Part shown: positions 1 to 40,928 of the stretch, piece by piece | Layout of the letters: each line of letters begins with the position of its first letter | How positions within the stretch are numbered: position 1 is the stretch's first letter | Assembly (NCBI GenBank): GCA_000708835.1 | Contig: DF237624.1 | Span: forward strand, 6,138 to 47,065 | Origin: Klebsormidium nitens | Taxonomy: Eukaryota > Plantae > Klebsormidiophyceae | DNA: 40,928 nucleotides | Reading direction: 5' to 3' | Notes under the pieces: generated by a model | What the model was told of the DNA's origin: nothing | The model's database searches: none | The model's input: the letters and a program-made list of their open reading frames with translations, nothing else | Made by a program: the position numbers and the translations under genes

Positions 1-863
1 CACAAAAGTAGCCCACCAAACCAAGCGCCAGAGGAATTGGCCCCAAACGAGGCAATACAGAATCGGCCAAGGACTGAAATGGGCCTCACATAACTGTTGC
101 GCTCTGTATGAAGACTTGCAGCTCATTGTGTGCTTTGCAAAGCCATGCAAAGTCGGACTATCGGACAGAGTTCAAGGCAGGCACAATGATCTTCACTTCC
201 CACCCACCTTGGTTCGCTCAGAATGTTGGCCAGAGGAGGCCCCTACGCCAGACTGGGAACCGGACGCCCGGTTGAGAGGGGAATCAGCGGCCACTTGCTG
301 GTCCAAGCGGTCGCCATCAGCATCCTGCGAGTAAAGAGAACTTTAGTCATCTCTGTTTTCCAGCAATGGGGCACGTTACTCAGGCAGCATTGTCAGCGCA
401 TCTGCAAACAAGTAATCCTGGAGGGCCGTCAAGCAGCATTCTGGAGCACAAGCTTAGTCGCTCGGACCTGAATTGCTGTGTGTTGCATGGCTCGGCTCGA
501 GCAAGACAAGAAGCGATGCGCATAGTGAGAAAGACAGATGGTGGAACAATACCTGCAAAGCAGACTCGTCGTCCGCGTCCGATGCATGCGGTGCCATAGC
601 CGTCGTTCCCTGCACGTCAAAACCAAGTTGAATCCCTGATAGCACACCAAATTCGGAGATGCAGACTTCAGCTTGAAACAACTTGAAGGGCAAGTGGCTT
701 CTCCAAAATGAGCATGATCCAGAGTGATGTGCTCAACATCAAGCCAGTAACCTGAAAGAGCAAAGGGCAAGTGGCTTCTGCGGATTGAGTACGATCCAGA
801 ATTACGTGCTCAACTTCAAGCAAGTAATCTGGAAGAGCAAGGCACCACATGCAATCTGCTCAC

Positions 864-2351
864 CTGCTGATCCAGAGTACAGAGTCGCGTGGCCGGGATC
901 TCTTGCGCACAGTCGAGCATCACGGAGATGGACGACTGGACGAAGCAACGAATCAGCGGGCTCTCCGTTTTTCGCACCCGCAGCGTTGCCTGCCAGGCCG
1001 CCCGAGCCGTCGTGCTCATCTTGCACATATAGAGGAACTTGGTATGGAACTAAGGAATGTCAAAGTTCACGCCAGCCTCAACCGTGGGGCTGTACATGAG
1101 CAGTCGAACCTTCCAACTCTCTGCAACGTTCTTGAGGAGAGCAGTGGTTTCGCCCCCACTCAAGGCCTTGTGGATGAGGATGTCCGTGTCTGCGAGCCGA
1201 AGCGCATGGTGCGACGTGACCCGGTCCCGGATGCGGTCCAGGACCTTCGCGGACATGCTGACAACGACCACGTTCTTGCCAGCTGCGAGATCCTCGATGA
1301 TTCGATCCAACCACTTCTTCTCATCCTGACTGACACGGAACGTCAGAGGCACCTGCGCATAAAGCGGTTCAAGAAATGAGCGCGGTGTGGGCTGAATGTG
1401 GTGAGAGAGCATTTTTCACTGGCGCGTCCTTGATTCCAGAAGTGAACCGGCTGCGCTATGAAACACAACTTCCATTAGTACTTAAGTGACGGTATGGCCG
1501 GGCCCCATAACTGGTTTAAGAGGTGCTGCATCTAAGGTGATCAACGCAACACACTTGCTTAGGGGAACTCAAGGAAAGGGCCTGGCAGAAGGCCCGAGAT
1601 TTCTGATTCGCAATTCCGCTCCGACCCTCTCAGGTGCACCAAGGGAGCGGCCAAAGCAAGGCATGCTGCATTCTGGGCACTTCAAAGCACACAGCATCCG
1701 AACAGGCCAGAATTTCAGCAGTACTCCTTTCAATGCTGGCAACACTAATCAGACGGGATTTTCGAGGGGCTTACCGCTGCCCTTCTTGTGTTGATGACGA
1801 GCTTCCCGGGCACGTGAGCAAGCTGAAAGAAGTCGTGCTCCCGCTGCCCGTACCCATCGTCCATGGCCAAAACGCGCTTCGCCCGCTGCACAATCTCCAG
1901 GAACAGCTCACTGGTCTCCATCCCGTTCCTCACGGTCGCCGCGGAGAGGTGCGCCAGGATGCTCGCCACCTCGTCAAGGATCACGAGATCGAACGGGGCC
2001 ACCTCGCCAATGCTGCCCCGCCGGAGGTTTAGGAGGCTGTCCACCTGAACAACGATTTCAGGAAAGTCCTTTCGAGACTGCAGAGCCGTTAGAAGGTTGT
2101 GCTTGTTGTCAGGATCCGGGAACCACACGTTCTTGTGATCGTAGTCGGCCTTCAGGTCGAGGTAGTTTGCAGTGCGGGGAAAGCGCGCTTTGAGGTCTTG
2201 AGCCTGGGCCACTCGGTACGTGATCATGATCGACGTGTGGGCGCGGCCGCTCGCTTGCCAGAGCTCGTCCCCAACCGCCCCGCAGAACACCGTCTTGCCA
2301 GTGTTCACGCCCGACCGGATGCCGAGCAAGCGGAATCTGCCCTCGATCCAC
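864..2351 (-). CDS. UL9/origin-binding-protein-like SF2 helicase domain, left copy (exons 2351-1775 and 1352-864)
   Basis: Walker A RSGVNTGKT, motif Ia ITYRVAQA, Walker B LVILDEVASILAHL, motif III AMDD, and LLMYSPTVEAGVNFD. It aligns with the right copy throughout. TAG at 1050-1052 sits where the right copy has Trp. Confidence 0.85.
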
Positions 2352-2965
2352 CTGCACGTGTCGACCACGGAGTTGTCAACACGACCTGACACACTCTGAG
2401 GAAGGAAATAGGCCAACGTTCTCAACAAAGGTTGGCTATGCAGTGGCCTCTTGTTTCGAACGTGTCGATTCCACTGGCAACCAGCTCCGAATGGTAGGTA
2501 AGCGTTCAGAAATTTGTGTATACGGCCTGAAATTGAAAGCTTGCAGCCCTGCGTTGATCTTAGTGCGTTGATCTTAGAACAGACACGTGCCATTAAATAG
2601 TGGTCGCAAATGCCTTGAAAGGAGGACACGTGACAGGAGGACACGTGACAGGAGGACGATCGTCAGGTTTTGCGCACACACTTATGGCAAAAAAAGAAAA
2701 CCTGGTGGGAAAAAGGAGCCCTGGCAGTAGGTGGGCGCCAAGGAGCGCCCGCTGATACAGCACGCAATCATGAAAATAGACACATGGTACAAGAAAAGCT
2801 CCTTGTAAAGGTGAGCGCCCCGGAAGCGCCGCAAGTCTCGCAACACGTTCCATGTTGTCCCCAATTTTCGCCACGTGGGTTTGCGGCCGAAACCAGAGCT
2901 TGCCAACCTAGCAGATTCTGAAAGCTTGTCACATCACAATACCTACTCATTTGGCGACTACTTAC

Positions 2966-3491
2966 TCGTTGGCGACGGTGTTTAGCTTCATCAGATCGTT
3001 CGGCATCCTCCGCCCCGCTGCTACTTCGGCCACGAGCTCAGGGGTCGACGCGCCAGGGACACGCGTCAGGTGCTCCATGTCTACCTTGACGGCGCCCGTC
3101 TCGTACGAGATGTTGTCCTCGAACAGGTCCCCTAGGCAGTATGCCCTCTCGACACAGGGAACGTCCGAGTCCCCACCCTCAGTGTTTTGGCTGAAACACA
3201 GAGCATAGATCTTGCCGTTTGGGTTGAGGTGACAGGTTATATTCTGGCGGTTCTCGTGATCCGACCCGTGTAGCACGGCTCCGTCCGATCGCTGTAATTA
3301 TAGCGATCTGGGCCCTCCTCGTAAGCGCTAGGGTGCAAGCGCTCCCTGAGCAGCGCTAGCATGCGGGCCTTGACGAACTCCTCGTTCTTCGAGCTGCGCT
3401 CTGTGCCCCGTTCGGACATGACACGAGGGTTGCTGAACTTCTCGTGGAGCCTTTGGGGCACTTCGAATGGCAGCTTGACCTCGTCACGGGC
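2966..3491 (-). CDS. Exon encoding the primase-associated Cys/His (Zn-binding-like) segment, frameshifted
   Basis: EPCYTGR-x-HENRQNITC...YALCFS...C aligns with right-copy EPCYTRHTHSGGRDLLC...FAKCSS...CC only if one base is restored at ~3259. The exon is 526 nt, and 527 nt is needed to satisfy the flanking splice phases. Confidence 0.7.
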
Positions 3492-3789
3492 CTGCAGTAC
3501 AGCACGAAGGCAGCTGATTACAAGCGCATTCGTGCCAAAACTAAGTCGCCCTGTCAAAATGTGAGGAGGAAGCCGAGAAGAAGGTCAAGACAATTCGTCA
3601 ATCAGAGGAAGCCTTGCACTGTCGTGCTGCAAAAAACCGTGTGCATCAAAGGCAACGAATCCCCTAAGCTTCACAGCTGTTGAGAATCGAAAACGAGGAG
3701 TGCGCCTCAAGCAAGGTCCTTCATTCTGCAATTGTGAAGGCCGCGCTTCAAGAAAAGACTGCTCAGACTTGCCGCAAAATCCACAGTTT

Positions 3790-3864
3790 GTACCAAGAAC
3801 GCTGTATTTACTTTCTTGAGAATCTAATGGGCCTCTTCTAGTACATCCTGCGGGTATGGCCGGG
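3790..3864 (-). repeat. Solitary family-A cassette, inverted, in the intron between the AEP and Zn exons
   Basis: gtaccaagaac...ttctagtac followed by tatggccggg, the reverse complement of the array unit. Confidence 0.8.
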
Positions 3865-3997
3865 TAGCCCATCAAGCGCAAAATCCGCTTCGAAGCAGGA
3901 AGGGCCGTATAAATTCTGAAGAAGTAACAGGCCTGAGAGAAGAACCCTGAGAGATGACCGACCTAGCGAGTGGCGAGTGTGGATCTTGGGCGCTCAC

Positions 3998-4874
3998 CTC
4001 GGGGGGCTCCAGCCAAGTCACCAGAGCGTCCTTCCAGGAATGGGCCGGATCGATGTACGACAGGACGCTCTCCGGCTTCTCGACCTTGGCGCTCCCCGGC
4101 GTCCGCCACTCGCGGTCCTTTGTGTACACGTTCAGGTCGATGAGAGCCGCGACCGCAGGATCAAACTGAAGCGCCCTCTTCTTGAGGCGCCTCGCAAAGT
4201 GGAGAGCCCCCTCAGTGTTGGAGCCGAAGACAAGTTGACGGGGAGACAGCTGGTTGATCGTGAGGTGGAGACTGAACTTGGTCTGGCCCGGGCTCTCGAT
4301 CCAGACGAAGCTGCTCGGATGCAGCTCACAGTCGTACTGTTCCTTGAAGACGACACCGGCCCACTTCTCAATGATCCGAATCACTTCCTCCGCCCCGTAC
4401 CTCTCCCCATCCTCAACCACCTCCCCGTCCGCTCCGACCACCGGTTGGCGCCTAAAAGGGAGTCCGTCCGTGCCGTCCAGATCGAGGTAGGGTTTGCAGG
4501 GCTTTCCGTTCTGGATGATCTCGGTCACCGACCCGTGCCGCCCCTCTAGATGCGACCGCGCTGTCTCCCAATCGGGGTACGAACCGAAGCTGCGCCACGG
4601 AACCCTCACCCCGTCTACGACCGCGCCGGACCACTTGTGCAGGACCACCTGCGCCTCGTGGTTCAAGAGCGCCGCCTCCTGCTGCATGAAGAACTTTGGG
4701 CCGGGGAGGCGGCCCCTTGGGTTGGCCCCTCTCTGATGGAAGCAGTTGGTGCCGTGCTCCCGCACACGCAGCACCCGGAACCCGTCCTTCTTGAAGACCT
4801 CGTTGCCAGTCAGCGGGTCAGAGTGCACCGCAGGCTCAGGCACCGCCGCAAGGTCCTCGCGCGCCACTGGAGGT
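3998..4874 (-). CDS. Archaeo-eukaryotic primase (PrimPol/NCLDV-herpes primase-like) domain, left copy
   Basis: Motif I PCKPYLDLD, motif II KFSLHLTI, motif III LIDLNVYTKDREWRTPGSAK. GC-rich exon with clean splice sites. Confidence 0.85.
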
Positions 4875-5285
4875 CTGCATAAGCGATGTAGGAACATTCA
4901 AAACGCTGCAACACTGGCTTGCCTTCGACCGTGCTCATGAATGAGTAAAACGTCAAATTTCCTGTGCAAGTGACACTTGTTGAGATAAGTTTATGTTAGT
5001 GGACGGGTTTGTGGTGCGCCAAAAAGCCTCGCTGACCATGCCTCTCCAATTACAGAGAATGATTGAGGAAGCAGATTCTGAAGCACCGCAGCACTCAACG
5101 AGCCGGCCGACCTTCTAGCAATGCACGCGGATACATGTCGGCAAAGAGAGGATGACAGACTTATTCCTCGGACATGTTGGATGGCAGATACTGGCTGATG
5201 TACACTTTGCACCATCCGAGTGATACAGATTTTCGACAGGGTATGGACGGCCCCAGCTTCCGACCATCCAGCGCACCATGGGGAT

Positions 5286-5368
5286 GTACCAAGAAACGCT
5301 GAATTACTTTAAAAGATTCTAACGGGTCCTTTCTTGGTACACCTTCAAGTTGCAGAGTATGGCCGGCC
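5286..5368 (-). repeat. Solitary family-A cassette, inverted, in the intron before the AEP exon
   Basis: gtaccaagaaa...tttcttggtac (perfect 11-bp inverted repeat) followed by tatggccggccc. Confidence 0.85.
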
Positions 5369-5490
5369 CAACTTTTAAGCATCCAGCGCACCCTGCAGAC
5401 ATCGGGCAGCCCAAGATAAGTGCAAGTAAACTGCAAACCCCACTGAACCTACAAAGTTTAGAACAATCTTGGCAAAGGGTAGCTACTTAC

Positions 5491-5774
5491 ACAGAGGTCG
5501 CTGGCGCTTCATCCGGGGCTCGCCTCCTCTGCATCTCCCTCCGCATGGGCGCTAGCGCTAGCGCCTCATCCAAGGTCTCGTCCCCCTCGAGCCGAGCTGC
5601 CGCTTCCTCCATCTCCATCTGCCGGTACAGATCCCGCATTTCAGCGTCCGGCACCGCCGAGTCGTCGATGCCCCGGTCATCCTCGGATGTGGGCTCTTCG
5701 TCGGACTCGGTCTCGTCTGATGTCTCTTCGATGTCGAAAGAGGCACCCTCTTGATCAGACGTCGCGGCAGCTTC
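5491..5774 (-). CDS. Acidic low-complexity exon upstream of the primase exon
   Basis: GC-rich D/E-rich frame (EETSDETESDEEPTSEDD) with a ttgcag acceptor. Its phase-2 gtaagt donor matches the phase-2 acceptor of the AEP exon. Confidence 0.6.
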
Positions 5775-6111
5775 CTGCAAGGAACGCCAACGGATCAATT
5801 CATGGACGCTGCTCAATTGCGGTCGGCAAAAGCTGGCAATAGGGATCTGCTCGCAGAGAATGGTGAGCCCAAGGCAAAACATGCCTGGCGCCGGGTTCGG
5901 CCTGATCATGCCTCACTGCCTCTCCTCAAACGCGCACGCAGCATCCCGGTCCGTATCCTAGTACCGCTAGGCGCCGGAGAGCTCTCCCTGCTCGGGGCCG
6001 TCCTCTTCCGACGCCCGACCTCCTGCATCCAAGCATCAGGACACTCCCGTTTCAGTGCAGGGCTCTCCTGAACTTAGGGAAACACCTCGGCGCTCAAAGG
6101 TCATCATAATC

Positions 6112-6651
6112 ATGGGCTGTGAAACCGAGTTCACGGGCAGCTTCGCTCTTTCACGCCCTCTGACCGCCGAGGAGAGCGCAATTTTGAAGGCTGTGCACGA
6201 CTACCGCCCTCAGGATGGCTTGAAGCTACCCTCTGCGGCTCCGGGTCAAGAGCGCCCGGTCAAGATCGTGCGGAAGGGAGTCAACCCCTACTACGGTGGG
6301 GAGGGATGGCACATCTTCAAAGAATTTCCCTCCTTCGACTGCCGTTGGACCGTCTCACGCGACAGGCGCGCACTTGTCTGGGACGAGAAGGGTCCCTTCT
6401 ACAACTACGTCAGCTGGCTCGAGTACCTCATCTCCCATTTCTTTGCGGTCTGGGGAGTACAGCTGAGCGGGACCGTCACGTTGAGGGGTAACTGTTTGGG
6501 CGACACGGGGTCAATCGCGGTGAAAGGCTACCAGATCTTCGTCAAGATGACCCCAATCGTGGCAGTGCGTATCGCTGAGGAATCATACGACTACCCGAAC
6601 GAGGCATTTTTCGACTACACAAAGGGGGAGAGACTTTTATACTCACCGTAG
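6112..6651 (+). CDS. Intronless hypothetical protein of a phage/bacterial-type family, tandem copy 1
   Basis: MGCETEFTGSFALSRPLT...PSFDCRW...LVWDEKGPFYNYVSWLEYLISHFFAVWGVQLSGTV. It closely resembles the adjacent paralog. Family assignment is from recall and is unverified. Confidence 0.7.
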   Translation: MGCETEFTGSFALSRPLTAEESAILKAVHDYRPQDGLKLPSAAPGQERPVKIVRKGVNPYYGGEGWHIFKEFPSFDCRWTVSRDRRALVWDEKGPFYNYVSWLEYLISHFFAVWGVQLSGTVTLRGNCLGDTGSIAVKGYQIFVKMTPIVAVRIAEESYDYPNEAFFDYTKGERLLYSP

Positions 6652-6836
6652 GCGCAACCTCAGTAGCAACGGAGCGAGGCTGGCTGTCAGAATGCGGGTC
6701 GCTGCTGGAAGGGCCCGTCTCCTGCGAGACAACGAGGGGATGAAGGGTTCAGGGACAAAGGGTCCCGCGGACGATCCGATTTCGACCATGGACACAGGCT
6801 TAGGGAAACGCTTTGGCCCTCTTAGGGCATCGAATC

Positions 6837-7301
6837 ATGGGCTACGACACAAAGTTCACCGGCCGCTTTGCCTTTTCCCGCCCCTTGACTGCCGAAGAGA
6901 GTGCGACCTTGGCAGCAGTGCACGAACACTGTCACGAGGACGACCTAGAGCTACCTTATGTAGCTCTTGAGATTCGCCCAGTCAAGATCGAGCGAGAGGT
7001 GATCAAGCCCTTGTATGTGGGCGAGGGCTTCGACTACTTAACAGAAAAGTTCCCCTCTTTCTACTGCCAATGGACGCTGTCACCCAACAGGCGAGCTCTT
7101 GTCTGGGACAAAGGGGAAAAATTCTACGATTACGTGAGCTGGCTCGAATACCTCATCTCTCACTTTTTCGCCGTATGGGGAGTGCAGCTGAGCGGGACTG
7201 TCAAGTGGAAGGGAGTCAGTCGGGGCGACAGGGGTTCGATCAAGGTCGAGGGTGATAAGATTCTTGTCAAGATGCCTCTAGCCAAGAAGGACTCACCGTA
7301 G
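6837..7301 (+). CDS. Intronless hypothetical protein of a phage/bacterial-type family, tandem copy 2
   Basis: MGYDTKFTGRFAFSRPLT...PSFYCQW...LVWDKGEKFYDYVSWLEYLISHFFAVWGVQLSGTVKWKG. Upstream (ttagggaaac) and downstream (ctcaccgtag...) flanks are shared with copy 1. Confidence 0.75.
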   Translation: MGYDTKFTGRFAFSRPLTAEESATLAAVHEHCHEDDLELPYVALEIRPVKIEREVIKPLYVGEGFDYLTEKFPSFYCQWTLSPNRRALVWDKGEKFYDYVSWLEYLISHFFAVWGVQLSGTVKWKGVSRGDRGSIKVEGDKILVKMPLAKKDSP

Positions 7302-7439
7302 GTGTCCGCTCTGTAGCAGCGGGACGGGGATTGCTGGTAGGATGCGGGCCGCTGAAGGAGGGGCCTGTGACCTGCAGGACAAATGAAGGCAAGGGGCTTA
7401 GGGGCAGATCGAGTAGAGTAGAGAAGGCAACTTCAAACG

Positions 7440-7839
7440 ATGGAATGGTACAACGATGACGGTGCGGTCCGTTTGACTGAGCAGATCAAGAGTGCCTTTG
7501 CTCTTGGCGCCATCACGGACCCAGACACTCTAAGGGCAGCATCGATCTTTCACGATGTAGCCGCATGTGCAATCACACGCCTCTGCAGGAAAGAGCACGT
7601 GCATCGACTTGAGGGAAATATCCTGGCCGTGGCTATTTCGATGGTTCATGCAAGCGGGGGGTTTCGTGGCCTGGTCGATCGACGATGTTAGTGAATTCTT
7701 CGACGAGTTTCTGAACAGTGAAGTGGGCAGATTCGAGGAGTTCAAAGGCCAGCTTTCCAAGCGCATATGCCGCGTGGCGATTGAGGAATGTAAGATACTC
7801 GCCTCCCGGGCGACGCCTGGCGCAGTGAACGGCTCTTGA
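7440..7839 (+). pseudogene. Possible ~130-aa orphan ORF split by a 1-bp insertion in a G6 run
   Basis: ORF 7440-7691 joins the frame of ORF 7567-7839 (SGGFVAWSIDDVSEFFDEFL) if one G is removed near 7655-7660. No recognisable domain. Confidence 0.3.
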
Positions 7840-8312
7840 CCCTGCGGGTGACCCGCTTGCACTGCCGAGAGCGCCATCGCCTCTGCCACCCAGTTCGGAT
7901 TCGATTGCTGAGTGAAGAAAGGAGTGCGCAAAGAATCAGGTTGCGATCAATCGACTCCTCACATATGCCAGCTCTCAATACGGATGGGTGCAGATGAATG
8001 GGCGTGCTCAATGACAGCATCTCACACATGTGGGACCACGACAGCGACTGGAACTCACGCTTGCTTGCCACGTAGCAAATGGCTCGGTGCTGACTGGCTT
8101 TGACCTGACGCTTTCCTGAACCTCCTGCATGACATGGATTGCCAAATTATTCGTCATACTTGAATCACCCGGTCTATATCGACACTTTGCGGATGCCCGT
8201 GAGAAGGGGCATGGTGATTTTGGGGAGTGGCACTTGTAGCCTGGCGGTACTTTGTGTCATCCTGGGATGGAGGCATGAGGCAGAAAGCAATTTTTGCCTG
8301 CAAATAACTCAC

Positions 8313-8425
8313 CTCCGCGGTCGGAAGCTGAATCAGGGGCCGCCCGCGTGAGCTGCTCGGGGCGTTGGGGTCGTGTGTGGGCCACCCCGGGTTGCTTTCG
8401 ATGCCCCCGATCATCAGTTGTGTCA
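8313..8425 (-). other. Exon with a degenerate 2A-like sequence (V)TQLMIGGIESNPGWP
   Basis: Direct translation. It has the same splice phases (1 to 0) and a similar preceding exon end (SKSRALI vs SKSLI) as the NPGP exon at 22510-22565. Confidence 0.7.
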
Positions 8426-8799
8426 CTGCATCGCACCAAAGGGATCCCTCAATCAATCGTGCTCAGAATGGCATGCCCTGAAGAAGCCAGACTCGCGCAT
8501 TCAAAGTTTGATCGTGCCCAGAATGGCAAGCCTTCAAGTCGGACCCGTGCATTTGCTGTCTTATCAGCAAAGCCACTTGAAGCCTCTGCTTGCCAATGAA
8601 TGCTAGAGATCTGCCACCATACCTATTAGTGCCCTGCTCTTTGATGCCGAAGAGTAGTAGACCTTGTCCGACCCGCACTCGTACGCTGGAAATCCTGCGC
8701 GAGCAGAACGTTGGCAGGTAAGATTCAAGAGACATGCCACAATTTCAGCGGTTCTTACAAAGACAAGGCTCGCGGCGCTGCAGAGGCGCACACTGTTTT

Positions 8800-10450
8800 G
8801 AAGGGCCCGGCCATGCCCTGCAAGATGTACCAGAAAAGGCCCATTAGATTCTTTATAAAGTAATATAGCTTTTCGTGGTACACATGGGTTGTGCGCCGGA
8901 TGGTCGGACCATGCGCTTGATGGGCCACTGGCCAGCCCGGCCATGCCCTGCAGGATGTACCAGGAAAACGCCCGTTAGATTCTAAAGAAAGTAATAAAGT
9001 ATTTTTTGGTACACCCTCATTGTGCATCGGATGGTCGTACCCTGCGCTGATTAGCCAGCCCGGCCATGCCCTGCAGGATGTACCAGGAAAACGCCCATTA
9101 GATTCTAAAGAAAGTAATACAGCATTTCGTGGTACACCCTCACTGTGCGCCCGGATGGTCGNNNNNNNNNNNNNNNNNNNNNNNNNNNNNNNNNNNNNNN
9201 NNNNNNNNNNNNNNNNNNNNNNNNNNNNNNNNNNNNNNNNNNNNNNNNNNNNNNNNNNNNNNNNNNNNNNNNNNNNNNNNNNNNNNNNNNNNNNNNNNNN
9301 NNNNNNNNNNNNNNNNNNNNNNNNNNNNNNNNNNNNNNNNNNNNNNNNNNNNNNNNNNNNNNNNNNNNNNNNNNNNNNNNNNNNNNNNNNNNNNNNNNNN
9401 NNNNNNNNNNNNNNNNNNNNNNNNNNNNNNNNNNNNNNNNNNNNNNNNNNNNNNNNNNNNNNNNNNNNNNNNNNNNNNNNNNNNNNNNNNNNNNNNNNNN
9501 NNNNNNNNNNNNNNNNNNNNNNNNNNNNNNNNNNNNNNNNNNNNNNNNNNNNNNNNNNNNNNNNNNNNNNNNNNNNNNNNNNNNNNNNNNNNNNNNNNNN
9601 NNNNNNNNNNNNNNNNNNNNNNNNNNNNNNNNNNNNNNNNNNNNNNNNNNNNNNNNNNNNNNNNNNNNNNNNNNNNNNNNNNNNNNNNNNNNNNNNNNNN
9701 NNNNNNNNNNNNNNNNNNNNNNNNNNNNNNNNNNNNNNNNNNNNNNNNNNNNNNNNNNNNNNNNNNNNNNNNNNNNNNNNNNNNNNNNNNNNNNNNNNNN
9801 NNNNNNNNNNNNNNNNNNNNNNNNNNNNNNNNNNNNNNTTGTGCGCCGGATGGTCGGACCTTGCGCTTGATGGGCCAGGCCGGCCATACCCTGCAAGATG
9901 TACCAGGAAAAACGCCCATTAGATTCTTCAGAAAGTAATACAGCGTTTCTTGGTACGCCTGGATTGTGCGCCGGATGGTCGGACCCTGCGCTTGATGGGC
10001 CAACCCGGCCATACCCCGCAGGATGTACCAAGAAACGCCCTGTAGATTCTTAGAAAGCAATACAGCACTTCTTGGTACTCGAGTGCTCCCAAGCTGCTCC
10101 GCGCGCTGAACAACCACACACTGTTTAAGGGGCCAGCAGGGTTAACCAAGAAACGCCCTATAGATTCTTAAAGAGTAATACAGTATTTCATGGTACACGA
10201 GCCCTCCCAGGCTGCTCCGCACGCACACCCCGACACACAGTTCAAGGGGCCGGCCATACCCTGCAAAATGCACTTGGCCATACCCCACCAAAAGTTTGAG
10301 GGGCCCCTGCCAGCAGCCATACCTTGCAAAAACGTATCGAGAAACGCCCATTTGATTCTTAGGAAGTAATACAGCCTTTCTTGGTACACACCCCCGCACT
10401 CTGCAAGGCATCGCACCGTTCTGAGGGGCCCGACCAGACGTACCAAGATG
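8800..10450 (+). repeat. Tandem array of family-A inverted-repeat cassettes (~123-130 bp period), interrupted by an assembly gap
   Basis: Each unit has a CCGGCCATRCCC leader plus a ~55-bp core GTACCARGAAA...TTTCYTGGTAC. Cores at 8827-8881, 8957-9012, 9080-9135, 9900-9956, 10025-10078, ~10142-10196 and ~10334-10387. Confidence 0.9.
9162..9838. other. Assembly gap inside the family-A tandem array
   Basis: Run of N flanked on both sides by repeat units. Confidence 0.99.
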
Positions 10451-10899
10451 TACCAGAGAGGGCCAGGAATCTGATGTTTGAGGTGGGAGATGCAGGCATC
10501 TGTCACGAGGGGGCGCGCATGAGTCTAGGTAGTCGAAAGGGCGGGTTTGCCGCTCACCTTGGAACGCGCTCCTCACCAGCACGCTCCTAGTGGCAGTGGG
10601 CTGTGCCGCAAACGTGGCGCTCCTGCGTGACAGCGCGCACAGACCCTCTGCGCGGTGGACGGGAGGCTGCCCGGGCTGCGCCTCGTCACTGGCGGCGTGC
10701 TGATGGCAGGCTGCGCCAAGACTGCAGTCCGACTCAGAGTGGTCCCCAGTCGCACAGCGGGGGCCAGTGGTTGGGTCCAGGCTGTCGTTGACGTCGCAGT
10801 CAGCGCGCGCAACCCCTACAAGCGCTCGATGGGTCAGAAATGTTGGTCACGTGCAATCGACCGGGCGCCAAGTACCCTGCTCGAGACACTGCCGGCAGC

Positions 10900-12950
10900 C
10901 CGGCCATAACCCCCATGACGTACCAGGGTTCAAATTCTTAAGAGAAACACGCCACCTCCTGGTGACATGCTGATGGCGCGCTGGCCCGACCACACCCTCA
11001 AGGATGTACCGGGAAAGAGCCTTCAGATTCTCAGAATAAAAAGCAACTTCCTGGTTCGTGCTGCTGGCGCGCCCCGATTCGTGCTCGCAAGTAACAAAGG
11101 TCGGCTCCCATGCTTCGCGCCGTCACTGAACCAAGGCCAGGGAAATGCAGTGCAGCACAAGGGACTGCAAAACGCTCACCTTGCGATCTGCTGAGCACCG
11201 GACGACGGCTGCTCGTGGCAGGAAGCCGCCCCGGCCGGAGGTTGTTTGACGGCGCGCAAAGGCCCTCACGTGCGGGGCGCTGCGCGTACTGCGCCTCGTC
11301 GTTGCTCGAGCTGGCGGCGGCGCGCTCGTGCTGTGAGGGGTCCAGAGTAGGATGAGTCGCGGCAGCGGCGGAAGGCTCGTCTGCATGGCGCGTGCCGTGA
11401 ACGCCGGTGCCTTGAGATCCTGCGCACGATGTCTCGTGAATCTCACATGATCCGCCCCAAAGATCAAGAGCATGCAAGCTGTCCGCCCGTGACCGGCAAA
11501 GACGCCACTATGTGGTACATGCTCATGGGGCTGCGGGCCCGGCCACAACCCCCAGAATGTATCAGAGAGCTGCCTAGTAGTCTCTGAAGAAAGATTGAGA
11601 TGATCTTTGGTACACTTCATGAAAGCTGCAAGCCCAGCCATACCCCCAAGAATGCGCCCGGCCATACCCCGCAAAATGCACCCGGCCATAACCTACAAGA
11701 TGTACCAAGAAAGGCCCAATAGATTCTTAGAGAATAATACAGCTTTTCTTGGTACACAACCCTTCTCTGCCCCGCATGCGCCACACCGCACAAGGGGCTA
11801 GCCATACCCCGCAAGATAAGTGAACCAGGAAACGTGCCAATAGATCCTTAAAGAAGAAAACAGCATTTTCCTGGTACACTCCCTTTTGTCGAAAGTCGCA
11901 CACCGGCCATACCCTGCAGAATGCACCCAGCCGCACCCCCCAGAATGTACCAGAAAACGCCCAGAAGATTCTTAACAAACAATACAGCGTTTCTTGGTAT
12001 ACGATCGTGATGAGAAGCAGGGTTGGTGTACCGAACAACGCTCTTCCTTGGTACACTGCTTTTGGGGGCGCCGCATCAAACCTCTTCAGATGAACCAAGA
12101 ACCAACCTTCTGTGTTCAACATCACACCTCCAGGAGTTATTGGATGTCGCGCAATCACTTTCGATCTGCCAGCCAGGGTGCAAGCTGATGGGCGCTTGCC
12201 TCAGTGATTTCTCATGTGACAATCTCGGGCGCTCACCTGCTGCTGCGATCCATGACTGAGGAACAGCAGATGACCCAGCTCCCTTCTGCAGCTGCTCGCG
12301 TTTAGGACAGGCATGGTTTGCCTTCCTTCGCGCCTTCTCGCGCCCCTGAACCCATGCTGCAAAAAGAAGAGGGTAGGGTCAGCGCGTGCGCTGGTGGGCC
12401 TGCAGCCGTGCAAAGACCTGCACGATTCAAGGTCGGGATGCGGGATGCTCAGACACGATCGAGATGTGTGTGTGTCTCGGAACCCTTACCTGCACGGTCG
12501 CTGTCGATCTTGAAACATCCCTTTGATGGCCCGTGGCTATCGCAGAAGTATGCGACCGCCCCTCCCATCTTGCCCCCGCGGAGCCCATACTCCGCGGCCG
12601 TCTCGCACTCGCGGCAGTAAATGGCATGCGGGTCTAAAAAGAAGAGAAGAAGAAGACTTAGGGAATCATGCAGGCACAGGACCGATTCCAACCCACCCCC
12701 CTGCGTACAGGACCGGCCATACCACCAAGTTTCGGCGCTGTACCAAGAAACGACCCATTGATATCTAAAGAAAGAATTGGCCAGAACATGGTACACCTCT
12801 CAACACAAGCCCGGCCTGCCTTCAGACTCTGGCGCCATTGTTACGTTTTAGGGCACGCCAAGCCATGCCACTCAGTTTTGGCGTTGTACCAAGAAATGAC
12901 CCATTGATATCTTTAAGAAACAGTTGGTCAAATCTTGGTACACCTCTTAA
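10900..12950 (+). repeat. Further dispersed and degenerate family-A cassettes in introns
   Basis: Copies near 10920, 11005, 11570, 11702-11755 (perfect 11-bp inverted repeat), 11822, 11946, 12028 (short), 12740 and 12885. Confidence 0.85.
12490..12633 (-). CDS. EsV-1-7-like Cys/His-rich finger exon, left module
   Basis: CRECETAAEYGLRGGKMGGAVAYFCDSHGPSKGC fits a CxxC...A.YG...Y.C..H pattern. The 144-nt exon equals the paralogous exon 21698-21841 in length and phase. Confidence 0.6.
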
Positions 12951-13886
12951 CCCAAGCCCAGCCATGCCACGAAGAATTTCCAGAAGGTTCTGCTGATCGA
13001 TTGTGATGAACGATGATCAATCCGCCGTTGTAAAGAATACCCTTCCTGAAACAATTGTATGTTCGATAGGCTGATGTCCTGCTCTTCATCAAAGAGTGAA
13101 ACACAATGATCCTTAATCCTCCTGCTTGCGAGCCAGCAACCGAGAATTCGCTGACCTTAAGAGCTGGCTTTCGAAGAACCAAACAAACGGTCTTTTGCTC
13201 ACCGCGTCCTGCATCCCAATCCAAAGCTTCTTTGAGCACCCGCGCACTGTGACGCTTTGCTTTCTGATCAGCAGCGCTGAAGCGCCGACCTCTTGGAATT
13301 CTGCGAGCAGGCTGCCCTTCATACTCTACCCCTTTTAAGCTCTTGCACCGCCGCCGGCGAGGGACAGGAATGTCATTGCTTCGCGAATCGACAGCAACGA
13401 TTAGAAACTCCTGCCTTTCTGCACTAATTGTGATGCGCTCCCTGTACTCTGCGGCGCGCGCAAAGCGTGCAGCCTGGCAGACCCTGTGATCAGACTTGAC
13501 CCTGCCACAAGGCCGGCTTGTCGCCATTTTCTAACAAGCACTAGCTCCGCTGGTCACATTTGCAACCACACGAAAGAGAGGTCTGAATTGCCCACAGCGA
13601 CTGAGGCACAATTTAACTCAGAGCAGACCCACAGCTTCAGAACAGAGCACAATACTGAAGTGTCAGAGCAAGGCACATTGTTTGCCCCCAAACGCTCAAG
13701 CAACTCCAGAGACATGGTAATGATGGATTCTAACTCCCAAGTAGGAAAGGCTGCCAGCGCAATCACTTACTCCAGGCCTGAAACGACTTGACCACTTGGC
13801 GCTTGCAGCTCCGCCCGGCAGTTGCTATTAGTATTTTACTCAGCTTTGCATGAGGCAAGTTGCAGCACATTGGCAGCTGGAGACTA

Positions 13887-14176
13887 CCGTAGTCCAACGT
13901 AATGATTCCGAATAAATAAATAATTATCTGCGTTCGGAAAGTCAGAAATTCGGATTTCCCATTCGGAAAGTAGAATTTCGGAAAGGTAAAATAACTTTGA
14001 AATAGTCCTCGGAAGCCGTAAAACTGCCAAAAACAGCCGAAAACTCCCCTTCCAAGTCAGACCATAGGGCATTCGGATTCTGGTCGGAATCAGCATACAT
14101 AATTCCACTTATTTGGTCGGATTGTTGGAAAATAATTTGAAATAAAATCGTTCGGAATCATCACGTTGGACTACGG
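13887..14176. mobile_element. Non-autonomous MITE, Tc1/mariner(pogo)-type, 290 bp
   Basis: 26-bp TIR CCGTAGTCCAACGT(A/G)ATGATTCCGAA with one mismatch. TA on both sides (13885-86, 14177-78). AT-rich interior with repeated TTCGGA/TTCCGA motifs. Confidence 0.9.
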
Positions 14177-16430
14177 TACATGTGTTACCTATGTGACATA
14201 GAAGTGGCAGCGTCCGTGGATTGGACCCGGGAACGGTCTGAAGTGGTAATGGTGCGCATAAGGTCCCGCCCTTATGGCGCATAGGCTATGCTCGAGGGGC
14301 TGACCTGGTAGACTGATTGTAGGTGACGCGAATCGGTGCACGCGCGCACTCAGGGGCGCGTTGCACAACTGCTTGAGGAACGCGCATGTGAGCTCGCCAC
14401 CAGCCATGGACGTCATTGGAATTTCATGGACGACCCATGTAAATGAATGGAGGGCTGGGCCACGCGTAAGCCGGGCTGCATGCGCCGTAAGAATTGGAAA
14501 TATGATATGGCACATGGACACCAAGCCGAGTTTTAATCCACCCACACTCTCCGCGTGGCGCAGAATTGGCGGGCCCTGCATGTATACGAGTATTTTGACA
14601 AATATTGCACGGCACACCTGCCAAATCTATGCGATGCCCGTAGAGCCGTATTGCGCCGGCAAAAAACATCACAGCCTCCCTGCAACATAGGCTACATACC
14701 GGCATATAAAGTTGAAATGGAGCCATACGCTCAAGCTCTGCCTTAGTTCAAGAACACGATCACACAATAGCGCCAAGTTGCATTGGCTGGGCAGGACAAT
14801 TTACTACACATGCATATCTCTTCTATCGCGATATAGCTTGTGAACATCATGTAAACGATCGACTTATGCATGCTTGTAACTAGCTCTGGTCTAAAGTGCA
14901 TAAGCAAGCAAGCAGAGGCCCATACTGTATCGATATTCAGTGTCACCAGGTTCACTTTTCTCTCACTTTCACTTGGATGACCCAGATTTGCCAGCTTCAA
15001 AATGGTGTAATAGGAGCATGAGGTGCCCCAGATACCCTAGCCGAATACAGTGGTGAATTGCAGGCACAATGACTATATGCAAATCATGCACGTGGAGCTG
15101 CTTCAGATTGTACAGAAATCGCCAGTTGCAGGAATGAAACTTTTCATCAAGGTAAACTCCAAAAACGAGAATCTGCAGAAAGATATCCCCCAGAATTGCT
15201 CACAAGACGAGCAAAAGTATCCCTACCAATGCGCCACACCCGGCCCATTAGAAGCGAAGCGCAGGGGCCGTTGGGTCGGGTGTGGCCCCGACGAAGGCCC
15301 CACCTCACCCCTTACCCAGCACTGATGGGACCAAGAGCATGCATTGCGGCCCTTGACAGTTCTCGCTGGTACCAGCCTAGCTTCCCCCCCGCTTCCACTT
15401 GTCCACCAGTCCTAGCCTTGGATCTAGATCGCCAAACGCTATTTCAATGTGATGGTGTGCAACAATTTGTACAGACCCTGCTTGTGCACGTGAGCTCCCC
15501 AGTTGCGCTGGCTTTTGCTTGATGTATGGGGAAAGCCCACCCGCGACCAGACCACCCGGGACGATGTAGCAGAAGGCCATCTTTACGGACTCCAGCTCTG
15601 TGTCGCCCAGCCACGGCTTGACGTTGCTGATGTGCATTGCCGTTTGGCTCGAACGTCCATGCTCCTCCGCAGACTGGAGTGTCATCTGAACTTTAGTGAG
15701 GCGCTCCACTGAGCCTGCAGAAAGGCACGATACAAACTCGAACAATCTCAACACGTCTCCCAAAACTGTCGCGGATGCCCGGAAAGTGCTGTGTCGAGAT
15801 GCGCCAATGCAGTAGCGGCAATCCGAGGTTCGTATTGTGATCGGGTTTGCTGACTACATCATGATTCAGCCTGAATTTCGCCGACATCATATCTGGTGTC
15901 AGACCTAAGCGCGTTGTCCCAAAAGATTTTGCGTCAGGCTGGGTCTGGCGTGAATACGGCGACAAGTGAGGGCATGTACCCAAAACCTTAAACCAAACCC
16001 TACCAGTACACCCAGGCGCAGGTCTTCACTGCCCACGGAAAAATCTGGTCACTACGTATTTCCAGAATTTGAAGCACACCATGTGAACCGGAGGAAAAGC
16101 AGACTACCGACTGGTTCGCTTGCAGCCAGCCGGTAACGGGGAAAAAAAGATAAGCTCCGGTGACGTCGCTATCAGCTCTTAGCAGAACATTAGCTGAGGC
16201 GTTGCCTAACATCTGGGGCTAAAAGTTCGTTGAGACCGTCACGGGTGTCTTGAGATTGCTGTAGCTATAGTAGCAACTCGTTAAGGACCTTGTGTAGGTA
16301 AACACGAAGCTGGTCGTAGCATCGAACTTCCTACAGACAGTCAAAGACAGCTTAGCAACACTTTGGCCTTCGGATATTGGATACTGGTTCGACTGGCCGC
16401 CGACAGCAAGTCATGGGCACCAATAGAAGG

Positions 16431-19400
16431 TCATGGCTTTGGATGCTCACCAAGCTGCTGATCTTGCCTTTTGAACACCACGATGGCCATATCCATGGCG
16501 GGGTAGAACGGGGTCCGGGGCACGAAGCAGGCAATCCGTGTCTCCAATCCGCTCTTCTGGAACTCCGTCAACTCGGTCAGGACCGCAGGCCTCTCTGCAT
16601 CGCGCTCAAAGAACACCAGCTTGACCTGCTGCGCATCCGCCTGCTGAAGTACTGCCTTGTAGCCTCCCCCGTCCACGATCGCGCCAATGGCGCAGCGTTC
16701 CGCCAGCAACCCAGCCACCGCTGGTACCCGCTCCCCTTCAAGCTCGGACATCAGAGTGGCCCAAACTCTCACGTCGCTGTAGAAGACAGCCCGGCCTTGC
16801 ACCTGCTCCACAAAGTGCGCAATGGCTTCTCGCACCAGCGGGAATGCTGGCCGCACTTTGAGGCCCTCGACTGCCACATTCCGCAAATCGATGTCCTCCC
16901 ATTTAGTCAGTTCAAAACCCACAAACGAGTCGCTGCAGACCATCTTCATCATCTGAGCCAGCCACTTCTGCACTTTCTGCCCCCCCTCCGCCTTGACCCT
17001 GTCGTAAATCTGCTCCAAGCTCCTGGTTATCTGCACCACCCTATCGCACTCCAAGAACCGTTCCCAGGCCTCCCAGTCACGCTCCGCCTTCTCACTTGTC
17101 TGCTCACCCTCAGCCACCTCCTTCTCGCGGTGCCCTTCCGATTTGATGGCCCCGGCCCCGCCTGCATCTACTGTGCTCGGCCCAGCCTCCTCGAGCGCCT
17201 CAGGGCCCGCAGCCTGCCGAAGCGCTTTCACGGTCGCTTCGTAGGCCTTTCTCTGGGAGGCAGCCGAGTCCGCCTCGATCAAATCCTCCCGGTCCGCCTG
17301 AGCCGCTCTCAAACCCGGTGCGCGCTCTTTGCCCCCCTCCCCACTCTCGCACGCTTCCCCCTGCGCCTCGCCCTTCGTAACGCTGCCAGGCGTTTCTGAT
17401 TGCCGCGCCTCACTGCCCGTGGGCCCGGAATTGAGGGTCCGACCATCTCGCAGGACCTCGGCAGCCCCGATCCCATCATGCTTGCTCAGAGGTTCTCCTT
17501 CCTTGACCGGTTCCAAGCACCGCACTTGAAAAGTTGGGCTTGCACCGAAGACTTTGGGAACGGAGTAGTTCTCCGGAGATCTTCCATGATAGGCCTCATG
17601 CCAATCCGCAAGGCACCCTGCTACTCCCTCCAACTTTTCCATCACAAGCTGTTGGACAGCCGGGGTCGAGCAGTCTGTCCCGTACATGAGATTATAGGAC
17701 ATTTGCTCCTCCTGCACAAGGAGAAGTCTCATTAGACTGTAGTGGGAGGATTCTAAACCCACCCCAATGCAGTGGGGATACCGCATCCTGACCCTGATTC
17801 AAAAGCGTTAGAAGGAGCTTGATCTCAAAGCGTTGGAAGGAGCTAAGGGACTAAGGCCTTACTCGACCTAGCGATGACGCCGTCGGCAGATGCTCTGCTC
17901 ATTAGGTCATCAACTCAAGCAAGACTCCCAGTTCACCAAACTAGAAAGGCCTCTGCCTGCACCCAGACAGCTACTTAACCTTGGAAACACGATCCTTACT
18001 CCACGGAAAATGAGATCTGAATGACCAGACGGAGCCAGATATGCGATCAATTCAGAAGGTGCTCAGATGTATAGAGCATGATCCAGCATGCCTTGATTAC
18101 GTACCTCACTCAGACCACTGTGCACCGGAAACATGCTGGCCAGCTTGTGTAGGGTGTCACTCTCCTTTCTGAGCTCCTCTTCCCCCGCGCTTGTTACCAC
18201 GATTGTTCTGAAGTGATAGAGGCACGCATCCAGCTCCTCTTTGGCCGTTCCCAGCTCCTGGTACTGGTCCAGGCAGAAGAGCAATTCCTCCTCCCGCCCA
18301 TTGAGGAATTCCTTCACTGACTCCATCGAGTCGAGGCTTGCAATCTTGTCTATAATCTCCTCCTCCCCCGAGTATGCCCATGCAAGGGCCTGCTTCATGG
18401 CCTCAACTCTGTCTGCCTTAAAGTACGCACAGTCCAACATGGGGGCCACGCGCTTTCCCGTTCCGTCCAATGCTGCTGTAAGGTAGACGATCAGTTGCAG
18501 AAGGAGGTGCGTCTTGCCAAACCCTGCAGGCCCGTGCATAAGGATCCTCTTCCCACCGCGCGCCAACCCACCGCGCGATAGAGTTGCGTTAATCAGCGCA
18601 AGTGCACGGTCTACGAGGGCCCTGAAATGAGAGCGCCCCATGACTGCAACTCCGAGCTTCTCCTGTGCCTTCACCACCAGAAACCGCATATCCCTTGTAC
18701 CCAGAGGTTCTGCCTGCGGCAGGATGCTCCACCCAGCCTCAAAGACACCCTCTCCCGCTTGTCCGGCCTGCTCGAGCTCAAGCTTCCTTCTTTTTACCAG
18801 ACCCTTTGTAAGAACCCCAATCTCTGCTGTTGCGAAGCATCCTCTGGAGCGCTTGGATTTGGGTTTGAATTGGACACCTGCAGAATGTTAAGCCACTAAT
18901 TAGGTTGATCTTTTCTTTATAAGAGCAGGCTAATCAAGCTTCAATCTAGGTGAACGCCGTTGGAGAGAGTTTGCATCATGTCAATCCCCTCAAGGGAACA
19001 ACTTCGTAAGTAAGCAACTAAGGTTGCACCTGCAGAAATCCTGAATAATGCTGGCAAACATTAAGCTTGCAGAGGGACTTTGCTTGATGACGCTGAACAA
19101 GATCATTCTGACAAGACCTTCCACATGCATACTTAGTGCCACAAATTGAGTTGCAGAGAGTGCCACAAATAGAGATTGCAAGGAGACTTGTTGAGCATTG
19201 CCGTACACCCAGCAGAGGCTGTGATAAATGCTCCTGCCAGGCAACATTATGCCAAACATCCAGCTCAAGAAGCGTGGAAGGGTCATCCTGGCCTAACACT
19301 CCAGAAGCACCCGGGAAGCAGAGGGACATGCTCCAAACTGGCACCAAAACACTGGAGGGTCGGTGAGGATCACTGCATCTATGGTAAACCAGAGAGCTCC

Positions 19401-19838
19401 GGCACTCTGCCCGACCACAGGCATGCACGAATGATGTCGAACAGGAATGACTGTTGTGAGGATTGCAATGACTGTTGTTCTGAAGAGTCAAAAAGAGACA
19501 GCCGCAATGACATGCTCAAGCGCACAGTAGCCTTGCTGAGTCTTTTCTGCCACAGCTTCTCTGCAGATACGATTGGTACATGATCTTCAAGTCAAAAAGG
19601 TTTCAGCTGCTCACCCTTCTCTGCTGCAGACTCCAGGGCGCACACGAGGGCTTCAGGCAGCGGAATCTGGCCCATTCCTCAGGGTCTTCAGTGCTCCAGC
19701 GTTCCTGAGCATCCCAAGCTTAGTGAACCTCCTCCTGATAAGGTTGTCACAGTCATCGTCCTCAAACGCCTCGTACTCAGCAGGGAGTACCTCCTTCAGA
19801 ATTTGCCGCAAGCTTTCTCTCCTTTCCCCCTGTGCCAT
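16431..19838 (-). CDS. Crinkler/RHS-type (CR) effector gene 1: SAM-like header + P-loop NTPase + REase-like C-terminus, possibly disrupted
   Basis: Walker A HGPAGFGKT, Walker B LLFCLDQ, and C-terminal FVPRTPFYPAMDMAIV. The splice 18105 to 17711 is phase-consistent. The header exon (19838 to ~19612) has an in-frame stop at 19653-55 unless frameshifted. The last exon is unresolved. Confidence 0.65.
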
Positions 19839-20077
19839 CTGGTTGTAGACTATCTTCCAGTCTTAATTTCCCAGCTTTGACCTGCAGTTTCCAGGTAGCG
19901 ACGCATCTCTTGCCCCACTCGCAGATGGAAAAAGGTCCTATCGCTCAGGGTTGCACTTGAATTGGGCCGCCCTTGAAGCCACCCCTACTTCTGACGAGGC
20001 GACATTCGCATGGGCACCACTCGCCACTACTGCGGGTGTTTCCTTTTGGCACTGCGTGCCAAGGGCTTGCAAATCAA

Positions 20078-20098
20078 CTAACCAAGTGATTGTTGGCA
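20078..20098 (+). repeat. 21-bp direct repeat CTAACCAAGTGATTGTTGGCA, copy 1
   Basis: Identical to 27037-27057. Both copies are followed ~45 bp later by CACGTGT.CC.CCG. Confidence 0.9.
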
Positions 20099-20806
20099 TA
20101 ATTTTGACCAGTGAGAACCTGACACGTGTCCCTCCGAACAAATATTCCGGAACTTCCTCCAATTCGCTTGAGGTTCGAGCCCAGTCAGGGGATACTGTCA
20201 CCAAGCAGACCGTTCCCATCACAGGACTTCGATAAAAGACGACGTCGTTTGATATTGATTAGTTCCAGCTGAGTCTCCATGGTTACCTCTGGTACCTTTA
20301 AGCGGTCAGCGTTTAGACCTCCTGCTAAGGGTTGACATCGCTAAAAGCGGCCGGGCTTTAGGGAGCTGCAGGGCAGCTTGGTGTGGCTCAGGGCTTTCAG
20401 GTTGCCCGGCAAGTTGGTGCACAGGAAATGGCATTCTGCGGACTGCTGTAGTGGCGCATCTCTGAAGCGCGTCTGAGGATATTGTGAACGTAAGTTGCTT
20501 ATCTGGTTGCCGCAATGCGCACTCGTGATATAGAACAATGTGTCAGGCAGAGGTTGGCTCTGCCGCTTTTGGACCAGCTTGAAGTATGCAACTGAGCGAC
20601 TCAGTCTGAAGAAGGTGGATGCGGTTTTTAAGGGTTGTTCCTCGGGTCTTTGTAAGTCTGCACTGGTGAGAGTTGCATACGCAGTAAAGGGCAAACGCCT
20701 CGAAATTGGTGCATCTGGATGTTTGTTGAGACAAATTATCATTGAGTCTCCTATATTCCTCTTGGTTTTGTAGGGGCAGGAAAGCTGGTCCTTGCACTGA
20801 CTCATC

Positions 20807-23800
20807 ATGGCTAGAGGCCGGCCTCATGGCCGGTCCAAGTCCGATCACAGAGTCTGTCAGGAGGCTCGTTATGCACGAGCCGCTGAGTACAGGGAGAGAA
20901 TCGCCATCAGTGCTGAGCAGCAGGAGGCACGCATTGCTGCTGTGAATGCTAAGTGCAACATGGAGGATGCCCCTTGTAGGCAGCGGGGGCAGAAGTCGAG
21001 GGCGTCGAAGACCAAGGCAGAGGCGGCTCGGATGTTCACAGGGAGCCGTGCTTGCAAAGAGTCTGGCAGTGCAAGGAAGAAAGCAAAGAAGGGCCTCGAA
21101 CATTCGCTTGGCAAAGCTGCAGAAAGAGGTGAGTTCTGGTGCATGGCTTCTCTGATTGGTTTACCTTGTGAAGCCGAGGCAGAGCAGAAGCTTGAATGCT
21201 CTGTGCTGCAAGATAGAAAGGTGACTGGTGGGCTGGTGCAACATGTACGAAGAAGAGCATCTCGGTGTAGATGGCGAGAGAAATGAAGCTGGTACACTAC
21301 TTTGGGTAGTGCGGTCAGAATGGTGAAGGATGGCTGGCTCTGCAGTTAAGAACAGGGTTCTGAGGGGTTTTAGCGTGCATGGCCGTTTTTAGAATGTAAC
21401 AGACTTTGCCTCTTCCTCTTTGGAAAATGAGAGGCTAATTCTTGGTACAGGCTGTCTATCACAAAGTTGTAAGCAGTCTTAGCGGGCATGGCCGCCCCTG
21501 GGGTGTACCAAGCTTTGCCTCTTTCTCTAAGGGATATAAGAAGCTCATTCTTGGTACACGCTGGCACTTACACAAACCTCCAAACCTTCCACTGCCGAAG
21601 AAAGACTGCAAAAGGCTGGGGCATGCACCAAGTCTTGCATGCTTTTCACATCTACACTCCAGGTTCATCACCAAACCCCTGCGCTTCTTCATTGCAGACT
21701 TGCACAGTCTTCACTGCCAAGCGTGCGGCGCAACTGCAGAGTATGGGCTGAGGGGAAGCAAGGAGGGGGGCAGCGTCAAGTACACGTGCAGAGCGCACAC
21801 CACATTGAATGGTTGTTTTCGAGTCGACCGAGACCGCGCAGGTGCGAGCATTCGGGGAGCCTGCTCTTGACATGGTCTGCATGCAATGCAACGCTCATAG
21901 CTGCTCTCCCATTGGTTAGCAGTGGGCTTTTAGAAAAGACTGCCAAGAGATCTACAGCTCTGTATGCTTTGCAGGTTGGGCAGAGGACCAAGAGATGCGG
22001 CGCCTGAGAGCACAGGAGAGGAGATTGGAAGAGGAGCTGCGGCAACTCGGAGGGGCCTCGTTCACTGCAAAATCGACATCAGGTGGGCGTGTGGCGCGAT
22101 CTTTCCTCTCAATGGTGCTCTTGTTTTAACTGCATGGGGCAGTGAGTTCCCTTGCATGCCCTTGCCTCGTCATTGATTTCCTTGCTGTGTAGTGATATGT
22201 GATGCTTTTGTGATGGCTAATGAGTCCCTCCACTGTTCTTCTGCAGCTTGGAGTGAGTCGCAAAGTACGGGGGATGGGGCTTCAGTGCCCATGAGCAAGT
22301 CGCTCATAGGTAAGGCGCTTTGGTTGCGGTTCTGAAGCTGCAATCACTTGTACGGCTGTTGGGCTTGCTCTGTGTTTCAAGCGCTTGTAGCACTTGGACT
22401 AATCCTACTAGACGGTTCTAAAGACTTGCATGGTGGTCTTCGCTCGTGCCCTGATGAATCGAGCTGCTTCCAGCATTTAGCAATTTAACCTGTTGTTTTT
22501 CATGTGCAGCCACACTTCTCATGATTGGTGGTATTGAAGTTAACCCTGGACCTACTGCATACGAGGTGAGCCTGGAAAAGGTATTCTGCAGTTCAAGGAG
22601 GGACTGGTAAGCACTAGTTATACTCGAATAGCAGGAAGCTTCTTCTTGCTCAAAGTCCATGCCACTGAGAGAGCAGGCAATAGATGTTGTACCAATCATC
22701 AATGTCTCTTGACCACAGATTGCACAAAACAAAGAGAGCTGGCTAGGAGCTTATCCGGACATTGACAGAACGCTGCTGGATTACCTGGCACTGAAGAACA
22801 TCAGGTTGGCCAAGTGGAGAGAGTCCACATCCGAGCAGCGCTCCAGTCTTCTAGACCTGTGGGCACGCCGGTACACTGGGGAATGGTTAGGGGACTGGGA
22901 CATGTTCCTCATAGGGGTTCCGGGTAAGCAGCTCCCTCTTCTGAATCAGTAGGCTACCTTCGATGCAATCCGCTTGAGATCAGGACTAGAGGTTTCCATG
23001 AATTCAGAAACGAGGATTTGAGCTTTCCGGTGTTGCTGGTCAGCATGTAGCGGCGGGGAAGCTTGGAGAAGATGGCATGACATGGGCCTTCTGCTGATTG
23101 GCAGTGTTGACAGGTGACACAGTCGCTTCTTTGTCGATCTTGCCGAGGACACTGTTGCATGCTGGGCATGGAGTGTTTCCTAGCAAAAGCGGAGTTGCTC
23201 TGGAGCAGAAAGTGGCCTGCTGTGCAATTGTTGGCAGACCAGGTGCAACTCATGAGCAGTAGGGTGCTTGTCAGCCACCCCCCTCGTGCAATCTGCCAAA
23301 GGCTGGTTCTTCACTTGGCTTGCTGTCTTCGAAGCTCATCCACACGAGACCCGGATCTGCTTATCCTTCTGCTACAGCAGTTGCAAAGAGGGGTCAGGAT
23401 GTAGGAGCGGGCCCATCTGCCGATGTGGAGATGAAGGATGTCAATCCAGGGAACCAAGTTGGTAAGAGCCACTGTTCGGTCTGTATGGTGCAAGGCCTCT
23501 TTTACAAATTGCTTCTGGCAGCTTGTGCTTGCCTCAGTGTGCTGACAATCTCATGTAGTCACTCGAAAGGAGAACGCATTGCTTCTGTATGCAGTACATA
23601 GAGCGCCCCAGCGCAAGGCAACTCCTGACTGCCAGTTTGTGCTTGCAGGCAGGAGTTATGACACGTTTGTTGCCGCACTTGGCGCAAACAGCGAGGGGAT
23701 CAACAAAAGAAGAGCAAAGGGGGGCATCTTCACCCCTCGAATAGAGACAGTCCACAAGATCTTGTCGCGCTTGCAAGAAACGCTGGTGTTGCTTCTGGCA

Positions 23801-26397
23801 GCAACTCCGTGCTCGGGGAAGACGTCCATCTGTCAGCTCGTGTACGAGGAGGCAAGGAAGAGCCGGGTTTATGAGTCTGAGGATGTCATATACGTCAATT
23901 GCGCCGAGGTAGGAAGTGGGGGAAAGTCGTTTGAGGATGTGTTCTTGGAACAAGCCAGAGTTCCCTTCAACGAGGCCTCAAAGTCGCCCCCGAGCAGTCC
24001 TGAGAAGCAGCTGCAACGGTCGGCAGGCGATGCGAGTGGCTCCCAGGCTCCGCTATCCAGGAAGAAGCTCATTATTCTGGATGAAGTGCAGACAACGTAC
24101 GACACAAATGCGCCGGGGCACTCTCTCCTGTGGCCGCTGCTCAAGCGCTTGCTGGCTAGCAAGCAAGGCGACGTTAACTTCCTTCTGTCAGCATCCAGGG
24201 GCTCCAACCCCGCTGCTGAAGGTCTGCTGAGCACCCCCTGGGGGTTCTCTGATGATCAGCGTGTCCCTCTCAGGTGAGGCCTCCCCTGGACAAGCAATGG
24301 CTCGTGCCCTCCAGAATGCCCTCCCGTTTTACTTTCTTAGCAAAGATGCCGTCATACTGGAAAGGGTCTGGCTCTTTTGAAATTGACAAGCGGATAGATC
24401 TCAACTCTGGAAACAGCACAGCTGATTGTGCCATGCAGGGTACATTTTCACACGTCCCTCCTCATTGCAGGCCCCGCCCCGATCACCCAATGGTGGCAGG
24501 CAGCAACATCCCAGAGCCAGCGTTGCAGTTCACAATGGACGAATTCCAGCAGCTGTTTGACTCTTTCCGGAAAAGCATCGGGTTTGGTGGGGAACAGCAA
24601 CCGCTTCAAACGCTGTATGACATCATTGAGGCGACCACGGAGCGGCACCCTGGAAGCGTCCTCCACATCCTGGATGTTCTCAAGGGTCGCTCTCCATCCA
24701 ATTACGCTGGCCGCGCAGCTGAGTGGGCAGCCAAGGAAGTGGAGTTTGTGATATCTCCAAGACTGCTCGAGACTCTGTCTGGTACAAGGTCATTTCCAAC
24801 GTAAGAAAACCAAGCTCTTCTCTCTCTTATCGCAACCGCATGGTGGCGAGTAACTAGCATTGCCTTTTGAGAGTCAGCAAACAGTCTGGCTTACTTGTTC
24901 TATGCTCCCGCGCTTGCTTGTTGTCCTCAATGCCCGGGGTGACGCGTTAAGACACCACAGGCCCACACAGGCTGGCAGTCCATTACGTTGCTTGTGGCTG
25001 ACTCCCATATGTCTCTGTTCAGAGTGAGCGAATTTTGGAAAGACAAGAGGGCGCTTGACCTCATCAGCAAGCTGGTAGCATCCGGAGGCAAGGTAGGTAG
25101 AGGCGTTGAACCTGATAACTCCTGTGGCCTTATATCCACATGCATCATGGTGGTTGTGCACAAGTAGCGCTGTCCCTTGTTGGATCGAAGCCTCTCAGTC
25201 ACAACGCGCCTGTGTTGCAGGAAAGTTTGGTGGCGATCCGGAACGAGGATTCGGACTGTGCCGATAAGGCTGAGGCGCTTGCCAAATCGGGGTACATGCT
25301 CATGGAGCAGAATGTCGTCTCGTTCACCAGCAGCCTGCACATGGAGTTTTACCGATACAACTTGGCGAGGCGGAAGTGGGGCACACCCAAGTACATGCCG
25401 GGCTCCATTGAGACCTTCCTGGCTGAGGCCCTCACGAAGATGCATCCTCCTGTGCTTCAACACAGTCTGAACCTGAGCACCCGGTGTGGTGTCCTGGGGG
25501 GTGTTCTGGAAGCACACTTCCAGTTCGAGCTGTACTCGTGAGTTTCCCTTATAACATGTCATTCGCATTTGAAGCGATTAGGCGATGCTGTCAGTCTTAA
25601 ATGGTTTTGATATTGTGCTAAGCAGACTTGACACCTTCAAACGTCTCCACCATGGCCCCAATGCATTAAGCGCCAGACAGGCGCACAGTTGAGGTAGTTT
25701 CGTCGGCTGTAGATACAAGCAGACTGTAACGTCCTCTTCTTGTTTGATACAGTGCCATCACCAGCCTCCTGCCAGAAGGTGACTACCTGTCACCAACTGT
25801 CGGCAAGATATATGGGCTGGAGGCCTATGTGGATTTTGTGCTGCATGGGTCTAGGAAGTGGGCGCTCGAGCTTTTGGTTGACGGGAGGGATCTGAGAGAG
25901 CACGAAAGAAGGTGCGCTCTGCAGTGCTGTGTCTTCCTCACATTACTAACGAAGTCTTAGAGGACCTGCCTAGCACGAGCAAGCACGATGACTACAGTTG
26001 TGTTTAGGCTAGCAAGACGAGATCGTAACGAGTGATTAGTTCTATGCAGCCTCACTAGCCACCAGCATCGAACACCTTGCTCCTTGATGTGCCCCATGAT
26101 TGAAAAGAGTCTCCGGATGAGGAGCACAACTTCAGCAGTGGCTTCGGCATCTTTCTTGCTCATTCACGTTTGCACTCCTGCAGGTTTGAGCCGAATGGTA
26201 GATACCACCCAATGGTATTGGGCAAGCAGATTGATGCCTGGATTGTGGTGGACCTGCGGAACCCAAAGACTGGCAAGCCGAGACGCGCGAGGGGGCCGGG
26301 AGTTTGCCACGTGTTCTTTGATCCAACTTACGAAAGAGCCACGATTGACTTCGGTAATGGTAACGAGCAGCATGTGATCCTTACAGGTCGGGCGTAG
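20807..26397 (+). CDS. Predicted 898-aa polyprotein: basic/EsV-1-7-like Zn module - 2A-like (GGIEVNPG/P) - CR header - CR NTPase - CR REase
   Basis: 13 GT-AG exons, all phase-compatible and stop-free: 20807-21128, 21698-21841, 21975-22082, 22247-22309, 22510-22565, 22719-22923, 23378-23461, 23649-24273, 24471-24800, 25023-25092, 25221-25537, 25753-25911, 26184-26397 (2697 nt). Motifs ATPCSGKTS, IILDEVQ, EAHFQFELYS, VDFVL..WALELLVDG..EHERRF. Confidence 0.8.
21380..21560 (-). repeat. Two degenerate family-A cassettes in intron 1 of the right module
   Basis: gtaccaag...cttggtac at 21505-21557 and a second copy ending ttcttggtac near 21450. They are in the same intron as the pair at 12740 and 12885 in the left paralog. 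Confidence 0.7.
22510..22565 (+). other. 56-nt micro-exon encoding the 2A-like core (A)TLLMIGGIEVNPG/PTAYE
   Basis: Direct translation. The G/P junction is at 22550/22551. Canonical 2A is D(V/I)ExNPG/P, and here G replaces D. Confidence 0.8.
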
Positions 26398-27036
26398 TTG
26401 CTCGTGAAGTTCGGTCGTTTGCCCAACACTCGAGCACACTTCTTCTCGACAATTGTGCCTTCTGCAGCGGAAAGAAGTCTTTTCGGTCGACCCTAATCCA
26501 CAATATATGAAATTCAGCGGACACAACTGCTTATCTTGAACCATTCAGCATTGGCTTGTTTTGATTGGCAACATGCAATTACAATGATGTTGCTCGGACT
26601 GATATTTGTGTGCAACATGTGTTGGTCGCTAGTCTACATTGCAAAGACGCCATGGCGCGCTCACCTCTTGTACTGGATCATAAAGTTCGAGTGATTTGGA
26701 TCATGCGCTACTTGCAAGAAGGATTGCATCTGAGCGCATCCTACATGATGCATTAGATCAGAAGCAAGTCATTGAAAGTGGACGAATTGCAAAAACAAAC
26801 GGCGCACTCATTTGTGCTTGAGGGCCGTTGGCTTGGAGAAAGGGTATCCAGGTCGCAAGATCCATGGACTCACTTTAAAGACGTCCGGTTTGCTGGAGGT
26901 GTGAATGTCTGGAAGCGATGTTAAGAGGGAACAGGAACAACTTCTAAGCCGATCTGTTGTCCTAGTAGTCACCTGCCCCTGCCATGATGATAGCCTCTGC
27001 TTGAGCCGTCCGGATCACACTTTGCATCCGTACCGC

Positions 27037-27057
27037 CTAACCAAGTGATTGTTGGCA
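27037..27057 (+). repeat. 21-bp direct repeat, copy 2
   Basis: Identical to 20078-20098. Confidence 0.9.
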
Positions 27058-27344
27058 AGCCCGCTAATCCCCGCGCGCCACGTGTACCCCCGGCCGAAAA
27101 ACCTGGCCCCCTGCCCGAACCGGCCAAGCTGCCCCTCGAACTGGCCTGGGTTAGAGACTTTCTGGGTTACCTTGAAGGGAAAGAAACCAGCCCCAAAAAT
27201 TTCAACGGACTCAGGAACTGCATCGGACCCGGAACAAGGCACTGATCACGTCCGTTTCGACCACGTGCCATGCCGGTCGAACCCTGAAGTTCCCGAAAAT
27301 CCAGGAGTCAGGCCAGAGAGACGGCCAACACTCACAACGTACTG

Positions 27345-27480
27345 CAACAGCTGACTTGGAGCTCGCTGAGACACCTGAGTCAGGCCTCCTTTCCAGAGAC
27401 ACAGCCAACGCTCAACCGCAACAGCTGAGTTGGAGCTCGCTCAGACGTCTGAGTCAGGTTTCTCTTCAGAGAGCTCTCGG
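27345..27480 (+). repeat. 74-bp tandem duplication
   Basis: caacagctga(c/g)ttggagctcgct(g/c)agac..ctgagtcagg starts at 27345 and 27419. Confidence 0.8.
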
Positions 27481-27583
27481 AATGGCTTCGGAATCGCTCA
27501 ACCGCTTCAGATCTGCTCGATGAAAGTCTGACTCAGGCCCCTCTCGCGAGAGGCAAACAATGGGGCTTAGGGCAGCTATGCTC

Positions 27584-27590
27584 TATATAA
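27584..27590 (+). promoter_or_regulatory. Candidate TATA box (TATATAA) upstream of the right primase-helicase gene
   Basis: Motif and position only, ~350 bp upstream of the candidate ATG at 27933. Confidence 0.25.
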
Positions 27591-27932
27591 GGAGGTCTCA
27601 TACCTCTTTTCAGATCAGTCCATGTCTTCCATCCTTCAGCCCTCCCTCCTCGCAACATCCCAGCAGCAACTTCTTCCGACCTGCATACACTGTTCTGCAG
27701 CGCCTTCTTCAGAGCAACACCAACAGCTTCCTTCAGACTGTAGGAGACCTTTACAGCATGCCTTTCCTGCTCTGAGCGGCCCTCTTCCTGCCTGCGACCT
27801 CCTGCACGCGAGCATCGATTTCTTGCCCAGTTAGGGAAGCCAGGAAGCTCCGAGGCAGTCTCAGCATCCGGGCGCAGCTGCCCAACGCAGCTTGCAACAG
27901 CACCAATACAGCTGCAACTGAAGACTGCTGGC

Positions 27933-30900
27933 ATGGCTTCTGACCTGCGATCCCACTGGGAAAAGTAAGCCGCTGTTCATGAGCTGAGTACGGCCTCAGT
28001 ATGCAAAGCCAGAAGGGTCTTCTTGATAAAATTTGATTGAGACTGGGACTGATCATGATGGAGTTGCACTGGAAGGGCTTTCCATATTTGATGTGCTTCG
28101 AATCATTCGAAGAAGACCTGTCCATGTTCTGTCGCTTCTTTATATGTGTCTCTGATGCAAAACCTGGACATGGCTGTCGTGGAGGTTTAGAGCAAGAGGT
28201 TTAGACGGTGCTGCTGAGATCACTGAGCCCTGTCCCCCAAAACCCAAAGGTTGACCTGCATCTCATTTGTTTTTCTCCAGTGATCCTTCCTCCTCTGAGG
28301 AATCGGAAGGAGAGGATATTGAAGGTGTCGAGTATGCGCCCCGCTCTGTTGGCGGCTCCCAGTCTGGACGCTCGCTGGAGGAGTTCCTTCAAGACGAAGA
28401 CTCTGCCAGCATCCAAGGCCCGTCCTTCTACAGGGCGTTCAGCAATGGGACAAGCCTCAGCCCAACTCAGCTGCCAAGGGGCGTCTCAACTTTGCTCAGC
28501 AAGGTAGAATTTGCTTCGGTGATTTTATCTGCTTCTGCTTCTGATTTTGCCGTGGTTCCGAAACAGCTTCTGTGATTGTACAACGACACCTTAGTTGACT
28601 GCCATCTAAATCTGTCGAGTGAAGCACCGTTGAGTAGGCTTGGGTCTGCTGCTTGAAATGCATAGGTTGCTCACCGGCATGTATGCCTTACAGGGTTACG
28701 TGCCCACCTCTCCATTTGCTTGGACTTCTGGTAGCGCCTTCGGAAAGCGGATATGCATAACCCCGCCAAGCAACTTCCAGGTGAGTTAAGAGGCTGATTC
28801 AAACTTGCGCAACTTGTGATTCAAACTTCGTGATACTGCACACGTTGATTGCAGTCGTTCTCCAATCGTTGCACCTGAGAAGATCCCATCAGCGTGGATC
28901 ATTTCTTATTCCAGGCTAGTAGTTGCTTAACAGGACGGGCCTTAGATGCTGCCTACAGTGACCTTTCCAGTATGCTGACAACCGCCTCAACACTAGATGA
29001 CGGTCTGTTGCACTTTGTAAAGGCTCTTGAGTCTGCTTCTAACTTCTTCCATCCTTTGGTCCACTTCTCCCTCATTTACTCACTGCCTTCTCCTCATGTA
29101 GGCGCCATCATCTCGTTGCATCCTGCAAAACGTTGGTGGCAAGAGGCTCGCAAGTGAAGCTTCAGCTGGCAAATGCAGTCCGAGTCCAACATCGAGAAGG
29201 AGAGGCCTCGCAAAGAAGCGTCGGCGCGTCATCCTCTCGCAAGACTCAGAAGAAGAGCGGCCGATGGCCCCCCTGCCTCTTGTAGAGGTGAGTCGTGCTT
29301 GCATACAAGTTTCGTCCAGGTTTTGCATGTATGAGATGCGAATTTTCAAACGACAAAACGTGGATATCAGCTGGAGTCCCTTTTCTGCAGCCAGCTCTGC
29401 TCGTATTCTGTGTTTTCTTGATGCAGAAGCTGGACAGGCTTTTAGAACTCAAATGTCGAGGCACGTCCCTAAGCTTGGAAACAAAAGAAGTGACGGTCCA
29501 GGTTCTGTCGTTTCTTTATACGTGTCTCTGATGCAAAACCTGGACGGCAAAAATCTTGAGGCCCCAGATCCTTCACTCTTGGAAGTTACGAAGTCGAGGC
29601 ACGGGCCTAAGCTTGGAAACAAAAGAAGTGACGGTCCAGGTTCTGTCGTTTCTTTGTACGTGTCTCTGATGCAAAACCTGGACAGCACAAAACTTCGAGG
29701 CCCTAAAGCAGTCGAATACCTTCGCTACGATGCAGAAAGCGAGCAGTGCCAACTGCTTAGCAATCAGATACCTTCAACGCCTTCCATCTCTTGACCTCGA
29801 TCAAGTTCTTTGAACCGGGTTGCAAAGCCAGCAATTCTGACGCACACTATATCGTCCTTCTGCAGGTAGAAATTGGTCAATCGGTTGATAGGGTGCCCGC
29901 AACTGATCGCAGCCAAGAGCATGGTTTTGGACAAGAGCAAGCTCAGGTACAGCGCCTGGCCATAAGGTCTGTTTAAGGTTAGCTGAAGGCAAGTTGGTAC
30001 AAGCTCGCAGCAGACTCGATTGCAGAGACGCACGTGTGAGCAGTCAAGTCAGGGACGAGAAACTCCGATTCAGACCTTCAAAGCATTACAGCACCTCGCA
30101 GCCGTTTGTGCAAGCTGATTCATACATTAAAAGAGCCGCTCACAGCTGAACGGCTTCCTCATGAGTGTCGTTTCAAATGCTTGCTTAAGTGAGCCGTTCC
30201 CTCCGTCAGCTTCCGAAGTGTTGTCTCCTTTTGGCAGCGTTGTTGCAATACTTCTGCTCGATTCACCTTGCAAAGACTAGAGGCTGCAAAGAATCAATCA
30301 TGTGATGCCCGTCTAGCAGAAGTAGCGTAAATTCCCAGCCCCTGTTGCAGATCCCTGGTCGTGTAGTCGTGCACACTGAGCACGATGGTGCGGTTCAGAC
30401 GGTGCAAGAAAACAAGCTGGGAACGGCCTTCTTCTTCAAGTTCAGTCGAGCAAAGCTCCACTACCAAGATCCGAAGAATGGGCCGCAGGGTTTCAGCAAG
30501 CGGCACGCTGCTCTCTGTGATCACACGGTGGAGTTGCATCTTCTCGACCATAAGGGCTATCGTAGCTACGGGTCATACCCAAACTGGCCGACCGCGCGGG
30601 ACTACACTCTGCAGCAGCCTTTCCTCGAGGAGGTGCTCGTCGAAGGGAGACCCTGCAAGCCGTTCCTAGATATGGAAAGCGATCAGGGGTTGCCTAAGGG
30701 GGAAACTCTTCGGAGCGTTATCAGCCAGTTTCAAGACGCCATCACGAAGATCTTTGCGGAGGACTACGCAGTCGAGATCCAAGAGCGGGATTTGAATCGG
30801 GTCCACTGCGACTATGGACCCGGCGGCAAGTTCAGCGTCCATCTCGTCATCTCAACGCACGGGCCGCGGCAATTGGTCTTCCGCTCCAATCTCGCCCCTA

Positions 30901-33900
30901 ACGTTGACCCGCAAGGAGCAGGACACCTCGCCCGCAGGCTTGCTAAGGTTCTCCCCCCGTCCCTGGCTGACCTCATCGATCAGAGCGTCTACACTCGGAA
31001 TCGAGGCATCCGGATGCCTGGTTGTGCAAAGCCCTCCAGACCTGACTGCCCGCTGCGTCCTCTGGACCACACCAAGCCATATGCTGACAGCGTCATCACC
31101 TGGTTCGACAAGGTAGGTAGCCTCATGTTGACGACAGCTTGTTTGCTGAAGAGACCATTCGCTGACCGGGCAAGGTAGAGGCAAGTTGCTGTCCGACCTT
31201 TTGCACAAACCTAGACAGACATTGTGCCAAGTCACTGCCTAGTCTCGTGTTGTCCTGTGTGCTTCTCACAACGGAACTTCAAAATGTGTAGCAACGTGGC
31301 AAGTTTTAGCCTGACCCTTCTCTACCTTCGATTCAAACTCAAGCTTACACTTCAACCTTCAATATGAGCACGTTTCGAAGTATCATTAGGCAACTTGACC
31401 TGGCCTCTCGTAAGAACAAGGATCGCCTGTCTAGGTTTCGTCAATTATATATATGCTTCTCTGATGCAAAACATAGACAGCATATATTTCAAAAATTCAA
31501 TGTCCTCAGCATCTATGTTTCGTCAAATAGAACAGCAGCCTTGCTTAATGGTATGAGGTCGATTCAAGAAGATGCTCGAACTTATGGTTATAATCCAAGT
31601 TTACAAGTGCGCATCATCTCTGACCTAGGTTGCGGCACCCCAGATGTAGGAAATGCCCCACTGCTGGCTGACGTCATCGATCTGCTTCGTTGTTTTGACC
31701 AGGAGTTTGACTTTATCAAGGTCCCTGTCCTCGTGCCTGATGCTATGCGACAACACCGGCGCCCCACAAAGCCCGCGGAGATGGCTGTTCTCAGCGTCAC
31801 CAATCTGGACGCCTACACGGTCCAACGCTGCCTAGAGCTCTTGCAAGCACGCTTGCATCCAACGGCCTTCAAGCGAGGAGCGAGTAGGGCGCTCAACTTC
31901 AGCTGGACGGACCGGGAAGGAGAGCCGTGCTACACCAGGCACACTCACTCCGGCGGGCGCGATCTTTTGTGCATCGTGAACGAGGCTCAGAACGCTGTCT
32001 TTGCCAAGTGCTCTAGTGAGCGGGTCGACTCCACGACCGGAGTGTGCTGCAAGGAGCAGCCTGCCCACTATCTCNNNNNNNNNNNNNNNNNNNNNNNNNN
32101 NNNNNNNNNNNNNNNNNNNNNNNNNNNNNNNNNNNNNNNNNNNNNNNNNNNNNNNNNNNNNNNNNNNNNNNNNNNNNNNNNNNNNNNNNNNNNNNNNNNN
32201 NNNNNNNNNNNNNNNNNNNNNNNNNNNNNNNNNNNNNNNNNNNNNNNNNNNNNNNNNNNNNNNNNNNNNNNNNNNNNNNNNNNNNNNNNNNNNNNNNNNN
32301 NNNNNNNNNNNNNNNNNNNNNNNNNNNNNNNNNNNNNNNNNNNNNNNNNNNNNNNNNNNNNNNNNNNNNNNNNNNNNNNNNNNNNNNNNNNNNNNNNNNN
32401 NNNNNNNNNNNNNNNNNNNNNNNNNNNNNNNNNNNNNNNNNNNNNNNNNNNNNNNNNNNNNNNNNNNNNNNNNNNNNNNNNNNNNNNNNNNNNNNNNNNN
32501 NNNNNNNNNNNNNNNNNNNNNNNNNNNNNNNNNNNNNNNNNNNNNNNNNNNNNNNNNNNNNNNNNNNNNNNNNNNNNNNNNNNNNNNNNNNNNNNNNNNN
32601 NNNNNNNNNNNNNNNNNNNNNNNNNNNNNNNNNNNNNNNNNNNNNNNNNNNNNNNNNNNNNNNNNNNNNNNNNNNNNNNNNNNNNNNNNNNNNNNNNNNN
32701 NNNNNNNNNNNNNNNNNNNNNNNNNNNNNNNNNNNNNNNNNNNNNNNNNNNNNNNNNNNNATCGTGAACGAGGCTCAGAACGCTGTCTTTGCCAAGTGCT
32801 CTAGTGAGCGGGTCGACTCCACGACCGGAGTGTGCTGCAAGGAGCAGCCTGCCCACTATCTCGGTCGCTTGTACGAGGACGTGGAGACTTGGAAGGCAAG
32901 CGCCATTGAGATCGACATGCGCTACCTCGAGCGAGACCCCCTTGCTGCTGGACCGATGGATCTGCAGCTGATCCGGATGGGCTCGAAGGGGATGACGGAC
33001 AAGATTCTTCTCAACAACGTGGTCAACAGTGATCCCGCAGGTGTCGATGGCTACAATTACAAAGTGGAAGAGCTGTCGCTACTTGCTTGTAGTCTCTTGT
33101 GATCCAGCAACTTGCACCAGCTCGTTAAATTTACCTCATGAACCGGATTCCAATCGTGATGACACCGTGTTTCTTCTGCTTTGTCTCAGACTTTGACCGC
33201 ACGTATGATGGGCTGATAGAGGGTAACTTAGCTTCAAAGTCAAGTGGTTTGCCTGCCCACCGTTGAAGTAGATTCTCCGCTTTTCAGGTGGCAAGCTGGC
33301 AAGTTCCAGGCGCTCCTCGTTCGAAGCCCGATGGGCACAGGCAAGTCCGAGCTGGTCAAGCGGATCAAGGTGGAGGAGCCCGCCCCCCAGAAGATTTTGC
33401 TGGTCACTTATCGGCAGACGCAGGCGGCTGATGCGCACGGCAAAAACCCCGAGTTTGCCCACTATGCGGAGCTCAAAGCCCTGCCATCCCAGCTGAATGA
33501 GCAAGGGGACTTCGTTGCTCCTTTATCTGACAGAGTGCGGTTTCCAAAGGTCGTAGTCCAGTTCGACAGCCTTAACCACCTCCTCGCTGAGAGCAGAGTG
33601 GTCGACTCATTCGATCTCGTAATTCTCGACGAGAGCGAGTCCATCCTGGCCCATCTTTCAGCTGATACATTCTCCAACCGACACCGGACCGTCAACTTCC
33701 TGATCGAGCTTTTGAGCCAAGCAAAGCGGATTATAGCGCTGGATGGGCATCTGGCTCAGCGGACGTTCGACTTTCTTACAATGAGTGGCATCCCGTGCGG
33801 GCCTGTCGTGATCAACAAACATCTACCAGAGCGTCCGCTCGAGTTCACGTTTCTGGAGAAGGACGAGGGGAAGGCTTACTGGGAAAGGTCCATCTGGACT

Positions 33901-35869
33901 GCTCTAGGGGAGGGCAAGAACTGCGTAGTATACAGCATGTCGTCAGAAGAAGTGTACAGGTTGAGGGACGCCGCGGAAGCCACAGGCTTGCTACAAGCTT
34001 CAGAGATACTCGCGATCACAAGGGCTTCTTCTGGGGACATCAAAGGGGGCATGAATAACGTGAACCTCTCTTGGAAACGCCGTTTGGTCATCCTCAGCCC
34101 CACGGTGGAGGCAGCGGTCGACTTTTCGGCGGAGTGGTTCCATCGCAGCTTCATCTACGTCTGCGCACACAGCACCACTCCGAGGGGCTTAGATCAGATG
34201 AAGAGCCGCGTTCGGAAGCTGAAGGAACCAGAAGTGTTGTGCTTCGTGCAAGCTGGCATCGCTTTGCCGACCAGGACCGGGCTGCGCGCTCAAGTTGCGT
34301 GCGATGAAGGTGAATCTATAGCCACTGCGTATTTGCTTGTTGTACCAACGGATCTCATTTGTTGCCAAGTACCGAAGTTTTGGAAAAGCATGACCGAGGA
34401 AAAGGGCCGAGCCTGGGCTTAGGGTACGTGAGATGTTTTTGTCGACTCCAGAGTGCTCACGGCGGGAAGTCACGGTCGTCCAGTTTTTGTCAATTATATA
34501 TATGCCTCTCTGATGCAAAACCTGGACAGCTGCACCAAGGAGGACAGCTGCAGCAAAACCTGGACAGCAGCTTTGCTTGTCTATATTTTGTCCATTGCGG
34601 AGGCACGAGCTCGCATTTATGGACATTTTCGAGAAACAGGTCGGGCCGGTAGTAAGCAGCACCTTCGATCTGAATCTATCAAACGTTTATTCTTGTACTC
34701 CGCGTGCAGACCCTGTGGGCTCGACTCCGCCTGTCTACCTGACTACCATGGGGCCCAAACAAGCAGCAAGTCGGCGGCTGGGGGTAGAGGAGTCCTATCA
34801 GTTCTTGCGTTGGATACACAAGAACGTGGACGCCCGTCAGGAGACGAGGCAACGAGGGGAAGGGGGACAGAGCATCTTCGCGCCGATAGAGGACGCTGTA
34901 ATGAGGGTGCTAGCACACAACGAAGCTGAAAGCAGCAACAAGAACTCGCACTTCTATGAAGTCTTCACTGAGTTGCTCGAGAGCGAGGGGCATATTGTGA
35001 AGGGGGTGCTCCAGTTGGACACCGCGCCAAAAGTCTTGGCTGGCCCGGAAGAGGACGAGGAGGGGCCTTGTCAAAGCTATCTAAAGCGGCGTCTGCTGGA
35101 GGCGCCAGACATCTCGCTCGAGGAGGCTAAGCACCTTCAGCTTCTGATTAACAAGAAGCAAGATCGGGAGGGGGACTTTGCGAAGGTGGAGCGGTTCAAC
35201 TATATGAGGTTTTACAAGATTCGACAGCTTGATGGACCCTTTCTAGACATCTTTGGGGGGCGGCATCTCGACTGCCTCACCTTCCTGCTTCAAGTGGTCG
35301 ATCCTGCATATCAATTCCCCGAGGACGAGATCGGCAGAGCGAAGTCCTTGCCTCTCATGGCAAAGCTTGCGAAAGAGGTCATTTGTGCACTGGGGCTCGA
35401 CAATCCGTTGGACTATGAGCGCGTGACAGAAAAACTTGAGGTTCTGAGGTCGAAACTGGCGGCAACGGAGTACTTCCAGGACTACGGAAGATGTGTTCGA
35501 CTGTTCAGCGGACGCACCATCCAACAGACGTGCGATCTAGGCGATCCAAAGGCAGTCTACCACGCCTTAAACCACATCTTCAACCGAATGGGCGTCCATG
35601 TGCGGCAGGTGCGGTTGGGCCAGCAGAAGAAGGCTGACGAGGCTACCAAGAAAAGGGAGTACCTGTATGGGGGATGGCAGATTGAGCCTGAGTGTTCAGG
35701 AAGAACCGTAGGCGCAAAGTACATGTTACAGTTGCTCATGTTGCAGGTGGAGGGGTCTTCATTGATGCTCGAAAATCTGGACTCAAGCCTAAGAAGGCTC
35801 ATAGAAAACGCGCCGTTCCAATACAGGCATCTTGTAGAAGCCCCATGCATGTTGGGGGCCGTAGTTTAG
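27933..35869 (+). CDS. Spliced AEP primase - Zn-binding segment - UL9/OBP-like SF2 helicase - C-terminal domain, right copy, apparently open
   Basis: Exons 27933-27964, 28281-28503, 29102-29287, 30351-31112, ~31721-33040 (across the gap), ~33272-34309 and 34710-35869. Motifs PCKPFLDME, KFSVHLVI, LIDQSVYTRNRGIRMPG, RSPMGTGKS, VTYRQTQA, LVILDESESILAHL, ILSPTVEAAVDF. The 33040/33272 junction and the start are uncertain. Confidence 0.8.
28120..34527. repeat. Family-B inverted-repeat cassettes (~50 bp, GTCCAGGTT...AACCTGGAC), 7 copies, all intronic in the right primase-helicase gene
   Basis: Copies at 28120-28169, 29314-29365 (inverted), 29390-29435, 29496-29545, 29634-29683, 31429-31478 and 34478-34527. 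Most share the inner CTCTGATGCAA. The copies at 29496 and 29634 lie in a 138-bp tandem duplication. Confidence 0.9.
32075..32760. other. Assembly gap whose flanks overlap by an identical 102 bp
   Basis: 31973-32074 is identical to 32761-32862. Collapsing the overlap keeps the reading frame. Confidence 0.95.
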
Positions 35870-36113
35870 GCTATAGTTCATTTAAAACAGACTGTCAAGT
35901 GTAAGATAAACTGATGCACCAAGGAGAAGTTGTAGCTAACATGAAATTCGATTGAGAGATATTTGTGTGCAACAATTCGTATTCTTCAATCAAATCGAGC
36001 CTACTAATGCAACACATGGCATGCCTGTGTCTAAACTTGAAACGTAGCTGATAATAACAAAAACATCTTGATGTATGACGGTGTTAGAATTCGCCACATG
36101 AAAAAGGTGTTGT

Positions 36114-36992
36114 TCATAAATGTATTGTTCTTTTTGCGAGGAGATTGATGATGGTCACCAGGCCTCGTGCACAGTTGACCGCGGTTGGGCGCTGGCCATG
36201 GCCCTCAAATTTGAAGTCCTCCACCGATTGGAGGACTTCTGGATTTTGCGATTTGAGGTTCTCCCAACTTTGATATGGGTTGATAGACCCGGCCACCTCG
36301 CGGATGACGTCCACGACACTCACGCGTGGTGGGGTCTCGCTCGTCTTCCTAATCTTCATGTCCTCGCCCAAGCCTAGCTCCCCGTGGATGATCAGCTGCT
36401 TGAGGTCCTCCACGACCCTCGGTCCCTTGACCTTGCCAAGGAAGTCTGCCACGAGCCTGGCGCACTCCGAGCGAAAGCCTTCTGCCCTCTTGCTATCGAG
36501 GAGGCCGACTATCATCTCGAAGTCGCTGGCATGGAGGAGCGGGCTCTCCTTGAGGCCGTCGAAGCAATGAATCTCAACATTCAGGTCGTCATCGCCCTCG
36601 GCGAGTTCAAGGAGCAGGTCTGACAAGATCGACAGCGGGCTATACATGTCCTAGCGGCTCTCCTCGATGCGGATGCTTGGTAGGACCTCAGGGCTTGGCA
36701 CCGAGTCCGCTGCTCTATCCGCTTCCTCGCGACCTTCGGGCTCAATATTCCCCGAGTCGACCTGCGATCGTGAGTCAGAAGAAAGCATGATAAGCTGAAC
36801 CGTTATTTTCAAAATCTGGTGCCAGTACGAGGACTGCTGAGGGTAAGCAAGGCTCACAACCCGTGCCTACGAATAGTCAAAAAATCCCTTACCTCAATGT
36901 CTACTTGAGCCGCCTCCTGCACCTCTGCAGCCTCGATTGCTTGGTGCTCTGCCTCAAATGCAGATGACAGGATGGCAAAAAAGGGTTTCATG
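36114..36992 (-). pseudogene. Bro-N/KilA-like DNA-binding protein with two tandem domains, one intron and an in-frame TAG
   Basis: IRKTSETPPRVSVVDVIREVAGSINPYQSWENLK...FKFEGHGQRPT...IINLL, plus an upstream partial repeat (IVGLLDSKRAEGFRSECARLVADFLG). ORFs 36651-36857 and 36114-36647 are in frame across the TAG at 36651-53. Phase-0 donor at 36892. Confidence 0.6.
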
Positions 36993-37223
36993 AAGAAGAA
37001 ACGGGAATCTATAGACGACTTTGGTAAGAGGCCATAGGTGTTTGTAGGCATTGAAAGTCATTATGAAGCAGATTAGTCCCCCGCCTAGAACATTAATGAC
37101 TCTGTTTTTGCTGTCCATGCTGTCTACGAAGGCAAATCTTATGCAAAAGTTTGCGTTGATAGCAAATTGGCATGGCAATTACCCTTGCTGTCCAAGCTCT
37201 TGTAATATCTTCTGGCAGAATGA

Positions 37224-37595
37224 TCATGTATCAGCTTGTTCCATTACGATTTTGTTGTCGGAATCAAACTGAACACCGGCGGCCCTTAGCCTTGAGATGG
37301 TTTTTGCATGCGGCTTTTTGTTTTGTCCAGTTCGAAGACGCATTGAAGCATCTTGAAGCAAGATAGCTTGCTTATGTTTTGCATACCAGGCCGCCTTATA
37401 TGTAAGCATCCGCTGCTTGTTGCATCTGTACTCAATTTGTCTCTTTAGCCAAAGCGCCTTGCACCTTGGCATACTAGAGTTTGATGACTCGAGAGAGTTC
37501 GGAAGTAATGCATTCTGTACAACTCTATGCTTATGTCCACAATGGGTACATGGAATGAGGCGCGTGATGGTCACCTCTGCGCCGGTCGACTCCAT
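37224..37595 (-). CDS. Small basic orphan protein with CxxC (virus-like)
   Basis: IPCTHCGHKH and KAAWYAKHKQAIL, intronless, AT-richer region. Confidence 0.4.
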   Translation of the reverse strand: MESTGAEVTITRLIPCTHCGHKHRVVQNALLPNSLESSNSSMPRCKALWLKRQIEYRCNKQRMLTYKAAWYAKHKQAILLQDASMRLRTGQNKKPHAKTISRLRAAGVQFDSDNKIVMEQADT

Positions 37596-37654
37596 CTAGT
37601 TGAAGGTGTTCTGATATACTCATAGTTTTTTTTTCCAACGGATCAACGCAAAGC

Positions 37655-38002
37655 TTATTTACCTTCGGCATCCTTGCAGACTTTGAGTATCCCATTGGCA
37701 GTTGACAATAAGAGTGCAGCCTGCTCATCGGAATACCCACCGGACACATGATCTGTTATAGATGCTGTTATTATGGCAAATACATCGTCCCATGAAACAA
37801 TAAGCTCTTCGTTACAAAGTTGATGAAGCAGGAGCAAAACGCCCTCTCGAAGGTACCCCATATCCACTGGAGCTCTGAGGGCTTTATCGATGAGGCCTTC
37901 ATAGCGTATGGGTCCGAAGCTCTCGATCTCATCGATGAATGGAAGCAAGCTATATAACCATCGTGCCTGCTTTGGTACATAATACGTATATCCGCGCTCC
38001 AT
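37655..38002 (-). CDS. Small orphan protein (~115 aa)
   Basis: Open frame from ATG 38002 with a protein-like, helical composition. No domain recognised. Confidence 0.4.
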   Translation of the reverse strand: MERGYTYYVPKQARWLYSLLPFIDEIESFGPIRYEGLIDKALRAPVDMGYLREGVLLLLHQLCNEELIVSWDDVFAIITASITDHVSGGYSDEQAALLLSTANGILKVCKDAEGK

Positions 38003-38058
38003 TATCCTGACATTTGAAAAGAAAAGAAAAAATGGCATTTCGTTAAGGCCTTTGTCTC

Positions 38059-38643
38059 TCACTCGACATCGCTGTCGATCTGAACGCATTTGAACGTTGT
38101 TGCCTTGCTTCCCCGACCCCTTCTAGTGGCTTTTGCAGTGCCTTCAGTTGTTGATGCTTTCGCTTTACCCTTATCCGTTTGAATCCTCTTGGGAGTCTGA
38201 TTTGAAGCTTTGCTCGAGGCTTTGCATTTCTTCTCTTGCCACTTTTGTGCTGTTTTCGATGCTTCCGCATGCATCGCAAAAAGTTCTTCATCCGAAATCT
38301 TGGTTGCTGATGTTGAGAAGGTACCCTCGAACGGAAGGCCAACAGGTCGTTCGCACTTCTTAATTGGTGAGACCTTCACTTCATAACCAAATTGCTTCTT
38401 TGCTGAGCCTCTTGTCGTTTCCTGCAGGAGCACGCACAGAGTGCAGGGTGCTTTGATAGCTGCACCATTACATTTGAGTGCCCTGAATAGTTGGCTACCC
38501 GCGCGTGTGCCTGCTTGTGAAACGCGTCCCTTCTCAGCATCGATTTCGAGACGTGTGTCTTCAAGAAGAGAAGACACATCAGATTGCTTGTGGTCAAGGG
38601 TTAGTAGCACCTTAAAGCTTCGTTTGAAGCAATCAATATCCAT
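38059..38643 (-). CDS. Orphan 194-aa protein with a Lys-rich tail
   Basis: ATG-started intronless ORF, divergent from the recombinase. No domain recognised. Confidence 0.45.
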   Translation of the reverse strand: MDIDCFKRSFKVLLTLDHKQSDVSSLLEDTRLEIDAEKGRVSQAGTRAGSQLFRALKCNGAAIKAPCTLCVLLQETTRGSAKKQFGYEVKVSPIKKCERPVGLPFEGTFSTSATKISDEELFAMHAEASKTAQKWQEKKCKASSKASNQTPKRIQTDKGKAKASTTEGTAKATRRGRGSKATTFKCVQIDSDVE

Positions 38644-39058
38644 TAGACCGGCTGCATGATGTAACTTGAGATTTAAAACCTGAACGAAAGTGCATCATGC
38701 TGCCTGCTTCAGAGGTTGCCCCCCTGAAGCACTTCAGTCGTTGATGTGGCAAGATTGTGACCAACGTTTCTCGTAAGCTGCCCCTATATAAGCTCATTTT
38801 CAGCTGCATGAAGCACTCCAAAAAGTTGAACGGCCCCAGTCACTATTCTAGAAGGGAGAGTCCCGATTTCGCGAATTTAGAACTCAAATGTGGGACCCCA
38901 AAAGCACAAAAAGCTGGGAGCTTTTGACCGCGTGTTGGAAAATTTCGTCACTTCACAGTTTGAATTCTGGGATCGCAACTGAAGATTAGAGATCAGGTAT
39001 TTGATTCTAGAATTGAAACGGTGGTGCATCTTAGCAAACTGCGTTCCTACCTGAGGCT

Positions 39059-39078
39059 TTTGGATTCTAGAATCCAAA
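39059..39078. promoter_or_regulatory. Perfect 20-bp palindrome TTTGGATTCTAGAATCCAAA upstream of the recombinase
   Basis: Seen directly. Related TTC(T/C)AGAA cores at ~38846, ~39005 and ~39241. Confidence 0.6.
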
Positions 39079-39285
39079 CAATGTGGTAAGTTTGTTGACC
39101 AAGCAGCCATCGTCCTGCCCAAACTTCAGCAGCCAAGGTTGAAATTATGGAGACCAATTCCGGGCCATTGATCCCGGCCAGCCGAGGATTCTGAAGCAAA
39201 ATTTCCTAGGGGACGCATCTTAAAGAGGTGCCCGTTTCGATTCCAGAATTATTATAGATGATGTATGATATAGGGTTCCCAATTG

Positions 39286-40361
39286 ATGGATTTGGAAGCA
39301 TCCGTTCAATCGAGTACAGCATCCACATCTGACAAAGGAGGGACTAACGAAAGTGTGCGAACAATTGCATCAGGTGAGACTGCTTTGCGCAACCTGTTTC
39401 AAGACGGAAAAAGGGCTGAAATCACGATTTTGCAGTACCTAAAAAGTGTGCGAATGATTTATCATTTAGTCACAGGCGAAAACGTTTTGCCTTCCACGTT
39501 AGATTGGATGAAGGATGCATCTATTATCATTGAAAAGCTCGACAAAAGATACCCCAATCCTGGAACTTTCAAAAATAAGGTAACCCCGTTAATGGTCATT
39601 GCTCACGAAAAGGGATGGGAAGGCACCTATAAGAAATACTTCGAGAGCTTCTCCGTCAAGAAAGTGGTCCGGATGAAGAAGGCCGATGAGCAAAAGGCTA
39701 CCGAGAAGGAGGCTGCCAACTGGATAAGCATGACCGAGCTCAAAAGCAAAGCGGAAGAGCTTAACAGGCAGATAAGGAGGAGCATCATGCCAAATCATAA
39801 AAGTAATGGTGGATCAAAGCTGAGCAGAGATGAAGTAAAAGTTGTGTATCAGCATCTCTTGATAGCCTTCAATACACTTGAGCCCCCTAAGAGAAGGGAT
39901 CTCAGCGGTCTCCCTCTCCAGAAAGCAGACGGAAGCTTCTTTTGCGAAGAAGCAAGGGCAGCATATAAGGATACTGGAAACTGCCTTCGTGAAAGCACAG
40001 ATGGCGATTTCGTGCTTGTACTGAAGACCTATAAAACAAGCCGGCGCTACGGAACACGCGAGTTTCAGCTCAGCCAGAGACTCAGCAACTACATCCAAAG
40101 ATCCATCGAGCTCATTCCTCGAGGTTTTTGCCTGTCACTCGGTTGGGGGATACAACAGAAGCCATGAGCGATAACTACCTTACCAAATTTACTGGGTCGA
40201 TAACGTTCCCTTCAGGGAAGCGTTTGAACCAAAACCACCTTAGACACCTCTACATCAGCGAACAATTTGCGAACGATCATTCAATTGCTGAGAGGAAGCA
40301 ATTAGCAGAGAGGATGTTGCACGACTTGGGGACAGCAATGGTTACATACGAGAGAAAGTGA
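39286..40361 (+). pseudogene. Tyrosine recombinase/integrase (PLV/virophage-like type), split by a 1-bp frameshift
   Basis: Catalytic pattern R (EPPKRRDL), K (YKTSRRYG), NHLRH, H (RMLH) and Y (TYERK). ORFs 39283-40167 and 40128-40361 join as IPRGFLPVTRLG if one T is added to the T5 run at 40125-40129. Confidence 0.8.
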
Positions 40362-40388
40362 TAAGTGCAGAGTCGAAGTTGTCAAATA

Positions 40389-40928
40389 TCAAGCCGATGA
40401 GATCAGTAAAATTGGGTCAGAAGCCCAGGATCCGTCCCAATGGACTTCATCGACTCTCAAACGGACTTCTTGCAGCCGTTTTTCCAGTTCGTTCCTAGTT
40501 GAAAAGATCAAGCCGCGACCACTTGTATCTTTGTAACCATCCAGTCCAAGTGTCCGTTTGATGCGACCTATCAACACGTCCTTCTGTTGGGGCGGGTCCT
40601 CTTTCGCGCCTTGATTATCTATGAAGGATCTGTATGTTCGGAAGATGGTGGCGCTTAGCACCTTTGATTTCGAATCTGCTGAAAAGTTGCCGTTGTCCAG
40701 CGGACCGCAAATCATTTTAGCCCAATATGGGATTGAGTGCTCCCTGATGTAACGATTACGACTGGTTAAGCCTAACCTCGTTCTCGACAGGATTTCGTTG
40801 ACCGCGGTATTAGCGAAACGGCGGTGGTTACGTCTTAACAACGCACTGCGTAGCTGTCTGCAAGACGGCGTAATATCCCGGATGGATCGGCTTCAGTGAG
40901 CCGATGTCACCGTTCAGGATAAGTTGTG
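40389..40928 (-). pseudogene. Possible C-terminal (winged-helix-like) end of a D5/SF3-type primase-helicase, truncated by the window edge
   Basis: REHSIPYWAKMI...VLSATIFRTYRSF...LIGRIKRTLG resembles helicase tails by eye. The upstream frame has a stop, and no Walker motifs lie in the window. Confidence 0.3.

Follow-up and report, generated by a model that had tools for sequence, protein, structure and literature searches.

The locus analysed here, a window of 40,928 nucleotides of the Klebsormidium nitens genome, raises the question of why two genes that share a multi-exon 5' module should lose all similarity partway along, at one particular peptide. The initial annotation had read the module as a conserved zinc-finger leader joined by a 2A-like peptide to exchangeable payloads. 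Our analysis suggests that the two genes are probably members of a Klebsormidium-specific leader-2A(StopGo)-payload family, in which the ribosome likely frees the leader and then makes the payload separately.

The shared exon plan was confirmed. Both leaders comprise a basic exon 1, a 144-nt finger exon with a CxxC…CxxH pattern, a coiled-coil exon, an exon with SKS(RA)LI and an end reading LMIGGIExNPG (Table 1); the exon-1 peptides of the left and right genes are 45% identical. The finger had been called EsV-1-7-like, a label that did not hold, as a Pfam search of both finger exons at E values up to 10 gave no family match, EsV-1-7 included, and no Pfam family was found for the leader. The similarity between left and right ceases past NPG, and in these two genes homology breaks at the skip site as proposed; in most family members, however, it continues beyond the 2A through exons for a SAM-like header and an acidic linker that are common to several payload classes.

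Table 1. Features of the two leader-2A-payload genes, with their positions in the window.
Feature	Position	Strand	Description
Right leader exon 1	20807..21128	+	MARGRPHGRSKSDHRVCQEARYARAAEYRERI...; basic, predicted long helix; GT donor in spliced model
Right finger exon, 144 nt	21698..21841	+	HCQACGATAEYGLRG...CRAH; CxxC-x20-CxxH; AG/GT borders, phase 1
Right coiled-coil exon	21975..22082	+	WAEDQEMRRLRAQERRLEEELRQLGG...; helix 152-180 in P0005 AF2 model
Right exon ending ...PMSKSLI	22247..22309	+	start of conserved ~21-residue block
Right 2A mini-exon, 56 nt	22510..22565	+	(A)TLLMIGGIEVNPGPTAYE
Right post-2A header exon	22719..22923	+	IAQNKESWLGAYPDIDRTLLDYL...; predicted SAM-like helical domain
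Right acidic linker exon	23378..23461	+	AVAKRGQDVGAGPSADVEMKDVNPGNQ; common to several payload classes
Right payload	23604..26397	+	P-loop ATPase (ATPCSGKTS ... LIILDEVQ) and C-terminal nuclease-like domain (YVDFVL...WALELLVDG)
Right payload model exons	23604-24273, 24504-24800, 25050-25092, 25248-25537, 25753-25911, 26184-26397	+	stop 26395-26397
Left leader exon 1	13203..13527	-	MATSRPCGRVKSDHRVCQAARFARAAEYRERI...; identical to N-terminus of P0017 (KFL_006750025)
Left finger exon, 144 nt	12490..12633	-	YCRECETAAEYGLRG...CDSH; 98% to P0017
Left further leader exons (three)	10558..12356 (about 12356-12237, 11419-11180, 10815-10558)	-	
Left exon ending ...SKSRALI	8623..8694	-	93% to P0017
Left 2A exon	8313..8425	-	(V)TQLMIGGIESNPGWPTHDPNAPSSSRGRPLIQLPTAE; 100% to P0017
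Left post-2A part	819..8127	-	short exons and acidic region 8127-5490, then primase-like and helicase exons
Left primase-like exon	4897-3875	-	KPYLDLDG, SLHLT, DLNVYTKDREWR
Left UL9-type helicase exons	2662-1748, 1415-1053, 1049-819	-	

A degenerate GGIExNPG pattern matched the window exactly twice, at 22527-22549 (+) and 8386-8408 (-), where shuffling led us to expect 0.01 matches (two or more in 0 of 100 shuffles), and a six-frame scan of the window found no other NPG in a GGIExNPG-like context. Both copies had been noticed before, and the right one does end in NPGP; that the left ends in NPGW had been missed. The right 2A (core GIEVNPGP, 22530-22553) is canonical, and its skip is predicted to fall between 22550 and 22551. 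In the left one (core GIESNPGW, 8405-8382) Trp replaces Pro, and the skip is predicted to fall between 8385 and 8384. Of 11 identical residues in the two copies, 7 are encoded by differing synonymous codons. The extended core of viral StopGo peptides is (D/G/C/N)(V/I)ExNPGP, and M or W at p19, rare and about 92% active, are the sole p19 variants flagged in the available part of a virus survey, in which W was 91.5% active in native context (Li et al. 2026, PMC12846837). Judged by sequence, the right octapeptide fits this core and the left one fits the rare active variant with W at p19.

In the right gene, an in-frame TGA lies two codons 5' of the ATG, and the five leader exons, the 2A exon included, have AG/GT borders throughout and form a single open frame. 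Exon 1 is 65-81% identical to that of eight Klebsormidium proteins and the finger exon 84% identical to P0001/P0002; in the AF2 model of the paralogue P0005 these regions correspond to a helix (11-53) and to two beta hairpins, respectively. The stretch 22500-22919, covering the 2A exon and the header, is 43% identical to the transcript-derived P0002. The homologous header of P0005 begins a few residues past the skip site and is confidently folded, with a pLDDT of 87-95 for residues 231-300, its helical core. It matches the SAM-type oligomerisation domain of LEAFY (4ude_B; Z 9.1, rmsd 2.7, 73 aa) and, secondly, the ASK3 SAM domain (Z 6.1). The acidic linker is also present in P0001-P0004, P0006, P0007 and P0011. 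Downstream of the 2A, a homology-guided model with GT-AG introns and one terminal stop gives 653 aa, its inner borders near 25050-25248 being uncertain. This payload carries Walker A and B motifs, matches Pfam AAA_22 (E 4.4e-5) and is 62-96% identical to P0069/P0070 of K. nitens; its paralogue P0006 resembles AAA_35/PDDEXK_3 clusters and a Mucoromycota 'Crinkler family' cluster. The architecture first proposed, a CR header followed by an NTPase and a REase, is retained for the ATPase and the nuclease-like end but not for the header, which is SAM-like in a paralogue and gave no Pfam Crinkler match.

Exon 1 and the finger, SKSRALI and 2A exons of the left leader share 93-100% identity with KFL_006750025 of K. 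nitens (P0017). Three further leader exons bring the predicted leader to about 390-400 aa; the first two match P0017 at 100% identity, and the third (10815-10558) is covered solely by a 59% HSP extending beyond the exon. The assignment of the left payload as an AEP primase with a UL9-like helicase was borne out by a Pfam Herpes_ori_bp match (E 3.1e-8, 32.6 bits, cutoff 20), by collinearity with residues 615-1458 of the 1945-aa P0009 at 63-71% identity, ending at position 882 of the window, and by the resemblance of the P0009 primase part to Nucleocytoviricota AEP_C962R/Herpes_UL52 clusters (score 0.92). From the paralogues P0009, P0065 and P0067 we infer that the left leader is continuous with the primase. 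The window also contains a second, diverged primase-helicase, at 30480-35413.

Further leader-2A-payload loci were found outside the window, in at least 36 related database proteins, and the objection that none exist fails because 38 of the 70 related proteins retrieved carry the cassette. These contain 39 instances of the leader-type 2A peptide, counts that come from paralogues and are not independent, and all the 2A-carrying relatives with a named source are from Klebsormidium. The family leaders measure 220-640 aa and derive from 4-7 exons. At p11, G is present in 37 of the 39 instances; p12 is G in 26, C in 7, A in 4 and E and D in one each. The payload had been expected to start with Pro, which holds for 27 instances, p19 being W in 8, M in 2 and L and F in one each. 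The extended core is matched by 20 of the 39, and 10 more match it with W or M at p19; the 9 that depart from any validated core have A at p12 (four, three of them near-identical), L at p13, D or K at p14, or L or F at p19. Among the 27 instances with sufficient flank, a block of about 21 residues, P-[MK]-S-x-S-L-I-A-x-L-L-x-I-G-[GC]-[VI]-E-x-N-P-G, is kept at 74-100%, its NPG columns being fixed by construction because NPG belonged to the selection pattern. On either side conservation drops to about 40% or less, with the exception of a Glu at p23 (17/27). In the primase tree one copy with P at p19 lies among copies with W, the M copies stand apart, and p11-p18 are intact.

The payloads of the family comprise NACHT/STAND ATPases, AAA_35-like ATPases ending in a nuclease-like part, and a fusion of a giant-virus-like primase to a UL9-type helicase. 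Those behind right-type leaders are of the NACHT, nSTAND3-like, AAA_35-nuclease-like, CCHC-ubiquitin-STAND and primase-helicase types, and those behind left-type leaders of both the primase-helicase and the AAA_35-nuclease-like type. Leader types are shuffled against payload types, and the modular cassette with exchangeable payloads envisaged from the window is a recurrent arrangement. A leader is not obligatory, since a NACHT-type payload located mid-window lacks one. That leader, 2A and payload occupy one mRNA, as the initial annotation supposed, is supported in paralogues by Trinity ORFs marked 'complete' in a transcriptome labelled Klebsormidium subtile, which hold all three parts in a single ORF, although these isoforms combine pieces of different paralogues and may in part be chimeric. 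Leader, 2A and payload also follow one another in over 20 independent gene models of K. nitens; the public model of the left locus (P0017), however, stops at 556 aa, short of the primase.

The two genes could also form part of a multi-copy mobile or endogenised virus-like element, in which the primase-helicase would be the replication gene, the STAND and nuclease proteins the cargo, and the leader-2A a means of making polyproteins in the viral style. This explanation is compatible with StopGo, and we consider it possible but doubtful. The primase-helicase paralogues number at least 10, with 57-88% identity, and are spread over many scaffolds, often small ones; the window has a second, diverged copy, and such a gene adjoins a NACHT-type gene both here and as the consecutive KFL_002940130/140 on one contig; the viral resemblances of the primase and helicase, and the fact that 2A is otherwise typical of viruses and retrotransposons, point the same way. 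However, the 87 ORFs of at least 100 aa include no integrase, transposase, capsid or reverse transcriptase, spliceosomal-type introns are numerous in every gene, neither terminal repeats nor element borders came to light, and a viral contig collection gave no relative of the leader or the primase. Accordingly, the term "mobile element" in the initial annotation was not upheld.

It is less probable, and in our opinion unlikely, that the block is a conserved linker or interaction motif that works without skipping, in ordinary fused multidomain proteins whose zinc-finger/coiled-coil N-terminus works in cis, for instance to bind DNA or to oligomerise NLR-like proteins. The nine instances off the validated cores would agree with this, particularly those with A at p12, since D12A abolishes 2A activity in the FMDV context (Li et al. 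2026, PMC12846837), as would the statement that StopGo is seldom met in cellular genes and that plant viruses do not use it. On the other hand, the block has the length of active StopGo peptides, an L-rich upstream context, G at p11 and an E-x-NPG-[P/W/M] core, and the folded header starts right past the site. An exact octapeptide kept across paralogues with diverged flanks, and a p19 that varies mostly among P, W and M, are hard to explain for a plain linker. StopGo is reported as active in every eukaryotic system tested, plant cells included, and FMDV 2A processing has been reported in Chlamydomonas (PMC3427385).

That the leader-payload joins are gene-prediction or assembly artefacts linking adjacent, separate transcription units is very improbable: the short left-locus model, the models with leader and header alone (P0005, P0007), the mosaic Trinity isoforms and the leaderless NACHT-type payload could be read in this way, but the right gene stays in frame over six GT-AG junctions in a row between its ATG and the payload, the 56-nt 2A exon has no start codon in its own use, first payload exons, that of the leaderless gene included, start at acceptor sites without an ATG, and transcript contigs span the junctions in paralogues.

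We therefore favor StopGo, and infer from the peptides and their conservation that skipping happens in Klebsormidium. The shared 5' module would encode a basic zinc-finger/coiled-coil leader ending in 2A, and the ribosome would likely let go of it after NPG and continue on the same mRNA. The right gene would yield a leader of about 226 aa and a 653-aa protein starting with Pro, in which a SAM-like oligomerisation header and an acidic linker precede an AAA_35-like ATPase and a nuclease-like end, and the left gene a leader of about 400 aa and a primase-helicase starting with Trp. Duplication may have given rise to new combinations together with exon-level recombination, with the small exons for the 2A, header and linker as the points of exchange. 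Many payloads resemble conflict proteins of the NLR or Crinkler type, or replication enzymes of giant viruses, and the cassette may therefore serve proteins that must be kept at a low or fixed dose, by providing a shared promoter, a nuclear leader protein made alongside them and a defined free N-terminus. If skipping is real, the family would represent a use of StopGo almost unknown in cellular genes.

Natural ubiquitin-fusion genes join a ubiquitin with the end LRLRGG to a second protein, from which a protease, rather than ribosomal skipping, separates it once translation is complete. These genes likewise obtain two proteins, the second with a defined N-terminus, from one ORF. A ubiquitin-like domain ending in LRLRGGG occurs in one relative, P0011, rather than in the window; it lies 5' of another header in a protein that also carries a 2A, and is a predicted second release device.

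Crinkler (CR/CRN) effectors combine a header, a P-loop NTPase and a REase (Zhang et al. 2016, via Amaro et al. 2017, PMC5289972). They share with the Klebsormidium proteins the C-terminal ATPase and nuclease-like module and the header-plus-payload design, but here the Pfam Crinkler (ubiquitin-like) header was not found, the header being SAM-like, and the proteins stand behind a leader and a 2A, with no sign of secretion. APE-type non-LTR retrotransposons also carry 2A-like sequences near an ORF 5' end in a multi-copy genomic element (Odon et al. 2013, PMC3708506), whereas the Klebsormidium genes are intron-rich, their payloads differ and RT/APE endonuclease was not detected in them. With viral StopGo and class A peptides, as far as described in the available parts of Li et al. 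(2026) and Rao et al. (2025, PMC12338488), the Klebsormidium 2A shares the octapeptide core, an upstream stretch that is rich in L and ends in G, and the tolerated variants (G or C at p12, W or M at p19); those peptides belong to RNA-virus polyproteins, in contrast to a cellular spliced gene family with the 2A on its own mini-exon.

The arrangement had been thought undescribed, which is nearly right: Table S2 of Rao et al. (2025) holds only one Klebsormidium protein, with two motifs (LLRGGVESNPGP) and activity given as N/A, and the accessible text does not discuss it. Nevertheless, 2A-like sequences are published at the N-terminus of Strongylocentrotus purpuratus NLRs (Roulston et al. 2016, PMC4981915). 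There too, StopGo lies upstream of NACHT/STAND proteins in cellular, non-viral genes and in many members of an expanded family. However, as described in that source, the sea-urchin 2A is a 26-aa N-terminal peptide doubling as a signal sequence, with D at p12, whereas that of Klebsormidium ends a leader of several hundred residues, has G or C at p12 and varies among P, W and M at p19; its payloads also include nuclease-like and primase-helicase proteins, and its host is a streptophyte alga.

The degenerate DNA pattern for GGIExNPG matched the window twice, at 22527-22549 (+) and 8386-8408 (-), against 0.01 matches expected from shuffling, and two hits were reached in 0 of 100 shuffles; only 2 of the 10 NPG tripeptides encoded in the six frames of the window lie in this context. 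The copy in the right gene (plus strand, from 20807) reads ATLLMIGGIEVNPGPTAYE and that in the left gene (minus strand, from 13527) reads TQLMIGGIESNPGWPTHDP. Both were compared with the StopGo core, whose positions are numbered here p11 to p19, p19 being the residue after the predicted skip and Pro in the canonical motif. Li et al. 2026 (PMC12846837) extended this core to (D/G/C/N)(V/I)ExNPGP, with G as common as D at p12, and reported the rare p19 variants M and W to be 92.3% and 91.5% active in their native contexts. The right-gene octapeptide GIEVNPGP fits the extended core, and the left-gene GIESNPGW fits it only by way of the published rare variant p19 = W; the initial annotation had read a Pro at the left skip site, where the sequence has a Trp.

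The 2A peptide is in frame, with coding sequence on either side, as judged from GT-AG spliced models with which the transcript-derived ORFs of paralogues agree. The ATG of the right gene has an in-frame TGA two codons upstream, and a homology-guided extension adds seven further exons up to a single stop at 26395-26397, giving 653 residues downstream of the skip site in a model with uncertain borders near 25050-25248. The left leader and 2A exons are 93-100% identical to the K. nitens protein KFL_006750025 (P0017, 556 aa; P0001 to P0070 denote the 70 related proteins fetched), which assigns the window to that alga. The left primase-like and helicase exons align collinearly with P0009 (1945 aa) over its residues 615-1458, at 63-71% identity. 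The public model P0017 ends before the primase; we infer the continuity of the left leader with the primase from three paralogous models (P0009, P0065 and P0067) in which the 2A peptide runs on into it.

Exons of the two window genes that carry a leader, a 2A peptide and a payload
Feature	Position	Strand	Remarks
Right-gene exon 1	20807-21128	+	AG/GT borders, one frame
Right-gene finger exon, 144 nt, CxxC-x20-CxxH	21698-21841	+	AG/GT borders, one frame
Right-gene exon	21975-22082	+	AG/GT borders, one frame
Right-gene exon	22247-22309	+	AG/GT borders, one frame
Right-gene 2A mini-exon, 56 nt	22510-22565	+	AG/GT borders, one frame
Right-gene exon after 2A	22719-22923	+	AG/GT borders, one frame
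Left-gene exon 1	13527-13203	-	
Left-gene finger exon, 144 nt	12633-12490	-	Three further leader exons after
Left-gene exon with SKSRALI end	ends 8623	-	
Left-gene 2A exon, 113 nt	8425-8313	-	
Left-gene primase-like exon	4897-3875	-	Helicase exons downstream, same strand

Non-coding sequence around the leaders showed two further features. About 50-70 nt upstream of the right-leader ATG (20741-20809, +) match paralogue models that read through this stretch as …GQE[ST]WSLN..[IV]M in P0008 and P0010, with P0014 overlapping from 20741; this similarity suggests that the promoter or 5' UTR was duplicated together with the leader. The introns of the left leader (8800-12990) are crowded by a repeat of about 120-130 nt, present at least 16 times, with the core GTACCAAGAAA...TTTCTTGGTAC and CCGGCCATRCCC ahead of it; similar cores occur at 21290-21560, and an N run (9162-9838) lies inside the array.

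The arrangement proposed by the initial annotation, a zinc-finger leader joined by a 2A peptide to exchangeable payloads, proved to be that of a real and extensive family in which leader and payload types are cross-combined. Right-gene exon 1 used as a query retrieved 11 longer proteins, 10 of which carry the leader, the finger and G-[GA]-[VIL]-E-x-NPGP followed by differing downstream parts. An exhaustive HMMER search with P0005 (313 aa) returned 48 representatives at E <= 1e-3, and 9 and 2 further proteins were found through the primase and ATPase exons, respectively. Among 30 relatives looked up, 20 were from K. nitens and 4 were Trinity ORFs from a transcriptome labelled K. subtile, and none of the named ones came from outside the genus Klebsormidium. 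Metagenome contigs were scanned twice, once with exon 1 and once with the leader alignment, and viral contigs with the leader alignment as well as the primase ORF; no relative was detected in either set.

Some members depart from the arrangement of the window genes. In P0025, P0027, P0028, P0036, P0040, P0048 and P0069 a second leader N-terminus (…ALPPS.IR.L.ASA.RGF… or …GLEGLV…) takes the place of the MARGRPHGRSKSDH exon, and it still precedes the 2A peptide and, where checked, the finger; it seems, therefore, that the cassette has the finger plus 2A as its constant core. In the 327-aa P0013 (KFL_010330010) a unit made up of a coiled coil, the 2A (LLLRGGVESNPGP) and a SAM-like header occurs twice in tandem.

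The motif was tallied in the fetched proteins, a set in which some entries are near-duplicates and which also includes the left gene of the window itself, and 39 instances were found in 38 of the 70. Position p11 was G in 37 of the 39; p12 was G in 26, C in 7, A in 4, and E and D in 1 each; p19 was P in 27, W in 8, M in 2, and L and F in 1 each. The extended core was matched by 20 instances and by 10 more with W or M at p19, while 9 deviate elsewhere, and those with A at p12 are a real concern for a StopGo reading. Across 27 instances conservation is 74-100% within a block some 21 residues long, P-[MK]-S-x-S-L-I-A-x-L-L-x-I-G…NPG, whose NPG columns were part of the pattern by which the instances were picked, and the flanking columns are mostly conserved at about 40% or less. 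The upstream S-L-I-A-x-L-L-x-I-G of this block (74-100%) resembles the LLLLSG-like or L-rich contexts of StopGo peptides. The two window copies use different synonymous codons at 7 of their 11 identical residues, which argues that selection acts on the 2A peptide. In a tree of the primase domain one copy with P at p19 stands among copies with W, and two M copies stand apart, p11-p18 being intact throughout; a p19 that varies while p11-p18 are kept is the pattern expected of a working signal with a free last position. Taken as sequence evidence, these data make it likely that the Klebsormidium peptide is a StopGo signal.

The break in homology had been placed at the skip site by the initial annotation. 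Across the family homology is usually unbroken there, because in most members a header of about 75 residues and an acidic linker exon (KRGQD…DVEM.D…) come first after the 2A peptide, with the variable part behind them. The AF2 model of P0005 (30 rows) reached a pLDDT of 87-95 in the helical core of the header, and its residues 236-308 matched the SAM-type oligomerisation domain of LEAFY (4ude_B) with Z 9.1 and an rmsd of 2.7 over 73 of 78 residues; other SAM matches were 6v0m_A (Z 6.1), 2dkz (Z 5.1) and 8bw8 (Z 5.0), and Foldseek gave a weak match (E 0.52, prob 0.96). Judged on this paralogue, which is only 31% identical to the 2A exon and header of the window, the header after the 2A peptide is predicted to be a five-helix SAM fold, an assignment made at fold level only because no Pfam SAM match was obtained. 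The leader, finger and headers matched no Pfam family even at E up to 10. The model of P0003, which carries a second header type ("EIEMEVCIW..."), had 7 rows and a mean pLDDT of 37.5 and was discarded.

Two of the labels first given to these modules were not supported. The finger had been called EsV-1-7-like; Pfam EsV-1-7 was not matched by either finger exon or by P0005 at E up to 10, the finger spacing is CxxC-x20-CxxH, and a shared A-x-[YF]-G behind the first pair of Cys makes for a loose resemblance. The header of the right payload had been called a Crinkler header, and the ubiquitin-like Pfam Crinkler domain (PF20147) was absent from the window ORFs, 24 family proteins and the P0003 header, the P0005 header matching SAM domains. 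According to Zhang et al. 2016 (via Amaro et al. 2017, PMC5289972), CR headers also include unrelated helical ones.

The payloads comprise NACHT (P0004), nSTAND3-like (P0001) and AAA_22/STAND (P0011 and P0012) classes, an ATPase with a nuclease-like end (the window right gene and its paralogue P0006), and a primase-helicase whose primase part resembles giant-virus AEP families. In the right payload Walker A and B are present and AAA_22 scored 24.2 bits against a cutoff of 27. The Atlas look-alikes of P0006 were AAA_35/PDDEXK_3 clusters and a Mucoromycota cluster named Crinkler (0.96-0.97; TM 0.64-0.67). The ATPase-nuclease payload gave no Pfam nuclease match, and the catalytic D...E-x-K was not found in its nuclease-like end, which reads D...E-L-L. 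In the left primase-like ORF one can read DLD, SLHLT and, downstream, a D...R stretch; this ORF had no useful match in Pfam, PHROGs or PDB sequences, and the Atlas features of the primase part of P0009 scored 0.92 to AEP_C962R/Herpes_UL52 clusters. The left helicase ORF (2662-1745) scored 32.6 bits (cutoff 20; E 3.1e-8) against Pfam Herpes_ori_bp (PF02399), the match being confined to the Walker A region, positions 120-188 of the 820 in the profile.

Leaders and payloads occur in several combinations. Five payload classes were found behind right-type leaders, which are 65-81% identical to the window right exon 1. Left-type leaders (57-100%) stand ahead of the primase-helicase in P0067, P0068 and the window left gene, and also ahead of an ATPase-nuclease of the right-gene type in P0070; a third leader type precedes this same payload in P0069. 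From the linker exon on, P0002 and P0006 share 95-100% identity, against only 25-75% through most of the leader, 2A and header. The family as a whole clearly exemplifies how an expression cassette is shuffled at the level of exons. P0002, P0003 and P0006 form mosaics, in which identical leaders are followed by different 2A/header exons or identical payloads are preceded by different leader, 2A and header, and the switches appear to lie near module borders; these mosaics may reflect recombination, alternative 5' cassettes or Trinity chimeras.

The window DNA is eukaryotic and intron-rich. Between the two leaders lies a NACHT-type payload, 18873 to 15386 (-), 54-70% identical to residues 333-1052 of P0004 (KFL_002940140), whose first homologous exon starts at a splice acceptor, without an ATG. 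No leader (18801-20810, both strands, E up to 10), 2A, header or linker was found upstream, and this gene may have been decapitated or may draw on other 5' exons. A second primase-helicase at 30480-35413 (+), 27-40% identical to P0009 and broken by an N run (32075-32760), lies without an upstream leader or 2A; this copy and the left gene, which point in opposite directions, enclose the locus. The cassette had been attributed to a mobile element, a label left unsupported: since no transposase, integrase, capsid or reverse transcriptase was seen in the 87 window ORFs, its mobility is hypothetical.

P0011 (KFL_008300050) differs in carrying, at about residues 480-560, CCHC knuckles after the 2A peptide and then a ubiquitin-like domain with LRLRGGG at its end; a second header and a STAND ATPase follow immediately. 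The ubiquitin match (21.7 bits) is under the cutoff; the LRLRGGG would be a second, protease-based release site within one ORF.

We regard as improbable a 'two proteins per message' system in Klebsormidium, in which the shared leader would be co-made with dangerous proteins. One zinc-finger leader would be produced from the same promoter and at a fixed ratio with each NLR-like ATPase, nuclease or virus-like replicase, and would act as a common regulator or antidote of the payload repertoire. The residue at p19 (Pro, Trp, Met, Phe or Leu) would be selected as the N-terminal residue of the payload, setting its half-life through an N-degron, and the ubiquitin LRLRGG release site of one member would be a second device of the same logic.

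The alternation of P, W and M at p19 among close paralogues amounts to a natural experiment that matches viral and in vitro results, and for the engineering of plants and algae the family is a source of 2A sequences native to the green lineage. Current papers state that cellular organisms make little or no use of StopGo and that plant viruses do not employ it naturally, though plant ribosomes support it; against this statement of rarity, dozens of cellular genes in a streptophyte alga, all of them spliced, encode a conserved peptide of the StopGo type. A full-text search (subscription-only papers and bioRxiv supplements outside its scope) returned no paper linking Klebsormidium with 2A-like or NPGP; among the papers listed on Klebsormidium with Crinkler or with NACHT/STAND nothing was relevant, and those listed for 2A/StopGo in green algae covered only biotechnological uses or were general reviews. 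The arrangement, which the initial annotation did not know to have been described, was met in this literature only through the sole Klebsormidium entry in the Table S2 published by Rao et al. 2025 (PMC12338488), a protein listed with two LLRGGVESNPGP motifs, activity N/A and no discussion; the peptide of that entry occurs twice in P0013. The nearest published parallels are the 2A sequences of non-LTR retrotransposons (Odon et al. 2013, PMC3708506) and the sea-urchin NLRs, in which 2A-like sequences are N-terminal signal peptides (Roulston et al. 2016, PMC4981915). As in sea urchin, the peptide stands ahead of STAND proteins of the immune type, which would link 2A to NLR-like repertoires by convergence.

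Follow-up and report, generated by a model that had tools for sequence, protein, structure and literature searches.

Intronic inverted-box cassettes in a virus-derived primase–helicase gene of Klebsormidium nitens as putative docking sites for its origin-binding domain

The HSV-1 origin oriS has inverted boxes that flank an AT-rich spacer, and residues 536–851 of OBP, the origin-binding protein of HSV-1, form the origin-recognising domain (accessible text of PMC12543377). Baculovirus hr regions, in the accessible text of PMC4535591, are built of 64-bp units with a 24-bp palindrome. The primase–helicases of mimivirus (R8), ASFV (F1055L) and some mriyaviruses carry an AEP followed by an SF2 helicase, with intact AEP motifs (accessible portion of 10.1101/2024.02.29.582850), as do the algal genes described here; for enzymes of the R8/F1055L class, the partly accessible literature yielded no cognate DNA site. 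Here we describe a 40,928-nucleotide stretch of the Klebsormidium nitens genome (hereafter the window), in which the introns of one such gene, gene A, hold most copies of a short cassette with two inverted boxes (family A). The same partly accessible literature yielded no description of these repeats or of this Klebsormidium gene family, although repeat libraries in the supplement of the genome paper could hold them. Judging from sequence, the cassettes are likely to be docking sites, as yet putative, for the origin-binding domain of the helicase that their host gene encodes.

The cassettes resemble HSV-1 oriS and roseolovirus oriLyt in having two inverted boxes of ~9–10 bp around an AT-rich spacer (accessible text of PMC12543377 and PMC4944276), next to a UL9-class SF2 helicase whose C-terminal domain, on modelling of the gene B protein, may be related. 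The box sequence is a different one, herpesvirus Box 1 being GTTCGCAC (boxes as given in the accessible text of PMC12543377). Unlike the few intergenic viral origins, at least 20 copies stand in introns of one chromosomal gene region, and, unlike HSV-1 UL9, the helicase is fused to an AEP primase and encoded by spliced algal genes. Compared with R8 and F1055L, the Klebsormidium genes are intron-rich, multi-copy and transcribed, with long added leaders and the intronic palindromes. Baculovirus hrs share with the cassettes imperfect palindromes set in tandem repeats at several places, but the cassette arms are longer spaced and intronic, and no IE1 or baculovirus-type gene was found among the window ORFs scanned. 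Like MITEs and introners, the cassettes are short, non-coding and intronic, with terminal inverted repeats, and occur in both orientations; unlike MITEs they are without TSDs, form tandem arrays and are confined in the window to related genes, and unlike introners they lie mid-intron, neither spanning the intron nor supplying its splice sites.

The primase–helicase gene housing the cassettes is virus-derived. Gene A encodes a protein of the mimivirus-R8 class, a type with multiple gene copies in Klebsormidium, in which a PrimPol-like primase is joined to a UL9-like helicase; PF02399 scores above cut-off both in gene A and in a second gene of this type, gene B, each with an N-terminal AEP followed by the UL9-like SF2 helicase, and the family profile matches human PrimPol (E 9e-20) and HSV-1 OBP (E 2e-35). 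The AEP exon of gene A is 36% identical to that of a B-type protein (P0009). Gene A retains what we take to be the DxD, His, Asp and Walker motifs, and its leader consists of a basic exon and a Cys/His exon, with a presumably 2A-like motif. Its 3′ end, including the helicase C-terminal domain, lies off the window, and the assembly contains a frameshift near 3260. The leader, whose exons gave no Pfam match that reached cut-off, is joined to a different downstream module in gene D, which appears to continue into a P-loop NTPase unrelated to gene A and to have no helicase (exon chain past 21697 inferred from ORFs only). Leader genes are abundant in RNA contigs. That three cassettes lie in gene D was counted against an origin-like reading.

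Profile searches of the window recovered 20 full or near-full cassettes at 3789–21558 (Table 1), in line with the roughly 20 copies of the preliminary description; 17 are in gene A and three in gene D, and the same search found none in 21.6–40.9 kb. Both orientations are present as had been stated (15 plus, 5 minus), and so are singles (3789, 5285), pairs (10919/11005, 12739/12885) and arrays (with a period of 123–130 bp at 8805–9161), whereas the proposed consensus GTACCARGAAA/TTTCYTGGTAC is matched exactly in three copies only. The arms are TGTACCARGAAA, with inverted boxes of 9–12 bp spanning ~56 bp end to end, and the cassette measures 48–59 bp (53–59 bp in 19 of the 20). Thirteen arm pairs have at most two mismatches, compared with none in any of 30 resamples from a block-wise Markov model, and the best profile match in the reversed window had an E value of 1.2. 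Over the 20 copies, 184 of 240 arm positions are complementary, and the short non-coding unit has the arms as its terminal inverted repeats. The spacer (24–35 bp, AT fraction 0.52–0.70) had been called AT-rich; this holds for its central 20 nt (73% AT vs 47% in the window), but its sequence is conserved and directional, unlike that of generic AT-rich DNA. A leader box had also been described: CCGGCCATRCC, with at most one mismatch, stands directly upstream of 10 of the 20 copies and not of the others, and the single match in gene D is on the opposite side of a cassette. DNA depth is 121 in bin 8470–9136 vs ~18 in apparently single-copy bins, and, since array units border the assembly gap at 9162–9838 on both sides, further copies are probably hidden there.

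Table 1. Genes, cassettes and related features in the window.
Feature	Position	Strand	Remarks
Gene A	1..13527	-	Spliced leader, AEP primase exon 3998-4874, UL9-like SF2 helicase
Solo outer box	1491..1501	-	Downstream gene A intron, inferred from tblastn gap
Family-A cassette, single	3789..3845	-	Gene A intron 3492-3997; inverted copy of array unit (97/120 columns identical to 9855-9970)
Family-A cassette, single	5285..5341	-	Intron 4875-5490; in ~1.5 inverted array units (5239-5414)
Family-A cassette, tandem array unit 1	8826..8882	+	Intron 8695-10557
Family-A cassette, array unit 2	8956..9013	+	
Family-A cassette, array unit 3	9079..9136	+	
Assembly gap within array	9162..9838	.	Probably hides more units (inferred)
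Family-A cassette	9899..9957	+	
Family-A cassette	10024..10079	+	
Family-A cassette	10142..10197	+	No upstream box
Family-A cassette	10333..10388	+	
Family-A cassette	10919..10966	+	Shortened and degenerate; intron 10816-11179
Family-A cassette	11005..11058	+	Intron 10816-11179
Family-A cassette	11558..11614	+	Degenerate; intron 11420-12236
Outer box as 24-bp tandem repeat	11632..11690	+	
Family-A cassette	11701..11756	+	Exact match to consensus
Family-A cassette	11821..11878	+	Clearest CCAGG/CCTGG copy
Family-A cassette	11946..12001	+	
Family-A cassette	12739..12795	+	Gene A intron 1 (12634-13202)
Family-A cassette	12885..12942	+	Gene A intron 1 (12634-13202)
Gene D	20807..26398	+	Leader paralog; exon 1 70% identical to P0013
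Family-A cassette	21244..21296	-	Degenerate third copy; gene D intron 1 (21129-21697)
Family-A cassette	21395..21449	-	Gene D intron 1
Family-A cassette	21504..21558	-	Gene D intron 1; 73% over 60 nt to 12885 copy
Gene B	27900..35869	+	Second AEP and UL9-like helicase; 5′ end approximate
Family-B palindromes, 6 x 52 bp	28119..34528	+	In inferred gene B introns; copies at 28119, 29313 (minus), 29495, 29633, 31428, 34477
Frameshifted recombinase-like gene	39277-40361		

All 20 cassettes are placed mid-intron, with 100 nt or more to either splice site, in introns with GT..AG ends that are bridged by RNA-contig joints (the RNA nature of runs X5, X7 and X11 is a guess, supported by GT..AG joints that DNA run X1 lacks). 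They had been assigned to introns of leader/primase genes, which is correct as to the introns but not as to gene D, which is no primase gene. The pair reported in intron 1 of both leader paralogs is there, oriented alike with respect to the gene in both cases, with a degenerate third copy in gene D (21244; profile E 2.5e-4, the copy itself being included in the model). Between these 569-bp introns of genes A and D, the sole blastn match below E 0.01 is of cassette to cassette, with 11 of 11 bases identical at each end; with the cassettes masked, the introns are 48% identical vs 45.5 ± 1.4% when shuffled, and exons are 60–62% identical. Across the A/D duplication, the arms are conserved better than exons. 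Between groups of copies, arm positions 1–9 show 80–93% identity vs 20–26% for flanks and 29–51% for inner spacers, a difference that is partly one of ascertainment because the copies were found by their arms. RNA contigs of other loci contain cassette sequence at exon-like depth.

Gene B bears a different palindrome family (family B), with arms TGTCCAGGTTTTG, a length of 52 bp in 6/6 copies and no GTAC core, in predicted introns. Within the window, each of the two families is confined to one helicase lineage. The C-terminal part of gene B (35054–35836) is predicted to fold as a winged-helix domain (model pLDDT 91.5). The top match of this model among 48,161 chains was HSV-1 OBP residues 547–832 (9hgi_A), with a modest score that is within the chance range (Z 5.8, 177 aligned, rmsd 7.7); a longer C-terminal model again gave HSV-1 OBP as its top match, and over residues 97–213 most lower matches are to proteins of winged-helix type, RepE and RFX among them. 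The model matches giant-virus origin-binding proteins and the ASFV protein in BFVD at E <0.001. Foldseek against the PDB returned nothing at E 0.001 for either C-terminal model, the Atlas gave no usable match for the domain, and the RVKNL recognition motif was not seen among the 14 C-terminal alignment rows listed. The modelled domain is that of gene B, that of gene A being off the window, which was counted against an origin-like reading.

We tentatively regard the family-A cassettes as paired, origin- or iteron-like binding boxes, specific to their subfamily, whose number grew by local duplication, a reading that may quite possibly be right. It gains support from the UL9-class helicase of the host protein, from the HSV-1 DNA-binding domain as top match of the gene B C-terminal domain, from arms much better conserved than flanks and from the different palindrome family of the second helicase gene; of the case first made for it, the covariation argument fails, and the likenesses to hr, oriS and recombinase sites are analogies. 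Through its predicted UL9-type DNA-binding domain, the virus-derived primase–helicase would recognise intronic boxes of its own gene, with a private box sequence for each subfamily (family A with gene A, family B with gene B). Helicase dimers would occupy both boxes, bending and opening the AT-rich centre, and synthesis primed by the fused AEP domain would copy the element or the sequence around it. Local tandem and inverted duplication would have multiplied the copies, of which redundant ones would decay.

Beyond the window, a metagenome scan found eight intronless relatives of 24–40% identity (close relatives P0022–P0028 were not among the matches). One intronless metagenome relative (L009/L010, apparently one element) has a 122–148-bp tandem array with a 20-bp palindrome directly upstream of the gene; this array, the constrained cassette lengths and the intronic position of 20/20 copies were counted for an origin-like reading. 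Neither family occurs in 12 viral or metagenome relatives (L001–L012), exact-pattern scans of viral contigs gave 0 matches for each family, and viral contigs searched with the L006 protein gave none. Twelve prokaryote pattern matches were rejected as chance, nine looking coding in related Chloroflexota and three having unrelated spacers.

The main alternative, which we consider possible but on the unlikely side, is that the cassettes have no function for the gene and are either an intronic satellite that amplifies locally or a dead miniature transposon. A unit of ~105–125 bp would have spread by slippage and template switching, its arms kept alike by palindrome-correcting conversion or past transposase recognition. 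Many DDE transposons have ends resembling TGT...ACA, and most cassette ends are of this form. The array has tandem units of 123–130 bp, the two singles are inverted array pieces with ragged ends, several copies are degenerate, and in a tree the copies group by neighbourhood; decay and grouping, as expected of neutral local duplication, were counted against an origin-like reading. Summed DNA depth reaches 1044 over the array unit vs ~10–20 in single-copy sequence and 26–296 on exons, and this pile-up of DNA contigs makes dispersed copies elsewhere possible; depth is exon-like in most cassette bins, and the loose ends listed are mostly array-like. However, the ordinary, TSD-flanked MITE that had been raised as the contrary outcome finds no TSD at any of the 20 copies (0–1 nt at the TGT..ACA boundary in 20/20; at most 2 nt in 19/20 over six boundary choices). 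A TA-flanked MITE in the window (13885–14178) has a depth of 1694 vs 12–121 in cassette bins at equal threshold, and the two results together weaken the MITE reading. Against a satellite stand arms that outdo exons in conservation across the A/D duplication and two separate families, each limited to one helicase lineage in the window.

It is distinctly unlikely that the cassettes regulate or silence these genes as RNA, whether through hairpins in pre-mRNA or as precursors of small RNAs. Single cassettes do fold well (z -2.7 to -6.4 in five family-A folds), the spacers of five copies are self-complementary (z < -2 in at least one fold), and cassette sequence occurs in RNA contigs from some loci; yet mean spacer-only z is about -0.5, with positive values in about half of the copies, and the one Rfam-type match, to a miRNA family, reached 32 bits against a cut-off of 100 and does not identify a structured RNA. 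The arms had been said to covary, which the counts do not bear out: permutation gave p 0.32 at the R/Y position (left/right pairs G/A 6, A/A 6, G/G 3, G/C 2, A/T 2, A/G 1) and p 0.06 over all 12 positions, and 122 of 500 shuffles attained the covariation score computed on 19 aligned copies. We rejected covariation of the arms and likewise a general inner stem. Moreover, G-T mismatches exceed A-C (18 vs 5) on the strand antisense to mRNA in 18/20 copies, which are not independent, so that the wrong strand for an RNA hairpin is favoured, and both orientations occur within one gene.

That the boxes serve as intronic enhancers or in autoregulation, with the leader Cys/His domain or a host factor binding them, seems very unlikely. 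SBP proteins bind GTAC and exemplify such a factor, but family B has no GTAC core and the leader exons lack a Pfam family. Family A does occur in both leader-sharing genes, including the non-helicase gene D, these genes are abundant in RNA contigs, and baculovirus hrs are enhancers as well as origins (accessible text of PMC4535591); simple enhancers, we infer, need no fixed long spacing. Highly improbable, finally, are recombination sites for a tyrosine recombinase of the element, at which it would excise, integrate or shuffle exons between paralogs, for although a frameshifted recombinase-like gene is present (P0138, an intact homolog, is placed among Preplasmiviricota clusters, of which the nearest with a name has PF00589 on 16% of members) and the shared leader is joined to differing modules, the boxes of such enzymes are usually 6–8 bp apart, far below the ~33 bp here, the cassettes sit mid-intron and flank neither ORFs nor element ends, and the recombinase-like gene lies ~18 kb from the nearest cassette, has no relevant Pfam match and, searched as P0138, matched no viral contig.

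A broader proposal, which we think rather doubtful, takes these loci for self-copying mobile elements of a new eukaryotic class, in which a PrimPol–UL9 fusion of viral descent has acquired spliceosomal introns and keeps its own replication origins inside them. Each subfamily would co-evolve a private box with its winged-helix recognition domain, and within the genome of the alga the element would amplify both itself and modules that it had captured, gene D for example. Element termini were not found, which was counted against an origin-like reading. If the boxes do not bind, the cassettes are an ordinary local intronic repeat in an unusual gene family. If they do, the natural pairs A/A and B/B make recognition testable by cross-binding, and binding would account for the rise of a transcribed, multi-copy family from a viral replication gene in a streptophyte alga.

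Family A comprises 20 cassettes of 48–59 bp (mean 56), a set completed by profile searches. The exact consensus given in the preliminary description matches only three times, but relaxed searches confirm that the repeats are real and non-random: with two arm mismatches allowed, 13 pairs of arms were recovered, and 0 in 30 resamples of the window. Both orientations occur as described (15 cassettes on the plus strand, 5 on the minus), whereas other elements of that description, which is partly confirmed overall, hold only in part. The central 20 nt of the supposedly AT-rich spacer are indeed 73% AT, but the spacer overall is a conserved directional sequence; 10 cassettes have the leader box immediately upstream of them, and the other 10 lack it there. 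The main array has a 123–130-bp unit with the cassette as its core and with this same box in outer position. Allowing at most 1 mismatch, such outer boxes number 18, all of them inside gene A (primase-helicase) or intron 1 of its leader paralog, gene D. The two solitary cassettes, at 3789 and 5285, represent ragged-ended fragments of this array in inverted orientation.

All 20 cassettes fall in introns, as had been claimed; seven introns are involved. They have GT..AG ends and are skipped in contigs of three presumed RNA runs but not in DNA run X1. Every cassette is at least 100 nt from splice sites, and five further confirmed introns carry no cassette. Cassette sequence is present at high depth in RNA contigs from other loci, so "always intronic" is valid for this window only. 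The host genes had been described as leader/primase genes, which is correct for gene A; gene D has the leader in common with it but appears to continue into P-loop NTPase ORFs, along a predicted exon chain. In its first leader exons and across the AEP and helicase domains, gene A matches P0013, which is 1945 aa long and annotated in Klebsormidium nitens. Named K. nitens proteins make up 10 of 21 matches, so Klebsormidium is the likely host and the primase-helicase family is multi-copy. Its profile matches human PrimPol and the origin-binding protein (OBP) of HSV-1, and one study describes the same AEP plus SF2 helicase architecture for mimivirus R8, ASFV F1055L and some mriyaviruses (10.1101/2024.02.29.582850).

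Features of the window and of compared contigs
Feature	Coordinates	Strand	Remarks
Gene A	13527 to past 1	−	frameshift near 3260 in this assembly
Cassette-bearing introns, gene A	3492-3997, 4875-5490, 8695-10557, 10816-11179, 11420-12236, 12634-13202		joints in presumed RNA contigs
Cassette-bearing intron 1, gene D	21129-21697		joint in presumed RNA contigs
Family B	28119-34528		six 52-bp palindromes
77-bp tandem repeat	686-840		contains short inverted repeat; downstream part of gene A
Paralogous intronless ORFs	6112-6651, 6837-7301	+	antisense within RNA-confirmed gene-A introns; stop codons adjoin host 5' splice sites; match phrog_38666 (E 1e-15 and 4.5e-23)
Motif GG-I/V-E-S/V-NPG-P/W	about 8400-8425; 22520-22550	−; +	between Cys/His leader and downstream module; also in P0004, P0012, P0013; 2A-like peptide motif
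MITE-like element	13885-14178		28-bp inverted repeats, TA at start and end; DNA depth very high
Spliced P-loop NTPase genes	15387-19900; 23549-26398	−; +	NACHT/AAA-like, under Pfam cut-off; resemble Crinkler-type NTPase-nuclease modules
ORF	36117-36650	−	no match in Pfam or PHROG; resembles Bro-N/KilA-N viral DNA-binding domain
Tyrosine-recombinase-like gene	39277-40361	+	frameshifted; intact homolog placed among Preplasmiviricota clusters
L009/L010 upstream array	L009 2030-2860; L010 1065-1890		122-148-bp units with 20-bp palindrome
L006 contig end	13266-13938		perfect 50-nt fold-back plus subterminal repeats
L016 palindromes (bacterial MAG)	1495-1570, 2085-2150		intergenic; family-A-like arms, unrelated spacers

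It is possible, if doubtful, that the cassettes are a local satellite or a dead mini-transposon. At 80% likeness the array unit reaches a DNA depth of 1044, most cassette bins lying at about 9–350, similar to exon bins (26–296); at 95% likeness cassette bins reach 12–121 versus 1694 in the bin with the TA-flanked MITE. Summed depth is not copy number; roughly, it fits several paralogs with one array in each, and dispersed copies may also be compatible. No TSDs were found at cassettes, which fail the tests run for the MITE and introner classes.

The intron-1 paralogs of genes A and D (569 bp each) give a single blastn match under E 0.01, cassette against cassette, with 11/11 bases identical at either end; with cassettes masked, identity is 48% versus 45.5% shuffled, and exons are 60–62% identical. 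Between groups of copies, arm positions 1–9 are 80–93% identical and flanks 20–26%, partly through ascertainment. The proposed covariation of arms did not hold up (R/Y position, p 0.32; score reached in 122 of 500 shuffles), and inner stems are seen in a minority of cassettes. Box sequence and spacing are kept, not base pairing, and protein binding to double-stranded DNA thus fits better than a hairpin; an RNA hairpin is unlikely. The cassettes might also be an enhancer to which the leader domain or some host factor binds, which we consider quite improbable, and recombinase sites are very improbable.

Gene B, the second primase-helicase (AEP about 36% identical to that of gene A), has its own palindromes, family B, confined to it and with arms different from those of family A. 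Five coincide with gaps between tblastn exons, and the sixth sits within an intron predicted from splice-like ends; the copy at 31428 has both arms changed. Neither family was found in the other's gene, and two involved introns occupy similar places in genes A and B, directly after the AEP exon. Both families are absent from all 12 viral or metagenome relatives compared. In L009 and L010, apparently one element, the intronless relative has immediately upstream of it a tandem array that is palindromic but unrelated; the L006 end, directly after a primase-helicase gene, resembles a linear hairpin-ended replicon; and the likeness of the L016 palindromes to family A is treated as convergence. In titles and abstract openings, no description of these palindrome families was found.

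Two models of the gene-B C-terminal domain (pLDDT 84.7 and 91.5) both had HSV-1 OBP as top structural match among 48,161 chains, at a modest score (Z 5.8), with the alignment covering the OBP DNA-binding domain. Foldseek against BFVD matched giant-virus origin-binding proteins; against PDB it did not find OBP. The OBP DNA-binding domain binds inverted boxes flanking an AT-rich spacer at HSV-1 oriS (PMC12543377), as does the corresponding domain at roseolovirus oriLyt (PMC4944276). The cassettes are like oriS and baculovirus hr in anatomy, though not members of either class. In the C-terminal domain, the basic hairpin of A-type P0013 is unlike that of the B-type proteins, as altered specificity would predict. 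The most likely reading, which we hold tentatively, is that the cassettes are putative binding sites of the element's own UL9-type domain, made of paired boxes specific to each subfamily.

Follow-up and report, generated by a model that had tools for sequence, protein, structure and literature searches.

Can an ordinary nuclear gene of the plant lineage encode a peptide that makes the ribosome skip a bond when the coding sequence of that peptide is itself interrupted by an intron? The question is raised by a 40,928-nucleotide stretch of the streptophyte alga Klebsormidium nitens (GCA_000708835.1 DF237624.1:6138-47065; hereafter, the window), a eukaryotic sequence of about 53% G+C with two gaps of N. 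A preliminary description of the window had placed a 2A-like sequence beginning with VPMSKSLI across an intron at 22310-22509, in a gene whose 898-residue product would be divided into proteins of 226 and 672 amino acids. We rebuilt this gene (gene A) as a model of 13 exons with 12 introns in the coding region, all of them GT..AG and with a strong splice consensus. The model reproduces both the 898-aa reading frame and the two predicted products.

Exons 1-4 of gene A (20807-21128, 21698-21841, 21975-22082 and 22247-22309 on the plus strand, according to the model and the RNA contigs) lead up to the site. Exon 4 ends with ...TCGCTCATAG/gtaagg, also written as ...AGCAAGTCGCTCATAG/gtaagg, and exon 5 (22510-22565, plus strand) begins with CCACACTT..., which after ...catgtgcag/ is written as CCACACTTCTCATGATTGGTGGTATTGAAGTTAACCCTGGACCT. 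Joined in phase 1, the two exons read ...VPMSKSLI-A-TLLMIGGIEVNPGP-TAYE, and IAQNK comes from the next exon (22719). The spliced peptide, ...SKSLIATLLMIGGIEVNPG/P, is of the 20-residue StopGo/2A type. Exon 4 supplies just positions p0-p4 (SKSLI) and the first base of the p5 codon (22294-22309); intron 4, with a length of 200 nt, GT..AG ends and phase 1, occupies 22310-22509 in the RNA contigs. The first 44 nt of exon 5 (22510-22553) encode (A)TLLMIGGIEVNPGP, which means that an uninterrupted run of 44 out of the 60 nt of the 2A sequence covers p6-p19 and two thirds of the p5 codon. The core octapeptide GIEVNPGP lies at 22530-22553, and the predicted skip site, G226/P227, separates the codons for Gly (22548-22550) and Pro (22551-22553). 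Exons 1-4 (20807-22309) and exon 5 up to 22550 encode the predicted upstream product of 226 aa, and the rest of exon 5 through exon 13 (22551-26397, stop codon 26395-26397) encodes the predicted downstream product of 672 aa. The reading frame is open through and past p19.

Splicing was read from the contigs of four of the 16 runs classed as 'RNA?', taken from four studies. These 16 candidates contained 0.52-0.61 of the words sampled from a 5.8-kb stretch, compared with 0.92-0.94 for the best DNA-type runs. One DNA-type run of the same sample also stood at 0.53. The RNA origin of the four runs follows from their spliced contigs, since these can come from RNA only. Contigs of all four carry the joint 22309/22510, in which exactly 22310-22509 is skipped, and the intron coordinates given earlier are exact. 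Ten of the 11 other introns were seen in all four runs and intron 12 in three; the intron 1 joint was exact in one run and contained one extra letter, probably from paralogues, in the remaining ones. A bin lying entirely within intron 1 (21133-21343) has zero depth. Gene A is spliced and expressed, and the intron in its 2A sequence shows it to be a normal nuclear gene with introns. Retention of intron 4 leads to a stop codon 8 codons into the intron, and retention of intron 5, found in one X9 contig, to a stop 14 codons past the exon end. Because the unspliced frame stops so soon within intron 4, the 2A peptide is translated from spliced mRNA only. The preliminary description was right in this respect, although p6-p19, which are the residues that the FMDV structure resolves within the tunnel of the ribosome, are contiguous in exon 5.

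A chance match or an artefact of the gene model has a negligible probability. Translated in six frames, the window contains the pattern [DGCN][VI]E.NPG[PMW] two times, and not one of 300 windows simulated with a Markov-1 model contains it. Intron 4 and its neighbours are present in RNA-derived contigs, and 18 of 19 paralogues retain the motif (see below). Each of these three observations speaks against such an accident, and together they refute it. The second match, at 8405-8382 on the minus strand, belongs to another gene (gene B) and reads ...SKSRALI-V-TQLMIGGIESNPGW, ending in NPG/W. The exon coding for (V)TQLMIGGIESNPGW spans 8382-8425 (minus strand), with a Trp codon at 8384-8382 where Pro is usual. 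It is preceded by a 197-nt GT..AG intron (8426-8622, minus strand), which interrupts the same codon in the same phase as intron 4 of gene A, and the joint 8425/8623 is present in contigs of all four runs.

How well does the gene A peptide conform to known StopGo sequences? Li et al. (PNAS 2026, PMC12846837) have widened the definition of the core to (D/G/C/N)(V/I)ExNPGP. GIEVNPGP fits this definition, and the Gly at p12, called part of a non-canonical GG core in the preliminary description, is in fact a regular member of it. In the RNA-virus open reading frames compiled in that paper, octapeptides with G at p12 as the single mismatch (1,207) outnumber the exact D(V/I)ExNPGP form (908), and an earlier proof that the D12G change is functional is cited there. 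The same paper describes an upstream 'motif 5', rich in Leu and ending in (A/G/S)G at p12. Judged against this published wording rather than against the MEME/FIMO motif or logo, the TLLMIG-G segment of gene A, which is Leu-rich and has GG at p11-p12, matches it. Dataset S1 of the paper contains RNA-virus contigs with LLMIGGIEPNPGP, LLMIGGVESNPGP and LLNIGGVERNPGP, six occurrences of LLMIGG and 49 of NPGW, and natural variants with W at p19 are reported to give 91.5% separation in reticulocyte lysate. According to these published data, G at p12 and W at p19 are both functional natural variants. The 2A-like reading is supported, and the intron inside the peptide is genuine and spliced.

A functional score for the peptide is already in print. 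Snell and Matreyek (bioRxiv 10.64898/2026.06.17.732966, PMC13405545) collected NPGP-ending 20-mers from annotated coding sequences and assayed them by sort-seq in HEK293T cells. Row 2539 of their supplement file 1 is the identical 20-mer with the same 60-nt spliced coding sequence as in gene A. In row 3143 of file 3 its scores are 2.27, 2.50 and 2.46, and its class is 'Skipping/Skipping and Falloff'; the controls that do not skip group around 3. The reporter experiment proposed in the preliminary description has thus in effect been performed, its outcome being a high-throughput class. Such a class is an SVM call on sort-seq scores. Applied to its own training set, the model assigned 86% to the right class, and individual confirmation is advised by the authors for any single peptide; family peptides have no occurrences among the individually tested samples of file 2. 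The assay covers 20 residues of each peptide, and more than 30 native residues are needed for full activity of the FMDV sequence (PMC12846837). Among nine peptides of the gene A family found in the supplement, six are in skipping classes (one of them with reduced protein), two are 'Nonskipping Only' and one is 'Falloff Only'. Two of the family peptides, SQLLIA... and SQALIA..., are one residue apart and belong to different classes. Three further family motifs that we searched for are absent from the table, and members ending in NPGW are outside the library because of its NPGP filter.

We consider it likely, with a probability of roughly 0.8, that the spliced mRNA of gene A encodes a StopGo/2A peptide and is predicted to give a 226-aa protein and a separate 672-aa AAA+ ATPase protein. 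In the mechanism established for FMDV 2A (PMC12846837), a nascent chain inside the exit tunnel distorts the peptidyl-transferase center, the peptidyl-tRNA(Gly) is then hydrolyzed instead of forming a bond with Pro-tRNA, and translation resumes from Pro. As the signal acts as a peptide, the intron is irrelevant to the skipping step. Skipping is predicted to take place on Klebsormidium ribosomes as well, and the two products presumably act as separate proteins.

The pooled class label of the gene A peptide, 'Skipping and Falloff', would also agree with a 2A sequence that is mainly a translational attenuator. The N-terminal product would be set free at a stall from which translation rarely resumes, or the overall protein yield would drop, and the motif would set the level of the downstream enzyme instead of yielding two proteins in similar amounts. 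Falloff and reduced-protein classes are frequent in eukaryotic 2A-like peptides (PMC13405545), and the family itself has the one 'Falloff Only' peptide and one labeled 'Skipping..., Reduced Protein Levels'. Nevertheless, six of the nine family peptides are in skipping classes. Furthermore, the length and conservation of the downstream parts, together with their confident folding in the model of paralogue P0002 (pLDDT of more than 90 for the ATPase domain and the C-terminal domain), mean that they are evidently made. We regard attenuation as the main role as unlikely.

The 2A sequence of gene A is one of many in this genome. Searches with exon 8 and with P0002 yielded at least 19 K. nitens proteins that extend across the site of the motif: gene A, P0001-P0006, P0008, P0009, P0011, P0014, P0019, P0024, P0104, P0138, P0140, P0142, P0157 and P0165. 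The StopGo core is intact in 18 of the 19. P0014 has two intact copies of the motif, and P0019 has two decayed ones, GCVECNPGL and GGIEFSSGP. These two proteins were added for the count of 18 and are outside the motif-anchored comparison, which comprises the other 17. In these 17 proteins, a conserved block extends from about p-4 to p18, within which L3, L8, E14, N16, P17 and G18 are invariant, S0, G11 and G12 are near-invariant, and I4 and I10 are found in 15 and 14 proteins, respectively. The 'x' position of the core, p15, is variable (2.09 bits), as are most flanking positions (about 2-3 bits), and p19 is P in 12 proteins, W in five, and nothing else. The pattern of invariant and variable positions in the family copies the StopGo rule at each position. 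A comparison of the p8-p18 codons of genes A and B shows seven synonymous differences, one nonsynonymous difference (at p15) and three identical codons. As the differences are mostly synonymous, selection acts on the peptide and not on the RNA.

This conservation bears on whether there is any recoding in Klebsormidium. The block could instead serve a fusion protein of full length as a linker or interaction motif, and might be left over from a viral or mobile ancestor. The two family peptides that are 'Nonskipping Only' in HEK293T cells would agree with this, as would the loss of the motif in P0019; with both copies decayed there, at least one gene can do without the motif, which we count against the skipping reading. 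Against a linker speak positions that follow the StopGo rule down to a free p15 and a p19 restricted to P or W. StopGo is active in every eukaryotic system tested, plants among them (PMC12846837), and the exact peptide of gene A was scored as skipping (PMC13405545). The absence of recoding is in our opinion improbable, even a little more so than attenuation, and we retain skipping as the preferred reading.

What does the 2A sequence separate? Upstream of it, exons 1-4 of gene A encode a conserved N-module with a basic helix, strands of a Zn-ribbon-like CxxC...CxxH element and a long helix. Searches of the gene A exons and the paralogues found no Pfam family for this module and no usable match in the ESM Atlas. 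In the AF2 model of P0002 (mean pLDDT of 70.5), the module contains long helices at 11-52 and 153-181 and three short strands around CxxC...CxxH at 124-150 (pLDDT of about 82-86). The 2A sequence is within a low-confidence stretch (181-231) between confidently folded domains, which is the usual setting of 2A sequences according to Rao et al. (Cell Rep 2025, PMC12338488). A small helical domain (234-302) follows, and the C-terminal domain beyond the ATPase is alpha/beta. The downstream part of gene A has, on the plus strand, a helical linker domain (22719-22923), an AAA+ P-loop domain (23649-24273), a helical middle part and a C-terminal alpha/beta domain. Its Pfam match to AAA_22 (E = 3.3e-5, 24.7 bits) is below the cut-off of 27. 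The Foldseek matches of the P0002 model, namely the PAB2304 ATPase, ORC/Cdc6 and NLR chains, have E-values of 1.7e-5 to 1e-3 and low TM-scores, and a profile search of PDB sequences found generic AAA+ matches only. The ATPase family of gene A also occurs without the N-module and 2A in Selaginella, Chlamydomonas leiostraca, Chlorokybus and a chytrid.

Gene B (KFL_006750025, P0011; annotated product of 556 aa) is assigned to 1500-13527 of the minus strand. It starts at 13527, its exons match P0011 in four tblastn pieces of 100% identity, and the translation of exon 1, read by eye, agrees with the N-terminus of P0011. These matches identify the window as K. nitens. The N-module (13527-13203, 12633 to about 12490, and about 12360 to 12236) is followed by a long low-complexity exon and the 2A exons. 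The annotated product ends at 556 aa, and RNA joints link the gene further down to about 2349, through a putative AEP-primase-like region at 4873-3043. Three motifs in this region, conserved among three sequences in a comparison by eye, are what we take to be the archaeo-eukaryotic primase motifs. In the ESM Atlas the region adjoins AEP_C962R clusters of giant viruses (0.96, 24 of 30 matches), with recognition below the bar. The AF2 model of the primase-like ORF, built from a three-row alignment, has a pLDDT of 40.6, and PHROGs gave no match for the primase-like ORFs of the window. The AEP primase label is based on the three motifs and on the Atlas match, which is a weak lead. An ORF resembling the Herpes_ori_bp helicase (2662-1748, minus strand; 32.6 bits in Pfam, cut-off 20) is putatively part of the same gene. 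Among the 70 long ORFs of the window, Pfam found just two Herpes_ori_bp matches and one NACHT match below the cut-off. A literature search for endogenous giant viruses of Klebsormidium found nothing usable.

The two sides of the 2A sequence differ in their distribution. In the searches with exon 8 and P0002, the N-terminal part matches K. nitens proteins only, with nine of ten looked-up clusters carrying that species name. The C-terminal parts of the family are of several unrelated kinds and include AAA+ ATPases, different P-loop proteins (in P0003, P0004 and P0019) and the primase-like part with helicase, the primase-like part being found in P0005 and gene B. Pairwise identities of the N- and C-terminal parts are 48% and 66% for gene A and P0002, 70% and 29% for gene A and P0008, and 89% and 36% (the latter over just 89 aa) for P0002 and P0004, whereas P0002 and P0005 have N-terminal parts that are 68% identical and C-terminal parts without a meaningful match. 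As the identities disagree across the 2A sequence, we infer that the N-module and 2A may have been exchanged or recombined as a cassette onto unrelated C-terminal genes. A bolder proposal, which we offer tentatively and think could well be wrong, is that the N-module and StopGo constitute a portable 5' cassette placed on at least four unrelated kinds of downstream genes in K. nitens, i.e. two sorts of AAA+ ATPases, other P-loop proteins and a giant-virus-like primase/helicase. One mRNA per locus would give the same small Zn-ribbon/coiled-coil protein and a free enzyme, and the plant lineage would have a cellular, intron-bearing, bicistron-like gene family.

Several known systems resemble gene A in part. 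Viral class A 2A sequences share the core octapeptide and the Leu-rich upstream hexapeptide with GG, and both near-identical strings and the W variant at p19 are found among them in Dataset S1 (PMC12846837). These, however, reside in RNA-virus polyproteins, whereas gene A is an intron-bearing nuclear gene of a streptophyte alga. The NLR proteins of the sea-urchin type are likewise a cellular multigene family of P-loop NTPases, about 35% of which (85 of 241) have an upstream 2A-like peptide. That peptide is at or near the extreme N-terminus and doubles as a signal sequence, whereas 2A in the gene A family comes after a conserved module of about 200 aa with folded elements (at residues 207-226 in gene A) and, unlike in sea urchin, precedes several unrelated kinds of downstream parts. 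By the position of its 2A, gene A does not belong to this N-terminal type. With regard to a downstream NACHT NTPase, the searches gave the AAA_22 match below the cut-off and, for P0002, the NLR chains of low TM-score mentioned above. The APE-type non-LTR retrotransposons carry 2A-like sequences (Odon et al., MBE 2013, PMC3708506) and, as in gene A, the 2A of a cellular genome is ahead of an enzyme part. Gene A differs from them in its 12 coding-region introns and in the lack of endonuclease or reverse-transcriptase domains in its exons. No such Pfam family was found in nine exon translations at E-values up to 1, and neither APE endonuclease nor reverse transcriptase families were found in six paralogues at E-values up to 0.01.

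The peptide of gene A is already known, as the exact 20-mer has been published with a functional score in the preprint supplement (PMC13405545). Table S2 of Rao et al. (PMC12338488) has eight Viridiplantae rows. Two of them, with activity given as N/A, are for LLRGGVESNPGP in a single Klebsormidium protein, and their positions agree with P0014. Among the entries of these two papers, the family member GAQ93188.1 is labeled 'skipping', its structure call being 'AAA+ ATPase domain-containing protein'. A word search found 'Klebsormidium' in none of the main texts of the 2A literature that we searched, including PMC13405545 and PMC12338488. The word 'intron' is absent from the main texts of PMC12846837, PMC12338488 and PMC13405545 and occurs once in Roulston et al. 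2016. Word searches of the literature found no account of the family architecture, the swapped N-module cassette, the NPGW subfamily, the conserved intron or native expression. What our analysis contributes is confirmation and context, and no new element. Splicing and expression are proven, the intron is conserved, selection on the peptide is strong over some 19 paralogues, and both an NPGW branch and a cassette-like architecture come to light. Almost no StopGo is found in plant viruses and its cellular use is called rare in PMC12846837. With StopGo called rare or absent in cellular genes, a streptophyte alga has about 20 expressed genes with a predicted StopGo, and in this family of K. nitens the benefit of ribosome skipping to a cell can be studied in a natural setting.

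Two features of the family are worth following, namely the discordant identities of the N- and C-terminal parts and the whole branch in which Trp replaces Pro at the restart position. If the cassette proposal were correct, the enzyme released in the NPGW branch would start with Trp. Under the N-degron rules Trp is a destabilizing N-terminal residue, and for this reason StopGo could also set the half-life of the enzyme in this branch.

Genes of NTPase and replication type are clustered in the window. In addition to the primase-like and helicase ORFs that follow the second 2A copy in gene B (KFL_006750025, minus strand, 1500-13527), it holds a second region of this kind on the plus strand, where a primase-like part is followed by a Herpes_ori_bp-like helicase ORF (30306-35866). 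The primase-like part shares 36% identity with the C-terminal portion of P0005, a K. nitens paralogue in which the conserved N-terminal module (N-module) of the family and a 2A peptide are combined with a primase-like part, and the helicase ORF scored 52.6 bits against Herpes_ori_bp and matched the PHROG category 'replication' with an E-value of 1.2e-16. Upstream of this region, tblastn found neither the N-module nor a 2A peptide. Between genes A and B lies a NACHT-like P-loop ORF on the minus strand (18066-18887), its score of 25.5 bits being slightly below the 26.7 cut-off.

The ESM Atlas clusters closest to the primase-like ORF of gene B (3875-4897, minus strand) were Nucleocytoviricota AEP_C962R families, although these matches are weak by the tool's bar. 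Such neighbours hint at a giant-virus or polinton-like origin for part of the 2A gene family.

According to Snell and Matreyek (PMC13405545, file 4), a further K. nitens protein encoded beyond the window, GAQ92643.1, has a coiled coil followed by a related 2A-like peptide (...LLLRSGIEKNPGP), and the protein's best Foldseek afdb50 match is an Ndc10 domain-containing protein. This peptide was likewise placed in the skipping class in their HEK293T sort-seq (PMC13405545). There are therefore additional 2A contexts in K. nitens.

RNA-derived contigs revealed a 5'UTR intron in gene A (20491-20773), as a loose contig end at 20774 matches 20462-20490. Intron 5 (22566-22718) was kept in one contig from sequencing run X9; with it retained, the frame would stop 14 codons past the exon end.

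The N gap at 32075-32760 is flanked on both sides by a perfect 102-nt direct repeat (31973-32074 and 32761-32862), and the whole looks like an assembly artefact. The other N gap (9162-9838) is within a gene B intron. Numerous copies of a palindromic MITE-like repeat of ~60-95 nt (GTACCAAGAA...TTCTTGGTAC) were found at 3808-3854, 5254-5331, 8778-10464, 11658-12028, 12716-12963 and 21352-21569, the majority within introns of genes A and B; in gene A intron 1 the repeat is present as a 109-nt tandem pair. A second, hairpin-like repeat of 50 nt (GTCCAGGTT...AACCTGGAC) occurs five times (28120-28169, 29496-29545, 29634-29683, 31429-31478 and 34478-34527).

Follow-up and report, generated by a model that had tools for sequence, protein, structure and literature searches.

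Here we show that the window (the whole stretch of 40,928 nucleotides of streptophyte algal DNA that was analysed) carries, at 27933-35869 on the forward strand, a spliced gene whose protein joins, in order, a PrimPol-like AEP primase, a C-H-C-C zinc motif, a UL9-like SF2 helicase and a C-terminal domain. The best explanation overall, which we hold to be probable, is that of a transcribed nine-exon nuclear fusion gene, likely of giant-virus descent. The gene, hereafter the right copy, belongs to a Klebsormidium family that has multiple copies and splits into two deep subfamilies, each with a member in this window. If its likely origin is accepted, the locus offers a well-documented case, splice junctions included, in which a giant-virus replication gene has resided in a streptophyte genome long enough to gain introns; the gene has also multiplied, is still transcribed and has an apparently intact active site.

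Introns were mapped using contigs of RNA-like runs from three studies (X4, X9 and X13) and of one DNA run (X1), all placed on positions 27500-36500. Eight introns are removed from the right copy, leaving nine exons: 27965-28280, 28504-28693, 28781-29101, 29288-29865, 29947-30350, 31113-31702, 33027-33284 and 34310-34709. Every one of the eight joints occurs in X4, X9 and X13 alike, whereas no contig of the DNA run shows any of them. Joined by script, the exons form a single open frame of 1363 residues with its first ATG at 27933 and its stop codon at 35867-35869; one spliced ORF with these same ends had been proposed in a sequence-only reading of the locus, and the RNA-run joints bear it out. 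The AEP, zinc and helicase exons are brought together in frame by the joints at about 31110>31701 and 33026>33285. No contig or read covering the whole mRNA, primase and helicase together, was seen in the RNA-like runs, and the continuity of the transcript is deduced from the chain of short contigs and the unbroken frame.

Seven of the eight introns have GT..AG ends. The exception is intron 7 (33027-33284), whose main in-frame splice form reads TG..AG or GT..CA, with no GT..AG reading; a minor form (33041-33287) has GT..AG ends but is out of frame, and a DNA-run contig spanning the intron (32982-33331) shows 0 differences from the window. A ninth joint, 31972>32761, bridges a run of N (32075-32760) in RNA-like contigs, 102 nt of which can be placed on either side. 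Because the flanks of this run are an exact 102-nt duplicate and the joint bridges it, the N run is an assembly artefact inside exon 7; 31973-32760 was rejected as an intron, being made of duplicated flank plus N, i.e. a false assembly gap.

The first five exons encode the N-terminal region, and exons 2 to 5 were delimited by joints, splice ends and translation. The coding part of exon 1 (27933-27964) runs from the start codon to the joint 27964>28281, and its frame stays open upstream as far as 27744. Exon 2 (28281-28503) is rich in serine and acidic residues, and is followed by exon 3 (28694-28780), exon 4 (29102-29287) and exon 5 (29866-29946). Exon 4 matches residues 33-105 of K. nitens P0006 and contains a basic KKRRR cluster followed by acidic residues, the cluster being a possible, predicted nuclear localisation signal.

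Exon 6 (30351-31112) encodes the AEP primase domain, at about residues 243-466 of the protein, which was assigned by profile match, invariant columns, an AlphaFold2 model and Foldseek. Motif I is D310-x-E312, motif II S365-x-H367 and motif III D413...R424...K430. In an alignment of 74 sequences, the columns of D310/E312, S365/H367, D413, R424 and K430 are invariant or near-invariant, and D310, K363, S365, H367, D413 and K430 are invariant throughout. The domain thus keeps every catalytic residue. The family profile matches human PrimPol (E 6.2e-11), and structure prediction agrees: the AEP exon was modelled with a pLDDT of 90.9, and Foldseek retrieves PrimPol at 1e-10 and giant-virus OBP-type proteins at up to 6e-18. 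The closest viral folds are the 'origin-binding/SFII helicase' proteins of Yasminevirus, Marseillevirus, Catovirus and Bodo saltans virus, together with ASFV F1055L and OsHV-1 proteins; the closest solved fold is human PrimPol, followed by poxvirus D5/E5 and HSV UL52.

Exon 7 (31703-33026), supported by motif alignment and RNA-like contigs, encodes a linker and the zinc motif between primase and helicase. Its residues C533, H539, C560 and C572/573, predicted to bind metal, stay conserved across the aligned family. The helicase core occupies exon 8 (33285-34309). A helicase of the Herpes_ori_bp type had been suspected from the sequence, and the HMM search found it: PF02399 matches with E 2.9e-14 and a score of 52.6 bits (cut-off 20), the match being confined to the helicase, N-terminal part of the 820-position model. 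The family profile also matches solved HSV-1 UL9 chains (E 3e-14), with Walker A and DExx aligned, and the columns of Walker A (G653-T-G-K656-S), motif II (D751-E-S-E) and motif VI (Q940...R944-x-R946) are invariant in the family alignment. Exon 9 (34710-35869) holds the C-terminal domain, which is conserved among members of the family, and the stop codon; an HMM of the family C-terminal region matches it with E 5.6e-65, and no sequence match was found in Pfam, PHROG or PDB. Profiles and alignments therefore uphold the earlier claim that AEP motifs I-III, a C..H..C..C segment and OBP-type SF2 motifs occur in one ORF.

This architecture is already known and is not new here. The sequence-only reading had implied that the pairing of an AEP with a UL9-like helicase is rare, which does not hold: in a preprint (10.1101/2024.02.29.582850), the fusion is described for mimivirus R8, ASFV pF1055L and Ostreid herpesvirus 1 (OsHV-1). 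R8, pF1055L, the Marseillevirus 'helicase origin-binding protein' and the OsHV-1 relatives have the same order in one polypeptide, i.e. an AEP with intact motifs, a zinc region and a UL9-like helicase. Nucleocytovirus proteins with AEP and UL9-like helicase are the nearest structural neighbours of the right-copy AEP, and most relatives are of similar size (about 1030-1170 aa); structure-based sequence identity between the viral proteins and the right-copy AEP is only 11-24%. Unlike the viral R8-type proteins, the right copy is a nuclear gene with eight introns, and its product begins with an acidic/basic extension of roughly 240 residues; it is part of a host-resident multicopy family with no viral genome around it. 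It is a cellular-genome member of the R8/pF1055L-type protein family, not a viral gene.

The pairing has also been reported from an algal nucleus. Delaroque and Boland reported in 2008, from the genome of Ectocarpus siliculosus, an R8-like 'OBP' ORF with AEP and UL9-like helicase, read there as a large-DNA-virus relic; it is described as a complete ORF of a brown alga, without a zinc domain and beside phaeovirus-like repeats (PMC2373305). Compared by those descriptions, the present family differs in belonging to a streptophyte alga and in having a zinc motif, many paralogues, and introns with splicing.

Three better-studied enzymes share parts of the protein. HSV-1 UL9 has the same helicase core, with PF02399 above threshold and a profile E of 3e-14, but lacks an AEP domain; the right-copy C-terminal domain has no Pfam or PDB sequence similarity, so that origin recognition as in UL9 is at most a possibility. 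Human PrimPol (5L2X, 7JK1) is the best solved match of the AEP (Foldseek 1e-10, TM 0.56-0.65); its DxE, SxH and D...R...K motifs align with those of the right copy, and a C-H-C-C motif likewise follows the AEP, with a ligand spacing that presumably differs from the C533/H539/C560/C572-573 found here. PrimPol is, however, a single-copy cellular gene without a helicase, and the right copy was rejected as a cellular PrimPol orthologue on account of its fused helicase, its multicopy family and an identity to PrimPol of 18-20%. Poxvirus D5 and ASFV C962R, the second tier of structural matches, also fuse an N-terminal AEP to a replicative helicase, but theirs is SF3 whereas that of the right copy is SF2 of the UL9 type, so that a D5-type primase-helicase (D5_C) was rejected as well.

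Since the GC content of the right copy equals that of its surroundings and the genes around it are intron-rich, transcribed, spliced and of algal type, the locus looks like ordinary host chromatin, and the case for viral origin consequently rests on relatives and not on context. Giant viruses typically have proteins of this type, yet the recent integration of a giant-virus block, or contamination of the assembly with viral DNA, is extremely improbable: it is already contradicted by the removal of eight spliceosomal-type introns in RNA, and further opposed by the host-like GC, by the spliced algal-type flanking genes and by the presence of the stretch in DNA run X1, which bears the same organism label.

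Among relatives, the family search returned 216 representative clusters at E <= 1e-30, including many proteins of about 1030-1170 aa in which coverage starts near residue 20, i.e. with unchanged architecture. The closest relatives that have no introns are found on GC-rich metagenome contigs (57-67% GC). One of them, P0023 (the L061 ORF), lies 2.9 kb from a giant-virus D5/C962R-type primase gene (AEP_C962R, E 1.7e-39), and IMG/VR contigs L008, L011 and L012 carry ORFs of 1313-1353 aa with this AEP type and helicase. We infer the viral nature of the non-Klebsormidium relatives from a few neighbouring genes. For the right copy, the likely ancestor is thus a replication gene of the mimivirus R8/ASFV pF1055L type from a giant virus (nucleocytovirus).

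The same domain order recurs, as had been noticed from the sequence, in a very diverged left copy of the second subfamily (208-6028, reverse strand; PF02399 E 3.1e-8), which was delineated by tblastn with K. nitens P0167 and the right copy. Its N-terminal and acidic exons lie at 6028-5945 and 5774-5490, its AEP exon at 4867-3998, zinc-region exons at 3497-3375 and 3186-2965, helicase exons at 2350-1772 and 1358-864, and the beginning of its C-terminal domain at 330-208; it is cut by the window start, most of the C-terminal domain falling outside. Identity between the two copies is 34% in the AEP and 38% in the helicase, and that of the left copy to P0167 is 88-98% per exon by tblastn. The left copy is a decayed copy: its reading frame is interrupted by a stop codon at about 1050-1052, at a place where the K. 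nitens counterpart has W.

The K. nitens family comprises at least nine annotated proteins (50-98% identity), which are diverged and have variable N-terminal fusions; each of the two window copies has a K. nitens counterpart at about 90-98% identity. In the AEP tree, the right copy groups with seven K. nitens proteins in one clade (SH-aLRT 100), and the clade of the left copy has a support of 99; the tree is unrooted, and the sister relationship of the two Klebsormidium clades has a support of only 82. Apart from JGI entries, which fall inside these two clades, Klebsormidium is the only eukaryote named for any close relative among the matches. Right intron 6 and one left-copy intron occupy the same aligned position, both in phase 0 with GT..AG ends. 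As at least one intron position is common to both subfamilies, residence in the genome has probably been long; together with the AEP fold neighbours and the C962R-type gene beside P0023, this points to viral origin followed by long residence. Endogenisation would have come first, with intron gain and multiplication within the algal genome afterwards.

On another, quite improbable reading, the locus encodes the replicase of a discrete unit, either a self-synthesising transposon or an integrated virus, with boundaries in or near the window. In its favour, a zinc-finger leader gene, 'X', lies upstream of the primase-helicase on the same strand in both arms (13530-12485, reverse, in the left arm; 20774-21841, forward, in the right), and the zinc-finger and 2A-like part of X is fused to a primase-helicase in K. 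nitens P0003. A tyrosine-recombinase-like ORF (39274-40167, forward), 3.4 kb downstream of the right copy, has Preplasmiviricota viral proteins as its nearest protein-atlas clusters (0.97), which is a lead only, and it sits in a lower-GC block (0.45 against 0.51-0.55) and may belong to another unit. Against a discrete element, Pfam detected no capsid, packaging ATPase or DNA polymerase among the 130 window ORFs of at least 95 aa, a search that short-exon genes could escape; no terminal repeats or element ends were found in these ORFs or in the repeat search over 27500-36500, the only stretch searched, which yielded 0 inverted-repeat pairs; and the two arms are alike only at the protein level (34-50%). 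An element of the Polinton/Maverick or casposon kind finds no support, no polymerase having been found among the same 130 ORFs. The earlier proposal of an endogenised virus or self-synthesising element accordingly divides, its viral origin and long residence fitting the relatives and the common intron, and its self-synthesising part being unsupported.

By analogy with UL9 and PrimPol, the helicase would load on DNA and unwind it, the AEP would then synthesise primers, and the zinc motif would hold the initiating nucleotide. Since no polymerase is encoded nearby, primer extension would fall to one encoded elsewhere. Our best guess, and the weakest step in the argument, is that selection on virus-derived selfish DNA, not a host function, has maintained the family; going by sequence features and transcripts, however, a function kept by the host would account equally well for the intact ORF, for its conserved motifs and for the expression found in three studies.

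Domestication, in which a captured viral primase-helicase serves the alga's own replication restart or repair, is nevertheless unlikely in our view. It has parallels, since cellular PrimPol has been proposed to be of NCLDV origin and the Twinkle of organelles is phage-derived, and it accords with the ORF intact over nine exons with all catalytic residues, the splicing found in RNA-like runs of three studies, the host-like GC and neighbours, the close K. nitens counterparts of both window copies and the intron position common to both subfamilies. At least nine diverged paralogues, variable N-terminal fusions and a premature-stop copy are, however, features expected of a selfish or decaying family more than of an essential gene with a single function, and the lack, among the matches, of close relatives named from other eukaryotes also speaks against it.

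A broader and equally doubtful possibility is that the alga keeps a still-working giant-virus primase-helicase multigene family, acting either as a captured replication-restart enzyme or as the replicase of a nuclear selfish replicon. The former would be a second, independent PrimPol-like domestication with the helicase retained; the latter would be an undescribed nuclear selfish replicon, its genes expressed via 2A-like or ubiquitin-like co-translational separators. For the fusion gene of likely viral descent that we favour, the family can be used to ask what becomes of viral replicases after endogenisation, i.e. whether they are tamed, remain selfish or simply decay, and it is a reminder that algal proteins annotated as 'replication origin-binding protein' are fused primase-helicases.

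A hairpin-ended 50-nt repeat (28120-28169, 29496-29545, 29634-29683, 31429-31478 and one copy ending at 34527, forward strand) gave five matches against 0 expected and has no copy elsewhere in the window; all five copies are in sense orientation and lie within introns 1, 4, 6 and 8 of the right copy.

The right primase-helicase copy (27933-35869, +) is a nine-exon gene that is transcribed and spliced, and it encodes a single protein in which an AEP primase domain, a zinc motif and a UL9-like SF2 helicase follow one another. The window is eukaryotic DNA (GC 45-61%), and long open pieces (stop-to-stop frames) lie on its + strand between 30.3 and 35.9 kb. Contigs of three RNA-like sequencing runs from three studies (X4, X9 and X13) and of a DNA run with the same organism label (X1) were placed on 27500-36500. 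The term "RNA-like" reproduces a tool label ("RNA?") that is a guess, no run being on record as RNA; X4, X9 and X13 were taken as transcripts because intron joints are present there and absent from the DNA run. Eight joints, each removing 190-590 nt, occur in all three RNA-like runs and in no contig of X1, and seven of the eight introns have GT..AG ends. The primase exon is joined to the zinc-motif exon (31110>31701) and the zinc-motif exon to the helicase exon (33026>33285); the RNA-like contigs are short, and the continuity of the fusion is that of a chain of joints, no contig spanning all exons. A further joint, 31972>32761, crosses one of the two runs of N in the window assembly (9162-9838 and 32075-32760); 102 nt fit both sides and the flanks are exact duplicates, which marks the gap as an artefact of assembly that falls within an exon. 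When the exons are joined by script, a single 1363-residue frame results; its first ATG is at 27933 and its stop codon occupies 35867-35869, exactly the coordinates that a sequence-only reading had given to an intron-containing single ORF.

RNA-like cover is missing upstream at 26976-27642 (near zero in X4) and downstream at 35928-36500. From the stop of the upstream ORF at 26395-26397 and the ATG of the right copy at 27933, the two are taken as separate genes. A loose contig end at 35872, common to X4, X9 and X13, is similar but not identical to the window's 3' flank there, matches nothing elsewhere in the window, and probably comes from an allele or near-copy.

The main, in-frame form of intron 7 (33027-33284, +) has TG..AG or GT..CA ends and allows no GT..AG reading; a GT..AG alternative is minor and out of frame, and the DNA run is identical to the window across the site. 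U12-type splicing was rejected, since neither a 5' site nor a branch site of convincing U12 type is visible in the sequence. The left-copy intron in roughly this position (~2968-2374, -) likewise had no in-frame GT..AG in the reading tried. Introns 1, 4, 6 and 8 of the right copy carry five copies, all sense, of a 50-nt element (28120-28169, 29496-29545, 29634-29683, 31429-31478 and ~34478-34527, +) with 9-nt inverted ends GTCCAGGTT...AACCTGGAC and a conserved core TCTCTGATGCAAAAC; it is confined to these introns and absent from the at least 13 introns of the neighbouring gene. The element folds into a hairpin, with z -2.1 to -2.7; at one of its copies the contigs of the DNA run are interrupted, as happens at genomic repeats. 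Rfam gave no matches across the whole window, the element included, and a snoRNA reading was dropped on sequence inspection, box C being missing near the 5' stem; a miniature transposon and an intronic RNA element are both conceivable.

At the protein level, the piece 33232-34422 matches Pfam Herpes_ori_bp (PF02399; E 2.9e-14, 52.6 bits vs a cut-off of 20), and the AEP domain is evident only with profiles and structure. Searched as a single sequence, the AEP exon piece 30306-31178 gave no Pfam family at E <= 1 and no PHROGs match, and from the PDB only a weak alignment to human PrimPol (E 0.04) over the DxE, SxH and D..VYTRNR motifs. A profile of eleven family members, compared with solved structures, matched HSV-1 UL9 chains in its helicase part (E 3e-14) and human PrimPol in its AEP part (E 6.2e-11). 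In an alignment of 74 relatives, the AEP exon columns D310, K363, S365, H367, D413 and K430 (protein numbering) are invariant and E297, K306, P307, F308 (Y in most), V416, Y417 and R424 nearly so; they make up AEP motifs I, II and III. The structure of the AEP exon was predicted with the 74-sequence alignment at a mean pLDDT of 90.9, a first prediction from 11 sequences (mean pLDDT 49) having been discarded; among solved structures the model is closest to human PrimPol (E 1e-10, TM 0.56-0.65), and the AEP domains of poxvirus D5/E5 and HSV UL52 come next. Between AEP and helicase, the zinc-motif residues C533, H539, C560 and C572/573 are conserved across the family, and the helicase motifs are intact, including Walker A (GTGK656S), DESE (751-754) and motif VI (Q940, R944, R946). 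The C-terminal 400 residues make up a domain that is conserved across the family (HMM E 5.6e-65), with no match in Pfam, PHROGs or PDB sequences. The order of AEP, zinc segment and OBP-type helicase previously read from the sequence is thus borne out by PF02399, the PrimPol and UL9 profile matches, the AEP structure prediction and the conserved motifs. By analogy with UL9 and PrimPol, the SF2 helicase would carry out ATP-driven unwinding, the AEP would synthesise primers with the help of the zinc motif, and a polymerase encoded elsewhere would extend them.

The second, very diverged copy that had been claimed is present: the left copy (208-6028, -) repeats the domain order on the minus strand, with AEP at 4867-3998, zinc region at 3497-2965 and helicase at 2350-1772 and 1358-864, at 34% (AEP) and 38% (helicase) identity to the right copy. 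Exon by exon it is 88-98% identical to K. nitens KFL_012830020 (P0167, 1222 aa), residues 906-946 of which match window 330-208. What follows in P0167 falls outside, past the window's first base, so that the left copy is truncated by the window edge. At ~1050-1052 a stop codon replaces the tryptophan of P0167, and the left copy as assembled is probably a pseudogene. Between the acidic N-terminal exons of the left copy and a 2A-like exon, two tandem paralogous ORFs on the opposite strand (5971-6651 and 6804-7301, +; at most 63% identity over 87 aa) match no family.

Database searches place K. nitens proteins annotated "replication origin-binding protein" nearest to the right copy; one of them, P0006, is ~90% identical to it, and the window therefore derives from K. 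nitens or a closely related alga. A profile search of 1.84 billion representative proteins gave 5778 matches at E <= 1e-3 and 216 at E <= 1e-30; in dozens of proteins of ~1030-1170 aa the match begins near residue 20 and spans the primase, zinc and helicase positions. An unrooted AEP tree (IQ-TREE quick search, LG+G4), built from the 89 domain-covering rows of the 134 with a match, groups the right copy with all seven included K. nitens proteins (support 100) and the left copy with the relatives P0072 and P0091 (support 99); without a root, the two groups appear as sisters (support 82), and the next clade comprises ~50 proteins without taxon labels (support 95). Right intron 6 lies between K457 and E458 in phase 0, two residues before an aligned aspartate, and its counterpart in the left copy, a GT..AG intron between TWLEPPE and ARDEVKL, agrees with it in aligned place and phase. 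Both copies also have an intron in roughly corresponding positions after an L-N-x-V-x-N motif, with approximate ends in the left copy. The reading frame of the left copy changes further within the zinc region and between the helicase lobes, points at which the right copy runs on unbroken. That genes only ~35% identical have an intron in common argues for a split of the subfamilies inside an intron-splicing genome and against two separate viral insertions.

The fusion of an AEP with a UL9-like helicase is already known. Three sources describe UL9-related SF2 helicases with an intact N-terminal AEP in mimivirus R8, ASFV pF1055L and Ostreid herpesvirus 1 (mriyavirus preprint, 10.1101/2024.02.29.582850), an ORF with R8-like AEP and UL9 helicase in the Ectocarpus genome (Delaroque and Boland, PMC2373305), and phycodnavirus-like core genes listed for Klebsormidium (Gallot-Lavallée and Blanc, PMC5294986). 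Among the results listed in our literature search, with subscription journals and supplements outside its range, no paper paired Klebsormidium with an origin-binding protein or primase. That the right copy is a new member of this known kind of protein is well supported; what is unusual is the state of the primase-helicase, intronised, multicopy and expressed in a streptophyte alga.

Among predicted viral structures, the best neighbour of the AEP model is a Yasminevirus "putative helicase" (6e-18, TM 0.72); a Marseillevirus "helicase origin-binding protein" (1173 aa), a Catovirus "superfamily II helicase" (1112 aa) and a Bodo saltans virus "replication origin-binding protein" are also among the best, and ASFV F1055L and Ostreid and abalone herpesvirus proteins among its viral neighbours. 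On three IMG/VR contigs (L008, L011 and L012), ORFs of 1313-1353 aa have the right-copy AEP type upstream of the helicase, and in the vicinity of the L012 ORF is a weak, sub-threshold capsid match (Capsid_N, E 4.8e-4); other IMG/VR matches have a different primase type, with PriCT_2. A metagenome scan with the relative P0011 alone as query confirmed no relatives; the metagenome contigs L060-L066 hold intronless full-length relatives (36-41% identity to P0011, GC 57-67%). The one on L061 (identical to P0023) has, at a distance of 2.9 kb, a gene for a giant-virus D5-type primase with AEP_C962R (E 1.7e-39) and PriCT_2; other neighbours (T5orf172/MUG113, DUF5672, Peptidase_S74 and Mrr_cat) are compatible with large viruses and not decisive. 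We tentatively read the right copy as virus-derived selfish DNA still under its own selection, at somewhat less than an even chance.

Pfam scans of 130 window ORFs of at least 95 aa found no polymerase, capsid, packaging ATPase or integrase, the GC of the right copy equals that of its surroundings, and the flanking genes are intron-rich and transcribed; the locus is therefore not a recognisable viral block. The earlier observations were confirmed in detail and their interpretation partly right, the "self-synthesising" element being unsupported by these scans. Retention of a function by the host seems less likely to us than virus-derived selfish DNA, and a transcribed relic takes the remainder of our estimate. 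In both arms a zinc-finger leader gene type lies upstream on the same strand; the K. nitens primase-helicase model P0003 carries the zinc-finger and 2A-like part of this gene type N-terminally, which hints at a larger repeated unit.

The upstream gene of the right arm (20774-26397, +) has at least 13 introns, whose joints are found in X4, X9 and X13 and are absent from X1, and an open frame of at least 840 aa encoding, in this order, a C-x2-C...C-x-x-H zinc finger, a 2A/StopGo-like motif and an AAA/STAND-type P-loop NTPase. The motif, LLMIGGIEVNPGP in exon 22510-22565, is canonical and retained after splicing; a 2A-like peptide ahead of a STAND NTPase is reportedly also found in sea-urchin NACHT genes. 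A variant, QLMIGGIESNPGWP (W for the final P), follows the same zinc finger in the left arm (~8429-8313, -) and in P0003 (residues ~236-249). The relative P0001 has a ubiquitin-like domain (residues 272-326; PF00240, E 1e-5) upstream of an acidic region and the primase-helicase, and its printed sequence shows no such zinc-finger or 2A-like motif. Two different putative co-translational "separators" in front of one and the same primase-helicase would point to expression in polyprotein style; the models of these genes could be chimeric.

In a lower-GC block from ~37000, a 297-aa ORF without Pfam match (39274-40167, +; GC around it 0.45 vs 0.51-0.55 upstream) has as nearest protein-atlas clusters Preplasmiviricota viral proteins (0.97) and a tyrosine-recombinase cluster (0.96), and may be part of a separate integrated polinton-like element. 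At the window centre, a spliced gene (18874-18104 and 17710-16450, -), seen as a 2093-nt RNA-like contig, encodes a NACHT-like P-loop (PF05729, E 1.4e-5, narrowly missing the cut-off) and, after it, a 455-aa open frame without matches; with the upstream gene on the right, two STAND-type NTPase genes thus lie between the primase-helicase copies. The summed DNA-run contig depth of ~1690 at 13636-14302, vs 17-60 elsewhere, suggests a high-copy repeat.

What the first reader, a model, noticed from the sequence alone, without database searches (positions are those of the whole stretch)
28120..34527. A second cassette family with the same architecture is private to the second primase-helicase gene
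Seven ~50-bp copies of GTCCAGGTT-[~32 nt]-AACCTGGAC lie in four introns of the right gene, and I saw none in the left locus. Family A was not seen here. The arm cores are related (GTACCAGG vs GT-CCAGG), and arms co-vary (GTCTAG/TAGAC at 31429; GCCAGCT/AGCTGGAC at 29390). Inference: each origin-binding-protein variant travels with its own cognate palindrome, like iteron-Rep specificity groups in plasmids.
Basis: partly seen in the sequence, partly recalled or inferred. Interest (0 to 1): 0.72.

Follow-up and report, generated by a model that had tools for sequence, protein, structure and literature searches.

The report
Origin-like palindromes inside viral-helicase introns
A spliced algal gene for a giant-virus-type primase-helicase carries seven related 50-base palindromes in four of its introns, while a distant sister gene carries a different palindrome in its own introns, and each protein likely recognises its own palindrome much as the herpesvirus origin-binding protein recognises its origin.

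Summary
The repeat is real. Five clear 50-bp copies, one reversed copy and one decayed copy lie in four introns of the right gene. Contigs from likely-RNA runs splice all four introns out. The gene encodes an AEP primase fused to a UL9/CyRepA1-like SF2 helicase; its nearest named relatives are 14 Klebsormidium nitens proteins. Its predicted C-terminal domain has the HSV-1 origin-binding domain as top match among 48,161 chains (Z 6.3, modest). In one orthologous intron the left gene has cassette A and the right gene has B. These two are 45% identical (background 46%), but 76-88% identical to copies elsewhere in their own gene, so the cassettes are copied within each gene. Contig depth suggests only about 20 close B copies genome-wide; those I could place are in paralog introns. 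Overstated: B is not strictly private (a B-like remnant sits in a left-gene intron), arm covariation is not significant, and an A-type cassette also lies in a neighbouring ATPase gene without a helicase. Best reading: oriS-like cognate binding boxes for the gene's own product. Binding and replication are untested.

The parts
27933..35869 (+). Right gene: AEP primase + UL9/CyRepA1-like SF2 helicase + OBP-like C-terminal domain, spliced
   Evidence: PF02399 E 1.9e-14; NF042913 E 3.7e-33; PrimPol and HSV OBP profile hits; splice joints; exons 1-7 join into an open 547-codon frame
28120..28169 (+). B cassette, intron 1 (27965-28280)
29314..29365 (-). B cassette, reversed, 52 bp, intron 4 (29288-29865)
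   Evidence: E 7e-6
29388..29435 (+). Decayed B cassette, intron 4
   Evidence: nhmmer E 0.26; interior test p 0/3000
29496..29545 (+). B cassette, intron 4, first unit of a 138-bp tandem duplication
29634..29683 (+). B cassette, intron 4, second unit of the tandem duplication
31429..31478 (+). B cassette, intron 6 (31113-31702); same intron position as the left-gene intron that holds A at 3790
33064..33117 (+). Possible decayed, armless B relic (picked after the fact; uncertain)
   Evidence: score 36.0, z about 4.2 among 7877 windows; interior p 0.0003 uncorrected
34478..34527 (+). B cassette, last intron (34310-34709)
34554..34567 (-). Lone B half-site (third box) in the last intron
   Evidence: score 24.3
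30351..31112 (+). AEP primase exon with FLDME, SVHL and DQSVY motifs intact
33289..34309 (+). SF2 helicase exon
35066..35845 (+). C-terminal domain; predicted fold matches HSV-1 OBP residues 547-832
   Evidence: pLDDT 86; VIA Z 6.3, rmsd 6.3, 173 aligned, only Z of 5 or more among 48,161
2662..2706 (-). B-like remnant in a left-gene intron
3790..12941 (.). Span holding 15 family-A cassettes in left-gene introns, both orientations (3790 and 5286 reversed relative to the rest)
   Evidence: 13 by profile, 2 more by exact arms
208..13527 (-). Left primase-helicase gene (38-39% helicase identity to the right gene's clade partners; C-terminal exons lie beyond the window start)
   Evidence: tblastn of P0015-P0018
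21505..21557 (+). A-type cassette in the ATPase gene that shares the left gene's 5' exons
   Evidence: (local score 60, shuffle maximum 40)

Best explanation
The B cassette is a 50-bp pair of inverted 12-bp boxes that has been copied among the introns of one clade of a giant-virus-type primase-helicase gene, and it is likely the binding site of that gene's own product, whose C-terminal domain is predicted to fold like the herpes origin-binding domain. Shown: the cassette, its intronic position and splicing, its uniformity within a gene and difference between genes, the protein's domain content. [quoted passage not shown] Such local synthesis, or ordinary gene conversion between bound sites, would copy the cassette into other introns of the same gene in either orientation. 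Protein and cassette would then drift together, so each clade keeps its own box (GTCCAGGTT versus GTACCAAGAAA). Genes without a helicase, such as the ATPase gene at 20807, would carry a box served in trans.
For: C-terminal domain's best match among 48,161 solved chains is HSV-1 OBP 547-832, the DNA-binding domain (Z 6.3, rmsd 6.3, 173 aligned; next row 4.2; domain limits 536-851 from PMC12543377 passages). The same protein is the top sequence match for the helicase (E 1e-17). The CyRepA1 plasmid-initiator profile matches a relative over positions 6-593 of 595 (E 2e-38). AEP motifs are intact. Architecture is two inverted boxes with a spacer and extra lone boxes, as in oriS. Orthologous intron: A3790 versus B31429 is 45% identical, versus 78-86% to four of five other left-gene A copies and 76-88% to three other B copies. 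Flanks of B copies in different introns are unrelated (4-12 of 25 matches) and no target-site duplication is seen in 6 of 6 copies. All 14 B half-sites lie in right-gene introns. Summed contig depth is about 400 on the cassette against 13-27 per contig, i.e. low copy, and paralog contigs carry B at the same introns.
Against: No binding or replication data. Z 6.3 is below the tool's safe level of 8, Foldseek found nothing in PDB, and the RVKNL motif is absent. The spacer is as conserved as the arms (22 of 32 invariant), which recent copying alone explains, and it is only modestly AT-rich (56-69% versus 50-55% in these introns). Covariation is not significant. An A-type cassette lies in an ATPase gene without a helicase, and a B-like one in the left gene. 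One DNA contig carries B with flanks that match nothing in the window. No element ends were found. No A or B profile hit in the 110 fetched loci, and 9 of 10 loci of distant relatives show no repeated arm family near the gene.
Confidence: 0.5

Rival explanations
1. Function-free local repeat. A hairpin-bounded 50-mer is spread between nearby introns by ectopic gene conversion or template switching and is inherited with each gene duplication, so type follows clade without any protein recognising it.
For: Whole 50-mer conserved, not just arms; tandem duplications account for several copies (138-bp unit at 29455-29695, 123-bp array at 8805-9161); A follows a shared 5' exon module into an ATPase gene; covariation absent.
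Against: Does not explain why two 38%-identical origin-binding-type genes each hold a same-sized palindrome in the same intron, nor why neighbouring genes and intergenic DNA within 41 kb hold almost none.
Confidence: 0.3
2. A tiny non-autonomous mobile element (MITE-like or REP-like) mobilised by another enzyme, for example the tyrosine-recombinase-like gene at 39286-40358, and landing preferentially in these repeat-rich loci.
For: Sharp ends at the arms, both orientations, one contig with unrelated flanks whose alignment stops exactly at 34478 and 34528.
Against: No target-site duplication in 6 of 6 copies; roughly 20 close copies, most explained by 3-4 paralogs with 4 detectable copies each; confinement to one gene in the window.
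Confidence: 0.12
3. RNA-level element: pre-mRNA hairpins that affect splicing or are bound by the protein for feedback control.
For: Intronic, 6 of 7 copies in sense orientation, predicted stems of -11 to -19 kcal/mol.
Against: No fixed distance to splice sites; reversed copies in both families; no Rfam match in 27500-36000; covariation not significant.
Confidence: 0.08

Closest known systems
HSV-1 UL9 origin-binding protein and oriS (PMC12543377: passages and section 16 read)
   Same: SF2 helicase homologous; C-terminal domain is top structural match; site of two inverted boxes plus spacer and an extra box
   Different: AEP fused at the N-terminus; no RVKNL motif; boxes unrelated in sequence to GTTCGCAC; several sites dispersed in spliceosomal introns of the initiator's own nuclear gene
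NCLDV AEP-SF2 primase-helicases (mimivirus R8, ASFV pF1055L, mriyavirus SF2_hel; bioRxiv 10.1101/2024.02.29.582850 passages)
   Same: Same domain order; C-terminal fold matches NCLDV 'replication origin-binding proteins' (E 2e-7); a 29%-identical homolog lies in a viral contig (L006)
   Different: Intron-rich, spliced, expanded to at least 14 annotated paralogs in three clades; no capsid or polymerase gene recognised in the window; no such cassettes found by the viral genes checked
CyRepA1 (Slr7037) cyanobacterial plasmid initiator (PMC9978351 passages)
   Same: Primase plus helicase initiator; profile match E 3.7e-33 for the helicase exon, full-length for P0003
   Different: 115-150 bits, under the 200-bit cut-off; origin control there is by RNAs; eukaryotic chromosomal setting here
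REP-RAYT systems (PMC3686654 abstract)
   Same: Each enzyme variant sits with its own class of short palindrome
   Different: RAYT is a tyrosine (HUH-type, recalled) transposase and REPs reach tens to over a thousand copies; here the enzyme is a primase-helicase and copies stay in the gene's introns
Plasmid iteron-Rep specificity groups (recalled)
   Same: Idea of initiator-site pairs that diverge together
   Different: Iterons are tandem direct repeats at one origin; B is an inverted pair dispersed over 6.4 kb

Membership tests
UL9-like origin-binding proteins | SF2 helicase of the PF02399 type | tested here: met
   53 bits, cut-off 20; HSV OBP E 1e-17
UL9-like origin-binding proteins | C-terminal domain with the OBP DNA-binding fold | tested here: met
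   Top of 48,161 chains, chain range 547-832, Z 6.3, rmsd 6.3, 173 aligned; modest score, not seen by Foldseek in PDB
UL9-like origin-binding proteins | RVKNL recognition motif of alphaherpesvirus OBP | tested here: not met
   Absent from the last-exon translation
UL9-like origin-binding proteins | Sequence-specific binding to an origin | not testable with these tools
   needs a binding assay
oriS-type origin | Two inverted boxes around an AT-rich spacer | tested here: inconclusive
   12-bp inverted arms present; spacer 56-69% AT versus 50-55% in the host introns
oriS-type origin | Supports initiator-dependent replication | not testable with these tools
   needs a replication assay
NCLDV AEP-SF2 primase-helicase | N-terminal AEP with catalytic motifs fused to UL9-like SF2 | tested here: met
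   PrimPol E 8.5e-8; motifs
NCLDV AEP-SF2 primase-helicase | Encoded within a viral genome or insert with hallmark genes | tested here: inconclusive
   No hallmark among the 19 + 11 proteins scanned; not all ORFs were scanned; no genome held
CyRepA1 plasmid Rep | NF042913 score of 200 bits or more | tested here: not met
   54-150 bits for 7 of 7 proteins
MITE | Target-site duplication | tested here: not met
   0 of 6 copies, 2-10 bp
MITE | High, dispersed copy number | tested here: inconclusive
   About 20 close copies by summed contig depth, a rough figure limited to 80% identity or more
REP-RAYT | Adjacent RAYT transposase gene | tested here: inconclusive
   None among scanned ORFs; not all ORFs scanned
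Plasmid iterons | Tandem direct repeats at one origin | tested here: not met
   Inverted pairs dispersed over four introns
Known RNA family | Rfam match | tested here: not met
   No match on a cassette at E up to 5 in 27500-36000

The most novel reading that the evidence does not exclude
A family of virus-derived, capsid-less nuclear replicons in a streptophyte alga: each clade's primase-helicase binds palindromic origins parked in its own spliceosomal introns, re-replicates and duplicates its locus, rewrites its own sites in cis, and serves in trans the ATPase/nuclease cargo genes that share its 5' module, with clade-specific initiator-origin pairs acting as specificity groups.
Probability: 0.2. 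Interest if true: 0.88.

Novelty: new variant of a known kind. Interest (0 to 1): 0.66.

Why it matters
For the AEP-UL9-like primase-helicases of giant viruses (mimivirus R8, ASFV pF1055L) I know of no defined DNA target (recalled, not searched exhaustively). Here a relative with an OBP-like C-terminal fold sits with a 50-bp oriS-shaped candidate site in its own introns, and a sister clade offers a different site as a built-in specificity control, so the question becomes directly testable. If the sites work as origins, this is a route by which a viral replication gene turns into a self-amplifying nuclear element. Even without that, within-gene homogenisation of a short palindrome across non-homologous introns needs an explanation. 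Searches that found no description: (open-access library only; supplements not read).

Tried and rejected
No genome held, so no direct scan of paralog loci. Searches for related DNA found only distant proteins at 22-36% identity (5 metagenome loci; 25 viral loci) or nothing; the B core had 0 exact matches in viral contigs and prokaryote genomes. The 115 viral matches to the A-arm pattern gave no A or B profile hit in the 80 loci listed and are treated as chance. The protein-representative search never ran. Atlas: no usable hit for the C-terminal exon; unavailable for the recombinase-like protein. Foldseek in PDB: no match for either model. Low contig depth over the cassette introns in likely-RNA runs is no evidence about a small RNA. 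No run was on record as RNA. By-eye idea that the stray contig's flanks matched intron 4: rejected. By-eye idea that A and B interiors are homologous: not significant. By-eye idea that the A cassette corresponds to a module annotated as coding in P0033, P0004 and P0002: p 0.0035, 0.10 and 0.97, after the fact; left as a weak lead. Earlier findings: none returned.
Full report
Setting. The window is eukaryotic and intron-rich. Of 27 relatives of the right gene's helicase exon, 14 are named Klebsormidium nitens proteins, the closest at 91% identity, so the window likely comes from this alga or a near relative. No genome is held. K. flaccidum is reported to carry several distinct NCLDV inserts (PMC5294986, passages and section 8 read).

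The cassette. The quoted pattern matches exactly at 2 places. A profile from five ungapped copies adds a reversed copy at 29314-29365 (E 7e-6) and a weak one at 29388-29435 (E 0.26); the latter passes an interior shuffle test (0 of 3000). The arms extend to 12 bp with 0-2 mismatches in the six best copies; the spacer is 56-69% AT against 50-55% for the introns, and 22 of its 32 positions are invariant in the five clear copies. All 14 half-sites above threshold lie in right-gene introns, including a lone box at 34554 (null mean 1.8). Copies in different introns share no flank (4-12 of 25) and have no target-site duplication (0 of 6). Two double changes in the arms exist but are within chance (93 of 500 shuffles). 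No Rfam family matches.

The gene. Two likely-RNA contig sets from two studies show GT..AG joints at seven introns, among them all four with cassettes; two DNA runs of one sample show none of them (15 of 25 joints were displayed). Exons 1-7 join into an open frame of 547 codons. The N-run at 32075-32761 is flanked by an exact 102-bp repeat and skipped by RNA contigs, so it is likely an assembly artefact. At 33029-33288 the window has 11 more bases than the frame of P0009 needs; the frame holds only if a 13-nt microexon (33190-33202) is used, which I could not verify, so this copy may be damaged. The protein has an AEP domain (PrimPol E 8.5e-8; motifs intact), a UL9-type SF2 helicase and a C-terminal domain modelled at pLDDT 86. 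That domain matches NCLDV origin-binding proteins in BFVD (13 hits at E 0.001 or better for the longer model). Foldseek found nothing in PDB. VIA-align ranks HSV-1 OBP residues 547-832 first of 48,161 chains (Z 6.3, rmsd 6.3, 173 aligned; next 4.2). That range is the DNA-binding domain (PMC12543377, passages and section 16). The score is modest, but it picks the same protein that the helicase picks by sequence. The CyRepA1 plasmid-initiator profile also matches, below cut-off, for 7 of 7 proteins tested (function from PMC9978351 passages). The last 150 residues differ strongly between clades.

Is B private? A tree of 29 helicase fragments gives a left clade (6 rows, 100/100), a right pair (window plus P0009, 95/96), a third clade (12 rows, 100/98) and one unplaced long branch, P0013. 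Laying one DNA run on 29300-29570 gives summed contig depth of about 400 on the cassette against 13-27 per contig. The tool warns this is no copy number; read roughly, it means some 20 copies at 80% identity or more, not hundreds. About three close loci cover the right gene, and a gene like this one has four copies detectable by that query, which would explain most of them. Paralog contigs carry B at intron 1 (a piece starting at 28156) and in the last intron (joint 28170 to 34690; loose end matching the 34527 flank, score 38.5 versus 27.5 next). One contig has B with both flanks unlike anything in the window; its host is unknown. Only 24 of 165 loose ends were displayed. Against privacy inside the window: a B-like site with 8-bp perfect arms lies at 2662-2706 in a left-gene intron.

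Family A. Fifteen copies lie in left-gene introns in both orientations; paralog models place the 5' exons up to 13527 in that gene. A sixteenth, with homologous upstream flank, lies at 21505-21557 in a gene whose exons match the ATPase proteins P0033 and P0034 end to end and share the left gene's first exon and zinc-finger exon. So A also follows a 5' module that different enzymes share.

The key comparison. Right intron 6 and the left intron at about 3994-3502 are both phase 0 and lie four codons before the same xKxP motif. One holds B31429, the other A3790. They are 45% identical (background 46+/-5%), while A3790 is 78-86% identical to four of five other left-gene copies tested (64% to the fifth) and B31429 is 76-88% identical to the three other clear B copies tested. 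Inheritance of a single ancestral intron predicts the opposite. Some process therefore copies or replaces the cassette within each gene.

Mechanism. I put 0.5 on cognate binding boxes for the gene's own OBP-like product, with local priming or conversion spreading them (inferred throughout); 0.3 on function-free local spread; 0.12 on a small mobile element moved by another enzyme; 0.08 on an RNA role. It works like UL9-oriS or an initiator-origin pair if the inference holds. It is not a member of the CyRepA1, iteron or MITE families by the tests run.

Novelty. The protein class is known (bioRxiv 10.1101/2024.02.29.582850, passages). I found no description of its intron-rich expansion in Klebsormidium or of intronic palindromes (search listings only; open-access library, no supplements read). 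The REP-RAYT comparison rests on one abstract. Labels such as Crinkler-like, KilA-N-like, 2A-like and tyrosine recombinase are recalled from motifs and come from no family hit.

Noticed in passing
window 20807-26397 (+): Spliced ATPase gene, Crinkler-like NTPase plus nuclease by recall, sharing its first exon, zinc-finger exon, an A-type cassette and a 2A-like GGIEVNPGP motif (about 22527) with the left primase-helicase gene; relatives P0033 and P0034 show the same modular build.
   Followed up: partly
window 8408 (-) and 22527 (+); P0004, P0014-P0017, P0033, P0034: 2A-like G[GA][IV]ExNPG motifs (label recalled) separate a variable N-terminal module from the enzyme; none in the right gene.
   Followed up: partly
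window 39286-40358 (+): Intronless tyrosine-recombinase-like ORF (R, K, HxxR, H, Y pattern by eye), split over two frames near 40130; 5 relatives at 70-79%, all unnamed.
   Followed up: partly
window 13885-14178: 294-bp AT-rich element with 28-bp terminal inverted repeats (96% complementary), MITE-like.
   Followed up: no
window 6108-6651 and 6833-7301 (+): Two paralogous intronless ORFs (71-74% DNA identity) nested on the opposite strand within the left gene; no Pfam hit.
   Followed up: no
window 686-840: 77-bp tandem pair in a left-gene intron, each unit with a 39-bp imperfect palindrome bounded by TCCAG and CTGGA or CTGAA; interior unrelated to A or B.
   Followed up: partly
window 32075-32761: N gap between two exact 102-bp copies; likely a false gap.
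   Followed up: yes
window 33029-33288: Eleven extra bases before the helicase exon; the frame needs an unverified 13-nt microexon at 33190-33202.
   Followed up: partly
window 36114-36650 (-): ORF that looks KilA-N-like by eye; no Pfam or NCBIfam hit.
   Followed up: no
window 16431-18887 (-): Second NTPase gene (weak NACHT/AAA hits), divergent from the ATPase gene; a 19-bp motif AACCAAGTGATTGTTGGCA occurs upstream of it (about 20080) and upstream of the right gene (about 27040).
   Followed up: no
window 27330-27600: Upstream of the right gene: repeated TGAGTCA / TGACTCA motifs and a TATA-like TATATAA.
   Followed up: no
window 5260-5366 and 8805-9161: A cassettes sit in longer units whose flanks (CCGGCCATACC / GGATGGTCGG) are themselves weakly inverted, with 24-bp and 123-bp tandem periods.
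   Followed up: partly
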